The notes under the pieces were generated by a model. It ran no database searches. It saw only the letters and a list, made by a program, of their open reading frames with translations, and was not told the origin of the DNA. DNA of 55,297 bases from Opitutia bacterium (lineage in GTDB: Bacteria > Verrucomicrobiota > Verrucomicrobiia > Opitutales > JANOBW01), in NCBI GenBank assembly GCA_031411855.1, contig JANOBW010000412.1, positions 1-55,297 on the forward strand, read 5' to 3'. Within the stretch, counting starts at the first letter, position 1. Each line of letters starts with the position of its first letter. Of the stretch, positions 1-55,297 are shown in pieces. A program made the position numbers and the translations under genes.

Positions 1-1770
1 AACGCCCTGGCCAACACCACCGGCATCACCATCGCCGGCGGCAGCACCCTCTCCACCAGCGTGGACGGCATCACCCTCGCCGCCCCCATCACTCTCGGGA
101 CCACGGGCACCAACTCCACCATCCTGTTCAGCCGGAACACCTCGGCGGTCGGCAACCTCAACCTCAACGGCCTCATCAGCGGCGACGGCAACCTCGTCTT
201 CTCCACCCCCAACGTGGGCAGCGGGGGCAACGTCCAGACCATGGTTCTGGGCTCCGCCAACACCTACGCCGGCACCACCACCATCACCACGGGTAATGTC
301 AACAACTCCGTCACCATCAAGGCGGGTGCGGCCAATGCCCTCCCCGCCACCACCGTCCTCACCCTCAACGGCGGCACCGGCACGGGCACCGGCCGCACCG
401 TCGCCTACGACCTGAACGGCTTCAGCCAGACCCTCGCCGGACTCACCAACACCACGGGGCTCTCCCTGAGAAACCAGCGGGTCATCAACAGCAGCGCCAC
501 CGCCGCCACGCTGACGCTCAACAACACCGCCGACTTCACCTACTCCGGCGAGCTGGGCAACGGCGCGGCCAGCAACTTCGGCCTCACCAAAACCGGCTCC
601 GCCAAGTTCACCCTTTCCGCCACCAACTCCTTCAGCGGCCCGACCACGGTCAACGCCGGCATCCTGAGCCTGTCCAGCAGCCTGGGCCTGCGCAACAGTC
701 CGCTGGACACACTCAACAGTGTCGCCGGCGACGCCTCCAACGGCCTCCAAACCACCGTGACGGCTCTCACCCTCGGCGGTCTCTCCGGCAACAAAAACCT
801 CGCCTCCGTTTTCACCACGGCCTCCGGCGGTTATGACACGGTGACGGCCCTCACGCTCAACCCCGGCACCGGCAGCCTCAGCTATTCCGGCGCCATCGCC
901 GATGGCGCGGCCGGCATGACGCTCACCAAGACGGGCGCCGGCACCCAGATCCTCTCCGGCGTCAGCACTTACACCGGCGGCACCACCGTTTCCGCCGGCA
1001 CCCTCACCGCCGGAAACGCCGGCGCCTTCGGTTCGGGCAACATCACCGTCAACACCGGGGGCACCCTCGATGTCGCCAGCCTGACCGTCCCCAACACCAT
1101 CACCCTCAATGGCGGCAGCCTCGTCGGAGCCTCCTCCATCCCCGGTCCCACCTCGGTTTCCGGTTCCTCGACCCTCAACTCCAACGGGGTGACCTTCACC
1201 GGTGCCGTCACCGTCGGCGCCGGCGGTTCGGTCTCCGGCACCGGAGTTCTCTCCGGCGGCCTTGTCATCAACACCGGGGGCACACTTTCCCCTGGAAACT
1301 CCCCCGGCACCCTCAACGCCGGAAACACCGTCTGGAACGGCGGGGGCAGCTACCGCTGGGAGCTCAACTCTGTCGTCGTGGCCCCGGGCGCCAGCCAGGA
1401 TTTCCTCAACATCACAGGCACGCTCACGATCAACGCCACCAGTGGCGACAAGTTCAATGTGAACGTCATTTCCCTCACCGGTGCGAACGTCGCCGGTCTC
1501 GTCCCCGATTTTGCGAGCGTCCATCCCGGCTACGCCTGGACCATTGTGTCCGCCTCCGGGGGGATCGCGAACTTCACCGCCGGCGCCTTCAACCTGGACC
1601 TGACCGGTTTCCAAAACGTGAGCGTTCCGGCCGACTGGCAGGTTCAAAACATCGGCAACAACATCCTGCTCGTTTACGTCCCCGAACCCTCCTCCTACGC
1701 CGCCCTCGCCGGCCTGGCCGCCCTCGGCCTGGCCTGGAAACGCCGCCGCCCACAAAGCACCGCCCCCTGA
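1..1770 (+). CDS. Autotransporter-associated beta-strand repeat protein with C-terminal PEP-CTERM sorting signal (5'-truncated by window edge)
   Basis: Frame is open from base 1. It has LTKTGAGTQILSGVSTYTGGTTVSAGTL-type repeats and an LSPGNSPGTL motif, and ends VPEPSSYAALAGLAALGLAWKRRR (PEP + TM + basic tail). Confidence 0.92.
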   Translation, partial: NALANTTGITIAGGSTLSTSVDGITLAAPITLGTTGTNSTILFSRNTSAVGNLNLNGLISGDGNLVFSTPNVGSGGNVQTMVLGSANTYAGTTTITTGNVNNSVTIKAGAANALPATTVLTLNGGTGTGTGRTVAYDLNGFSQTLAGLTNTTGLSLRNQRVINSSATAATLTLNNTADFTYSGELGNGAASNFGLTKTGSAKFTLSATNSFSGPTTVNAGILSLSSSLGLRNSPLDTLNSVAGDASNGLQTTVTALTLGGLSGNKNLASVFTTASGGYDTVTALTLNPGTGSLSYSGAIADGAAGMTLTKTGAGTQILSGVSTYTGGTTVSAGTLTAGNAGAFGSGNITVNTGGTLDVASLTVPNTITLNGGSLVGASSIPGPTSVSGSSTLNSNGVTFTGAVTVGAGGSVSGTGVLSGGLVINTGGTLSPGNSPGTLNAGNTVWNGGGSYRWELNSVVVAPGASQDFLNITGTLTINATSGDKFNVNVISLTGANVAGLVPDFASVHPGYAWTIVSASGGIANFTAGAFNLDLTGFQNVSVPADWQVQNIGNNILLVYVPEPSSYAALAGLAALGLAWKRRRPQSTAP

Positions 1771-1816
1771 TCCCGCATCTCCCCTCCCTCCTCCATCTCT
1801 TATCGCCCCTTTGCCC

Positions 1817-4774
1817 ATGAAACCCTCCCTCCGCCTCACCTCCCTCGTTCCTTCCGCCCGCCTTGGCCTCGCCGCCGCCTTAGCCCTGGCCGGCCTCCAA
1901 GCCCACGCCGCCGATGGCACCTGGATCATCGCCCCCGCCGGCACCACCGCCGTGAACTGGAGCAGCGCCGGCCTCTGGTCCGGCGGCACCGTCGCCGACG
2001 GTGCCGGCTTCACCGCCAGCTTCACGGGCGTGGACATCACCGCCGCCAAGACCGTGACCCTCGATACCGCCCGCACCATCGGCAACATCACCTTCACCGA
2101 CGCGACCACCGCCAACAACAACCTCACCGTCAGCGGGGCCAACACCCTCACCCTGGATGTCGCCACGGGCTCACCCACACTGAACATCACCAACCAGACC
2201 CTCACCATATCGAGCGTGATCGCCGGGACCAAGGGCTTCTCCAAAATCGGGGCCGGCATTCTCAGTCTCTCCGGGGCCAACACCCTCACAGGCCCCATCT
2301 CCGTCAGCGCGGGCACCGTGAACATCATCAATTACGCCGGCCTGGGCGGAACGGTTCCGGGCACCGACGCCCCCTCGTCCATCGCAGTCAGCGGCGGGGC
2401 CAGTCTCAACCTCCAGCAGGTGGGAACCGGCACCACGGTGGACACCAATTACCCCAACCTCAGCCTCGACGGCAACCTCCGCACCACGGGAGGAAGCGGC
2501 ACCAACCAACTTCTCCTTACCTGGGCCGGAAGCGTCACCCTCACCGGCAACAGCCTCATCTGGCCCAATGGCAACGGTGCGATCAGGATATCCGGTCCCA
2601 TAGACCTGGGCTCCAACACCCTGACCTACCAGACCGACGGCAGCATCGGCAGTAACATCATCACCGGTGGCATCATCGGCTCCGGCAATTTGGTCAAGAC
2701 TTCCGGAAACACCCTTTTCCTCAATTCCGCCACCACCTTCACCGGAACCACCACGATCGGCGCGGGCGTCCTTTCCCTCGGCCATCTCACCGCCCTGGCC
2801 AACACCAGCGGCGTCACCATCTCCGGCGGAGCGACCCTTTCCACCAGCGTGGATGCCGTCACGCTCGCCATGCCGATCACCCTGGGGGCCACGGCCACCA
2901 CTTCCACGATCCAGTTCAGCCGCAGCACCGGCGCCGTCGGCTCGATCACCATCAACAGTCTCATCAGCGGCGATGGCAATCTGAGCCTCAGCACACCCAA
3001 TGTGGGCAGCGGGGGCAACATCCAGACCTTCCTCCTCGGCTCGGCCAACACCTACGCGGGCTCCACCACGATCACGACCGCGAACATCAACAACACGACC
3101 ACCATCAAACTTGGTGTCGCCAACGCCCTGCCCGCCACCACGGTGCTCACCATGAACGGCGGAGCTGGCGCAGGCACCGGTCGCACCGTCACCTTCGACC
3201 TCAACGGCTTCGCCCAGACCCTGGCCGGCCTCACCAATGTCACCGGATTGTCCCTCAGAAACCAAAGGGTGACCAACAGCGGGACCCTTGCCACCCTGAC
3301 CATCAACAACGCCGCCAATTTCACCTACGGCGGATTCGTGACCGGCACCACCAACACCTCTTCCACGATCACCGGCAACATCGCCCTGACCAAACAGGGC
3401 GCGGGCACCCTGACCCTCGCCGGCTCCTCCAACTCCTTCAGCGGAGCCACCAAAATCCTCGGCGGCATCCTCAGCCTCGGCCACACCGGTTCCCTGCAAA
3501 ACAGCGTCCTCGACACCCTCAACAGCGTGGTCGGCGACGCCTCCAACGGCCTGCAGACCACCGTGTCGGCCCTGACACTGGGCGGGATCTCCGGCAACAA
3601 GGACCTTGCCTCCGTCTTCACCGCCACCGCCGGCGGCTATGTCGGTTTGACCGCTCTCACACTGAATCCCGCCTCCGGCACGCAAAGTTATTCCGGCGTC
3701 ATCGCCGACGGCGATGCCATGACCCTCACCAAGACGGGCGCGGGCACCCAGGTCCTCTCCGGGGCCAGCACCTACACCGGCGGCACCACCGTTTCCGCCG
3801 GCACCCTCGTGATGGGAAACCCCGCCGCCCTCGGCACCGGCCCGGTCGCCGTCAACGGCGGCACCCTCCGCCTCGATGCCGTCCCCGCCTCCGGACCCAT
3901 CTCCTTGAACTCGGGTGGCACCGTCAATCTGGGCGGCCAGACCCTCGCCAATGCCCTCACCCTTCCCGCCGGTTCCACCCTCACCGGCTCCGGCACCCTC
4001 TCCGCCGCCACCGACACCTGCGCCGCCACCGTCAACCCGGGCGACACCCTCGGCACGATCAGTTTCACCAACGCCGCCCTGGCCCTCTCGGGACCGGCCA
4101 GCCTCGAGATCGGCGGCACCACCAGCGGCACCTACGATACCGTCGCCTCCTCCGGCAGCATCGCCCTCTCCGGAAATGTGACGGTCACCTTCGTCAACAG
4201 CTTCACCCCCGTCGTCGGCAATTCCTGGCATCTTTTCGCGGCCGGCGGCTCCTTTGCCGCCAGCGGAACCCTCACCCTCCCCACGCTGACCGGCAGCCTC
4301 GCCTGGGACACCTCGACCTTCGCCACCACGGGCGTGGTCAGCGTCGTCGCCACCGGGCCGACTTTGGCCGCCTTTAACACGGCCAAGTTCACCGCCGGAG
4401 AACTCTTGGACCCCCTCGTCTCCGGCCCCAACGCCGACCCCGACGGCGACGGCATCAGCAACCTCATGGAATACGCCTTTGCCTCCGAGCCGAAGGTCTC
4501 CAACCGCGCCAACATGCCCGCCTCAAACATCGTCGTGGACACCGGCTCCAGCTACGTCGGATGCGTTTATACCCGGGTGAAAGGGGCCTCCGACCTGACC
4601 TTCACCCCGCAATTCGCCTCCGGTCCCGAGGACGCCTCCTTCTCACCCTCGGCCGCGACCATCCTTGGCATTGTGGACAACGGCAACGGCACCGAAACCG
4701 TCACCCTGCGTGACAACGCTCCCGTCCCGTCGGGAGGCAAACGCTTCGTCCGCATCCAAGTCATCTCCCAGTGA
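1817..4774 (+). CDS. Secreted autotransporter-associated beta-strand repeat protein with C-terminal DPDGDG/EYA...RFVR domain
   Basis: ATG at 1817; signal peptide ending AHA-A; several G(A/T)GTLTLxGxNT(Y/F)xGxTxxxxGxL repeats; no C-terminal beta-barrel; ends ...RFVRIQVISQ. Confidence 0.88.
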   Translation: MKPSLRLTSLVPSARLGLAAALALAGLQAHAADGTWIIAPAGTTAVNWSSAGLWSGGTVADGAGFTASFTGVDITAAKTVTLDTARTIGNITFTDATTANNNLTVSGANTLTLDVATGSPTLNITNQTLTISSVIAGTKGFSKIGAGILSLSGANTLTGPISVSAGTVNIINYAGLGGTVPGTDAPSSIAVSGGASLNLQQVGTGTTVDTNYPNLSLDGNLRTTGGSGTNQLLLTWAGSVTLTGNSLIWPNGNGAIRISGPIDLGSNTLTYQTDGSIGSNIITGGIIGSGNLVKTSGNTLFLNSATTFTGTTTIGAGVLSLGHLTALANTSGVTISGGATLSTSVDAVTLAMPITLGATATTSTIQFSRSTGAVGSITINSLISGDGNLSLSTPNVGSGGNIQTFLLGSANTYAGSTTITTANINNTTTIKLGVANALPATTVLTMNGGAGAGTGRTVTFDLNGFAQTLAGLTNVTGLSLRNQRVTNSGTLATLTINNAANFTYGGFVTGTTNTSSTITGNIALTKQGAGTLTLAGSSNSFSGATKILGGILSLGHTGSLQNSVLDTLNSVVGDASNGLQTTVSALTLGGISGNKDLASVFTATAGGYVGLTALTLNPASGTQSYSGVIADGDAMTLTKTGAGTQVLSGASTYTGGTTVSAGTLVMGNPAALGTGPVAVNGGTLRLDAVPASGPISLNSGGTVNLGGQTLANALTLPAGSTLTGSGTLSAATDTCAATVNPGDTLGTISFTNAALALSGPASLEIGGTTSGTYDTVASSGSIALSGNVTVTFVNSFTPVVGNSWHLFAAGGSFAASGTLTLPTLTGSLAWDTSTFATTGVVSVVATGPTLAAFNTAKFTAGELLDPLVSGPNADPDGDGISNLMEYAFASEPKVSNRANMPASNIVVDTGSSYVGCVYTRVKGASDLTFTPQFASGPEDASFSPSAATILGIVDNGNGTETVTLRDNAPVPSGGKRFVRIQVISQ

Positions 4775-4801
4775 GAGGGAGGGCATTCCTCCGTTGCCAC
4801 C

Positions 4802-4899
4802 CCGTGGGTCCTTTTCACGCCTCCCTCCGGTCCGAACCCTCGGTTTTGACAAAGACCGGAGGGAGGTTTACCAAGGACTTTTGACCAAGACCTCCACGG
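4802..4899. other. Long intergenic stem-loop
   Basis: Perfect 13-bp stem CCTCCCTCCGGTC (4820-4832) / GACCGGAGGGAGG (4854-4866), extended by GTCCTT/AAGGAC and CCGTGG/CCACGG. Confidence 0.55.
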
Positions 4900-4963
4900 C
4901 AGGCATGGCAAACTGGCTGTCACCGCGGCGTCTTGGCTTCCCACAACACCTCGGATCCGTCCC

Positions 4964-6661
4964 ATGCCCCGCCTCCCGTCCCTCGCTGCCCTTTGCCTCG
5001 CCCTGCTCGTCTCCCTCGGCCCCGCCCTCCGCGCCCAGGCCGGGCCCGTCCCTCCGCCCGTTTATGACCTCGTCGTTTACGGCGACTCCTCCGCCGCCGT
5101 CACCGCCGCCGTCTCGGCCCGGCGCGAGGGGCGCTCCGTCATCCTCGTCAACCCCGCCGGCTTCCCCGGCGGCATGAGCGCCAGCGGCCTCGGCGCGACC
5201 GATTTCCTCGGCCGCCGGGGCACCTTCGGGGGCATCGCCTCCGAATTCTACGACCTCGTCGCCCAGGCCTACGGCACGGATTTTGTCCGCAGCTTCGAGC
5301 CCGGGGTCGGCCGCCGCGCCTTTGAGAAACTCATCGCCGATTCGGGCCTCGAGGTCGTTTACCACGCCAGGCTTGACCGCGCCTCCGGCAAGGGTGTCGC
5401 CCTGGAGGGGAAACGCATCGCCACCATCACCACCCTCGACGGCCGCACCTACCGGGGCCGCATGTTCCTCGACGCCACCTACGTGGGCGATCTGATGGCC
5501 GCCGCCGGCGTCCCCTTCACCGTCGGCCGCGAACCCGAGAGCCAATACGGGGAAACCCTCGCCGGTGTCCGCCGGGGTGACACCAGGCCCCGCGTCCACT
5601 ACACCCAAAAGGACAAGGATCACTTCATCAAGGACGTGTCCCCCTATGTCGTGGCGGACGACCCCGCCAGCGGTCTCCTGCCTTTGGTCCAAAAAATTGA
5701 CGGCCTCGCCAACGGCCAGGGCGACCGCAAGATCCAGGCCTACAACTACCGCGTCTGCCTCACCACCGATCCCTCCCTCCGCCTCCCCATCGAAAAACCC
5801 GAGGGCTACCGCGAGGCCGACCACGAGCTTCTCCTCCGCAACTTCGAGGCCGGCGACACCCGCCTGCCCGCCCTCATCGAGCCCCTCTCCGGCCCGGGCT
5901 CCAAGGTGGACTGGAACAACATGCACGCCGTCGGCTCCGACCAGCCCGGGGCCAACTGGGACTATCCCGAGGCCTCCTACGAAAGGCGCCATGAGATCGA
6001 GAAACAGCATGAGACCTACCTCCGCGGCCTGCTCTGGACCCTGTCCCACAGCCCCCGCGTCCCCGAAGCCATCCGCAAAAAAGTGTCCGCCTACGGCATG
6101 GCCCGGGACGAGTTCACCGACAACGGCGGCTGGCCTTACATGATCTACATCCGCGAGGCCCGCCGCATGGTGTCCGACTACGTCATGACCCAGCTCGACT
6201 GCGAGGGCAAACGCTCCGCCACCGACCCCGTCGCCCTCGGCTCCTTCGGCATGGATTCCCATGTCGTCCAACTGTTTGTCAACGAGAAGGGCTTCGTCCA
6301 GGGAGAGGGCTGCATCTGGCGCGTCCCGCCCCGCCCCTACGGCATCTCCTACCGCGCGATCATCCCTCCCCGCGGCGGCTGCGAAAACCTCCTTGTCCCC
6401 CTCTGCCTCTCCACTTCGCACGTCGCCCACGGCTCCATCCGCATGGAGCCGGTCTTCATGGCCCTGGCCCAAAGCGCCGCCATCGCCGCCGGGACCGCCA
6501 TCGACCTCAAGGTCGCCGTCCAGGACCTTCCCTACGATGCCCTCCGGCCCCGCCTCCTCAAAGCCGGCCAGATCCTCACTCCCGCCGCCACCAAAACCAC
6601 CCCGGCTGAACTGCAAAAACCAAAGGGAAAAAACCAAAGGGACGCGCCCCCCCGGCCATGA
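4964..6661 (+). CDS. Secreted FAD-dependent oxidoreductase (FAD_oxidored/PF12831-like)
   Basis: Signal peptide, then YDLVVYGDSSAAVTAAVSA Rossmann start, GGMSASGLG, FLDATYVGDL, YIREARRM and SHVAHGSIRMEPVFM motifs. Confidence 0.88.
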   Translation: MPRLPSLAALCLALLVSLGPALRAQAGPVPPPVYDLVVYGDSSAAVTAAVSARREGRSVILVNPAGFPGGMSASGLGATDFLGRRGTFGGIASEFYDLVAQAYGTDFVRSFEPGVGRRAFEKLIADSGLEVVYHARLDRASGKGVALEGKRIATITTLDGRTYRGRMFLDATYVGDLMAAAGVPFTVGREPESQYGETLAGVRRGDTRPRVHYTQKDKDHFIKDVSPYVVADDPASGLLPLVQKIDGLANGQGDRKIQAYNYRVCLTTDPSLRLPIEKPEGYREADHELLLRNFEAGDTRLPALIEPLSGPGSKVDWNNMHAVGSDQPGANWDYPEASYERRHEIEKQHETYLRGLLWTLSHSPRVPEAIRKKVSAYGMARDEFTDNGGWPYMIYIREARRMVSDYVMTQLDCEGKRSATDPVALGSFGMDSHVVQLFVNEKGFVQGEGCIWRVPPRPYGISYRAIIPPRGGCENLLVPLCLSTSHVAHGSIRMEPVFMALAQSAAIAAGTAIDLKVAVQDLPYDALRPRLLKAGQILTPAATKTTPAELQKPKGKNQRDAPPRP

Positions 6662-6704
6662 TTCGCCCTGACCCAACGGCTTGAAAAACACCCCGCCCCT
6701 ACCC

Positions 6705-9700
6705 ATGAATGATTCCGGCACCACCCCCAACGGCCGCCTCCGCCGACCAGGGACACTCGCCTCCACCCGGGTCTTGTTTCGTCCCGTCGTGTTTTTCGTC
6801 GTGTCGGCGCTGCTAGGCCTGGCCGCCCCCGCTGCGCAGGCCGCCACGAGGTATTGGGACGGCGGGATCGTTGACATCGCGGCCAACGGTGATGGCAACA
6901 GCGACGGCACCAGCGGCACCTGGAACACCACCCTCAAAAACTGGGATCAGGGCAGCGGTCTGGCCCATGTCGCCTGGGTGAATGGCGGCAACGTGGCGGA
7001 CATCAACGGCGCGTCGCAAAACATCACGCTCGGCGCGAATATCATCCTCGGGGGAATGGTTCAAAAATCGGGGGGGACCGTCACCATCAATGCCGGCAGC
7101 GGGCCTTACACCCTCACGTTGAACAATACCGGAGCCAACACCTTCCTGGCGGCCGCCAACACCACCACCGGCAGGACCTTGACGGTGAACGCGGTGATCG
7201 CGGGAGGAGCCGACAAAAATCTGGTTCTGGCCGGCCCGGCCACCTCCGACACCGGCACCATCAATCTGGGAGGTGCCAACACCCACAACGGCACCACCAG
7301 CTTCAGCGCCGGTGCCACGGGCGGCGCCATCGTTTACCTCAAGAACCGGCTCGCGTTGCAGAACAGCACCGTGACCCTGAGCTCGGATGCCAACCTGATC
7401 TTCGACAGCAGCGTGGCCACGGATGCCTTCACCTTCGGCGGCCTGGCCGCCAGCGGCGCCGGCACCGGTTTCAACCTCGCCCTTCGCAACAACGACGCCA
7501 CCAGCTCTCCCATCGCCCTGACCGTGGGTGGAAACAACAACAGCACCACTTACAAGGGTGTGCTCAGCGGGGGCGGTTCGCTCATCAAGACGGGCACTGG
7601 CACCCTGGTTCTCGCCGGGGCCAACACCCACACCGGCACCACCACGGTGAGCGCCGGCACCCTGCAGGTGGACGGCAGCACCGCCAGCCCCACCACGGTC
7701 AGCAGCGGGGCCACCTTGGCCGGAGATGGGTTGGTCAACGGGGCCGTCACCGTGGACGCCGGTGGCGCGATCACGGCCGGGGCCAGCAACCTCACCGTTT
7801 CCAGCCTGACCTTCGGCGGCACGGCCACTGTCAAGGTGGACACCCTTTCCGGCTACACCGGCGCGGCCGCCCTCAAGGTGAACAACTCGCTGACTGTCAG
7901 CGGCGGAGCGGGGGCGGTGACACTCAACCTGCCGACGGCCCTGGGGTTTAACGGCGCCTTCCATCTGATCCAATGCGGCAGCGGCCTCGCCAATGCCAGC
8001 GGCTTCACCCTCGGCACCGTTCCCACCCTCGCCTGGAATCAGACCGGCACCCTGCGGGTCAACGGAAACTATCTGGACTATGTCATCACCGCCGCCGGCG
8101 ACACCACGCCGCCCACCCTGGGCGGCACCCTCCCGGCCAACAACGCCGCCAAGGTGTTGGCCGATGCCGACCTCGTGGCGACCTTCGACGAGACGGTCGT
8201 GCCCGGCAGCGGCAGCATCGAGCTGCGCCGGAGCAGCGATGCCAGCCTGGTCGAATCGTTCAACGTGGCTTCCTCCCCCCGGCTGGTCTTCAGCACCGCG
8301 CAGGTGATCATCCAGCCCACCAATGTCCTCCCCACGGGCCAGAGTTATTACCTGCTGATCCCCGCCGGCGCCATCAAGGATACCTCGGGCAACAGCTACG
8401 CCGGCCTCACCACGAACACGGGCTGGAAGTTCACCGTGCCCGTTCCGCCGGTGCTCTACACGGATACCGGCAGCCCGGCGAACCCGCTGTGGAGCGCCAT
8501 CTTGCCCACGCTGAACGTGGATTCCGCGGACAACGGCCCGGTCTATGGCTCGCTCATCAACGTCAACAACGCCGCCGTTGAGACGGGGCTCTACGGCAAC
8601 CGTCCGATCTCGGTTGGCGCGCTGAGAATCCATGTCGCCTGCAACACCTCCACGTCGAACTTCGCGGATTTCACCCGGTGGTTTCAAACCGACGGGAAGA
8701 CGCATGTCCTCCGGGTTTTTGTCAACGATGAGAACACCGCCACCACACGGGCCGGCACCTCCTCGCACACCGAGGCCTTCACCGCCGATGGCTGGAGTTA
8801 CACCGACTACATGACCTACGAATGGACCGCTCATTACACCATCGCCCGCCTACAGCAGGGCTATTGCTGCTTTCAACTTAAGAACACCGATAATGATTGG
8901 GCGGTTCAGCTCAGCATGGGCACCAATGGTTCGCTGACCGTGAACAATCGCACCGGCACCGACACGGTCGTCACCAATCCCGATGGCAGCGCGAAGAATT
9001 TTGACGGACTCGGTTTCGATGTCCGGGTGCTCGACGACGGCCTGAATTACAAGGTGTGGGTTGACGGTGTGTTGTATGCCTCCAGCAGCTACTCCCGACC
9101 CACCGGAACCACCGCCTTTCGCTGGGGCATGTATTTCGGCGCCAACAAGCTGAACGCCCCGGCCGACTACAACCTCATCCTCGTCAGCGGCGCGCAGGTG
9201 CAATCCTGGCCCGGCACCCTGGCCAAGGCCACCACAGAGATCACCAAGGCCAACAACATGACCAGTCTGGACAACGGGGCCAGCTGGGTGGGAGGCGTGG
9301 ATCCGGGGCTTTACCAACAGGCCGTCTGGAACAGCACGGTCACCGCCGCCAACACGACCACCCTCCCCAGCTATCAGCAATGGGCGGGGCTCAAAATCAC
9401 GAATCCCGGAGGAACGGTGACCCTCAATGGCAGCGCGACCCTCGGCCTTGATGAATCGGGGGTGGATATGACCGCCGCCACGCAGAATCTGACCGTGAAC
9501 TGCCCGGTGCAGATGACAGCCCCAAGCATCTGGAATGTCGCTTCGGGGCGCAAAGCCACCTTCAATGGCATCATCAGCGGCTACGCGGGCCTTATGATGA
9601 GCGGCACGGGAACCATCCAGTTGGAGGCCGCGAACACCTACACCGGCGACACGACCCTGAACGGCGGCATGTTGGTGGCAAACGACAACTCCGCCTTGGG

Positions 9701-11312
9701 TGCCGGCCTGCTTGTGTTCAACGGCGGAAGCTTGTCCAACACCGCGAGTTGCACCCTGGGAAATGACGTGGATTTGCATTCGAATGCCACCGTCAGTGTC
9801 GGCGCGTCGCAAACGCTGACCCTGAATGGTTCCATCGCCGGCAGCGGCTCGCTCACCAAGGGCGACACAGGCACGCTCGTTCTGTCCGGCGAGAACACCT
9901 ACACCGGCGCCACCATCGTCAGCGCTGGCACCCTGGCCATCGGCAACACTTCAGCCCTGCTCCCCACCGCCAGCCTCACGCTGGCCGGCGGGACCCTCCT
10001 GCAACCCAACCTGGATGGAGTGGTCCTCACCGCGCCCATCACGGTGGCCGGCAGCGGCACCACCACCACCATCAGCGCCCCCACCAACGCCCCGGGCGGC
10101 GGGGTCGTCTCCACGCTCACGCTCAAGAGCGTGCTGGCCGGGAGCGGCAACGTCACCTTTTCCAGCAGCCTCAACCAAAACGCCTTGTCCACCGTCTTTC
10201 TCGGCGCGCCCAACACCTACACAGGCAACACCTTGCTGAACACGACCGCCTCCACCGATGGCACGACCACGGCCGGGGAGAATCAGATCATCGTGAAACT
10301 GGGAACGAAAAACGCGCTGCCGACGACCACGGTGCTGACCATTGACGGCGGAAACGGCGGTGGCACCGGCCGGTTTGCCGAGCTCAACTTGAACGGCTTT
10401 GACCAGCAGCTCGCCGGCTTGACCAACATCGTGAGAAGCGGAGCCAAAGCCGCCTTGAGAAAACAGCGTGTCGTCAACAGCAACGTCTCCGCGGCGGCCA
10501 CGCTGACGGTCAGCAACAGCGCCAACCAGACCTTTTCGGGCAACCTGGGGAGCGATGCCGCCAATGGCTCGGTTTCGGCGTCCGCCATGCCGGGGACAAC
10601 GAACGGAAACAACTTCGGCCTGACCAAGGGCGGCGCGGGCACTTTCACCCTCACCGGAGCCAACACCTACACGGGAAACACCACCGTCAACGCCGGCACC
10701 CTTTCCGTCAGCTCCGCTTACCTCGCCGACACCTCCACCGTCTCCATCGCCACCGGAGCGGTCCTCAATGTGAACTTCACCGGCACCGACACCGTCGCCG
10801 CGCTCATCCTCAACGGAGTCCCCCAGCCGGCCGGCGTTTACACCTCGGCCAACTCCGGCGGCCGCCTCACCGGCTCCGGCACACTCACGGTGCCGGTCAG
10901 GTTTGGCACCTTCAACTCCGTCAACTTCACCGCCGTCGAGCTGGCCAACCCCCTCGTCTCCGGCCCCGACGCCGACCCCGATGGCGACGGTGTTTCCAAT
11001 CTCCTCGAATACGCCCTGGGCTCCAACCCCAAGGTTTTCGGCCGGGCCAATCTGCCTGCCTCCCGCACCGTCGTAAACGCCGGCTCGTCCTACCTCGCCT
11101 GCGTTTACACCCGCGTCAAGGGTGCCGGCGACCTCACCTTCTCCGCCGAATTTTCCGCCTCTCCCGATCCCGCGTCCTTCACCGCCAGCGGGGCCACCGT
11201 CATCGGCGTGGTGGACAACGGCAACGGCACCGAAACCGTCACCCTCCGCGACAACACCCCCGCCCCGCCCGGCGGCGCCCGTTTCGTCCGTTTGCGAATC
11301 AACCAGAATTGA
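6705..11312 (+). CDS. Large secreted protein: beta-strand repeats + SbsA/Big_5 Ig-like domain + polysaccharide-lyase-like jelly-roll + beta-strand repeats + DPDGDG/RFVR C-terminal domain
   Basis: Signal peptide (AQA-A). DTTPPTL...ATFDE.V..GSG.I...GAIKDTSGN...WKFT Ig-like at ~8100-8440. HTE / FQLK / AFRWGMY motifs at ~8560-9210. C-terminal domain highly similar to that of the 1817 gene. Confidence 0.85.
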   Translation: MNDSGTTPNGRLRRPGTLASTRVLFRPVVFFVVSALLGLAAPAAQAATRYWDGGIVDIAANGDGNSDGTSGTWNTTLKNWDQGSGLAHVAWVNGGNVADINGASQNITLGANIILGGMVQKSGGTVTINAGSGPYTLTLNNTGANTFLAAANTTTGRTLTVNAVIAGGADKNLVLAGPATSDTGTINLGGANTHNGTTSFSAGATGGAIVYLKNRLALQNSTVTLSSDANLIFDSSVATDAFTFGGLAASGAGTGFNLALRNNDATSSPIALTVGGNNNSTTYKGVLSGGGSLIKTGTGTLVLAGANTHTGTTTVSAGTLQVDGSTASPTTVSSGATLAGDGLVNGAVTVDAGGAITAGASNLTVSSLTFGGTATVKVDTLSGYTGAAALKVNNSLTVSGGAGAVTLNLPTALGFNGAFHLIQCGSGLANASGFTLGTVPTLAWNQTGTLRVNGNYLDYVITAAGDTTPPTLGGTLPANNAAKVLADADLVATFDETVVPGSGSIELRRSSDASLVESFNVASSPRLVFSTAQVIIQPTNVLPTGQSYYLLIPAGAIKDTSGNSYAGLTTNTGWKFTVPVPPVLYTDTGSPANPLWSAILPTLNVDSADNGPVYGSLINVNNAAVETGLYGNRPISVGALRIHVACNTSTSNFADFTRWFQTDGKTHVLRVFVNDENTATTRAGTSSHTEAFTADGWSYTDYMTYEWTAHYTIARLQQGYCCFQLKNTDNDWAVQLSMGTNGSLTVNNRTGTDTVVTNPDGSAKNFDGLGFDVRVLDDGLNYKVWVDGVLYASSSYSRPTGTTAFRWGMYFGANKLNAPADYNLILVSGAQVQSWPGTLAKATTEITKANNMTSLDNGASWVGGVDPGLYQQAVWNSTVTAANTTTLPSYQQWAGLKITNPGGTVTLNGSATLGLDESGVDMTAATQNLTVNCPVQMTAPSIWNVASGRKATFNGIISGYAGLMMSGTGTIQLEAANTYTGDTTLNGGMLVANDNSALGAGLLVFNGGSLSNTASCTLGNDVDLHSNATVSVGASQTLTLNGSIAGSGSLTKGDTGTLVLSGENTYTGATIVSAGTLAIGNTSALLPTASLTLAGGTLLQPNLDGVVLTAPITVAGSGTTTTISAPTNAPGGGVVSTLTLKSVLAGSGNVTFSSSLNQNALSTVFLGAPNTYTGNTLLNTTASTDGTTTAGENQIIVKLGTKNALPTTTVLTIDGGNGGGTGRFAELNLNGFDQQLAGLTNIVRSGAKAALRKQRVVNSNVSAAATLTVSNSANQTFSGNLGSDAANGSVSASAMPGTTNGNNFGLTKGGAGTFTLTGANTYTGNTTVNAGTLSVSSAYLADTSTVSIATGAVLNVNFTGTDTVAALILNGVPQPAGVYTSANSGGRLTGSGTLTVPVRFGTFNSVNFTAVELANPLVSGPDADPDGDGVSNLLEYALGSNPKVFGRANLPASRTVVNAGSSYLACVYTRVKGAGDLTFSAEFSASPDPASFTASGATVIGVVDNGNGTETVTLRDNTPAPPGGARFVRLRINQN

Positions 11313-11378
11313 AAGCCGTGAAGCGGCTGGCAGCTTTGTGACCCCGAACCTCCCCCTTCAACCTTTCAGCTTCACCCC

Positions 11379-12767
11379 ATGAGCATACTCCCCCGCCCGT
11401 TTCTCTTCATCGCCTTTGCGTTCGGAGCACTCACCACCATCGCCTCAGCCGACACCAAGCCCAACGTGCTGTTCATCGTCGTGGACGATTTGCGCGACAC
11501 CCTCGGCTGTTACGGCAACACCGCCGTAAAAACGCCGAACGTTGACCGCCTCGCCGCCCGCGGTGTTCGCTTCGAGCGGGCCTACGTGCAGTATCCTGTC
11601 TGCAACCCCAGCCGCTCGTCCTTTCTCTCCGGCCTGCGGCCCGACCAGACCGGCGTCACGGACAACTCGACCCTGCTGCGCGACCGCCTCCCCGGGGTCG
11701 TCACCCTGCCACAGTTGCTCCGCGCCAACGGCTACCGCAGCGCGGCGTTCGGGAAGCTGTTCCACCAGGGCGGAGGGCGTGACCCGGCCGCCCGGGACCG
11801 CTGGATGGACCGGGCCAAATCCTGGGACGAAGCCCAGGACTTCGAGGCCACACCCGCAGGAAAAATCATCGAGGGCCGCAACCTCACGGACAACAAACTC
11901 AAGTGGTGCGAATGGGGCATGACCGCTGGCACAGACGACGACCAGCCCGACGGTCAAAGCGCGCGAGCGGCCATTTCACTGATGGAGAAATCAGGCGACC
12001 ACCCCTGGTTCATCGGTGTTGGTTTCCACAAACCACATGACCCTTTTGTCGCGCCGAAAAAGTATTTCGACCTCTACCCGCCCGGCTCCCTCACCCTGCA
12101 TCGCGATCCGCCGGGGATGACACCCGCCCCGAAGTGGGCCGTGGGCTTTGGCGACTATGCCACGGCCTTCGGAAAGTTTACCGACACAGAGCGGATGGAG
12201 TTTCTCCGCGCCTACTACGCGGGCGTTTCGTATATGGATGCGCAGGTCGGCCGCCTGCTTGAGGCGCTCGACCGTCTCAATCTCAGGGAGAAGACACTCG
12301 TCGTTTTCCTGAGCGACCATGGCTACCACCTCGGCGAACGCGACTGGTGGAATAAAAACACGCTGTTTGAGCGCAGCGTCCGCTCCCCCCTCATCGTGGC
12401 CCGACCGGGGGAGAAACCCGGCGTCGCGCGCGGCCTGGCGGAGTTTGTGGACGTGTTTCCCACCATCGCCCAGTTCTGCGGCGTGACACCTCCCCCCGGT
12501 CTGGCGGGACAGAGCCTGATCCCACTGCTGGACGACCCTTCACGTCCAGGTAAACCCGCCGCCTTCACGCTCGTCATCCGCGGCCCGAAAAACCGGGGCG
12601 ACAGCATCCGCACCGACCACTGGCGCTACACCGAATGGAGCGACGGCACGCGCGAACTTTACGACCACCGGGACGACCCGGAGGAAACCCGCAACCTCGC
12701 TGGCCTCCCCGCACACGGGGCGGTTCAGGCCAAGTTGCAGCGGCTGCTGGAGGCGCGACCCCGCTGA
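11379..12767 (+). CDS. Sulfatase (S1 family, iduronate-2-sulfatase-like)
   Basis: Signal peptide; KPNVLFIVVDDLR; formylglycine motif CNPSRSSFLSG; GKLFH, KPHDP and SDHGYHLGE motifs. Confidence 0.93.
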   Translation: MSILPRPFLFIAFAFGALTTIASADTKPNVLFIVVDDLRDTLGCYGNTAVKTPNVDRLAARGVRFERAYVQYPVCNPSRSSFLSGLRPDQTGVTDNSTLLRDRLPGVVTLPQLLRANGYRSAAFGKLFHQGGGRDPAARDRWMDRAKSWDEAQDFEATPAGKIIEGRNLTDNKLKWCEWGMTAGTDDDQPDGQSARAAISLMEKSGDHPWFIGVGFHKPHDPFVAPKKYFDLYPPGSLTLHRDPPGMTPAPKWAVGFGDYATAFGKFTDTERMEFLRAYYAGVSYMDAQVGRLLEALDRLNLREKTLVVFLSDHGYHLGERDWWNKNTLFERSVRSPLIVARPGEKPGVARGLAEFVDVFPTIAQFCGVTPPPGLAGQSLIPLLDDPSRPGKPAAFTLVIRGPKNRGDSIRTDHWRYTEWSDGTRELYDHRDDPEETRNLAGLPAHGAVQAKLQRLLEARPR

Positions 12768-12794
12768 TCGGACAGCCACCCCTCATCCCTCATA

Positions 12795-13017
12795 ACACCA
12801 TTCCAATTTAGCTTTTGAACTTTCGCTGGCACCCCTACTGGCACCGCCTCCGGAGTGTGGGAAAATCCTGTTCCGGAGGGACAGTTGAGCCTAGCCCGGG
12901 GTCAGGCGCTTGGTGCCGCCACCCCGGGAATCGTCCCAGCATCACCACCGCCCGGGAGGGGCGGCACAACCGAAGTATCCGGAAGTTTAAAGTTAAAAAG
13001 CTAAGCCGGAATGGTAT
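12795..13017. mobile_element. MITE-like repeat, copy 1 (223 bp)
   Basis: Terminal inverted repeats ACACCATTCC...GGAATGGTAT plus subterminal TAGCTTTTGAACTTT/AAAGTTAAAAAGCTA. Collinear (~85% by eye) with the reverse complement of 39628-39850. Confidence 0.8.
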
Positions 13018-13070
13018 AACTGATCCCTGATTCCGGATTCCGCAGCTTCCCCGCCCCCCCCCATCCAAGC

Positions 13071-15863
13071 ATGTTCATCCTCACATCCAAGCTCATGATT
13101 CTGTGCGTGCTTCTGCATGCCTGTGCCATGCTTCGGGCCTACGATATCCCCGGCTACACCCCGGACCAGGTCATCCCGTTCAAGCAGACGGTGAACAGCA
13201 CCGGCGGCGCGGTGACCTTGAACCTGCATGTGTTCACTCCTCCCGGTCACCAGGCGTCGCATCAGCGTCCGGCCATCGTCTTCTTTTTCGGCGGCGGCTG
13301 GGTGGATGGTTCGGCCAGTCAATTTCACCCGCAATGCGAATATTTCGCCTCGCGCGGCATGGTCGCGATCTCGGCGGAATACCGGGTGAAAAACCTTCAT
13401 GGCACCACCCCTCAGGAATGTGTGAGGGACGCAAAGTCCGCCATCCGCTACGTCCGTCAAAACGCCGCCGCGCTGGGGATTGATCCCAACCGGATCGCCG
13501 CTGGCGGCGGCTCGGCCGGTGCCCATCTCGCCGCCGCCGCAGGCACGCTTGCCAGTTATGAGGAGCCTGGTGAAAACCTCGCCATCAGTTCCAAACCCAA
13601 TGCCCTGGTTCTCTACAACCCGGTGGCGGACAACGGTCCCGGCGGATATGGCTACAGCACGGTGCAGGCCTATTGGCAGGATTTTTCGCCGCTCCACAAC
13701 CTCACCGCCGCCGCGCCGCCGACGGCGTTTTTTCTCGGCACCGCCGATGAACTGGTTCCCGTCTCCGTCGGGCAAAACTACCAGGCCGCGATGCAGGCTC
13801 TGGGGCGTCGTTGCGATCTCCACCTTTACGAAGGCCAGCCGCACAGTTTCTTCAATTTTGATGTTCCTGATGACACAAGCGGCCCGTTCTACGGCTATCA
13901 GGACACGGTTTTCCAAACCGACGAATTCCTCGTCTCGCTCGGCTATCTGCCCGACCCGCGCAACGCTCCCGTCCCGGTCACCGGCTGGGTGCCGATTTTC
14001 GGCAACGCCGGTTTTTCCAACGGCAGCGCGGCGGGTGCCTCCCCCGTCACGTCCGATGCCAGCGGGGACGCCATCGCCGCCAACTTTGCCCCCGTCACCT
14101 TGGCGGACGGACGGTTCATCCGGCTCACCGGCACGGTGACTTTCAACGGCCCGCTCGTCGGCAACGCCTTCCGCGTCGGTTTGTTCGATGGCAACAATCC
14201 CGTGACCGCAGGCAATGGCGGTGGCTACGTCGGCATCTGGGCCAGTGCCCCGGCTGCCGCCGCCACCAGCATCGTGGCGGGTGACGGGACTGGCGGCAGC
14301 CATCCCTTCGAGGCCGCCGGTTCCACCACCCTCGGCCCCCTTCCGGCGGCCAACGCGGAAGTGCCGGCCAACACTCCGATCCGGTTCACGCTGATGATTG
14401 CCCGCAGCGGCGACAACCTGGAGGTCACCACCCGGTTCACCGACAACGCCTCCTACCTTCCCTCGCAAAATCTGCTCAATCTGGCGGTGGCCAACCACAC
14501 CTTCGACCGGGTCGCCTTTCTCATGGGCGAAACCCTCAATGCCACCCAGGCCGTTTTTTCCAACATCCAGATCACCACGGGCCCGGCTCTGCCCTCCGCC
14601 ATCATCAACGGCGTCGGCGGTTCCCCCGGCAAGATCACCTATCTTGATGCGGTCGAAGGAGCCTCCGGCAACACCTTCAAAACCGGCGGCACTCCGGCCG
14701 ACACCTCATGGGTGGGACCCGATAGTTCGAGTGCGAACAATACCCAGTGGAACAGGCGCGTCGCCTCGGTGGAGGGAAACGGCGGGACTGTTTTCCAGGG
14801 CTCCATCACCTCCAACGCTTTACCGGAGTTGAACACGCGCATCACCGGCCTGGCGGATGGCACCTACGCCATCTGGGCCTTCTATTGGGACCAGGTGGTG
14901 GACGACGCGCAAAACTGGGTCATCTCGGCCGGGCTGACCTCCGGTTCGCTGACGAGATACAGCTCTTCCGGCGAGCCCGCAGTCACGGGCGCGACCGCCG
15001 TGGGAGTTAGCAACGCGGCCAGCCTGGAGTTCAGCAACAGCGTCAGCGTCCAGGCCGGGCTGAGCGGCGCCGTTTACCTCCGCAACCTGTTTGGCATCAA
15101 TCTTGGGCAGGTCACGGTTTCGGGTGGTTCCGCCGTCAACGTTTACCTTGATAATTCCCTCTCCAGTTCCAACAACCGGGCCTGGTATGACGGCGTCGGC
15201 TACCAACCCATGAACGTGGACACGACGACTTACACCTCCCTGCTGGGGGTGGATTTCAACCGCGGTGACGCGCTCGGTTCCCCCAGCCAGTCCGGTTTCC
15301 GCATCATTTCCGGTTCCGCCGCAAATCAGGCGTCGAATGCTCCGGGTTACACCAAGACCATTGGCACCCGCCAAGTGACGGTTTCCCAGCCCGACGGAGC
15401 CAACTTTGAATTTCGCGGGGCCAATACCGACTCCACCCGCGCCATCCCCGGAGGCGATATCTCCCTGTCCTACCTGGTTTCCGACTTCATCGCCACGCGC
15501 AAGGGTGCCATTGACATCCGGATCACCGGACTGGCGCCAGGGGACTACCGCTTTCACTCCTGGCATCTAGACACCTTCACCGGCAGCGGGCTCGGCTTCG
15601 CCCAAGGGGCAGCCGCCACGACGCCCAATCTCATCGAAGCCCAGATCGGCGGGCTGACCCGGGATGCCGTCCAGCCGACAGCACTCGGCCCTGCCGGACT
15701 CAACACGACCTTCCTTAACAACTCCCAGATCCCGGAACTTGATTTTCGTTTCACCCATGACGGCAGCTCGCCCCTGGTCATCAGGCTGCGCTCCCATCAA
15801 CCCAACGGCAGCGACAACTTCCTGCTGCTTAACGGCTTTCAACTCCTTAAGGCCAACCCATGA
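13071..15863 (+). CDS. Secreted alpha/beta hydrolase (carbohydrate esterase-like) fused to three beta-rich extracellular domains
   Basis: FFFGGGW oxyanion motif, GGGSAG nucleophile elbow, GTADELV (Asp) and GQPHSF (His); ~620 aa of G/S/T/N-rich domains follow. Stop overlaps the next ATG (ATGA). Confidence 0.85.
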   Translation: MFILTSKLMILCVLLHACAMLRAYDIPGYTPDQVIPFKQTVNSTGGAVTLNLHVFTPPGHQASHQRPAIVFFFGGGWVDGSASQFHPQCEYFASRGMVAISAEYRVKNLHGTTPQECVRDAKSAIRYVRQNAAALGIDPNRIAAGGGSAGAHLAAAAGTLASYEEPGENLAISSKPNALVLYNPVADNGPGGYGYSTVQAYWQDFSPLHNLTAAAPPTAFFLGTADELVPVSVGQNYQAAMQALGRRCDLHLYEGQPHSFFNFDVPDDTSGPFYGYQDTVFQTDEFLVSLGYLPDPRNAPVPVTGWVPIFGNAGFSNGSAAGASPVTSDASGDAIAANFAPVTLADGRFIRLTGTVTFNGPLVGNAFRVGLFDGNNPVTAGNGGGYVGIWASAPAAAATSIVAGDGTGGSHPFEAAGSTTLGPLPAANAEVPANTPIRFTLMIARSGDNLEVTTRFTDNASYLPSQNLLNLAVANHTFDRVAFLMGETLNATQAVFSNIQITTGPALPSAIINGVGGSPGKITYLDAVEGASGNTFKTGGTPADTSWVGPDSSSANNTQWNRRVASVEGNGGTVFQGSITSNALPELNTRITGLADGTYAIWAFYWDQVVDDAQNWVISAGLTSGSLTRYSSSGEPAVTGATAVGVSNAASLEFSNSVSVQAGLSGAVYLRNLFGINLGQVTVSGGSAVNVYLDNSLSSSNNRAWYDGVGYQPMNVDTTTYTSLLGVDFNRGDALGSPSQSGFRIISGSAANQASNAPGYTKTIGTRQVTVSQPDGANFEFRGANTDSTRAIPGGDISLSYLVSDFIATRKGAIDIRITGLAPGDYRFHSWHLDTFTGSGLGFAQGAAATTPNLIEAQIGGLTRDAVQPTALGPAGLNTTFLNNSQIPELDFRFTHDGSSPLVIRLRSHQPNGSDNFLLLNGFQLLKANP

Positions 15864-17683
15864 AGTTCTGCGTCCTGATTTCCCTGCTCGGCGCCGCAGT
15901 CGCTGCCGCCGCACCTCCCAATGTCCTGTTCATCGCCGTGGATGACCTGCGGCCGGAACTCGGCTGTTACGGTGCCACCCACATGCGCACGCCCAACATT
16001 GATAGGCTGGCCTCGCAGGGGCGGATGTTCACCAACCACTATGTCTCCGTCCCCACCTGCGGGGCTTCGCGCTACGCCCTGATGACCGGCCTGCGCCCGA
16101 CCGCCCTCAGCGACGACAACAACGCCTTCCTGCAAATGCCCACCGTCCTGCCGGACCAACCGGAAAGCTGGGTGGACCTGCTTCGCCGCAACGGCTGGCA
16201 CACCGTTTCGCTGGGCAAGGTCACCCACGAGCCCGACGGCTACCAGTGGAACTATCCGGTCGTTTACGACATCGGCCGCAGCTCCGCCATTTTTCCGGAT
16301 ATGCGCTTCTCCTGGAACGAGTTGCTCTATGACCACAACAAGTGGGGCGCGCAGCGTTACCCGTTGTTCGCCTATGCCGACGGTTCCAGCCGCACCGACA
16401 ACTCCCCCGCCTACGAGATTGGCGTGGACGCGCTCGGCAAGTCGTTGCCCGACGACGCTTATCCGGATGGTCAGACCGCCCAGGCCGCCATTGAAAAACT
16501 GCGGGAGTTTAAGGAGGACAATCGCCGCTTCTGCCTCGCCGTCGGATTCGCCAAACCACACCTCCCGTTTAACGCCCCCAAGGCCTACTACGACCTCTAC
16601 GATCCGGCCACCCTGCCGCCGCCTTATCCCGCGTCCAAGCCATCCGGTGCCACCGCCGCCACCACGGTCCAGTCAGGCGAACCCGGCGTCTATTCGGCCA
16701 TTGGTGACCGCGCCGTCCTGCGCCGGGCCTACTTCGCCTGCGTCTCTTATACCGATGCCCAGGTCGGCAAGGTGCTCGCCGAACTTGATACCCTCGGACT
16801 GGCCGACAACACCATCGTCGTTCTGTGGGGCGACCACGGCTGGTGCCTCGACGACTACACCTTGCTCGGCAAGCATGTCGTCCTAGAACGCGGCCTCCAC
16901 TCCCCCCTCATCATCCGCCCGCCCGCCAGCTTGCGGCCGGAGATTTATGCCGGCGTCCCTGCCAAAGGCATCGTGGAAACCATCGACCTTTACCCGACCG
17001 TGGCCGAACTCTGCGGCCTGGCCACTCCCCCCGGTCCAGTCGGAAACTCGCTGGTGCCGCTGTTGCGCAACCCTTTCGCTCCCGGCAAAAACCAGGCCTA
17101 CTCGCGCTACCAAAACTTGACCACCGTCCGCACTCCCAGCTGGCGGCTGATCAACAACGGCAGTGGCGTCAACGACCTCTACGATCTCTCCGCCGTTAGC
17201 TACGAGCTTACGAATGTGGCGGCCGCCAATCCGGCGGTCGTCAGCGACCTCGCCGCCAGGCTTGCGGTTCCAGGGAGCAGACCGGGTGTCACCTACCTGG
17301 CTTGGTCCGCCGGTAAACCGTCCCTCGCCGATCCCGCCGCTGATGCTGACCACGACGGCTACGCCAACAGGCTCGAATATGCCGCCGGCACCGACCCTCT
17401 CGTGGCCGGTTCCCACCCGGCCTCCACTCTGGATTCCGGCGTGGACCTTTCCAGCTTCGGGTTTTCGAGCAACGAGTTCGTCTTCAGTTTCATCACCGCC
17501 ACCTTGCCCAATGATGTCACTGTGAATCCTGCGACTTCCCTCAATCTGCAGAATTGGTCCTTCGGCTCTTTGCAGTTTCTGGACGCTGTGGACCTTGGAA
17601 ACTCCACGACCCGGATGCGCTTTCGCCTGACCACTCCGAATGATCCGAAGCGTTTTTTCCGCCTCGGGCTCTCCGAAGAATAA
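15860..17683 (+). CDS. Sulfatase (S1 family) with C-terminal DxDxDG/EYA...RFFR domain
   Basis: PNVLFIAVDDLRP; CGASR formylglycine motif; KPHLPF; GDHGW; tail ADADHDGYANRLEYAAGTDP...KRFFRLGLSEE. Confidence 0.92.
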   Translation: MKFCVLISLLGAAVAAAAPPNVLFIAVDDLRPELGCYGATHMRTPNIDRLASQGRMFTNHYVSVPTCGASRYALMTGLRPTALSDDNNAFLQMPTVLPDQPESWVDLLRRNGWHTVSLGKVTHEPDGYQWNYPVVYDIGRSSAIFPDMRFSWNELLYDHNKWGAQRYPLFAYADGSSRTDNSPAYEIGVDALGKSLPDDAYPDGQTAQAAIEKLREFKEDNRRFCLAVGFAKPHLPFNAPKAYYDLYDPATLPPPYPASKPSGATAATTVQSGEPGVYSAIGDRAVLRRAYFACVSYTDAQVGKVLAELDTLGLADNTIVVLWGDHGWCLDDYTLLGKHVVLERGLHSPLIIRPPASLRPEIYAGVPAKGIVETIDLYPTVAELCGLATPPGPVGNSLVPLLRNPFAPGKNQAYSRYQNLTTVRTPSWRLINNGSGVNDLYDLSAVSYELTNVAAANPAVVSDLAARLAVPGSRPGVTYLAWSAGKPSLADPAADADHDGYANRLEYAAGTDPLVAGSHPASTLDSGVDLSSFGFSSNEFVFSFITATLPNDVTVNPATSLNLQNWSFGSLQFLDAVDLGNSTTRMRFRLTTPNDPKRFFRLGLSEE

Positions 17684-17902
17684 TCAAACCCGATGAAAAC
17701 CCGCAGCCGGTGCTTCACCGTCCCAGACCTTTCCGCCGTTCACACGGGAACGGAGAGCGAACCCGGGTGCTTTTGCCATGTCGAAGCAACGAAAGCCGCT
17801 TCCATGGTTTGGGTAATCCTTCCGAGCCGCCCCGCCAGGCCGGATCAACCCGGAAGTGACCGCCGGTTCCGGCCCTTTATCCTTTCGACTACGTAACATT
17901 CC

Positions 17903-19402
17903 ATGAGACACCACCCCGCCCGCCACCTTGCCGCCCTGCTTTTGTTCGTGACGCCCTTTTGCACCCGGGCCGCCGCCCGGCCCAACATCGTCCTCATGGT
18001 CGGGGACGACCTCGGCTACGGCGACCTCTCGTCCTACGGCGCCACCCGCGTCGCCACTCCGCGCATAGACTCCCTCGCCCGCGACGGCGCGCGCTTCACC
18101 GACGCCCACTCCTACAGCGGCATCTGCATGCCCTCCCGCTACTCGCTCCTGAGCGGCCGCTACGCCTTTCGCCTGCGGCGGCCCATGGACTACGCCTTCA
18201 ATTTCGACCCCGGCCAAATCCTTCTTCCCCAGGCGCTTAAGAACTCGGGCTACCGCACCGCCATGCTTGGCAAATGGCACAACGGCTTCGGCACGGAACG
18301 CGTCGTCAACTGGAACGCCGAACTCAAACCCGGCCCCCTCGAATGCGGCTTCGACTCCTTCTTCGGCCTCCCCCGCACCCACTCCGAGCCGCCCCTCGTC
18401 TTTGTCCGCGACCACGCCATCGTCGGCTTCGACAAGGACGACCCCATCAGTGTGGACAACTCCCCCGGCACCGGCGCCCACGGCAAACAGGTCGGCGGCA
18501 CGAAGGCCCTGGAACTGCGTCCCGACGAACGAATTGATCTCATCCTGGCGGAGGAGGCCGAAAAGTTTTTCACCCAGCAAAAGCCCGGCCAACCCTTCTT
18601 TCTCTACCTCGCCTGGTCGGCCCCGCACAACCCCATCACCCCCTCGGCCGATTTCAAGGGCTCCAGCAAGGCCGGTCCCTACGGCGACTTCGTCCAGCAG
18701 CTCGATCACAGCGTGGGCCGCGTCCTCGACGCCCTCGACAAACTCGGCCTCGCCGCCAACACCCTGGTCGTTTTCACCAGCGACAACGGCGGCCGCTACG
18801 AGAACGCCTCTTTCCGCGCCGGCCACCGCGTCAACGGCCCGCTCCTCGGTCAGAAGACCGACGCCTGGGAGGGCGGCCACCGCGTGCCTTTCCTCGTCCG
18901 CTGGCCGGGCCACGTTCCCGTTGCTTCGGAACGGAAGGAGTTTTTCCACCAGGTGGACCTCATGGCCACCCTCGCCACCGCCTCGGGCTCACCGCTGCCC
19001 GAAGGAGCCTCCCCCGACGGCAAATCCGAACTGCCCGCCTTCCTCGACCCCGCCAAGGCCCCGCCCGGCCGCACCGAGGGCATCCTACACGGCACCACCA
19101 GCCTAGCTCTGCGCCAAGGCAGCTGGGTCTATCTTCCTGAACAGGGCTCCGGCGGCAAAACCGTCCCCGAGCCGGCAAAACCCTGGGCGCTCCCCTACCG
19201 CGTCCTCAAGCTCCTCAACAGCGACGTGGACGAACAGGGCCAGATCAAACCCGGCGCACCCACCGAGCAGCTCTACGACCTCGCCGCCGACCCCGCCCAA
19301 AAGCAAAACCTCGCCGCCACCCAGCCCGAACGCCTCAAGGCCATGCGTGAACGCTTCCGGGAACTCGCCCCCGCCGGCCGCCCCAAAGCCTCCGGTGAAT
19401 AA
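17903..19402 (+). CDS. Arylsulfatase (S1 family)
   Basis: RPNIVLMVGDDLGYGD; CMPSRYSLLSGRY; GKWH; TSDNGG; EGGHRVP; QLYDLAADP. Confidence 0.93.
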   Translation: MRHHPARHLAALLLFVTPFCTRAAARPNIVLMVGDDLGYGDLSSYGATRVATPRIDSLARDGARFTDAHSYSGICMPSRYSLLSGRYAFRLRRPMDYAFNFDPGQILLPQALKNSGYRTAMLGKWHNGFGTERVVNWNAELKPGPLECGFDSFFGLPRTHSEPPLVFVRDHAIVGFDKDDPISVDNSPGTGAHGKQVGGTKALELRPDERIDLILAEEAEKFFTQQKPGQPFFLYLAWSAPHNPITPSADFKGSSKAGPYGDFVQQLDHSVGRVLDALDKLGLAANTLVVFTSDNGGRYENASFRAGHRVNGPLLGQKTDAWEGGHRVPFLVRWPGHVPVASERKEFFHQVDLMATLATASGSPLPEGASPDGKSELPAFLDPAKAPPGRTEGILHGTTSLALRQGSWVYLPEQGSGGKTVPEPAKPWALPYRVLKLLNSDVDEQGQIKPGAPTEQLYDLAADPAQKQNLAATQPERLKAMRERFRELAPAGRPKASGE

Positions 19403-19539
19403 GCACTGGCCCGGAAGCTTTCGCATCCACATTGGGAACGCGGGACTCCCCACCAGCCCGTCTGCTACCTGCCTTGGTCCTTGGGAATTGGTCATTCCTG
19501 GCTTCGCCCGCCAGCCCCAGCCGGCGGAAACGCCCACGT

Positions 19540-19803
19540 AGCGCGCCTTTGGCCGCAGGTCGTTCTCCCCAGCCGCAGAACCCGTCAGCCGGCCTTCCGC
19601 AGCGTGCGGGTCACCAGACGGTCCCGCGCGGCGTTCCGCTCCAGCTTCGCCGTCCAAAAGGTCTTCCGGCTCTTCGGCTTGCGCCCATGTTTTGGGCACC
19701 CGTGCCAGAAACAGCCGTCCACAAACACGGCCAATCTCTCCGGCCGGAAAACAAAATCCGACTTTCCATACAGCGGCTGCCCCGCGTCTTGCCTCGGCTC
19801 CAT
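19540..19803 (-). pseudogene. vsr: Very-short-patch-repair (Vsr) endonuclease remnant
   Basis: GKSDFVF..ERLAVFVDGCFWHGCPKH...FWTAKLERNAARD...LRKAG*RVLRLGENDL. The conserved GW is now a TGA (19585-19587), the WE is GE, and the N-terminus is missing. Confidence 0.85.
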
Positions 19804-19927
19804 CCTTCGTGCTCGAAAGAGTTCTGCTTCCAGTCAAATCCCTCATCACCAGTTTCCCCCTCTCGGATACCGCCTCCCCAATCGCTCATCCCAGATCACC
19901 GCCCCCCCCAACATCCATCCCTTTCCC

Positions 19928-21085
19928 ATGCCCGCCACCGCCACCCGGCTTAACGCCTTCACCGAATCCGTCATCCGCGGCATGAGCCGCCTGGCCAGCC
20001 GCCACGGGGCCATCAACCTGGCCCAGGGTTTCCCCGACTTCGACCCGCCCGAGGAGCTGCTCCGCGCCTTGGAAAAGGCCGCCCGCTCGCCCGTCCACCA
20101 ATATGCCGTCACTTGGGGCGCGCCCCGTTTCCGCGAGGCCCTGGCCCGGAAGATCACGCGTTTCAGCGGTGTGCCGGTGGACCCCGACCGCGAGCTGGTG
20201 GTGACCTGCGGCAGCACCGAGGCCATGATGGTGGCGATGATGACGGCCTGCAACCCGGGCGACAAGGTCATCGTGTTTTCCCCCTTCTATGAAAACTACG
20301 CGGCCGACGCCATCCTCTCCGGAGCCGAGCCCATCTACGTGCCGCTGCGGCCGCCCCATTTTGGCTACGATCCGGACGAACTCCGCCGCGCCTTTGCCCA
20401 AAAGCCCAAGGCCATCGTCGTCTGCAACCCCTCCAACCCCACCGGCAAGGTGTTTACCCGCAAGGAGTTGGAGGAAATCATAAAACTGGCCGAGGAGCGC
20501 GACGCCTTTGTCCTGATGGACGAACCCTACGAGCACATCGTTTACGCGCCGCACGGGCACACCTACGCCGCGGCGCTGCCGGGCGCGGCCTCCCGGGTCA
20601 TCACCTGCAACTCCCTGTCCAAGACTTACTCGATCACCGGCTGGCGTCTTGGCTATGTCCAGGCCGCCCCGGAGGTCATCGCCCAGGCGCGGAAGGTCCA
20701 CGACTTCCTCACCGTCGGCGCGGCCGCCCCGCTCCAGGAGGCCGCCGTGGCCGGCCTCGAACTGCCCGATTCCTACTACGCCGGGCTGCGCGACCTCTAC
20801 ACCCGCAAACGGGAACTCTTCCTCGGTCTCATCCAGAAAACCGGCCTCTCCTTCACCGAACCCCAGGGCGCCTATTACGTGATGGTGGACGTGTCTCCGC
20901 TCGGCTTCGCGACCGACACCGAAGCCGCCGAATGGCTCATCCGGGAGATCGGCGTGGCGGGCGTCCCGGGCTCCAGTTTCTTCCGCGAACCCGAGCACCG
21001 CTATGTGCGTTTCCACTTCGCCAAGAAGGAGGAGACGCTCCTCGCCGCCGGGGAAAAACTTGCGCGGCTGAAGGCGGGAAGATGA
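19928..21085 (+). CDS. PLP-dependent aminotransferase class I/II (YbdL/methionine-aminotransferase-like)
   Basis: AINLAQGFPDF, NPSNPTGK, DEPYEH and SLSKTYSITGWRLG (PLP lysine). The real start is ATG 19928, not the upstream extension of the ORF track. Confidence 0.92.
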   Translation: MPATATRLNAFTESVIRGMSRLASRHGAINLAQGFPDFDPPEELLRALEKAARSPVHQYAVTWGAPRFREALARKITRFSGVPVDPDRELVVTCGSTEAMMVAMMTACNPGDKVIVFSPFYENYAADAILSGAEPIYVPLRPPHFGYDPDELRRAFAQKPKAIVVCNPSNPTGKVFTRKELEEIIKLAEERDAFVLMDEPYEHIVYAPHGHTYAAALPGAASRVITCNSLSKTYSITGWRLGYVQAAPEVIAQARKVHDFLTVGAAAPLQEAAVAGLELPDSYYAGLRDLYTRKRELFLGLIQKTGLSFTEPQGAYYVMVDVSPLGFATDTEAAEWLIREIGVAGVPGSSFFREPEHRYVRFHFAKKEETLLAAGEKLARLKAGR

Positions 21086-21107
21086 CAGGGAACTCGTTCC
21101 AACGCAA

Positions 21108-21300
21108 GGTCTCGCACGAAGACACGAAGCCACAAAAATTTACTTAACAACAACTTATGTTTTCCTTCGTTTCCTTCCCACCCTTCGCGGGACAAACTGC
21201 CTTGGGACGTTTCGAAGCAGTTTGGTCCACGAATTTCACGCATTCACACGAATCAAAGGAGATACCTTGGCCCCGCTCCTTCGTGACTTCGTGCGAGGCC
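21108..21300. repeat. Inverted repeat of CACGAAG-type short repeats
   Basis: GGTCTCGCACGAAGACACGAAG (21108-21129) pairs with CTTCGTGACTTCGTGCGAGGCC (21279-21300) at 20/22. Related units lie inside. Confidence 0.7.
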
Positions 21301-21427
21301 CCAAAAACATCGAATCAGCCGACGAACACCGCTTCTTTCCGGGAGGTGAAGATAAATTACCGTCGCCGCACCGCCATTGAACACCTTGCTCTGGCACGAT
21401 GTCGCCACCATGTGTCAACCTTTGCCT

Positions 21428-23548
21428 ATGCGCTTCCTTTTCCTTTCCCTTCTGAGTCTCGCCGCCCTCTGCCTTCCCTCCCGCGCCCAGGTTGATGCCA
21501 CGGACCCCTTCGGCGGCTTCGGCGGTGCCGGCGACTCCAAACCCTACACGGTCACCATCCGGTCCGACCAGACCGCCATCGCCCCGGGCGGCGAGTTTAA
21601 CCTCGTTTTCAACTTTGCCTTCAAACCCGCCTGGCACGCCTACTGGATCAATCCCGGCTCCCCCACCGGCCTCCCCTTCAAGGCCACCTGGAAACTCCCC
21701 CCCGGCTTCACCGCCGGCCCCCTCGAGCAGCCCGATCCCCACCGCCTTAAAATTGGCAACCAGGATGCCTTTTACGGCTTCGAGGGCAGCTTTCCCGTGG
21801 CGGTCCATGTCAAGGCGCCGGCCGACCTCAAACCCGGTTCCAAAACTCCCCTGGAGGTGGAGCTCGGATGGCTCACCTGCGACGACCAAAGCTGCCTGCC
21901 CGGCTCCGCCTCGTTCAAACTGGAACTGCCCGTGGCGGCAGCAGCCACTCCCGATCCCGATGTCGCCAAGGAACTCGCCGCCTTCCGCGCCGCCCGCGCC
22001 CAACTCCCCGGCGAGGCCTGGAAAATCTCCGGCCTGCGGACGGGGGAAAACGTCATTCTCACCCTCACCCCCGGCCCCGGCGCGGTGGCCGAGCTTAAGG
22101 GCGCGCGTTACCTCAGCGCCGATCCCACCGTGTTTGCCGAGCCCGAGCAGAAGCTGGCCAAAAACGCCGACGGGGCCTACACGCTGACCGCCCCGCTGAG
22201 CGAGGACGGCAAGGAGAAGTTTAACGGCATCAACGGCTTGCTCTTTGCCGAGAGCGGCTGGACCGCCGGCAAAACCGCCAAGTTCATCGCCATTCCCGAG
22301 GGCGGGGAAGCCGGCGGCCCCGCCCCGGCCGAGCCCCCCCTGAGCTTTGGCCTCGTCTTCGCCGCGCTGCTGGGCGGCCTGATCCTTAACATCATGCCCT
22401 GCGTCTTCCCCGTCATCGGGATCAAGGTCCTGGGCATCGTGGAGCAGGCCGGTTCCAGCCGCAAAAAAGTCCTGGCCCACGGACTGAGTTTCACCGCCGG
22501 CGTCCTCGTCACCTTTTGGGTCCTGGCCGGACTCCTCATCTTTCTCAAGTCCGGCGGCGAGAAGGTCGGCTGGGGTTTCCAGATGCAGAACCCCGTCTTT
22601 GTTTACCTCATGACGGTCTTCGTTCTCGTCTTCGCCCTGAACCTGAGCGGCCTCTTTGAGATCGGGCAGTCCCTCACCGGCGTCGGCCAGGAGGCCCAGT
22701 CCCAAAGCGGCCTGAAGGGCTCCTTCATGAGCGGCCTCTTCGCCACCGTCGTGGCCACGCCCTGCTCCGCCCCCTTCCTCGGAGCGGCCCTCACCGCCGC
22801 CACCACCATGGGCACGGTCAACTCCTTCCTCATGTTCACCTTCATCGGGTTGGGACTTTCCGCCCCCTACCTGCTGCTCGGCCTGTTTCCCCAGATGGTT
22901 GATCTGCTGCCGCGCCCCGGAGCCTGGATGGAAACCTTCAAGAAACTCATGGCCTTCCCGCTCTACGCCACCGCCGCCTACCTGGTCTGGGTGCTGGGCG
23001 GGCTGACCGAGTCCCTCAGCCAGCTTTTTGGCATGATGTCCCTCTGCCTCATCGCCCTCGGCGCCTTTGTTTACGGCCACTGGTGCGCCCCGCACCTGCC
23101 CTCCGCCACGCGCCGCAAAGGCATCGCCGCCACCGCCGTCCTGGCGGGTGTCTCCCTCTTCATCGGCTGGCCCGAAAAGCCCGGCAACCTCTGGGAACAC
23201 TGGACCAAGGCCGTGGAGCGGGAGCAGCGCGCCGAACACGCCGTCTATGTGGACTTCACCGCCAAATGGTGCGTCACCTGCCAGACCAACAAGGCCGTGG
23301 CCTACAGCGCCGAGGTCAAACGCGTCGCGAAACAAAAGGGCATCGTTTTCCTGAAGGCCGACTGGACCAACTACGACCCCGAGATCACCAAGGAACTGAG
23401 CCGCCTCGGAGAATCCGCCATCCCGGTCAACGTCCTCTACGTCCCCGGCCAGGACCAACCCTTCGTCTTCGGCAAGTTGCTGACCCCGGGGACTTTGCTG
23501 GAGCAGTTTAACCAACTGCCCGACGCCAAGGCCGAGGCCGCGAAGTGA
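21428..23548 (+). CDS. dsbD: Thiol:disulfide interchange protein DsbD family
   Basis: Signal peptide; WHAYWINPG and CDDQSC N-domain; TM domain with MPCVFP and ATPCSAP, PRPGAWM; thioredoxin DFTAKWCVTC. Confidence 0.9.
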   Translation: MRFLFLSLLSLAALCLPSRAQVDATDPFGGFGGAGDSKPYTVTIRSDQTAIAPGGEFNLVFNFAFKPAWHAYWINPGSPTGLPFKATWKLPPGFTAGPLEQPDPHRLKIGNQDAFYGFEGSFPVAVHVKAPADLKPGSKTPLEVELGWLTCDDQSCLPGSASFKLELPVAAAATPDPDVAKELAAFRAARAQLPGEAWKISGLRTGENVILTLTPGPGAVAELKGARYLSADPTVFAEPEQKLAKNADGAYTLTAPLSEDGKEKFNGINGLLFAESGWTAGKTAKFIAIPEGGEAGGPAPAEPPLSFGLVFAALLGGLILNIMPCVFPVIGIKVLGIVEQAGSSRKKVLAHGLSFTAGVLVTFWVLAGLLIFLKSGGEKVGWGFQMQNPVFVYLMTVFVLVFALNLSGLFEIGQSLTGVGQEAQSQSGLKGSFMSGLFATVVATPCSAPFLGAALTAATTMGTVNSFLMFTFIGLGLSAPYLLLGLFPQMVDLLPRPGAWMETFKKLMAFPLYATAAYLVWVLGGLTESLSQLFGMMSLCLIALGAFVYGHWCAPHLPSATRRKGIAATAVLAGVSLFIGWPEKPGNLWEHWTKAVEREQRAEHAVYVDFTAKWCVTCQTNKAVAYSAEVKRVAKQKGIVFLKADWTNYDPEITKELSRLGESAIPVNVLYVPGQDQPFVFGKLLTPGTLLEQFNQLPDAKAEAAK

Positions 23549-23557
23549 CACGGCTTG

Positions 23558-23711
23558 CAGCCATTCCGGTCTGTTTTTTTAACTTTAGACGCCTTGCCCC
23601 TTTGGTTCTGCCGCCCCTCCATGGCGGAGGGACAGGTTTCCGGCAACCCCCCGGAGGCGGTGCCAGAAAAGTCGGCAGCGAAAGCGTCTAAAAGCTAGGC
23701 ACCCTTGGTAT
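23558..23711. mobile_element. MITE-like repeat, internally deleted copy
   Basis: CCATTCCGGTCTGTTTTTTTAACTTTAG...CTGCCGCCCCTCC...CCGGAGGCGGTGCCAG...CAGCGAAAG...TGGTAT matches both ends of 39628-39850 but lacks ~70 bp of the centre. Confidence 0.7.
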
Positions 23712-23750
23712 CACCAGGGCTTTATGGTGAATAGGCATGATCTCCATTTG

Positions 23751-23827
23751 TCACACGAAGCCACGAAAACACGAAGAAAAGGCAGGACCGTTCGATGCGT
23801 TGATTCCATCTTCGTGCCTTCGTGTGA
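23751..23827. repeat. CACGAAG-type inverted repeat
   Basis: TCACACGAAGCCACGAA / TTCGTGCCTTCGTGTGA (16/17); same unit family as 21108-21300; lies between convergent genes. Confidence 0.7.
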
Positions 23828-23984
23828 AAACCTGCTTCGGAAACGCTGAACCGAAGCGAAGGATTCGACGGATTTGAGTTTCACAAAAAGCTAAATGACA
23901 CCGCTTAAAACGCCTCGAAGCGATTAAACCCATCGCGCCGATCTTGGCACGGCAGGGCCACCTTTCCCCTGGGCCGGGGGCCGC

Positions 23985-24716
23985 TCAGCGAAGCGGGTTT
24001 TCCGGGTTATTGGGGACGGGCGGGGACGGGGGCGGCGGGTTGCCTCCCGGGGGAGGGGGCGAGCCGGGAGTTTGCGGACGGCGGGGCCGGTCGCCGCGGG
24101 GGCGGCTCGGGTCGTCGCCGGGCTTAACGACGGGTTTGCCATCGGGGCCTTTGTCCGGGCCGCCTTCCTTGCCGTCCTTGTCGCCGTGGCGTGGTTTGTA
24201 GCCGTCGCCATAGTCGCGCATGCGTTCGCGGGCCTTGGCCATGACTTCCTCGAGGATTTTCTTTTTCTCCTCCGGGGTGGCGGCCTGGTATTTGTCGAGA
24301 AGCTCCTTGCGGCGGTCCTCAGGCATCCAGCGGAGGGAGTTGGAGATGAAGAAACGTTCGCGGGCGGGGAGCTGGTCCCATTCGGGGCCGAGTTTGCCGG
24401 CGTATTCGTCGGGGGGGAGTTCCTTGCGGAGCTGCTCGACCTTGGCGCGGAGTTCGGCGCGCTGCTCCGGGGTCATCTTTTCCAGTTTTTCAAGGGTCTG
24501 GCGGATTTCGCCGAGGCGCTCGGGAGGAAGGGAAAGGAAGCGGTGGAGGATGAGGAGCTCCTCAAACTCCTGGGGGTTGCGGGCGGGGCGGGGGGAGCCG
24601 TTGAGGGCATCGGTCGTGGCGGAGCTGGCCGAAGGGGCGGCGGGCGGAGTCTGCTGGGCATGGGCGGCCCCCGCCAGGGTGGCGGCAAGAAGGAGGAGCG
24701 GGGCGGAGAGGCGCAT
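23985..24716 (-). CDS. Exported helical protein, DUF3106-like, Pro-rich tail
   Basis: Signal peptide MRLSAPLLLLAATLAGAAHA; repeated 'LPPER / MTPEQR / WDQLPARER / MPEDRR / TPEEK' helices; third gene of the ECF operon. Confidence 0.7.
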   Translation of the reverse strand: MRLSAPLLLLAATLAGAAHAQQTPPAAPSASSATTDALNGSPRPARNPQEFEELLILHRFLSLPPERLGEIRQTLEKLEKMTPEQRAELRAKVEQLRKELPPDEYAGKLGPEWDQLPARERFFISNSLRWMPEDRRKELLDKYQAATPEEKKKILEEVMAKARERMRDYGDGYKPRHGDKDGKEGGPDKGPDGKPVVKPGDDPSRPRGDRPRRPQTPGSPPPPGGNPPPPSPPVPNNPENPLR

Positions 24717-24794
24717 GGAGAAGGGGATTTCAGATTTCAAATTTCAGAGGCCCGGGAAGGATGCGGACGGGGACCGCGGACATCCTCTTGGGGC

Positions 24795-25379
24795 TCAGAT
24801 GCCGTGGTCGGAGGAGAGGACGGCGAGGAGCTCCATGCTGTCGTCGTCGAGGAGCATGCCGGCGTCGCTCAGGCCGCTGGCGAGCGAGAGGGCGTGGTCG
24901 GTGGCGGCATCGGGCACGAAGCTGGAGTCGGCGGAGGGGAGGGCGGGGCGGGTGGCGGCGACGGGGCCTTCCTGCCTGGGGACGACGGTGGCGAAGGTGA
25001 GGACGAGGGCGGCGGCGAGGCCGGCGACGGAGGCGATCCAACGCTGGCGGTGGGTGGGGGCGGAGTCCGCGCGGACGCGGCCCAGGGTCTTATCGGTGAA
25101 GGCGGCGGCGGCGGCGACAGGTTGGGCGGCGGCCAGCTCATCAATCCGTTGGTCGGCAGGGGTGGCGGCGAGGCGGGCGAGGGTTTCCTCGGTGAAGCGG
25201 GCGGAGGCGGCCACGGGGCGGGCGGAAAGGAGGGTGTCGAGGTGTTCGTCGGCGTCGCGTTCGGCGGCGCGGAGGCGGGCGAGGGTGCGGTCGGCGAAGG
25301 AGGCGTTGGCGCGGAGGGGCCGGCCGGCCAGGAGGGCGTCGAGAAGGGGGGAGTCGGCGTTGTTATCGGGTGGGTTCAC
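24795..25379 (-). CDS. Probable single-TM anti-sigma factor
   Basis: GTG start overlaps the sigma stop (GTGA). Cytoplasmic part has three LDxLLxxxP...FxxxTLxRL repeats, then a TM helix (WIASVAGLAAALVLTF). Confidence 0.7.
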   Translation of the reverse strand: MNPPDNNADSPLLDALLAGRPLRANASFADRTLARLRAAERDADEHLDTLLSARPVAASARFTEETLARLAATPADQRIDELAAAQPVAAAAAFTDKTLGRVRADSAPTHRQRWIASVAGLAAALVLTFATVVPRQEGPVAATRPALPSADSSFVPDAATDHALSLASGLSDAGMLLDDDSMELLAVLSSDHGI

Positions 25380-25942
25380 AGGAGTTCTTTGAGTTGGGTT
25401 TTGAGTTCGGCCCGGGCCCGGAAGATCCAGGTTTTGACGGAGGATTCGGTGGTTTCCATGGCCTTGGCGATTTCCGCGTAGCTGAGCTCCTGCTGTTTGA
25501 AGAGGAGGAGGGCGGTGCGGTGGTTTTCGGGAAGTTTGTCGAGGGCGAGGGCGAAGGCCTCCTCGATTTCGCTGACCTCGCGGGAGGAGGAGTCGTCGGT
25601 GGAGGCCTGAAGGTCGGACGGGTCCACGTGGTCGAGGGGGCGGCGGGAGGTTTTGCGGTATTCGTTGATGAGCAACCGGCGGGCCACGTGGAAGAGGAAG
25701 GTGGAGAAGCGCGCGGTGGGCTCGTAGGTGGCGGCCGCCCGGTTGATCTTGATGAAGGTGAGCTGGGCGAGGTCCTCGGCCTGGCCGTAGTCGCGGGTGG
25801 AGCGGTAGAAAAAGTTCAGCAGCGGGTTTTTCCATCGCTCGATGAGCATGCGCAGGGCGGGCTCGCTGCCGGCCTTGACGCTGAGCATGAGGTCGGCGTC
25901 GGAGTCAGGCTCGGTCGCAGGGGAGCGGACTGGAGTTTCCAT
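25376..25942 (-). CDS. ECF-family RNA polymerase sigma-70 factor
   Basis: Region 2 (AEDLAQLTFIKI...FSTFLFHVARRLLIN) and region 4 (LDKLPENHRTALLL...SYAEIAKAM...SVKTWIFRAR). An alternative GTG start exists at 25969. Confidence 0.93.
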   Translation of the reverse strand: METPVRSPATEPDSDADLMLSVKAGSEPALRMLIERWKNPLLNFFYRSTRDYGQAEDLAQLTFIKINRAAATYEPTARFSTFLFHVARRLLINEYRKTSRRPLDHVDPSDLQASTDDSSSREVSEIEEAFALALDKLPENHRTALLLFKQQELSYAEIAKAMETTESSVKTWIFRARAELKTQLKELL

Positions 25943-25977
25943 GGAAGGGATGGCCTGGAGGGCGTTCACATGTGGGG

Positions 25978-26004
25978 AAACGCCTAGAGGGAAAGAAAGT
26001 TGCC
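25978..26004 (-). promoter_or_regulatory. Putative ECF-type (autoregulatory) promoter
   Basis: Minus strand reads GGCAAC-N16-CGTTT, the canonical AAC(-35)/CGT(-10) ECF spacing, directly upstream of the sigma gene. Confidence 0.6.
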
Positions 26005-26009
26005 GGAAA

Positions 26010-26155
26010 AAAGCCCCAAATCCCAATCACCAATACCCAAAGAAGCTTCAATCTTTAACCACCAAGCTTCAAGAAGCCCCTCCATGAAGTTTGAGGCTTG
26101 GATATTCTTTGGTGCTTGGTGATTGGGATTTGGGGCTTTCGCGAAGCGCTTCGCG
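26010..26155. repeat. Heptamer-built long hairpin (possible terminator/REP-like element)
   Basis: Perfect 24-bp inverted repeat AAAGCCCCAAATCCCAATCACCAA (26010-26033) / 26116-26139, plus an adjacent palindrome CGCGAAGCGCTTCGCG. Confidence 0.8.
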
Positions 26156-26164
26156 CCTTCGCCT

Positions 26165-27205
26165 TCATTCCCCGAAGAGGAAGTTCTGCTTGGGCATCTG
26201 CGGCGCGGGGGCGGGGTCGTCCTTGTGCAAATGGCGGGGCGGGCCGGAGACGCGGCGGGCGAGGTAGAGCTCCTGCTCGTGGACGACGCGGTCGCAGATC
26301 TCCTGGACGTGCATGCGCATCCACATGTGGGAGCTGGAGGCGGGGGTGTAGTTGGCCGGGCCGTAGGCGTGGATGCGGCCGGTCTGGAGCATGAGGTCGT
26401 TCTGGCGGAATTCGGCCGGGTTGGAGGGATCGTAAACGGCGAAGGCCTTGCCGCCGCCCTTGCGGACGACGGAGAAGACGGGGACATCGCTGGGGCCGTC
26501 GGCGATGTAGATCATGTTGCGGAAGGGCACGCGGCGGTCGTCGGCGTGGACCTTGGCGTTGACGTCCACCTCGGGGTTTTTGTTGGTCCCTTTGTTGATC
26601 TCAAACACACAGCGGGTCTTGGAGGTGTTGTCTATGGCGATGCCGATCTGAGCGACCTCGGGGTTGGCCTCGACGGCGAGTTCGGGCTGGGTCGAGAAGA
26701 AGGGCGGGAGCGGGTTTTCGATCAGTTCGCAGCCGTAGATGTTTTCCACAAACGGGGCGATGGCGGAGCCGTGGATCATCTCGGCCAGGCCGGTGCTGAC
26801 GACATAGTGCTCCAGTTTGAGGCCGTGGCGGACGTATTCGGGGCGGGACAGGGGGATGTTGCGCAGCTCCTCGAAGAAGGCGGGCAGGCCGGGGTAGAAC
26901 TTCAACTCGGCCCCGAGCTTGCGCAGGAGCGCGTTGGAAAGCCCCTTCATCGGGCCGCCTTTGACATAGCTCAGGAGGTGGTTGAGGTAGATGGTGTCGC
27001 GGTGGACCTTCTGCCCGCGGGCGGCGTAGAGGCCGGGCAGGGCGTTGACCTCGTTCCAGAAACGTTTCTCGTCCACGTTGAAATGCCGGAAAAGCGGCGA
27101 CTGCATGTAGCCGGCGATGAGGGTCTTGTCGAAATCCCAGATGCAGGCCACGATCTGCTGGGAGTGGAGTTTGGTGGCGGCATCACTGACGATCGGGCTG
27201 GGCAT
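26165..27205 (-). CDS. HAD-superfamily hydrolase
   Basis: Motif I WDFDKTL, motif II VVSTG, motif III K (NTSKT), motif [10 protein letters not shown]. Confidence 0.87.
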
Positions 27206-27300
27206 GGCGGAAAGGTGGAAAAAAGGAAAGGTTGTCCGGACGCGCCCCAGGCTCCACACAAAAAAGCAACACCCGCGCGTCCTCCGCGCCCCGCCCTCCC

Positions 27301-28410
27301 ATGACCGGCCTGCCCGATCCCGAACCCTTCCGAAAACGCCTGCGCGAGCTGGACGCCGCCCTGGCCGTGCCGGGCATCTACGCCGACGCCCGCAAGGCCG
27401 CCGAACTCAGCCGCGAGCACCAGCGCCTGACGAAACTCCTCGCCCTGGTGGACGCCGCCGACCGGGTGGAACGCGATCGTGTTGAGCAGGAGGAACTTCT
27501 GGCTCGTCCCGACGCCGACCCCGACCTCCGCGCGCTGGCCGAGGAGGAGGCGCCGCTGCTGGAGGCCAGGGCGGGCGAACTCCGCCGCGAGGCCCTGGCC
27601 ATGATGCTCCCGCCCGACCCCTCGGACGCCCGCAACACCATCATGGAAATCCGCGCCGGCACCGGGGGCGAGGAGGCGGCGCTGTTTGCCGCCCAGCTCT
27701 TCCGCCTCTACACCAAGTTTGCCGAGGCCAAGGGCTGGAAGGTGGAGGTCATCAGCCTGAGCGACGCCGACGCCGGCGGCTACAAGGAGGCGGTGTTTCT
27801 CGTCACCGGCCAGGATGTGCACAAGATCCTCAAATACGAAAGCGGGGTCCACCGGGTGCAGCGGGTCCCCGCCACGGAAAACAGCGGCCGCATCCACACC
27901 TCGACCGCCACGGTGGCCGTGCTCCCCGAGGCCGAGGAGGTGGACGTGCAGATCAACCCCGAGGACCTCGACCTGACCGTGGCGCGGGCCAGCGGCGCGG
28001 GCGGCCAGCACGTCAACAAGACGGAGTCGGCCGTGCAGATCATCCACAAACCGACCGGCATCCTCGTTTACTGCGCGGACGAACGCTCCCAGTTGAAGAA
28101 CAAGATGCAGGCCATGAAGGTGCTGCGCTCCCGGTTGTTGCAACGCAAACAGGACGAGGCCCAGGCCAGCTACGCCGCCCACCGCAAAAGCCAGATCGGC
28201 ACGGGCGACCGCTCCGAACGCATCCGCACCTACAACTTCCCCCAAAGCCGCCTGACGGACCACCGCATCGGCCTGACCCTCCACAGCCTCACCGCCGTGA
28301 TGGAAGGCGAGATTGACGACCTCCTCCTGAAACTCGCCGAGGCCGACCAAAGCGGCCGCCTGGAGGCTCTGGTCAAGGCCTTGGAGAAGGACGGCACGGC
28401 GACGGTGTGA
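27301..28410 (+). CDS. prfA: Peptide chain release factor 1
   Basis: [25 protein letters not shown] (PxT motif of RF1), [14 protein letters not shown] (GGQ), [14 protein letters not shown]. Confidence 0.97.
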
Positions 28411-28605
28411 ACGGGGCTCGGATAAATGCCACGGCAGAAGGGGGTGAAAACAGGGGACTTTCCGGCATTCGCCGCCCCCCACGTTTTCATGAAAAACTCT
28501 CCCAACGGGGCATCCCGTCGCCGGCCACGCTTTCAGATTCGTCAGCGGCGACCGGTTTGCGGTGTTGAATCGCCCGCTTTTCCTGTCCTTTCTCCACCCT
28601 TTCCC

Positions 28606-28920
28606 ATGCAGTTCCCAAACGTCACCGCCCACGCTGTCGCCAACGTCTATTTCGACGGACGCGTCGTCTCCCACACCCTCATCTTCGCCGATGCCTCCAA
28701 AAAGACCCTCGGCCTGATCTATCCCGGCAAATACCACTTCGGCACCGCCGCCGCCGAACGCATGGAGATCACCTCCGGCGCCTGCCTCGTGCATCTCGAC
28801 GGCACCACCGGCGTCAGAGGTTACATCGCCGGCACCCACTTCGACGTCCCCGCCAACTCCGGCTTCACCATCGAGGTGTCCGAAGGTATCTGCCAATACG
28901 TCTGCTCGTTTCTGGCCTGA
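28606..28920 (+). CDS. ppnP: Pyrimidine/purine nucleoside phosphorylase (DUF1255)
   Basis: ANVYFDGRVVSH...KKTLGLIYPG.YHFGT...ERMEI..G...FDVPANSGF...QYVCSF; 104 aa. Confidence 0.92.
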   Translation: MQFPNVTAHAVANVYFDGRVVSHTLIFADASKKTLGLIYPGKYHFGTAAAERMEITSGACLVHLDGTTGVRGYIAGTHFDVPANSGFTIEVSEGICQYVCSFLA

Positions 28921-29046
28921 GGTTTGGGCCGGTCCGGCTTCTTCCGATTCGATCCCGGAAAACAAGGTCAGGCTCGCCGGGGCTCCCGATGGAGTGGGGG
29001 CCCCAGTTTTTAATCCTCAATTTTTAATCTTTAATTCTTTCCCCCC

Positions 29047-30096
29047 ATGCGTTTGCGTCCCGTCCTTACCGCCGTCTCCCTGGTCATCGCGCCCCTCGCG
29101 CTGACCGCCGCCGCCCTCAACGGGGTCGCCGTCTCCAGCCACGGGGTGGACACCGGAAACGCCGTCGAGGTGCGCCTGCCCAAGGCGGTCGAAGGCCGCT
29201 TTGTCAAACTCACGGCCAAAACCGCCGCCAACGGGAAAAGCGAGTGGTGCTCCGCCGCCGAGATCCGTGTGCTCGACGGCAACGGCAAGGAGATCGCCCC
29301 GGGGGAGTGCAAGATCTCCGGCTTCAGTTCGCAGGGCGACGCCACCGAGGCCGCCGCCAACGCCCTCGACAACAACCCCGACACCATCTGGCACACCCAG
29401 TGGCAGGGCGCGGCCCCCAAACCACCCCACTTCCTTGTCATTGATGTCGGCTCGGTCCGCGCCATCGGCGGCATCCGCGTCCGCCCCCGCAAGGACGGCG
29501 ACAACGGCAACATCGGCCAATACGAGCTGGGCATCTCCGCCAATGACAAGGACTTCGGCCAGCCTGTCGCGGCCGGAAAACTCTTCGGTGGCGCCGGACC
29601 CGCCCCGGCCTTCGTCAAGAAACTCTACGCCTCCTCCGAACAGGTCCACGGACCCATCGCCATCCATGTGGACGCCCAGGGCCGCGTCTGGATCGCCGAG
29701 ACCTACCGCTACGAGTCCCAGGGTATCATCCAGGCCCGCGACAAGGCCCGCCTGGAGCTCGACGAGCTCCGCCTCGTCACCGTGGACGACCACCGCCGCA
29801 TGGTGGATGTCTGGAAAAAGGAGGGCGAATACGACCCCTTTATCAAACAGAAGCGGGTGGACTGGAAGGACGTGGACGACTTCCTGACCCGTTTCTCGGA
29901 AAAGATTGCCTATCTGAAGGATACGAACGGCGACGGCATCGCGGACGAGCGCGTCGAATTTGTCGGCGACGGCATCAACGACCCGGTGGACGGCCCCATG
30001 GCCGGCGTCTTCACCCTCGGAAACAAAGTTTACGCCACCTGCATTCCCGATCTTCTCCTCATCGAGGACACCAATGGCGTCGGCGTGGCCTCCTAG
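29047..30096 (+). CDS. N-terminal part of PVC-type heme/HEAT dehydrogenase-like protein (signal peptide, F5/8 discoidin domain, start of beta-propeller); ends at an in-frame TAG
   Basis: ANALDNNPDTIWHTQW...PHFLVID discoidin; GRVWIAETYR and DTNGDGIAD propeller motifs. Same frame as 30157-32985. Confidence 0.8.
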   Translation: MRLRPVLTAVSLVIAPLALTAAALNGVAVSSHGVDTGNAVEVRLPKAVEGRFVKLTAKTAANGKSEWCSAAEIRVLDGNGKEIAPGECKISGFSSQGDATEAAANALDNNPDTIWHTQWQGAAPKPPHFLVIDVGSVRAIGGIRVRPRKDGDNGNIGQYELGISANDKDFGQPVAAGKLFGGAGPAPAFVKKLYASSEQVHGPIAIHVDAQGRVWIAETYRYESQGIIQARDKARLELDELRLVTVDDHRRMVDVWKKEGEYDPFIKQKRVDWKDVDDFLTRFSEKIAYLKDTNGDGIADERVEFVGDGINDPVDGPMAGVFTLGNKVYATCIPDLLLIEDTNGVGVAS

Positions 30097-30156
30097 TCGG
30101 AACGCAAGAAACTCCTCACCGGTTTCGGCCCCAACCACAACTTCTACGGCCATGAC

Positions 30157-32985
30157 ATGCACGGCCTCATCCAAGGCCCCGACGGGCGCATCTACTGGAC
30201 CATCGGCGACCGCTCCTATTATGTGAAAACCGAGGGCAAAACCTTCGCCGGAGAAGGCAAAGGAGCGACCTTCCGCTGCTGGCCCGACGGCACCGGTTTC
30301 GAGGTTTTCCACACCGGCCTGCGCAACCCGCAGGAACTGGCCTTCAACGACTTCGGCGATCTCTTCACCGGCGACAACAATTGCGACGCCGGCGACAAGG
30401 CCCGCCTCGTCCAGGTCGTCGAGGGCGGCCGCACCGGTTGGGACATGAACGTCCAGTCCCTCAAATCCCGCGGCCCCTGGCTGCGCGAAAAGATGTGGGA
30501 AACCCGGGGCGACAAAAATGACCCGGCCCAGCCCGCCTACATCCTCCCGCCCCTCGCCCACCTCGGTTACGGCCCCTCCGGGATCATGCACAACCCCGGC
30601 ACCGGCATGCCCGAGGCCTACGCCGACTGCTTCCTCATGGCGAACTACCCGGGCGAAATCCTGGCCTTCAACGCCGTCCCGGAAGGCTCCACTTACAAAC
30701 TGGCCAACAACCGCCGCTTCCTCGGCGCGATCAACCCGAGCGATGTCACCATGGGTTATGACGGCCGCATCTACGTGGCCCACTGGGGTTCCAACTGGCC
30801 CATCAACAAGGACCCCGCGATCTACACCCTCAGCTTCGAGGACGAGCTGGCCAAACCCGAGACGAAGGAAGTGCAAACACTTTTCCGCGAGGGGTTTGCG
30901 AAACTGCCTGTGGCGAAACTCGCCGAACTGCTCGGGCATAAAGACCAGCGTGTGCGCCAGGAGGCCCACCTGACCCTGGCTGAACTGGCCAGCCAAACCT
31001 CTGGTATTGGGCATGTTGCCAAAGGCGGAGGAATATCCGAAAGCATTTCAGGCCAGTCCGAAAACTTGGATGCTCTTGAGATAATTGGGGTGATTGCCAG
31101 AGACGGCACAAAGCCACTCCTCGCTCGCATTCATGCCATCTGGGCCGCCACCTATGCCGCCCGGAAGTCGCCAGTCGCGATGATCCCTGTGATGGCCCTA
31201 CTGAAGGACCCTGACGCCGAGATCCGCTCCCAGGCCGCCCGCGCCCTCGGCGACCCCGCCACGCCTTCCGCGCTCGATGCGCTTCTTGTTGTGGCCAAGG
31301 ATGATACTTCGCCCCGCGTCCGTTTCAGCGCCTGCGAAACCCTCGGCAAGATCGGTGATGCCAAGGCCATCCCCACCCTCCTCGAAGTGCTCCGTGAAAA
31401 CGACGACGAGGACGCCTACCTGCGGTTCGCCGCCGCCCACGGCCTGGCTCTCCTGAACAAACCCGACGCCCTTCTCGCCGCTGTCTCCGCCTCCTCGCCC
31501 CGAGCCGAGCGCCTCGGAGTCGTCTTCGCCCTCCGCGAGCTCAAGAACCCCGGTGTCGTCCGTTTCATCACCGACCCCGACGCCGTCGTCGCCGCCGAGG
31601 CTATCCGCGCCATCTACGACAACCGCGACACCGCCAACTTCCCCGCCCTGGCCGCCCTCCTCGATGGGCAAATCCCTGACAAACAACGGGTTGACGGCGT
31701 GCTCCGCCGTGTTCTCGCCGCCGCCTACCGCCTCGGGGGCGAGGCCAACGCCAAGCGCCTCCTGAAGTTTGCCTCCGACCAGGCCATGCCCGAGGCCCTC
31801 CGTCTCAACTCCCTTGACCTCCTCGAATCCTGGGACCTTCCGAACGAGGCCTGGCGCAACGACGACAACACCAAGCGCCTCGCCCAGGCCCAGTCCAAGG
31901 GCATCAACGAGCTTGAAAAGGAATCCCAGCCCACCCCGCGCGAACCCGTCTGGGGCTGGTGGTGGCCCACGCCCGCCCGCACCCCGGGCGACGGCCTGAA
32001 GGTCCTCCGCTCCGGCGCCAACGCCGCCGCCCAGGCCGCCGCCGGCAAGGTGAAGGAAAAACTCCTCGCCCTCGACAACCGCTTCGGCGGACCCAAGACC
32101 GGCCCCGCCCTTCTCAAGCTTCTGGCCGACGAAGCCCAGCCCGCCTCCTACCGCGCCGAACTTCTCGGCTCGGTGGACACCGCCAAAAAAGCCGAGGCTG
32201 TAGCCGCCGCCCAGGCGGGCCTCGCCGCGAAGGACTCCGCCGTCCGCGCCGCCGCCCGCGACCTCCTGGTCCGGGCCGACACCGCCGCGGGTTTGCCCGA
32301 GCTGAACAAGGCCCTGACCTCCAGCGACATCGCCGAAGCCCAGGCCGCCGTCGCCTCCCTCGGCAAACTCTCCGACCCTGCCGCCGTCAAGCTCCTCTCC
32401 TCCCTCTTCGCCAACATCGCCGACGGCAAACTTCCCGAGCACCTCCGCGTGGACGCGTTCCTCGCCGCCAAGGGCTCACCCGACGCCACGCTGAAGGCCG
32501 CCGCCGAGGCCCTGGACGCCGCCCTCCAAGCCAAGACACCCGAGGAACGTTTCGCGATGTCCCTCAATGGCGGCTCCCCGGAGCGCGGCCGCAAGGTCTT
32601 CCTCGAACACATCGGGGCCCAGTGCCAGCGCTGCCACAAGATCGGCTCCGAAGGCGCCTCGGAAGCAGGTCCGAACCTCGCCGGCATCGCCTTAAAGTTC
32701 GACCGCAAGTTCCTCCTCCAAAGTGTCGTCAACCCCGGCGCCTACGTCGAAAAGGGCTTCGGCACCGTGGTCGTCACCCTCAAGGACGGTGCCACGGTGG
32801 GCGGCACGTTGAAGGACGAGACGGCCGACTCCATCGTGATTGATACGGGCGCGGAAAAGAAAACCCTCCGCAAGTCCGACATCGCCAGCCAGACCACCCC
32901 GCTCAGCGGCATGCCCCCCATGGCCTACATCCTCAACCACGCCGAGGTCCGCGATGTCGTGGCCTACCTCGCGACGCTGAAGTGA
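30157..32985 (+). CDS. C-terminal part of PVC-type membrane-bound dehydrogenase-like protein: propeller, HEAT repeats, c-type heme domain
   Basis: HGLIQGPDGRIYWTIGD and GLRNPQELAFNDFGDLFTGDNNCD; HEAT repeats; G.PERGRKVF...CQRCH...GPNL...SGMP heme c domain. Confidence 0.85.
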   Translation: MHGLIQGPDGRIYWTIGDRSYYVKTEGKTFAGEGKGATFRCWPDGTGFEVFHTGLRNPQELAFNDFGDLFTGDNNCDAGDKARLVQVVEGGRTGWDMNVQSLKSRGPWLREKMWETRGDKNDPAQPAYILPPLAHLGYGPSGIMHNPGTGMPEAYADCFLMANYPGEILAFNAVPEGSTYKLANNRRFLGAINPSDVTMGYDGRIYVAHWGSNWPINKDPAIYTLSFEDELAKPETKEVQTLFREGFAKLPVAKLAELLGHKDQRVRQEAHLTLAELASQTSGIGHVAKGGGISESISGQSENLDALEIIGVIARDGTKPLLARIHAIWAATYAARKSPVAMIPVMALLKDPDAEIRSQAARALGDPATPSALDALLVVAKDDTSPRVRFSACETLGKIGDAKAIPTLLEVLRENDDEDAYLRFAAAHGLALLNKPDALLAAVSASSPRAERLGVVFALRELKNPGVVRFITDPDAVVAAEAIRAIYDNRDTANFPALAALLDGQIPDKQRVDGVLRRVLAAAYRLGGEANAKRLLKFASDQAMPEALRLNSLDLLESWDLPNEAWRNDDNTKRLAQAQSKGINELEKESQPTPREPVWGWWWPTPARTPGDGLKVLRSGANAAAQAAAGKVKEKLLALDNRFGGPKTGPALLKLLADEAQPASYRAELLGSVDTAKKAEAVAAAQAGLAAKDSAVRAAARDLLVRADTAAGLPELNKALTSSDIAEAQAAVASLGKLSDPAAVKLLSSLFANIADGKLPEHLRVDAFLAAKGSPDATLKAAAEALDAALQAKTPEERFAMSLNGGSPERGRKVFLEHIGAQCQRCHKIGSEGASEAGPNLAGIALKFDRKFLLQSVVNPGAYVEKGFGTVVVTLKDGATVGGTLKDETADSIVIDTGAEKKTLRKSDIASQTTPLSGMPPMAYILNHAEVRDVVAYLATLK

Positions 32986-32992
32986 AAGTGGT

Positions 32993-33011
32993 CCGCACGG
33001 ACTCCGTGCGG
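32993..33011. terminator. Short GC hairpin after stop codon
   Basis: CCGCACGG-ACT-CCGTGCGG perfect 8-bp stem 7 nt after TGA; no U-tract. Confidence 0.35.
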
Positions 33012-33123
33012 GCAACGGTCCGGCGGATCTTTTCCTGACCGGGGAAGGTGTGTTTCCCACCCGCCCTTCCCGTCAAATCCCTTGCGCTCCATGCGCTTCT
33101 GCCGACAGCCTCGTCATTTCCCC

Positions 33124-33816
33124 ATGCGCCTCCTCACCCTTGCCCTCCTGATCGGTCTCACCTCCGGCTGCGCCACCACGCCGCCAGCCCCCAACACCCT
33201 CACCGGCGCCGAAAAGTCCGCCGGCTGGAAACTGCTCTTTGACGGCTCCACCGTCTCCGGCTGGGAACTTTACAAAAAGCACACCCCGTCCAAAGGCTGG
33301 TCTGTGACCGACGGCGTTCTGGGCCTGGCCGCCAAGGGCGACGGCGACCTCGCCACCGTCGAGGAGTTCTCCGATTTCGAACTCGTTTATGACTGGAAGA
33401 TCTCCGAGGCCGGCAACTCCGGCGTGATGTTCCACGTCACCGAGCAGGGCAACAAACCCTACGACTCCGGCATGGAGATGCAGATCATTGACAATGAGCG
33501 CCATCCCGACGGCAAACTCCGCTCCCACCGCGCCGGGGCCGCCTACGACCTGGTGGACGCCCCCGACAACGTGGTCAAACCCGTCGGCGAATGGAACACC
33601 GCCCGCCTTGTGGCCAGGGGTCCCAAGATCGAGATGTGGCTCAACGGCGTGCAGACCGCCAGCCTCGACCTTTCCTCGTCCGAATGGGCCAAACAGCTGG
33701 CGGCGAGCAAGTTCAAGACCTGGCCCTACTTCGCCAAGTCACCCAAAGGGCGCATTGTCCTGCAGGATCATGGCGACGCCGTCTGGTTCAAAAACATCAA
33801 GGTCCGCCCCCTCTGA
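33124..33816 (+). CDS. DUF1080 / 3-keto-disaccharide hydrolase family lipoprotein
   Basis: Lipobox LTSGC; GWKLLFDG, FSDFEL, GNSGV, EMQIID, GEWN and LQDHGDAVWFKNIK motifs. Confidence 0.92.
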   Translation: MRLLTLALLIGLTSGCATTPPAPNTLTGAEKSAGWKLLFDGSTVSGWELYKKHTPSKGWSVTDGVLGLAAKGDGDLATVEEFSDFELVYDWKISEAGNSGVMFHVTEQGNKPYDSGMEMQIIDNERHPDGKLRSHRAGAAYDLVDAPDNVVKPVGEWNTARLVARGPKIEMWLNGVQTASLDLSSSEWAKQLAASKFKTWPYFAKSPKGRIVLQDHGDAVWFKNIKVRPL

Positions 33817-33915
33817 TTTCACCCGCACAACTCCGGACGGCCCTGCGCGCTTGACTCCCCGGGCGGCCGCCCGGTTTGCTGTCCGTTTCTCCCACACCCA
33901 ACACCCACACACACC

Positions 33916-34224
33916 ATGGCCGGATTAGGCAAAGTCCTCAAAGAGGCGCAAAAAATGCAGAAGAAAATGGCGAGCATTCAGGAGGAGCTGGCCAAAAAAG
34001 TCATTGAAGTTTCCGCCGGCGGCGGGGCCATCAAAGTCACCATCACCGGCCAGCAGGAGTTTGTCGGCCTGACCCTCGATCCCGAGTTTCTCAAGGAGGA
34101 CGCCGCCGTCGTCCAGGAAACCATCCTTTCCGCCGTCAAGGAGGCCTCCTCCAAGGCCAAGGCCCTCAACGAGGCCGAAATGTCCAAGGCCGCCGGCGGG
34201 TTCTCCCTGCCCGGCATGTTTTAA
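33916..34224 (+). CDS. ybaB: YbaB/EbfC nucleoid-associated protein
   Basis: KEAQKMQKKM...EVSAGGGAIKVTITG...; directly upstream of recR. Confidence 0.93.
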   Translation: MAGLGKVLKEAQKMQKKMASIQEELAKKVIEVSAGGGAIKVTITGQQEFVGLTLDPEFLKEDAAVVQETILSAVKEASSKAKALNEAEMSKAAGGFSLPGMF

Positions 34225-34245
34225 CCGCGGGACACCTGCCGCCGC

Positions 34246-34842
34246 ATGACTCCCTCGTTTGAGCGGCTCCAGCAGGTGCTGAAAAAACTCCCCGGCCTGG
34301 GCTGGCGCTCCGCCGAACGCGTGGCCCTGCACCTCCTCGTCGAACGGCCCGCCGCCCTGCCGGAACTTCTGGCCGCGCTGCGGGAGGCCGCCGAACGCGT
34401 CGGGGCCTGCCGCGAATGCGGCCACCTGGCCGAGGGCGACACCTGCCAGATCTGCGCCAACCCCCGCCGCGACCCGTCCGTGCTCTGTGTGGTGGAACGT
34501 GTCCCCGATCTCATCGCCCTGGAGAAATCCGGCGCGCACGGCGGCCGCTATCACGTCCTCCAGGGAAAACTCTCCCCGCTCAAAGGGGTTGGCCCGGAGC
34601 ACCTTACGCTGACCAAGCTCTCCGCCCGCCTCGACGCCGGCGGCATCCGCGAGCTCATCCTCGCGCTCGGCAACGACATCGAGGGGGAAGCCACCTGCCA
34701 CTACATCCAGGAACGCGTCGCGGCCGGACGCGGTGTGAAGGTCACCCGCATCGGTTTCGGCCTGCCCAGCGGCGGCGACCTCGTCTACGCCGACGCCACC
34801 ACGCTCCGCAGCGCCCTCGAAGGCCGGAAAAACTACGAGTGA
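34246..34842 (+). CDS. recR: Recombination mediator RecR
   Basis: LPGLG.RSAER HhH; C4 zinc finger CRECGH...CQIC; Toprim YHVL.G.LSP, EGEAT; VTRIGFGLPSGGDL.YAD. Confidence 0.96.
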   Translation: MTPSFERLQQVLKKLPGLGWRSAERVALHLLVERPAALPELLAALREAAERVGACRECGHLAEGDTCQICANPRRDPSVLCVVERVPDLIALEKSGAHGGRYHVLQGKLSPLKGVGPEHLTLTKLSARLDAGGIRELILALGNDIEGEATCHYIQERVAAGRGVKVTRIGFGLPSGGDLVYADATTLRSALEGRKNYE

Positions 34843-34936
34843 GGGCGGGGACGTTGCGCACAGGAACGCGGCAGGCGGTTTCTTGCAATCCCACTTCACC
34901 TTTGAATCCGCCCCGAAACGTTTGTGATCTCCGGGC

Positions 34937-35779
34937 ATGACCCTCAGCACGACCGAGCGGCCCGGCTTCCGCTCTCCGCGGCCACAGGGCTGGCCCCAAG
35001 GCCGGAAGCTTATTGTTATAACTGTCATGGGTTTGCTCGGCGCAGGACTGGCCAGCCTGTGGTGGTGGATATCTCCCCTCGAATACCGCGCGGAGGTGAT
35101 GATGGAGATCCTCGCCCCCCGTCCTGAGGCAAAAACCACCGCCCCCGGCGAGGCCGAACCCAAACACTGGTCCGCCGATCGGTTCAACAAACTTTTTGTC
35201 CTGACCCGTGGCACCGTGAGCACCCGGGTGGGCCAGCGGTTGACCCCTGCGCAAAAGATCAGACTCATCCATCCTTACCGATCCGAATTTTCCCCACTCG
35301 GGCCCGAAAACGAATCGGAACTACGGTATGACCTGCTGGACTCCCACCTTGATCTCACCCTCCTGCCCGGCCTCTCGGTCATCAAGATCAGCTACCGCCA
35401 CGCAGACCAAAACCTGGCCGAAGCAGTAGCGAGGCTGTTTGCCGAGGAGTATATCCAAGCCTACATTGATCTTTCGACCGAACAAGCCCGCCGGGCTATC
35501 GAGCAACTCAAGATCGACGCAAATGGCCCCGAAAAAGCCGCATATCAAAAACGCATCCAGGACTTAATGAACCTGATCCAAACCACCCTGGAGCCAGCAC
35601 GGATCATTGAATCCACTCCGGCAAAATCCCTCGGCTGGGAAACCTTCCTTTTCAAACTGAGTATCGGCGGGACGGCCGGACTCGTTGGCGGAGTGTTTAT
35701 CGGGCTCGTGGCCGGAGCGGGATCTCGCGGCCATCCCCGCTTACGCAGGAGCCTCCCTCGCTCCCGCCAACAACCGTGA
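34937..35779 (+). CDS. Wzz/GumC-like two-TM membrane protein (compact chain-length-regulator-like)
   Basis: N-terminal TM then SPLEYRAEVMMEI; SVIKISYRHADQNLAEAVARLFAEEY; short coil; ARIIE...C-terminal Gly-rich TM. Confidence 0.6.
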   Translation: MTLSTTERPGFRSPRPQGWPQGRKLIVITVMGLLGAGLASLWWWISPLEYRAEVMMEILAPRPEAKTTAPGEAEPKHWSADRFNKLFVLTRGTVSTRVGQRLTPAQKIRLIHPYRSEFSPLGPENESELRYDLLDSHLDLTLLPGLSVIKISYRHADQNLAEAVARLFAEEYIQAYIDLSTEQARRAIEQLKIDANGPEKAAYQKRIQDLMNLIQTTLEPARIIESTPAKSLGWETFLFKLSIGGTAGLVGGVFIGLVAGAGSRGHPRLRRSLPRSRQQP

Positions 35780-35827
35780 GCTGGAGTGTGACCGTTTCAT
35801 TTCAAAAACTTACCACCCCCGGCCATC

Positions 35828-36685
35828 TCACTCCGTCGTCGGACAGCAGGTCTCCACCTCACTGATCAGCGCCTGGAGAGCGATGCCGGTGCGTTCGCCC
35901 AGTTTGAGCCAGCCTTCCGGGGTCAGCTCCACCGAGCCCGGACCACGCGGCAAGTCGTTCGTTTCCAAACACTTCGTCATCGGATGCGCGCCGGCCAGCT
36001 CAGCCTGCATGTCCCGGACGCGATTCCAGCGCCGGCTGCGGGCCTCGTCCCATTCCGGAAGGGCCTCGGGCAGGCGGGTCCAGACGATGGGAACTCGTTT
36101 GCCCAATTCGGCCCGCCAGTCGGTCAACGCCAGGGCGAAGTTGCCGCCGAAGTCCTGCGAGTTTTTCTCCTCCGCCGTTTCAGCCGAACCGTTGAGCAAC
36201 ACGAGCCCGGCCCAGTGGATATCCGCCCCGGGATGGGCCGCGCGGACACTGGCCTCGGCGGAGCGAACCTCGGTCATGAGCGCGGCCCGCGACTTTCCAT
36301 CCTGCGCTGCTCCCGCCTCACCGTCAGCCACCCACTCGCCATCACAGCGCGGCGCGACAAGGCCCTCAACCAAGACCACCACATCGCGGCCAGGCCGGAC
36401 CCAAGGCTCGCCCAAAGTCGTCCCCAGGCTCATCCCCACGGTCGCCCGGGCCGGGGAAGCCACGGAAGACACCGTCCAACGGGTCGCGCCTCCTGAAACC
36501 GTGGGAAGGCAACGCTCGACACCGCCCGGCACGGCGGGAAATCCCTTCGGCAACGGCCAGGAAAGCCCCGGCTGCGGCGCGACCACCGCGATCATACGGA
36601 CCTTCAACGTGTCCGCCGCCAACCCGCCCGCCAGGCAGGCACCCGACAGCATCACGCCAAGACGCAGGATCACGTTAAAATTCAT
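35828..36685 (-). CDS. Secreted protein with degenerate SASA/SGNH (sialate O-acetylesterase-like) fold
   Basis: Signal peptide; spacing resembles SASA (GLVLLNGSAET; DWRAELG.RVPIVWTRLP; VRDMQ; ETNDLP...TPEGWLKLGER) but catalytic motifs are not recognisable. Confidence 0.5.
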   Translation of the reverse strand: MNFNVILRLGVMLSGACLAGGLAADTLKVRMIAVVAPQPGLSWPLPKGFPAVPGGVERCLPTVSGGATRWTVSSVASPARATVGMSLGTTLGEPWVRPGRDVVVLVEGLVAPRCDGEWVADGEAGAAQDGKSRAALMTEVRSAEASVRAAHPGADIHWAGLVLLNGSAETAEEKNSQDFGGNFALALTDWRAELGKRVPIVWTRLPEALPEWDEARSRRWNRVRDMQAELAGAHPMTKCLETNDLPRGPGSVELTPEGWLKLGERTGIALQALISEVETCCPTTE

Positions 36686-36745
36686 GTGTTTCTTAAACCC
36701 AGCCAATCACCCGCAGCCAAGGCCAATGCGGCTTCAACCGATGGT

Positions 36746-36781
36746 TTGACACCGGAATCAAGGTGCTACATAAAAGTGCTA
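36746..36781 (+). promoter_or_regulatory. Putative sigma70 promoter/operator of TA operon
   Basis: TTGACA-N17-CATAAA with direct repeats GTGCTA (36763, 36776) flanking the -10; ATG at 36784 implies a nearly leaderless mRNA. Confidence 0.45.
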
Positions 36782-36783
36782 TC

Positions 36784-37035
36784 ATGAAAACCGCCACCGT
36801 CAGGGATCTCCGCAACCATTACACCAGTCTTCTGGGCTGGATCAGCGCGGGCGAGGAGGTCGTCATCACCCAGCGTGGCAAAACCATCGCCCGACTCGTC
36901 CCTGAAAAACCCGGGCTCACCGCCAAGGTGAACTGGGCCGACTCTCCCGAGGTGAGACGGGATCGCAGCCTTGAGCACACCTTGACGGCGGAAGAGTCCG
37001 CCAAACTCATCACGGAGGCAGGTGGCCAATGGTGA
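36784..37035 (+). CDS. Phd/YefM-family antitoxin
   Basis: MKTATVRDLRNH...GEEVVITQRGKTIARLVP; overlaps the toxin start. Confidence 0.92.
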   Translation: MKTATVRDLRNHYTSLLGWISAGEEVVITQRGKTIARLVPEKPGLTAKVNWADSPEVRRDRSLEHTLTAEESAKLITEAGGQW

Positions 37036-37463
37036 TCTCCTGCGACACCAGTTTCCTCTTCGCGCTTTACGGCAACGACGCGCACAGCCCCCGCGCAGTC
37101 GCCTGGGTTTCAAAGCGGAACAAACCATTGACGATCAGCCCCTTCAATATTTTTGAATTGGCCAATGCGCTGCGTTTTGCGGAATTCCGCAAGATTCTCC
37201 CACCGGGCTCGGCCGCCCGGAATCTCGCCCAGTTTGAGGCCGCGCTTGCCCAGGAAAGACTTGTCGTCGCCACCTGCAATCTGGCCGTCGCCCTGGAGGA
37301 GGCCAGACGACTTTCCGCCACCCACACACTGGCCCACGGTCATAGAAGCTTTGACATTCTCCAGGTGGCGGCCGCGCTGACCATGGGCGCGAAAATCTTC
37401 CTAACCTTCGACGGAAACCAGAAGAAGCTCGCCCAGGCAGAAGGTCTGCAAACCCCGCTCTGA
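37029..37463 (+). CDS. vapC: VapC PIN-domain toxin
   Basis: Acidic PIN tetrad: CDTSFL, FELANAL, RSFDILQVA, LTFD. Confidence 0.9.
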   Translation: MVISCDTSFLFALYGNDAHSPRAVAWVSKRNKPLTISPFNIFELANALRFAEFRKILPPGSAARNLAQFEAALAQERLVVATCNLAVALEEARRLSATHTLAHGHRSFDILQVAAALTMGAKIFLTFDGNQKKLAQAEGLQTPL

Positions 37464-37586
37464 CCCTCTTTGTTCACCCGGACGTGATTTAACCCGAAAC
37501 GTCACCCGCTCTCCGCAAAATTTGCGTTTATCGGCAAAAAACAACGGCTCCTTTTATCCTCCCTCCCCTCTCATTCATCCCTTCCC

Positions 37587-39347
37587 ATGCCTTCTCCCGC
37601 TGCCTTCCGTCCCTCGCTCACCTCTTCACTTCTTCTTTTCCTCACCGCTTCCTGCGTTTGCCCCTGCCTCGTCTCCGCCGATGGCGCCGCCGCTCCCGCC
37701 GCCCTCCCCGCCCCGTCCCCCATCCGTTCCTGGAACCTCGCCCCCATCCGCCTGCTGTGGAAAAGCGACAAAGGCGTTTCCCACGCGGAAAACCTCCTCG
37801 GCCCCAAGCCCGGGCAGGCCGTTTTGAAGGAGTCCAGGCCGCCCTGCGAACTCGCCGCAGGTGGCTCGATCCTGCTCGATTTCGGACGTGAGATCCAGGG
37901 CTCGGTCGAACTGTTTGCCCCCCTTCTGCCCGATAAGAAACCGCGCTCCGTCCGCGTCCGTTTCGGGGAGTCCGCCGCCGAGACCATGGTGGAGCTGGGT
38001 GAGCGCGAGGCCCAGAACGACCACGCCCTGCGCGACAGGACCGTGACCCTCCCCTGGCTCGGCAAAACCACCCTGGGTCCGTCCGGTTTTCGCTTTGTCC
38101 GCATTGATGCCGCCCCCGGCTCGCCCACCGTCCAGCTCTCCGAGGTCCGCGCTGTCTTGCAAATGCGCGACCTCGCTCGCGTCGGCTCGTTCAAGTGCGA
38201 CGACGAGCGCCTCAACCGCATCTGGGAAACCGGCGTTTACACCGTCCAGCTCAACATGCAGGACTACCTCTGGGACGGCGTGAAACGCGACCGCCTCGTC
38301 TGGATCGGCGACATGCACCCGGAGGTCTCCACCATCAACGCCGCCTTCGGCTCCAGCGAGGTCGTGACCCGCAGCCTCGACCTGACCCGCGAGGTCACCC
38401 CCGTGACCGAGTGGATGAACGGCATCAGCAGCTACTCCATGTGGTGGATCCAGATCCATGAGTCCCTCTGGATGCACCACGGCGACAAGGCCTATCTCGT
38501 TCAACAGCAGCCCTATATGACGGCCCTGCTGAAACGCCTCGCCACTTTCGTCGGCCCCGACGGCTCGGAGAAACTCGACGGCATGCGTTTCCTCGACTGG
38601 CCCACCTTTGAGAACAAGGTCGCCGTCCACGAGGGCCTCCAGGCCATGATGACGACCACGATGGAAAGCGGCGCGCGCCTCATGACCACCCTGGGCGACG
38701 CCGACACGGCGAAACTCTGCGCCGACACCGCCGCGAAACTCCGCCGGCACCAGCCCGCCGCCAGCGGACGCAAATCCCCCGCCGCCCTCCTGGCCCTGGC
38801 CGGCTTCCGCCCCCCGGCCGAGGTCGCCAAAGTCCTGGCCGCCAACGGCCCCAGCGATGTCTCCACCTTTTACGGCTTCTATATCATCGAGGCCCTGGCC
38901 CAGGCCGGCCAGACCGACACCGCCCTCGACTTCATCTCCCAATACTGGGGCGGCATGTTGGACTTCGGAGCCACCACCTTCTGGGAGGACTTCAACCTCG
39001 ACTGGACCAAAAACGCCGGGCGCATTGACGAGCTCGTCCCCGCCGGAAAGAAGGACCTCCACGGCGACTTTGGCGCCTTCTGCTACCTCGGCTTCAGGCA
39101 CTCCCTCTGCCACGGCTGGGCCTCCGGCCCCACCCCCTGGCTCAGCCGCCATGTCCTTGGCATTGAACCACTTGAACCCGGCTGCGCCAAAGTCCGCGTG
39201 AAACCCGCGCTCGGCCGCCTGAAGTTCGCCGAAGGCTCCTACCCCACGCCGAAAGGCCCCATCACCGTCCGCCACGAGAAACGGCCCGATGGCACGGTGA
39301 AGTCCGTCATCATCGCCCCGCCGGGCATCGAGATCGTCCGCGAGTGA
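37587..39347 (+). CDS. Alpha-L-rhamnosidase (GH78-like)
   Basis: LLDFGRE, SGFRFVRI, WDGVKRDRLVWIGD, GATTFWE, HSLCHGW and PTPKGPI motifs; signal peptide. Confidence 0.9.
   Translation: MPSPAAFRPSLTSSLLLFLTASCVCPCLVSADGAAAPAALPAPSPIRSWNLAPIRLLWKSDKGVSHAENLLGPKPGQAVLKESRPPCELAAGGSILLDFGREIQGSVELFAPLLPDKKPRSVRVRFGESAAETMVELGEREAQNDHALRDRTVTLPWLGKTTLGPSGFRFVRIDAAPGSPTVQLSEVRAVLQMRDLARVGSFKCDDERLNRIWETGVYTVQLNMQDYLWDGVKRDRLVWIGDMHPEVSTINAAFGSSEVVTRSLDLTREVTPVTEWMNGISSYSMWWIQIHESLWMHHGDKAYLVQQQPYMTALLKRLATFVGPDGSEKLDGMRFLDWPTFENKVAVHEGLQAMMTTTMESGARLMTTLGDADTAKLCADTAAKLRRHQPAASGRKSPAALLALAGFRPPAEVAKVLAANGPSDVSTFYGFYIIEALAQAGQTDTALDFISQYWGGMLDFGATTFWEDFNLDWTKNAGRIDELVPAGKKDLHGDFGAFCYLGFRHSLCHGWASGPTPWLSRHVLGIEPLEPGCAKVRVKPALGRLKFAEGSYPTPKGPITVRHEKRPDGTVKSVIIAPPGIEIVRE
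39324..39347 (+). repeat. 24-bp direct repeat, left copy (3' end of GH78 gene)
   Basis: GGCATCGAGATCGTCCGCGAGTGA is identical to 49632-49655. Confidence 0.85.
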
Positions 39348-39627
39348 ACGGATACTATCAAACGAAGTGTTCCGGCCGCGATAATTACTCACTCTGGGTT
39401 TACTGGCCGGTTTTTACGACGCTCGCATAGTCTTGCGACATCCGTTGGAGTTGGCCCAAGCCCGAATGCCCGCACCACTCCCGCCATCAGGTGTGAACTT
39501 CAGGCCTCCGCCGAATAGACAATCGTCGTGGCACGGTGCTACGGTCTGAGCCACACCAAGGTCATGTTGCAACCGTGGCACGATCCTCGCGGTTCCCCAC
39601 CGCGCCCATAACTTCAAAACCACCCTC

Positions 39628-39850
39628 ATACCATTCCGGTCTAGTTTTTTAACTTTAGCCGAATGGATCCTTCGGTTCTGCCGCCCCTCCAGGGCGGTGG
39701 TGATGGTCGGATGATTCCCGGGGTGGCGGCGACAAGCGCCTGACCCCGGGCTAAGCTCAACTGTCCCTCCAGGACAGGCTTTTACGACACCCCGGAGGCG
39801 TTGCCAGAAGGGGTGGCAGCGAAAGTCTAAAAGGTAAGGTGGAATGGTAT
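39628..39850. mobile_element. MITE-like repeat, copy 2 (223 bp, inverted relative to copy 1)
   Basis: Perfect 10-bp TIR ATACCATTCC/GGAATGGTAT; same length as and collinear with 12795-13017. Confidence 0.82.
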
Positions 39851-40350
39851 CATACCCGATCTGGAGGTAGTATTTTCGACCTCTGCCTGGCCCTAGACGA
39901 CCTCACCGGCCCTCCGCCATGAGGTCATTCACAAGAGCCAGTTATCGACTGACAACGGCATGGGATTTCTGACCCGTTGCCTGCTGAGCCAACAGCACTC
40001 CCACCGACGCGCACTTTTTGAAATAACCTTGCGCCGAACTCGAAACCAAACACCACCTAATCAAACCCTAATTCCTAAAACCAACGGGATTAGGTGGAGC
40101 TTTAACGATCGCATCACGGACCTCCTTTTCATACAGACCATTTCAACATCAGCTAGGATCTGGAGCAAATGCTGGAGCGTTGCCGGCAAGTCCATACCCA
40201 CCATCTTCAGCCAAAAGCCCTCCACCACCATTCCCCAGTTGCTACCTTGGCCCCCCGACTCACGCAACCGCACTTCTTCACAAAAAAGAAACAACCACCA
40301 ATGACCTGGCAAGGTGTTGGAAGCCAAACGTTCACAATCACAGGAATTAT

Positions 40351-43300
40351 ATGATTTTCCGTCTTCTTTCCGTAGCACTGATCCATGCAATTTGTTTGGG
40401 TTTTCTGTTTTTGTCCAATGTCCGGGCAGACATCACGGCATCGTTCAACTCCGCCAGCGATGTAGGTGTTGTATCAGCTGGCTACACGGCCTCGGGAACG
40501 GCCAGTTTTTCCCTCAACTTCTCACCTTTGCCCGGCACCGACTTGATGGTGGTTAAAAACACGGAACTTGGGTTCATTAGTGGACGTTTCGACAATCTGG
40601 CCCAAGGGCAGGATCTTGTCCTCACTTATGGAGGAATCAACTATTCCTTCGTGGCCAATTACTACGATGGCACGGGGAACGACCTTGTCCTTGTTTGGAA
40701 ATTCAAAAAGCCGCAGTCCTTGATCAATAATAATTCCGGTCCAGTCCTTGCTACCACTACCGGAGCCCTCTCCGGCAAAACAGTTTTGAGCATGGCCACA
40801 GGCGGGTCCCATTTTCTTGCCCTTTGTTCAGACGGCACCATCGCCGCATGGGGTTCCAATTCTCATGGCCAACTCGGAAACGGAAACACCCTAGTCAGCT
40901 CCGAGCCGGTCGCTGTCACCTCTACCGGAGTTCTTTCCGGAAAAACCATCGTGGCTGTCGCCGCCGGATATTTACACAGTCTGGCCCTCTGCTCGGACGG
41001 CACCGTCGCCGCCTGGGGCATCGCCAATGCTCTGGGCAACAATTCTTCTGGAACATACGCCGTTGCTGAACCAGTTGCAGTAACATCGTCTGGTGCACTC
41101 TCAGGTAAGACTGTTGTTTCTGTGTCCGCCGGTGATACCTTCAGTCTTGCGCTCTGCTCGGACGGCACCCTCGCCGCGTGGGGTTTGAGTTCCTACGGCC
41201 AGCTGGGCAATAACTCTTATTCCTCCAGCGGAGTGCCTGTTGCCGTGACCACCACAGATGCCCTTGCCGGCAAAACCGTCGTTAGTATCTCTGCGGGCCA
41301 ATACCACAGCATGGCTTTGTGCTCGGACGGCTCTGTTTCAACCTGGGGAAGGAATATTTCCGGGCAACTGGGCAACAACACCAAAATCAACAGCACCGTG
41401 CCAGTTGCGGTCGTAAACACCGGCGATCTCTCCGGCAAAACCGTTGTGGCTGTGGCTGCAGGCGAATTACACAGCCTGGCACTGTGTTCGGATGGCACGG
41501 TCTTTTCGTGGGGTAACAACAATAGTGGACAACTTGGAAACGGATCCAAGATTTCGAGTTCGGTGCCCGTCGCTGTCACCACCGCAGGCGTCCTTTCCGG
41601 CAAAACTGTGGTGGCAATTAACGCTGGCAACGCCCGAAGTCTGGCTCTGAGTTCGGATGGTGAGGCTTACATGTGGGGTGGAGGGGTGAGTGAGGTGCCA
41701 GTAGCAGTGTCCTCCATCTCCAAACTTTCCAGTGAAAGATTTGTTAAACTCTCCGTCGGTTCCTTGGGCTCTTTCTCTTTTGTCTTACTTGCCGGACCAC
41801 CAATACCTCAAATAGATGCTCCAACCATAGATACAAAAAGCCCAACGAGCTCTACCTTTGGAGCTAATGTCACCAGTGATTTCGGTAATGCCATCATCGA
41901 GCGTGGTATCGTTTATGCACCCACGGCGATAAACGGTAATCCCACCCTTGGTGGGACGGGAGTAACTAAATTGAGTATAGGTGGCTCTCTCGGCAACTTC
42001 AATGCCGAGGTATCGGGTTTGTCTCCCGGCAACCTCTATAGTATCAGTGCATATGCTTCCAACGCTGCTGGCACCGGCTACTCAAAACCTGTAAGCTTTA
42101 TTCCTTCCCTCGGAAGTGTTGAAAAGACCTTTGGGGACGCTTCGGATGTGGCAGTTACCGTTCAAATCAACGACCCTGTTTTGATTGAAGGTTCGGCTGC
42201 GTTTACCTTAAATTTCTCTCCTCTACCAGGCACTGAGCTGGTGGTTGTCAAAAACACCGGCCTGGGTTTCATCACAGGACGTTACAGCAATCTGGCCCAG
42301 GGACAGGAAGTCATCCTGGACTTCGGTGGTATCAACTACACCTTCGTCGCCCACTACTACGGTGGCACAGGCAACGATCTTGTTCTCGTTTGGAAAAACA
42401 GCCGCCCTATCTCGTGGGGTTGGAATTCTGCGGGACAACTCGGCAATGGTTCCTTTGTCAACAGTTCAGTGCCATTGGCTGTGGTGAATTCAGGAGTGCT
42501 CGCGGGCAAGACCATTGTGGCCTTCGCTTCTGGCTATAGACACACCCTGGCCCTGTGCTCTGATGGCACCGTCGCAGCCTGGGGGGACAACGAATATGGC
42601 CAGCTTGGCAACAGTTCCACCACCGACAGCAGCGTGCCAGTTGCAGTCACTACCTCCGGAGCCCTTGCCGGTAAAACCGTCGTAGCCATCTCTGCCGGGT
42701 ATTACCACAGCCTGGCCCTGTGTTCGGACGGCACCGTCACCACTTGGGGCAGAAACGACTACGGCCAGCTTGGGAACAACTCAATCCCCGCCAGTTTCGT
42801 TCCTGTCACCTTGGCAAATCTTGGCGTCCTTGCCGGTAAAACAGTCGTGGCCATTGCTGCCGGATCTCTCCACAACCTGGCCCTGTGTTCCGACCGCACT
42901 GTTGCTTCCTGGGGTAGAAACGACTATGGTCAACTTGGGAACAACTCCACCACCGACAGCACCGTGCCAGTTGCAGTCCTTGCCGGTAAAACCGTTGCGG
43001 CCATAGCAGCCGGGAGTTCTCACAGTTTCGCTCTGCATTCTGACGGCACCTTGGCTGGCTGGGGGCGTAACGATTACGGCCAGATAGGCAACGATTCCAC
43101 CTCCAATAGTTTGGTGCCGGCAGCCGTTGCGACCGGCACTAACACGGGCACTACCGCCCTTTATCTTAAAACGGTCGTGGCAATTGCCGTTGGTTATGAT
43201 CATACCATCGCCCTGTGTTCGGACGGCACTGTCGCCACTTGGGGAAGCAATTACTACGGTCAGCTTGGCAATAACTCTTCCACCGCCAGCTTGACGCCTG

Positions 43301-46300
43301 TCGCCATCACCACGTCGGGAGTCCTCTCAGGCAAAACGGTCGTGGCCATCTCTGCCGGCTTTACCCATAGCCTCGCCTTGTGTTCGGACGGCAGCGTCGC
43401 TTCCTGGGGCTATGGATTAAATGGCCAGCTTGGGAACAATTCCACCGTCAGCAGTCCCGTGCCTGTCGCCATTAACAACAGCACTTTGACGGTCGGAGAG
43501 CGATTCAACAAAATCACCAGCAGTGCCCGTGCCTCCCTCTCTCTTTCCTTGGCGGCAGCCCCCTTGACACCTGCCTTGTCACTCTTTCCCAAGACAAGCA
43601 ACATCAGTTCCACTGGTGCCACTTTGGGTGGTAATGTCACAAGCGACAACGGCAACGCTATTACCGAACGTGGCTTTGTCTATGCCCCTACGGCCACCAA
43701 CAGCAACCCCGCACTTGGTGGGACGGGCGTGACGAAGCTCACGGTCATGGGCAGCACCGGGGAATTCACCGCCGTGGTCGCCGGTTTGTCCCCTGGGACT
43801 TCCTACAGCTTCAAAGCGTATGCCGTTAACGCCGCAGGCACCGCTTACAGTCAAGCCGGCATCCTGGCCACCTTGGGTCCGGCACCTGTCATAGCCTCCC
43901 CCCCCACCGTTTCCGCAATTTCCGCCCTGGGGGTCACCTTCAGGGGCGAGGTCATCAGCGATGGTGGTTCCACCATCTCCGAACGCGGCGTCGTCCTTGC
44001 CCCCACGGCAACAAACACTAACCCCGTTCTTGGTGGGGTTGCAGTCACCAAGCTCACTGCCGGAAATGGCACTGGAATTTTCACCGTAGAGGCCACCGGC
44101 CTGATACCCGGCACCTCTTACTCTTTCAAAGCCTTCGCCACCAACGCCGCAGGCACCACTTATAGCAGCCTGAGCACCTTCACCCCATCAGTTCAAAGTC
44201 TTTCCAAAGTCTTTGGTGCCTCATCGGAGGTTGGTATCTCACTTGTTTCCTCCACCCCAGTTCAGATTAGCGGCACCGCCTCCCTTTCCCTTAACTTCGC
44301 TCCCCAGCCTGGCACCGAGTTGATGGTGATAAAAAACACCGGTCTTGGCTTCATCTCAGGACGATTTGACAATCTGGCCCATGGCAAGGATGTGATTCTG
44401 TCCTATGGCGGAGTAAACTACTCCTTTGTGGCCAACTACTATGGTGGTTCCGGCAATGATCTAGTCCTCGCCTGGAAAAATATCCATCCGCTCGCCTGGG
44501 GGCTGAATTTTGATGGCCAGCTCGGAAACAATTCCACCTACAACAGCTCACTGCCGGTGGTCGTTACAAAACCTGACGTTCTCTCCGGCAAAACCATGGT
44601 GGGCCTTGCCACCGGCTACTCCCACAGCCTTGGTCTGTGTTCGGACGGCACCGTAGTCGCCTGGGGCAGAAATCAAAACGGCCAGCTTGGAAACAATTTT
44701 CCCGCCGACAGTTTCGTGCCAGTGGCAGTCAACAATACAGGCGTCCTTTCCGGCAAAACGGTTGTGGCCATTGCGGCAGGCTTTTCCCACAATCTTGCTC
44801 TTTGCTCGGATGGCACCATCGCCGCCTGGGGTCTGAATAACCGAGGCCAGCTCGGCAACAACTCCACTGTCGACAGCCCTGTGCCTATAACTGTTGCCGC
44901 CAATGGTGCCCTCACAGGCAAAACCGTCGTTTCTGTAGCCGCCGGTTCCCAACACAGCTTGGCTCTTTGCTCGGACGGAACAATCGCCGCGTGGGGTGGC
45001 AATGATTTTGGCCAGCTCGGCGACAATTCCACCGCTGGCAGTTCTGTGCCCGTTGCCGTCACCACCACAGGCGTGCTTTCTGGCAAAACCGTCGTGACCA
45101 TCTCCGCAGGTTCCTTTCACAGTCTTGCCCTCTGTGCGGACGGCACGGTCGCCACCTGGGGGTTCAACGAGTCCGGCCAGCTTGGCAATAACTCCACCAT
45201 CAGCAGCGCCTTGCCGGTGGCCATTACCAACAACGGTGTGCTTTCCGGCAAAACCGTCGTGGCCATCGCGGCAGGGTTTGCCCACAGCCTTGCCCTGAAA
45301 TCAGACGGCACGGTGGCTTGCTGGGGGCTTAACAGCTCGGGACAGCTTGGCGTCGGTTCCACCACAAACCGTTCCTTGCCCGTTTCAGTTGATGTTTCCG
45401 GCGCCCTTAAAAATAAAACCGTAGTTTCTGTCGCCGCCGGTTATAATCATGCCCTCGTTATCTGCTCCGACGGGACATTGATCTCTTGGGGTAACAACGA
45501 TTACGGCCAGCTTGGCAACGGCACCACGACCTATAGCAGCAGACCCTTGGTCGTCTCCTCTAGCGGATTGGCAACTGGTGAAAGGTTCGCGAAGATGGTC
45601 GTTGGTGCGAGATCCTACCACTCCCTTTCCCTCGTGGCGGAACCTCCCGCTCCAGCCTTGTCGCTCCTCCCCACGTCGGCCAACATATCCAACATCAGTG
45701 CGACTCTTGGGGGCAGCGTTCGCGGCGATGGAGGTTCCCCCGTCATCAAGCGTGGCGTGATCTATGCCGCCACGTCTATAAACAGTGACCCTGTTTTGGG
45801 TGGCACGGGAGTGGCCAAGTCCTCTTCCAGCGGAACGACTGGCGACTTTGCCGTGGATGTCTCCGGTTTGCTCCCCGGCGTCGTATACAGCTTCAAGGCA
45901 TACGCCACGAACGCGGCAGGAACCGCATACTCACAGGCAGGCACCTTTACCACCTTGGGCCCTGCCCCTGCCTTGGCTCCCCCCCCCACGGTAACAAATA
46001 TCTCCTCCCTCAGTGCCACCCTTGGGAGCGATGTCATGAGCATTGGAGCCTCCCCAGTCACAGAACGTGGGCTTATCTACGCGGCCTCTTCGGCAAACGT
46101 AAATCCCATGCTTGGAGGGGCCGGAGTCACCAAGCTCACAGTTAGCGGCGACACCGGAATCTTCACTGTCGTGGCTTCCGGATTGTCTCCCTCCACTTCC
46201 TACAGTTTCAAAGCTTACGCCACAAACGCGAACGGCACCTCCTACACCCAGGTTGGCACCTTCACCACCTTGGGCCAGTATCCTGTGTTCTCTTCTGGCA

Positions 46301-49300
46301 TTCTCCCGAGAGTGGACAATATTACTCCTTTGGGCGCGACCTTAGGGGGTGATGTCTTGAAAGAGGGCGCTTCTTCCATTATCGAACGCGGCTTCGTTTA
46401 TGCCCCCTCTACGGTAAACGACAATCCCTTCCTTGGAGGAATTGGAGTCACCAAGATCACCGTCAGTGGCACTGTGGGAGTCTTTAGCAATGAAGTCATT
46501 GGTTTGTCCCCCGGCACCAACTATAGGTTCAAAGCCTATGCCACCAACGCTGCCGGAACCACCTATGGATCTTCTCGCACTTTTATCACTTTGGGTCCGA
46601 CTCCCCACTTGGAATTAATATCCACAGCGGACAATCTATCCGCTACCAGTGCTTCCCTCAGGGGTGGTGTCATCAGTGATGGTGGTTTCCCCATCACCGA
46701 GCGCGGATTTATCTATGCCCCTTCTGCAAGGAACGGTGATCCTTTGCTGGGAGGCACGGGGGTCAGTATCTTCTCAATCGCTGGTGGCACCGACAGCTTC
46801 TCCTCCATGGTCACCGGTTTGCTCCCTGGCACATCCTACAGTTTCAAAGCCTACTCCACGAACGCCGCAGGCACCACCTACAGCCAGGTGGGCACTTTCA
46901 CCACCACAGGCCCAGCCCCAGTGTTGGTTTCCACACCCACGGCGAATGATTTCACCACATCCAGTGTTACCCTCGGGGGCGAGGTCATTTGGGACAATGG
47001 TTCCACAGTCACCGAGCGTGGCATCGTTCATGCCCCCACGGCAACCAACAGCAACCCCGTCCTTGGTGGGCTAGGTGTCACAAAGCTCTCCGTCAGCGGC
47101 ACCACTGGCGTCTTTACCGCCGAGGTCACCGGCTTGATGCGGGACACATCTTACAGCTTCAAAGCCTTCGCCACCAACGCCGCAGGCACCACTTACACCA
47201 ACTTTGCCACCTTTACACCGTTAATTCAAGACCTCACCAAGACTTTTGGCGCCTCCTCGGAAGTTGGTATCTCCGTTTTTTCCTCCAAACCTGTTTCCAT
47301 CAGCGGCACTGCCTCCCTTTCCCTTAACTTTGTTCCACAGCCAGGCACCGAGTTGGTGGTGACAAAAAATACGGGCCTTGGCTTCATTTCCGGGCGTTTC
47401 GAGAACTTGGCCCAAGGCCAGGATGTGACACTGGTTTACGACGGAATCACTTATTCCTTCGTCGCCAATTATTACGGTGGCTCGGGAAATGATCTCGTCC
47501 TTGTCTGGAAAAACAGACGCCCCTTTGCCTGGGGTGACAACTCATCCGGTCAGATTGGAGACGGCTCCACTGCGGCCAGATCAGTTCCCATCAATGTAAA
47601 CACCACCGGCTATCTCTCCGGCAAAACCGTCGTGGCTGTAGCTGCTGGAACGATCCACAGCCTGGCCCTTTGTTCGGACGGCACGGTCGCAGCCTGGGGT
47701 AACAACTCCAATGGCCAGCTTGGAGACGGTTCCAACACGGCCAGTTCAGTGCCGGTCGCTGTGCACACTGCGGGCGTCCTCTCCGGCAAGACTGTCGTTG
47801 CGGTTGCCGCAGGTTATAACACGAGCTCGGCCCTCTGTTCGGATGGTTCCGTGGTTGCTTGGGGCAGAAATGACTACGGCCAGCTTGGCAACAACTCCCT
47901 CGTCGATCGTGCGGTCCCGGTCGCAGTCACCTCCACGGGTGCGCTTTCCGGCAAAACGTTTGTAGCCATCTCCGTCGGCTACAGGCACAGCCTGGCCCTC
48001 TGTTCGGACGGCACCATCGCTGCCTGGGGCGCCAACTTCTCCGGCCAACTCGGAAACGGTTCTACCGACAACAGTCCCGTGCCGGTCGTGGTAAGTCCCT
48101 CTGGCGTGCTTGCTGGAAGAGCCATCGTTGCCATTTCCGCGGGCGTTAGCCACAATCTTGCCCTCTGTTCGGACGGCACCATCGCCACCTGGGGTGACAA
48201 CTCCTACGGCCAGTTGGGCAACAACTCCACCACAAACAGCCCGGTGCCCGTTGAGGTTTCTGGATCCATTCCCGTCTTTAGCAAAACCCCAGTGGCTATT
48301 TTTGCCGGCGGTGCTCACAGTCACGCACTGTATTCGGATGGAACCGTTGCCTCCTGGGGTTCAAACTCCTATGGCGAGCTCGGAGACAGCTCCACAAGTA
48401 ATAGTTCAGCGCCGGTGGCCGTAAGAATTTCCGGACCTGTTTCCGGAAATCACCCGGTTTTAATCTCCGGAGGTTACAGTCACAGTCTTGCCTTGTGTTC
48501 GGATGGCACTGTCGCGGTTTGGGGAAGTAACTCTAAGGGTCAACTCGGCAACAATTCCGCCTCAGACAGACCCGTGCCAGTCGCGGTTTCTACCAGCGGT
48601 TTGACTACAGGCGAACGCTTCACCCGCATTGCCAGTGGGTCCAGCGCCTATCACTCCCTTGCCTTGGTGGCGTCGTCTCTCGCTCCAGTCGTTTCCACGC
48701 CCACTTTGGATAAAATTAATTCTGGATGGGTTACGTTTGGAGGAAACGTCACCAGCGACAACGGAAATCCCATCACCGAACGAGGCTTCGTTTATGCCCT
48801 CTCAGCAGTGAACAGCAATCCAACCCTCAATGGGGCAGGTGTCAGCAAACTGATCGCCGGTGGCACCACCGGCGTTTTCACTCTAAATGTCACCGGGTTG
48901 ATCACGGAAACTTCCTACAGCTTTAGAGCATACGCCACCAACGCCGCAGGCACCACCTATTCAAGTGTGCCCTCCTTCCTGACACCACCTTTGTCCGACA
49001 CTCTCGCCGACTACCTGGCCGCCGCCGGCATCCCCGTGGCTCAGCGCGGCCCCGACGCCGACCCCGATGGCGACGGCCTCACCAACCTTCTGGAATACGC
49101 CTTGGGTCTTGCACCCAATACCTCAAGCAACAACGGCTTGCCCGACACTGTTTTCGAATCAGGCAACCTCAGCCTCACCTACCGCCAAGCCGTTGGCGAC
49201 GTCAGCTACGTCGTCGAGGTAAGTTCGTTACCTTTCGATACGACAGGCTGGACCAAGGTCGGTGTCAACCAGGGCACACCCGACATCAGTGGTGTCACCA

Positions 49301-49359
49301 AGGCAACGATTCCCGCCACCGGTTCCAGCCGATTCCTACGCCTGCGGGTCACCCGCTGA
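40351..49359 (+). CDS. Giant secreted RCC1-repeat / FN3-like surface protein (~3,000 aa) with DPDGDG/RFLR C-terminal domain
   Basis: Start MIFRLLSVA (signal peptide). Four RCC1 propellers (HSLALCSDGTVAAWGxNxxGQLG), each preceded by a ...ANYYGGxGNDLVLxWK domain; nine FN3-like modules (ERG..YA...GL.PGT.YSFKAYATNAAGT). Confidence 0.9.
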   Translation: MIFRLLSVALIHAICLGFLFLSNVRADITASFNSASDVGVVSAGYTASGTASFSLNFSPLPGTDLMVVKNTELGFISGRFDNLAQGQDLVLTYGGINYSFVANYYDGTGNDLVLVWKFKKPQSLINNNSGPVLATTTGALSGKTVLSMATGGSHFLALCSDGTIAAWGSNSHGQLGNGNTLVSSEPVAVTSTGVLSGKTIVAVAAGYLHSLALCSDGTVAAWGIANALGNNSSGTYAVAEPVAVTSSGALSGKTVVSVSAGDTFSLALCSDGTLAAWGLSSYGQLGNNSYSSSGVPVAVTTTDALAGKTVVSISAGQYHSMALCSDGSVSTWGRNISGQLGNNTKINSTVPVAVVNTGDLSGKTVVAVAAGELHSLALCSDGTVFSWGNNNSGQLGNGSKISSSVPVAVTTAGVLSGKTVVAINAGNARSLALSSDGEAYMWGGGVSEVPVAVSSISKLSSERFVKLSVGSLGSFSFVLLAGPPIPQIDAPTIDTKSPTSSTFGANVTSDFGNAIIERGIVYAPTAINGNPTLGGTGVTKLSIGGSLGNFNAEVSGLSPGNLYSISAYASNAAGTGYSKPVSFIPSLGSVEKTFGDASDVAVTVQINDPVLIEGSAAFTLNFSPLPGTELVVVKNTGLGFITGRYSNLAQGQEVILDFGGINYTFVAHYYGGTGNDLVLVWKNSRPISWGWNSAGQLGNGSFVNSSVPLAVVNSGVLAGKTIVAFASGYRHTLALCSDGTVAAWGDNEYGQLGNSSTTDSSVPVAVTTSGALAGKTVVAISAGYYHSLALCSDGTVTTWGRNDYGQLGNNSIPASFVPVTLANLGVLAGKTVVAIAAGSLHNLALCSDRTVASWGRNDYGQLGNNSTTDSTVPVAVLAGKTVAAIAAGSSHSFALHSDGTLAGWGRNDYGQIGNDSTSNSLVPAAVATGTNTGTTALYLKTVVAIAVGYDHTIALCSDGTVATWGSNYYGQLGNNSSTASLTPVAITTSGVLSGKTVVAISAGFTHSLALCSDGSVASWGYGLNGQLGNNSTVSSPVPVAINNSTLTVGERFNKITSSARASLSLSLAAAPLTPALSLFPKTSNISSTGATLGGNVTSDNGNAITERGFVYAPTATNSNPALGGTGVTKLTVMGSTGEFTAVVAGLSPGTSYSFKAYAVNAAGTAYSQAGILATLGPAPVIASPPTVSAISALGVTFRGEVISDGGSTISERGVVLAPTATNTNPVLGGVAVTKLTAGNGTGIFTVEATGLIPGTSYSFKAFATNAAGTTYSSLSTFTPSVQSLSKVFGASSEVGISLVSSTPVQISGTASLSLNFAPQPGTELMVIKNTGLGFISGRFDNLAHGKDVILSYGGVNYSFVANYYGGSGNDLVLAWKNIHPLAWGLNFDGQLGNNSTYNSSLPVVVTKPDVLSGKTMVGLATGYSHSLGLCSDGTVVAWGRNQNGQLGNNFPADSFVPVAVNNTGVLSGKTVVAIAAGFSHNLALCSDGTIAAWGLNNRGQLGNNSTVDSPVPITVAANGALTGKTVVSVAAGSQHSLALCSDGTIAAWGGNDFGQLGDNSTAGSSVPVAVTTTGVLSGKTVVTISAGSFHSLALCADGTVATWGFNESGQLGNNSTISSALPVAITNNGVLSGKTVVAIAAGFAHSLALKSDGTVACWGLNSSGQLGVGSTTNRSLPVSVDVSGALKNKTVVSVAAGYNHALVICSDGTLISWGNNDYGQLGNGTTTYSSRPLVVSSSGLATGERFAKMVVGARSYHSLSLVAEPPAPALSLLPTSANISNISATLGGSVRGDGGSPVIKRGVIYAATSINSDPVLGGTGVAKSSSSGTTGDFAVDVSGLLPGVVYSFKAYATNAAGTAYSQAGTFTTLGPAPALAPPPTVTNISSLSATLGSDVMSIGASPVTERGLIYAASSANVNPMLGGAGVTKLTVSGDTGIFTVVASGLSPSTSYSFKAYATNANGTSYTQVGTFTTLGQYPVFSSGILPRVDNITPLGATLGGDVLKEGASSIIERGFVYAPSTVNDNPFLGGIGVTKITVSGTVGVFSNEVIGLSPGTNYRFKAYATNAAGTTYGSSRTFITLGPTPHLELISTADNLSATSASLRGGVISDGGFPITERGFIYAPSARNGDPLLGGTGVSIFSIAGGTDSFSSMVTGLLPGTSYSFKAYSTNAAGTTYSQVGTFTTTGPAPVLVSTPTANDFTTSSVTLGGEVIWDNGSTVTERGIVHAPTATNSNPVLGGLGVTKLSVSGTTGVFTAEVTGLMRDTSYSFKAFATNAAGTTYTNFATFTPLIQDLTKTFGASSEVGISVFSSKPVSISGTASLSLNFVPQPGTELVVTKNTGLGFISGRFENLAQGQDVTLVYDGITYSFVANYYGGSGNDLVLVWKNRRPFAWGDNSSGQIGDGSTAARSVPINVNTTGYLSGKTVVAVAAGTIHSLALCSDGTVAAWGNNSNGQLGDGSNTASSVPVAVHTAGVLSGKTVVAVAAGYNTSSALCSDGSVVAWGRNDYGQLGNNSLVDRAVPVAVTSTGALSGKTFVAISVGYRHSLALCSDGTIAAWGANFSGQLGNGSTDNSPVPVVVSPSGVLAGRAIVAISAGVSHNLALCSDGTIATWGDNSYGQLGNNSTTNSPVPVEVSGSIPVFSKTPVAIFAGGAHSHALYSDGTVASWGSNSYGELGDSSTSNSSAPVAVRISGPVSGNHPVLISGGYSHSLALCSDGTVAVWGSNSKGQLGNNSASDRPVPVAVSTSGLTTGERFTRIASGSSAYHSLALVASSLAPVVSTPTLDKINSGWVTFGGNVTSDNGNPITERGFVYALSAVNSNPTLNGAGVSKLIAGGTTGVFTLNVTGLITETSYSFRAYATNAAGTTYSSVPSFLTPPLSDTLADYLAAAGIPVAQRGPDADPDGDGLTNLLEYALGLAPNTSSNNGLPDTVFESGNLSLTYRQAVGDVSYVVEVSSLPFDTTGWTKVGVNQGTPDISGVTKATIPATGSSRFLRLRVTR

Positions 49360-49631
49360 AACAGGGGCTGGGGTCCGGTAACATATTTGTTCCAGACGTC
49401 GGATATAGCCTCTGATCCCGCCGGCTTTGAAGACAGCCAATGAATCATGGTCCACATTCAATTCCTCTCTAGAAACAACTGGGCATAACCTTTACGACGG
49501 CGGTCTTACTTTCTGTCATTTTTCCGGGCAACCCCACAACTCCTCATCAATCCAGTCCAATGTCCTTTCGACAGCTTCCCGCCGCCCGTCTCCTCACCCT
49601 CGCGGCTTGCACCCGTCTTGAAGTCGCCCCA

Positions 49632-49655
49632 GGCATCGAGATCGTCCGCGAGTGA
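49632..49655 (+). repeat. 24-bp direct repeat, right copy
   Basis: Identical to 39324-39347; degenerate similarity extends upstream (TGAAGTC...GCCCC). Confidence 0.85.
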
Positions 49656-49886
49656 GCGGGCTAGTTTGAAACACACATCGTTGCTGACTCACGTCCATCT
49701 TCCCAGTCGTAGGGGAAACCTCGCACCCTCTGCACCTTCCGTAAAAGCACGTTTTCCGCGCACTCAAACCATCCTCCATAACCTGCCTTGAATGATCAGC
49801 GGTTATCTGCGGTCATTAGCGTTCTTCCGTTGCCTTTCAGAACGATCCCTCAGTCACAAAACACCCGCCCCTTTTAACCAAGCCTC

Positions 49887-52790
49887 ATGCGTCCCCGCCT
49901 CACCTCTTCACTTCTTCTCCTTCTCTCCTCCTCTTGTTTCGCGCTGACCACGGCGGGTCTCCGCCTTGAGCACCTGCCCAACCCCGAGGGTGTCGAGACC
50001 GCCGCGCCGCGTTTCTCCTGGCAGGTCGCCTCACCCGCCACCGGGGCCGCGCAAACCGCCTACCGTCTGCTGGTGGCGTCGTCCCCGGAGAAACTGGCCG
50101 CCGACACCGGCGACCTCTGGGACACCGGCAAGGTCGCTTCCAACAACACGCTCCTTATCGCCTACGAGGGTAAGCCGCTGGCCTCGGGCCAGGCCGCGTT
50201 TTGGAAGGTCCAGGTCTGGGATGAGAAGGACCAGCCCTCGGCCTGGAGCGAGCCGGCCCGCTGGAGCATGGGCCTCCTCAAACCTGAGGACTGGACCGCC
50301 CAATGGATCAGTTTCAAGGACACCTCGCCGCTCCACACCGACCGCGCCAAACTTTTCCTCCCGCCGGCCCACCACTACCGCAAGGACTTCAAGACGGCCT
50401 CCCCGGTGGTCCGCGCCACGCTTTACTCCTCGGCCCTCGGCCTGGGCGACCTCTACCTCAACGGCCAGCGGGTGACGGAAAACTACTTCGAGCCCGGCTG
50501 GTCCGACTACGTCCAGCGCGCCTATTACCGCACCCACGACGTGACCAAACTCGTCCGCAACGGCGACAACCGCCTCGGGGCCATCGTGGCCGACGGCTGG
50601 TATGCCGGCTATGTCGGTTACAGCCTGCTCGTCGGCTACGGCCCCCAGAAAAACGGGCGTAACCACTACGGAAAAACACCGGCCCTCCTCGCGCAACTCG
50701 TTCTGGAACATGCTGATGGCTCCCGCGAAGTCGTCGCCACCGACAACACCTGGGAAACCTCCGGGGACGGCCCCGTCCGCGAGGCCGACTTCCTCATGGG
50801 GGAAAACTTCGACGCTTCCCGGGAGGACGCCAACTGGTGCGTCCCCGCGTCCCTTCCCCGCCAGGCCCGTTCCCCCGCCCCGGCCTGGAAATGGGAAACC
50901 GCCATCAACGCCGGGGACAACGGCCCCCTGAAGGCGAAGTTTTTCGAGTCCGGCACGCAGCGCGACATCGAGCTCGGTTTCCAAAAGCCCGCCAAGCTGG
51001 CCACCTACACCGCCCCGCCCATCCGCGTGACCCAGGAACTGGCCCCGAAAAAGATCACCGAACCCAAGCCCGGTGTTTACCTCTTCGACTTCGGCCAGAA
51101 CTTCGCCGGCAACGTCCGCCTCTCCGTCAAGGGTGAGGCCGGCACCAAAATCACCCTCCGCTACGGCGAGATGCTCCATCCCGACGGCACGCTCATGACG
51201 GAAAACCTCCGCAAGGCCCGCGCCACCGACACCTATGTCCTGGCCGGTGGCGGCGAGGCCTCCAAGGCGGGGCGCGGAGTCGAGACGTGGACGCCTCGGT
51301 TCACCTACCATGGTTTCCAATATGTTGAGGTTAGCGGACTTAAGGAAAAGCCCGACCTCGGCCTCCTCACCGGCCTTGTCCTCCACAACGACACGCCCGC
51401 GACTTCCACCTTCGCCTGCTCGGACGAGGTCATGACCCAGTTTTGGAAAAACACCACCTGGACCCAGCGGGCCAACTTCATCGAGGTCCCGACGGACTGC
51501 CCCCAGCGCGACGAGCGCCTCGGCTGGATGGGCGACGCCCAGGTTTACGTCCGCACCGCCACCTACAACGCCGACACCGCCGCCTTCTACACCAAGTGGC
51601 TCGACGACCTGGCCGAGGCGCAGCGCCCGGAGGGCCCGTATCCCGATTACGCCCCCTATCCCATGGCGCACGGCAAACCGGGCCAGACCTGGGGCGTGGC
51701 CTGGACGGACGCCGGCATCATCGTGCCCTCGACCGTCTGGAAGGTTTACGGCGACACCCGCGTGATCGAACGCCAGTGGCCCTCCATGACCAAGTTCATG
51801 GAATGGCGCGCCAAACGGGCCCCCGACTTCAAGGGCAAAGGTGAGGACGGCAACCCCTGGGGCGACTGGCTCAACGTGGGGGAAACTACTCCCGTCGCCT
51901 TCATTGACGCCTGTTACTACGCCCTGGACGCCGGCCTCATGGCCGACATGGCCCAGGCCCTGGGAAAGAAGGAGGAGGCCAAAAGCTACAACCTGCTCCA
52001 GGCCCGCCTGGGGGCCACCTTCCGCAAGGATTATCTCAATCCGGACAAGACCCTCAAGGTCAACACCCAGACCGCCTACGCCCTGGCCCTCGGCGTGGGG
52101 GTGATCCCGGCCCAGCTCCACCAGCCGCTGGGAGAGCAACTGGCGAAACGTGTGCAGGCCAATGATTTCCGCATGGCCACGGGTTTCCTCGGCACCCGCT
52201 CCCTCCTGCCGTCCCTCACCCTCACCGGCCAGCACGACCTGGCCGTCCGCCTTTTCCAGAGCCGCCGTTTCCCCTCCTGGGGCTACGAGGTCGCCAACGG
52301 GGCCACGAGCGTGTGGGAACGCTGGGACAGTTTCACCAAGGAGCACGGCTTCAACGGCACCGACGGCAAGCAGAACGCCGCCATGAACTCCTTCAGCCAC
52401 TATTCCTTCGGCGCCGTCATGGGCTGGGGTTTCCGCGACCTGGCCGGGATTGACATGGCCGAGCCCGGCTACCGCCGCTTCCTGCTCAAACCCCAGCCCC
52501 CGCGCCCCGGCTCCAACCCCGAAAACAAGCCGCTGGACTGGGTCAGGGCCTCCTACGACTCGCCCGTGGGCACGGTCTCCGTCTCCTGGAAGGTGGAGGG
52601 GAAAAACTTTGTTTACGAAGCAACCCTGCCGGCCAACACCACGGCCGAGCTGCACCTCCCGGCCCGGACCGCCATCTCCCTCGAGCGCATCAACGGCCAG
52701 ACCGGCGGCAAAATCGTCCGCAATGTGAACGGCGTGGCCGTCCTGGATCTCACCTCGGGCCCCCACCGGATCACCACCGAGCTGCCCTGA
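49887..52790 (+). CDS. Alpha-L-rhamnosidase (GH78, full-length)
   Basis: N-terminal Ig (PRFSW...QTAYRLLVAS...DLWDTGKV); FDFGQNFAG; FTYHGFQYVE; PTDCPQRDERLGWMGD; GATSVWERW; MNSFSHY. Confidence 0.94.
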   Translation: MRPRLTSSLLLLLSSSCFALTTAGLRLEHLPNPEGVETAAPRFSWQVASPATGAAQTAYRLLVASSPEKLAADTGDLWDTGKVASNNTLLIAYEGKPLASGQAAFWKVQVWDEKDQPSAWSEPARWSMGLLKPEDWTAQWISFKDTSPLHTDRAKLFLPPAHHYRKDFKTASPVVRATLYSSALGLGDLYLNGQRVTENYFEPGWSDYVQRAYYRTHDVTKLVRNGDNRLGAIVADGWYAGYVGYSLLVGYGPQKNGRNHYGKTPALLAQLVLEHADGSREVVATDNTWETSGDGPVREADFLMGENFDASREDANWCVPASLPRQARSPAPAWKWETAINAGDNGPLKAKFFESGTQRDIELGFQKPAKLATYTAPPIRVTQELAPKKITEPKPGVYLFDFGQNFAGNVRLSVKGEAGTKITLRYGEMLHPDGTLMTENLRKARATDTYVLAGGGEASKAGRGVETWTPRFTYHGFQYVEVSGLKEKPDLGLLTGLVLHNDTPATSTFACSDEVMTQFWKNTTWTQRANFIEVPTDCPQRDERLGWMGDAQVYVRTATYNADTAAFYTKWLDDLAEAQRPEGPYPDYAPYPMAHGKPGQTWGVAWTDAGIIVPSTVWKVYGDTRVIERQWPSMTKFMEWRAKRAPDFKGKGEDGNPWGDWLNVGETTPVAFIDACYYALDAGLMADMAQALGKKEEAKSYNLLQARLGATFRKDYLNPDKTLKVNTQTAYALALGVGVIPAQLHQPLGEQLAKRVQANDFRMATGFLGTRSLLPSLTLTGQHDLAVRLFQSRRFPSWGYEVANGATSVWERWDSFTKEHGFNGTDGKQNAAMNSFSHYSFGAVMGWGFRDLAGIDMAEPGYRRFLLKPQPPRPGSNPENKPLDWVRASYDSPVGTVSVSWKVEGKNFVYEATLPANTTAELHLPARTAISLERINGQTGGKIVRNVNGVAVLDLTSGPHRITTELP

Positions 52791-52820
52791 GGCGGAAAAG
52801 TCCCGGGCCGGACACGCGGC

Positions 52821-53549
52821 TCACCTCCGCGCCGTCCAGGCCGGGTCGGCAAACCTCGCCACCTCCGCCCGCCGGCGCGGATCGTCCTCCGCGAACGGCC
52901 AGGCCGCGTCCCCGGTTTCCGCTCCGGCCAGCAAGGCCAGCCTGGCCCTGAACCCCGCCTCAAAGTCCGACACGGCCACGCCCGGCAGGAGGTGGGCCGC
53001 GACCGACCCCTGGAGCAACAGGCCGGCCCGGGTGCGCCGCAGGGCCGCCCCGGCCAGTTTGCGCCCGTCGGCCGAGGCCAGGACATCGTGGGTCTCCGGC
53101 CGCTCAAAACAGACGGCCGGAGCCTGGGCGGCGACGGCGGGAAGCCCGCAGGCCTTCGCGCACGGGGCCAGCGCGGCCGGAGCAGCCAGCGCCGCCAGCG
53201 TTTCCGCCAGCGCCGCATGGACCTGGCGGTAGGTTTCCGTGGCCGGCCCTTCCGCCAGGAAATGCCCCGCAGGCACCACCAGGGTGTAGGTCCAGTCCCC
53301 GCGGTGGTCCACCAGCCCGCCCCCCGTGGGCCGCCGCACCAGGACCGCGTCCGAAGCCTCCTCCGGAATCCGCGTCCGCACCCAGCCAAGCGCCTGGAAG
53401 ACCCCGAAACTGAAGGCGGGGCTGGTCCAGCCGTAGAACCGCAGCCAGAGTGTGCCCGGACGGCAGAGTTCGAGCAAAAGGCTGTCGTCCGCCATGTTGG
53501 CGGCGGCGGAGGCCTTCCGGACAGGAAGTTGTTGGAGGAGATGAGTCAA
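52821..53549 (-). CDS. Lipoate-protein ligase A / LipM-like family protein
   Basis: NMADD.LL, LRFYGW..PAFSFG.FQ, VRRPTGGGLVDH, CF...ETHDV, GRKLAGAA and LLQGS motifs. Confidence 0.88.
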   Translation of the reverse strand: MTHLLQQLPVRKASAAANMADDSLLLELCRPGTLWLRFYGWTSPAFSFGVFQALGWVRTRIPEEASDAVLVRRPTGGGLVDHRGDWTYTLVVPAGHFLAEGPATETYRQVHAALAETLAALAAPAALAPCAKACGLPAVAAQAPAVCFERPETHDVLASADGRKLAGAALRRTRAGLLLQGSVAAHLLPGVAVSDFEAGFRARLALLAGAETGDAAWPFAEDDPRRRAEVARFADPAWTARR

Positions 53550-53683
53550 ACGCAGTCCAGCCTGGAGGGGTGAGATAGTTTTTGACAGGAAAAACTCCCC
53601 TGCCAGTTTGACACTCGGTCATGCCCCCCCGAGCCGGTCCAGTCGCCCCATCTTCTGGTAACCTACCTACCCCGTCATCCTGG

Positions 53684-55297
53684 ATGGAGTCGCTGGCCAC
53701 ACGTTCCCCTGTCGGCTGGGGTATCGCGGTGGGAGTGCTCCTGATGATCGCGGCCAGCCTTCCCGTCTGGGTCCAGGCCCAGTTGGTAACGCGGCGGCTG
53801 CGTGTGCTTTATCCCCAGGCCGAGGAGGACATCATGACCTGGTGGGTCACCGCCGGGGCCCTGGTCGTCGTCGCCCTGGTTTCCATCCTGGCCGGCTACA
53901 CCTCTTTCCGCTCCCGCAAAGGCGCGACCCAGCGCATCCGGGGCGAGGCTTCCGCCCTGGAGGCGCTCAGCCGCTCGGAGGCCAAACTTCAATCGGCCTC
54001 CCGCATCGCCCGGCTGGGCTACGGGGAGGTGGACCTGGAGGACGGGATGCTGACCTGGACGCCCGAGGTTTACAAGGTCCACGGCTTCACCGACCTGGGG
54101 CTCCGCCTCACCGCCTCCGAATACCTCGACCACGTCCTTCCCGAAGACCGCCCCCTGCTCGCGCCTTTTCTGCAAACCCTGGGCCGCCGCGGCGGCGCGG
54201 CCCGCTATGAATACCGCTTCCGCGATCCCGCCGGCCGCCTCCGCTGGATTTACAGCGAATGGATCACCCCGCTGGAGGGACCCGGCGTGCCGCAGGATGC
54301 CTTTGGCATCTACCAGGACGTGACCGAGCGCAAAAACGCCGAGGAGCGCCTCCGCAGCGACGAGCGCCTCATGCGTTCGCTGGCCGAGGTCAACGGCCTC
54401 CTGCTCCGCTACAACCGCGAGCCGGAAATCCTCGCCGACGTGCTCCGACAGCTCGGGGTGGCCGCCGAATGCGACCGCGTCCACTACATCGGCCTGCACC
54501 CCCACTCCGGGCACGGCGGCCCGGCCGCCACCATCGAGTCCGAATGGTGCAGCTCGCGCGTCAAACCGGTCGCCTCCCACCCGCTGCTGAACAACGCCGA
54601 CCTGACCGAGATGAAACTGACGGAGACGCTCGGCATCGTCATGGCGGGCGGGGAAATCTGCGGGCCCGCCGCCGTCCTGGGCCGGGCCGAAGCCTCGCTC
54701 ATGCAGCTCTTCGACGTCCGCTCCATCCTCGTCCTGCCCGTCATGGTGGCGCGCGAATGCCGCGGCATCCTCTGCTTCCACGACTGCGGGGAAAGCCGGC
54801 TCTGGACCACCAGCGAACGCGCCTCCCTCCGCACCGTGGCCAACACCCTCGGCCTCGCCCTCAAACGCCTGGAAACGGAACGCAACCTCGAGACTTCCCG
54901 CCTGTTTTTCCAGGAAACCCTCGACCAGCAGCAGGGCCTCACCGCCCGCTACCGCAAACTCAACGGCCAGTTTGTCCACACCCTCTTCCGCGGACGCCTC
55001 GCCCGCAAGATCGGCTATTCCGAGGAGGACATGGTGGGCCGCCCGGTGGACGACCTCTTCCCCCCCGACCGCCTCCACGAACGCCTCTCCTACTTCGAAA
55101 CGGCCTGGTCCGGCCAGGCCGTCAGCTACGAGACCAACTACAACGACGGCCGCATCCAGGTCCTGGCCCAGCTCGAACCCCTCTACGAAAACGGCAAGGT
55201 CACCGAGATCATCGGCTCCTGCATCGAGATCACCGATCTGAAAAAGGCCGCCGACGCCCTCCAGAAAGCTTTCGAGGAACTGACCGAATCCAAGGAC
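53684..55297 (+). CDS. Membrane-bound PAS-GAF-PAS sensor (probably histidine kinase), 3'-truncated
   Basis: Frame is open to the window end (alternative ATG at 53621). Two TM helices; RIARLGYGEVDL...LTWTPEVY PAS ending QDVTERK; GAF (VRSILVLPV...GILCFHD); second PAS ending EITDLK. Confidence 0.85.
   Translation, partial: MESLATRSPVGWGIAVGVLLMIAASLPVWVQAQLVTRRLRVLYPQAEEDIMTWWVTAGALVVVALVSILAGYTSFRSRKGATQRIRGEASALEALSRSEAKLQSASRIARLGYGEVDLEDGMLTWTPEVYKVHGFTDLGLRLTASEYLDHVLPEDRPLLAPFLQTLGRRGGAARYEYRFRDPAGRLRWIYSEWITPLEGPGVPQDAFGIYQDVTERKNAEERLRSDERLMRSLAEVNGLLLRYNREPEILADVLRQLGVAAECDRVHYIGLHPHSGHGGPAATIESEWCSSRVKPVASHPLLNNADLTEMKLTETLGIVMAGGEICGPAAVLGRAEASLMQLFDVRSILVLPVMVARECRGILCFHDCGESRLWTTSERASLRTVANTLGLALKRLETERNLETSRLFFQETLDQQQGLTARYRKLNGQFVHTLFRGRLARKIGYSEEDMVGRPVDDLFPPDRLHERLSYFETAWSGQAVSYETNYNDGRIQVLAQLEPLYENGKVTEIIGSCIEITDLKKAADALQKAFEELTESKD

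Follow-up and report, generated by a model that had tools for sequence, protein, structure and literature searches.

A C-terminal tail domain of exported Verrucomicrobiota proteins that may dock them to the cell surface

Why should two beta-strand-repeat proteins, a sulfatase and a giant RCC1 protein all end in the same domain? This question was raised by an earlier note on a 55,297-nucleotide stretch of DNA from an Opitutia bacterium (contig JANOBW010000412.1 of assembly GCA_031411855.1; the whole stretch is called the window here), which proposed that the common C-terminus is a sorting or secretion signal. The translations agree with the description of four ORFs that share a tail of about 130 amino acids and its motifs, and all features given here lie on the + strand. 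The first gene (1811..4774, likely start Met at 1817) encodes a PATR beta-strand-repeat protein (PF12951, 5.4e-25) whose tail (4340..4771; matches at 4331-4768 and 4352-4765) consists of helices, a TSP3-like loop and an Ig-like sandwich, and its C-terminus reads ADPDGDGISNLMEYAFASEP...RFVRIQVISQ before the stop. The second (6681..11312, likely start Met at 6705) encodes a protein with PATR and Big_5 domains and a tail at 10878..11309, ending in ADPDGDGVSNLLEYALGSNP...RFVRLRINQN before the stop. The third (15860..17683) is a sulfatase (PF00884, 1.2e-38) with the most divergent tail of the four (17234..17680, match at 17234-17677), which contains ADADHDG and ends in ADADHDGYANRLEYAAGTDP...RFFRLGLSEE before the stop. 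The fourth (40180..49359, likely start Met at 40351) is the RCC1/fn3 giant, whose tail (48940..49356, match at 48952-49356) ends in ADPDGDGLTNLLEYALGLAP...RFLRLRVTR before the stop. Pfam assigns the passengers to three unrelated families, and signal-peptide-like N-termini were seen in all four translations.

The window also contains useful comparators. Two other sulfatases identified by Pfam (11379..12767 and 17903..19402) were negative in the tail profile search and stop after the sulfatase/SGSH_C region, in line with the claim that they lack the tail, and the contig has four tail matches only. Directly upstream of the first gene, another PATR protein (61..1770; PF12951, 5.9e-18) has a PEP-CTERM end in place of the tail (PF07589, residues 540-562, positions 1678-1746). 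Pfam finds no autotransporter barrel among the passengers; for the two PATR proteins with tails it shows PATR repeats, and their C-terminus is the 130-residue tail. The maximum 19-residue Kyte-Doolittle mean past residue 60 was 1.21-1.44 in three of the tail proteins and 1.75, a borderline value outside the tail, at residue 2577 of the RCC1 giant.

Direct comparison by BLASTP linked the sulfatase tail (E 3e-10 across 135 residues) and the RCC1 tail (E 6e-18) to the tail of the second gene, and the RCC1 and sulfatase tails to each other at E 0.024 only. A leave-out profile was built from 26 tails found elsewhere in the genome, with the four window tails excluded, and searched with Z = 42,550 ORFs. 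It found the tails of the first, second, fourth and third genes at 2.1e-52, 9.1e-51, 6.2e-27 and 1.5e-12, respectively. Judged from these alignments, the four tails are homologous, with a similarity well beyond chance.

The sequence of the second tail was used for an AlphaFold model (pLDDT 92.8, pTM 0.83), in which three short helices and a TSP3-like loop are packed on a six-strand Ig-like sandwich (residues ~57-144) in which the final strand reads F-x-R-[LIV]-x-V. To the invariant positions of the tail alignment, the loop contributes D, D, D, G, N and E, and the sandwich two Arg and one Phe. The best matches in a fold search were Ig-like domains of cytokine receptors and MHC (Z 7.8-7.9, rmsd 2.9-3.1 over 81-82 residues), together with Fn3-like modules of glycoside hydrolases (Z 5.3-5.9), and according to the fold-search tool a Z under 8 indicates a common arrangement; the fold matches listed for the predicted structure are generic Ig/Fn3 only. 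In the comparison with the T9SS CTD, the tail model is an Ig-like sandwich and no CTD chain was among the 50 matches listed. The loop, DxDxDGxxNxxE, is of the TSP3 type and would be expected to bind calcium, as the earlier note had suggested; 18 of 91 copies have a degenerate motif or none, so calcium binding cannot be essential to all of them.

The tail is far from being a local feature. Domain matches in the source genome (80% complete) number 146, spread over 137 ORFs, and 109 of these matches are near-full; as many as 132 matches were found in a single genome. Of 301 genomes sampled from the phylum, 105 contain the domain, and some families are split for it, one having 12 positive genomes out of 26. 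Named MAGs of Opitutus, Luteolibacter, Prosthecobacter and Akkermansia are among the carriers. A search of public data matched 13,043 cluster representatives at E<=1e-10, and a Protein Atlas search with the tail returned only unnamed clusters from Verrucomicrobiota. Verrucomicrobia commonly carry the tail domain, and it is specific to this phylum. Its position is strongly biased: the distance to the end is at most 5 residues for 101 of the 109 near-full copies in the source genome (measured to the ORF end) and for 84 of 95 in other genomes (measured to a stop), and among the best 150 global matches the last copy is terminal in 104 of 116 domain-bearing proteins (another 34 of the 150 are TSP3 arrays without the sandwich). 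The F-x-R motif was found in 95 of 100 terminal copies, with the stop 5-6 residues past the Arg in 81 of these 95. The claim of a strictly C-terminal domain thus holds as a bias and fails as a rule, since about 6-8% of copies are internal (8 of the 109 near-full copies in the source genome lie more than 5 residues from the end) and 30 of the same 116 proteins have 2-4 copies in tandem. Genuine internal copies precede FGE-sulfatase, methyltransferase/PQQ, cadherin and TIGR02597 domains. Short ORFs with complete N-termini that looked like stand-alone proteins of a signal peptide and a tail (C241, C420) resemble pieces of larger genes and were set aside.

The passengers are diverse and of extracellular type, comprising exoenzymes and adhesin-like giants. 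They include PATR, RCC1, sulfatase, DUF5122 propeller, Calx-beta, GH5 with CBM2, and GSDH proteins; peptidases M23, M11 and C10, multicopper oxidase, beta-lactamase-fold hydrolase, CotH and FG-GAP proteins; and cyclophilin, phosphatase, endonuclease I and choice-of-anchor D proteins. By a home-made and crude heuristic with a 25% background, signal-peptide-like starts were seen in 52 of 65 tail genes with complete N-termini compared to 838 of 3371 other genes. Both this co-occurrence with Sec signals and the idea of a portable domain on unrelated exported proteins are therefore supported. In the source genome, the C-terminus of a PATR protein is either PEP-CTERM or the tail, and the two kinds of gene are found side by side. 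The 34 PEP-CTERM matches in this genome, including the one in the ORF at 61-1770, are all on proteins other than those with tails; 9 of the 34 lie within 5 kb of tail genes compared to 5.9 expected, and at least 9 were obtained in 70 of 500 random draws, which is no significant enrichment.

No Pfam or NCBIfam entry covers the domain, which settles for these libraries the earlier doubt as to whether it had been named. The closest family is bacterial TSP3 (PF18884, cut-off 25 bits), which matched two window tails at 15.8 and 18.6 bits and the other two not at all, and which matched 8 of a set of 30 tails at E<=1 (best 3.3e-5) with resemblance to the calcium-loop motif alone; its cut-off is passed by internal relatives. 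The tail shares DxDxDGxxNxxE at its start with this family and differs in having a single motif that is fused to a sandwich outside the PF18884 model. Sub-threshold matches at the level of the motif to CFSR (PF19079; 15/30 tails, best 4.8e-4), TIGR04203 (12/30) and Invasin_D3 (1/30) were rejected, as was NF042425, the Amuc_1099 family pilus-like system protein (11/30), whose best score was 24.7 bits compared to the 50 required and covered profile positions 126-156 only, which correspond to the TSP3-like motif. A sequence search of the PDB with the tail gave no covering entry, and its only match, Amoebiasin-1 (E 0.12), was taken as chance. The predicted sandwich resembles Ig and fibronectin type III folds; in contrast to these, it has six strands rather than seven, no sequence relation (Pfam fn3 had no match on the window tails or the 30-tail set), a terminal position and an attached calcium loop. 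In the literature that was accessible in part, no paper was found on the tail domain or on TIGR02597.

We propose that the tail works as a folded module for docking or retention and is not a sorting peptide that is clipped off, an explanation that we prefer while putting its chances at about even. The tail would fold by itself, with helices and a predicted calcium loop packed on an Ig/Fn3-like sandwich over about 130 residues, and would be added nearly always at the very C-terminus of Sec-exported proteins. It may then dock diverse exoenzymes and adhesin-like giants to one common component of the cell envelope, for which a surface glycan or an anchor protein is a candidate, and it would probably stay on the mature protein without cleavage. 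Through the tail, exported proteins would probably remain at the cell surface. A folded docking or binding module fits better than a clipped terminal signal because internal and tandem copies exist, and such copies (2-4 in tandem) are typical of binding modules. A signal that works only with a free C-terminus would likewise be consistent with the extreme terminal bias and with the short, constant spacing before the stop.

The alternative that survives best, although we consider it somewhat unlikely, is that the tail forms an Ig-like end module that binds a ligand or is purely structural and has no part in sorting, for example a calcium-dependent domain for glycans or substrates, or else a stabilizing cap. 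Secreted proteases provide an example of ligand-binding end modules in their PPC/collagen-binding domains, which like dockerin are C-terminal, calcium-dependent binding or docking modules. The tail resembles both in being C-terminal, on secreted enzymes and sometimes in tandem; the resemblance is functional only, and neither PF04151 nor dockerin had a Pfam match among the window tails and the 30-tail set. The generic Ig/Fn3 fold, the calcium-loop motif that adjoins the sandwich, the tandem arrays and internal copies, the many passengers that are polysaccharide-active enzymes or adhesins and the absence of machinery near the tail genes would all suit an end module. However, ordinary Ig/Fn3 spacers and CBMs are not limited to the last residues in about 90% of cases, and the same tail is found on enzymes with unrelated substrates (nuclease, phosphatase, sulfatase, peptidases, multicopper oxidase and cyclophilin). 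It is also found on one GH5 that has its own CBM2, so the tail is unlikely to be the substrate binder of this enzyme. The presence of the tail on these enzymes therefore favours one common target, for example the cell's own surface.

It is unlikely, and a little more so, that the tail acts as a genuine secretion or sorting signal at the C-terminus, functionally like the T9SS CTD. The folded tail would then be recognized by a dedicated translocon or sortase of the outer membrane, encoded elsewhere, which would export the cargo or link it covalently and might also cleave the tail off. The T9SS CTD, an Ig-like C-terminal sandwich, is carried by many cargoes per genome, is confined to a lineage and has its machinery apart from the cargo genes. 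It is present as a single copy at the extreme C-terminus; a sortase-like peptidase cleaves it off and the cargo becomes attached to lipopolysaccharide. The tail is similar to the type A CTD of Bacteroidota in being a small, predicted C-terminal beta-sandwich on many unrelated Sec-exported enzymes and adhesins, in numbering tens to more than 100 per genome within one lineage, and in having no machinery beside the cargo genes. The terminal position of most copies (101/109, 84/95 and 104/116), the count of 132 in one genome, the diverse cargo with signal peptides and the Ig-like sandwich of the model all agree with this reading. There are further points for it: the PATR family ends alternatively in PEP-CTERM, one tail protein has a choice-of-anchor D domain, and exosortase was found in all 105 tail-positive genomes compared to 220 of 301 overall, a weak association that was compared by eye among related genomes.

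On the other hand, copies occur in tandem (30/116) and ahead of other domains, and about 130 residues is large for a pure signal. The tail also differs from the T9SS CTD in its added helical part with the TSP3 calcium loop, in its phylum, and in sequence: the CTD models TIGR04183 and PF18962 matched none of the 30 tails at E<=1 in Pfam and NCBIfam. TIGR04183/Por_Secre_tail had no match anywhere in the source genome, and SprA (TIGR04189) was not found there either, in a genome that is 80% complete and with control genomes that gave no match. The PEP-CTERM/exosortase system (PF07589, TIGR02595; PF09721) likewise offers a C-terminal tag on PATR proteins in the same genome and sometimes in adjacent genes. 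However, PEP-CTERM is a 24-residue motif with a membrane helix and a basic cluster, whereas the tail is folded and soluble; by translation and Pfam, the PEP motif, hydrophobic helix and basic cluster are absent from the tails. The neighbourhoods of 180 tail genes contained no transporter or sortase candidate, as the earlier note had expected in placing the machinery elsewhere, and no neighbour recurred within 3 genes of them, the largest similarity cluster having 7 of 678 proteins.

More doubtful still is a reading in which Verrucomicrobiota possess an undescribed pathway for surface display or secretion, a functional counterpart of type IX secretion, with the tail as the signal on its cargo. 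In one concrete version, the tails would dock onto secreted TIGR02597-type adaptors, and these would connect to the exosortase system because they are encoded beside small PEP-CTERM proteins. The tail is occasionally fused or adjacent to a TIGR02597/PEP-CTERM cassette, and a tail gene lies directly upstream in 6 of the first 8 TIGR02597 loci. The same six make up the count for all 39 TIGR02597 genes, with none in the 31 loci fetched regardless of tails. With 0 of these 31 unbiased loci and with 69 tail-positive genomes that have no TIGR02597 match at 1e-8, TIGR02597 was rejected as a general receptor, and the occasional link is kept as a lead only.

That the tails are an artefact of chance similarity, low-complexity sequence or assembly chimeras is already refuted: the assembly is fragmented (516 contigs, whose ends cut 28 of 93 tail genes), but profile E-values reach 2e-52, 105 of 301 other genomes, closed ones among them, and 13,043 representatives at E<=1e-10 have the domain, and the fold model is confident.

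In soil, in water and in the gut, where Akkermansia belongs, Verrucomicrobiota play a major part in degrading complex and sulfated polysaccharides, and in the partly accessible literature nothing was found on how their enzymes and adhesins are retained at the surface. One and the same unnamed module marks exported proteins, in numbers that can exceed 100 per genome, and thousands of public protein clusters, and it merits a family model in the domain libraries, in which these regions are now annotated as blank. With separate models for the calcium loop and the sandwich, RFYR-type endings that have the sandwich alone could be counted too. The tail could serve as a simple means to predict which proteins of the phylum are exported or at the surface, and as a candidate handle for protein display on Verrucomicrobiota, and together with its calcium loop and F-x-R strand it gives a defined starting point in the search for the partner or pathway. 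One passenger (L059) has a PPC domain of its own in addition to the tail.

Four proteins of the window, all encoded on the plus strand, end in a tail of about 130 residues, and their bodies were assigned by Pfam to PATR repeats (gene 1, 1811-4774), PATR plus Big_5 (gene 2, 6681-11312), a sulfatase (gene 3, 15860-17683) and a giant RCC1/fn3 array (gene 4, 40180-49359). The motifs claimed for them in the earlier note are present in all four translations, with AD[PA]D[GH]DGxxNxxEYAx[GA]xxP at the start of the tail and RF[VFL]R[LI] followed by 4-5 residues at its end. Clear signal-peptide-like N-termini were found on all four proteins, as had been proposed; the passengers do fall into three families, no autotransporter barrel was detected by Pfam in the tail-gene bodies, and the remaining two sulfatases of the window carry no tail. 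The ORF just upstream of gene 1 (61-1770, plus strand) encodes a PATR protein with a PEP-CTERM end and not the tail. Identity is 60% between the two PATR tails and 28-29% between the first of them and the sulfatase and RCC1 tails. By BLASTP, the PATR tail of gene 2 was matched by the sulfatase tail at 3e-10 and by the RCC1 tail at 6e-18, and the latter two matched each other weakly (0.024). A profile built from 26 tails of the rest of the genome, with the four window tails excluded, scored these four at 2.1e-52, 9.1e-51, 6.2e-27 and 1.5e-12 on a genome-wide E scale. On sequence comparison, the likeness among the window tails is greater than chance would produce.

The surrounding genome (5.1 Mb, 516 contigs, 80% complete), of which the window forms one entire contig (C412), contains a large family of such tails. 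Searching its six-frame ORFs at E<1e-3 with a profile of the four window tails, as the earlier note had proposed, gave 130 domains in 125 ORFs, and 90 of the 95 near-full copies ended within 5 residues of the stop. A second search gave 132 matches, and with A2, a refined profile made from 30 tails, 146 domains were found in 137 ORFs. The domain had been described as strictly C-terminal; this is true of 101 of the 109 near-full A2 copies, which stop no more than 5 residues short of the end of the ORF (the other copies lie 6-20 residues from it in 2 cases and deeper in 6), but not as a strict rule, as real internal and tandem copies exist. Of 100 terminal copies, 95 have F-x-R-[LIV]-x-V as their last strand, and in 81 of these 95 the stop follows 5-6 residues past the Arg. 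The tails are diverged, with a median pairwise identity of 30% and only 4.9% of pairs above 50%. Passengers were BLAST-similar in 72/84 pairs of tails at least 60% identical and in 85/195 pairs at 45-60%, so that tail likeness tracks passenger likeness in part, and gene duplication and domain shuffling have both taken place. Contig ends cut 28 of 93 tail genes at the N-terminal side, and the count of tail proteins is therefore a lower bound. Long repetitive tail genes seem to be a main cause of the fragmented assembly.

Within the same order, the domain was found in 18/41 genomes (E<=1e-5), the richest of which has 82 matches, and across the phylum in 105 of 301 sampled genomes (E<=1e-8, scoring no more than 13 candidates in each). 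When every species was represented by a single genome, a scan confirmed at least 521 stretches. Among the best 79 of these loci, all except three bear Verrucomicrobiota lineage labels (Opitutales, Chthoniobacterales, Verrucomicrobiales with Akkermansia, Luteolibacter and Prosthecobacter, Pedosphaera and Limisphaerales), the exceptions being a Lentisphaerota MAG, an unclassified bacterium and, with a partial match, a contig of a MAG labelled Enterobacteriaceae. Near-full copies in these 79 loci were within 5 residues of the stop in 84/95 cases, at 6-20 residues in 7 and deeper in 4. A library of 1.84 billion proteins yielded 37,729 representatives at E<=1e-3, 13,043 at 1e-10 and 189 at 1e-30. 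In the best 150 of these matches, a list biased toward higher-scoring multi-copy proteins, 34 were TSP3 arrays without the sandwich and 116 had the tail domain; among these 116, the last copy lay at the C-terminus of 104 proteins, no more than 20 residues from it in 4 and internally in 8, and 30 carried 2-4 tandem copies.

The tail domain is unnamed in the domain libraries searched. All library matches of the four window tails (TSP3_bac, CFSR and the Amuc_1099 family) were below threshold, with TSP3_bac reaching 15.8 and 18.6 bits against a cut-off of 25 and the Amuc_1099 family match confined to the TSP3-like stretch. When 30 tails were scanned at E<=1, CFSR was matched by 15, TIGR04203 by 12, NF042425 by 11, TSP3_bac by 8 and sorting-domain models by none. 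A PDB sequence search gave a single chance-level match (E 0.12), and a Protein Atlas search returned unnamed clusters, most frequent in Verrucomicrobiota. The portions of the literature reached by our searches held nothing on the tail domain or on TIGR02597, a family considered below as a possible partner.

In the AlphaFold2 model of the tail, made on A2 with the gene 2 copy as the sequence (pLDDT 92.8, pTM 0.83), short helices span residues 9-16, 19-22 and 25-28; they are followed by a DxDxDG loop with a helix at 41-46, and then by six strands over 61-143, the last reaching the C-terminus. Foldseek returned no match to the model at E<=1e-3, and VIA-align returned only Ig/Fn3-like sandwiches (best Z 7.8-7.9, the level of a common arrangement). 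In the 30-tail alignment, the loop region is invariant at D, D, D, G, N, E, A and P and the last strand at one Arg; another Arg, the Phe and a Tyr are nearly so. The loop is predicted to bind Ca2+, on the basis of TSP3-type loops. Its motif is degenerate or missing in 18/91 copies, 17 of which are still terminal. In a same-order genome, a 2915-aa tandem-95-repeat adhesin (L160, 2-8746) has at its end a sandwich-only tail (...ARFYRADAD) that lacks the calcium-loop part; it was missed by the tail profile, which therefore covers less than the whole sandwich family.

The co-occurrence of the tail with Sec signals was borne out by a crude home-made export test (start codon, basic stretch, then hydrophobic stretch), which was positive in 52/65 N-complete tail genes versus 838/3371 other genes. 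Passengers in 20 further tail ORFs of this genome include FG-GAP, He_PIG, BNR+CBM96, cyclophilin+fn3, metallophosphatase+fn3, HbpS-like and InlB-type repeat proteins (no Pfam family in 7/20). Among 48 tail ORFs of other genomes (no family in 13), repeat and adhesin passengers comprise DUF5122 propellers, Calx-beta, PATR, RCC1, PKD, cohesin and LamG, and enzymes comprise LTD+CotH, GH5+CBM2, glucose/sorbosone dehydrogenase, peptidases M23, M11 and C10, multicopper oxidase, FAD oxidoreductase+Golvesin_C, a beta-lactamase-fold hydrolase and an aspartyl-protease-like domain. One tail protein has a choice-of-anchor D domain. No family was common to the tail regions themselves. We give an about even chance to the tail serving exported proteins as a common docking or retention module. 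That it is instead a substrate-binding or purely structural end module is doubtful, since an ordinary Ig spacer or CBM fits poorly with about 90% of tails being terminal, mostly one per protein, and with their presence on enzymes of unrelated substrates, among them a GH5 that already contains a CBM2.

The internal copies bear on a further alternative. A 453-aa protein on contig C247 (3823-5181) has a signal peptide and an N-terminal tail-type domain followed by an FGE-sulfatase domain. Other internal tails lie between LamG and a methyltransferase plus PQQ propeller (C405), between endonuclease I and four cadherin-like domains (C493), and between SdrD_B repeats and the start of a TIGR02597 domain (C180 and C392); two proteins of other genomes join the tail to a full TIGR02597. 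With the tandem arrays, these copies show that the tail folds away from a free C-terminus, where it presumably also works, and because of them we prefer a binding or docking module to a clipped signal. A dedicated export or sorting signal is improbable, given that copies occur in tandem and internally, that the domain is large for a signal and that no lead to any machinery emerged. The FGE-sulfatase domain of the C247 protein is formylglycine-generating-enzyme-like, and its sub-threshold GldK/PorK matches concern families that share this domain.

Neighbours of tail genes showed no recurring family. This genome has exosortases and 34 PEP-CTERM matches, and its PEP-CTERM genes show no significant proximity to tail genes. 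Exosortase occurs in 220/301 sampled genomes, and all 105 tail-positive genomes, compared by eye, are among them; this co-occurrence proves little because both follow phylogeny. TIGR02597, a secreted protein, occurs in 38/301 genomes, 36 of them also tail-positive. Its model shows small beta-barrels (pLDDT 78; best Z 8.5, to phage tail-tip and EF-Tu domain-II-like barrels). In the loci studied (C510, 1263-8401, which is L158; L154-L157, L159-L161 and L174-L200), a small PEP-CTERM gene (180-265 aa) follows TIGR02597 in 28/39 examined, and 8/8 aligned downstream proteins end VPEP...RRR. A tail gene lies directly upstream in 6/39, all chosen after adjacency was noticed, but in 0/31 other TIGR02597 genes, which rules out TIGR02597 as a general mechanism for tails. 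The six adjacencies, the nested occurrence and the four proteins with a tail fused in front of the TIGR02597 domain leave it as a lead for a subset of tails.

Further features of the window were observed. Positions 4964-19402 and 37587-52790 resemble a polysaccharide-utilisation region, with three sulfatases, an esterase/BD-FAE protein, an FAD oxidoreductase, two alpha-L-rhamnosidase-type genes, a 3-keto-disaccharide hydrolase and an F5/8 type C protein; this gene set points to a substrate that is sulfated and contains rhamnose. Over the giant RCC1/fn3 gene (40001-50000), G+C is 0.55-0.57 versus 0.62-0.68 elsewhere in the window, which may stem from a foreign origin or from the codon composition of the Ser/Thr/Asn/Gly-rich repeats. 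A 942-aa protein (30157-32985) has a GSDH-like propeller remnant together with HEAT repeats and a cytochrome c domain, and the adjoining F5/8 type C + DUF7133 ORF (29047-30096) may belong with it to a single gene split by ORF choice.
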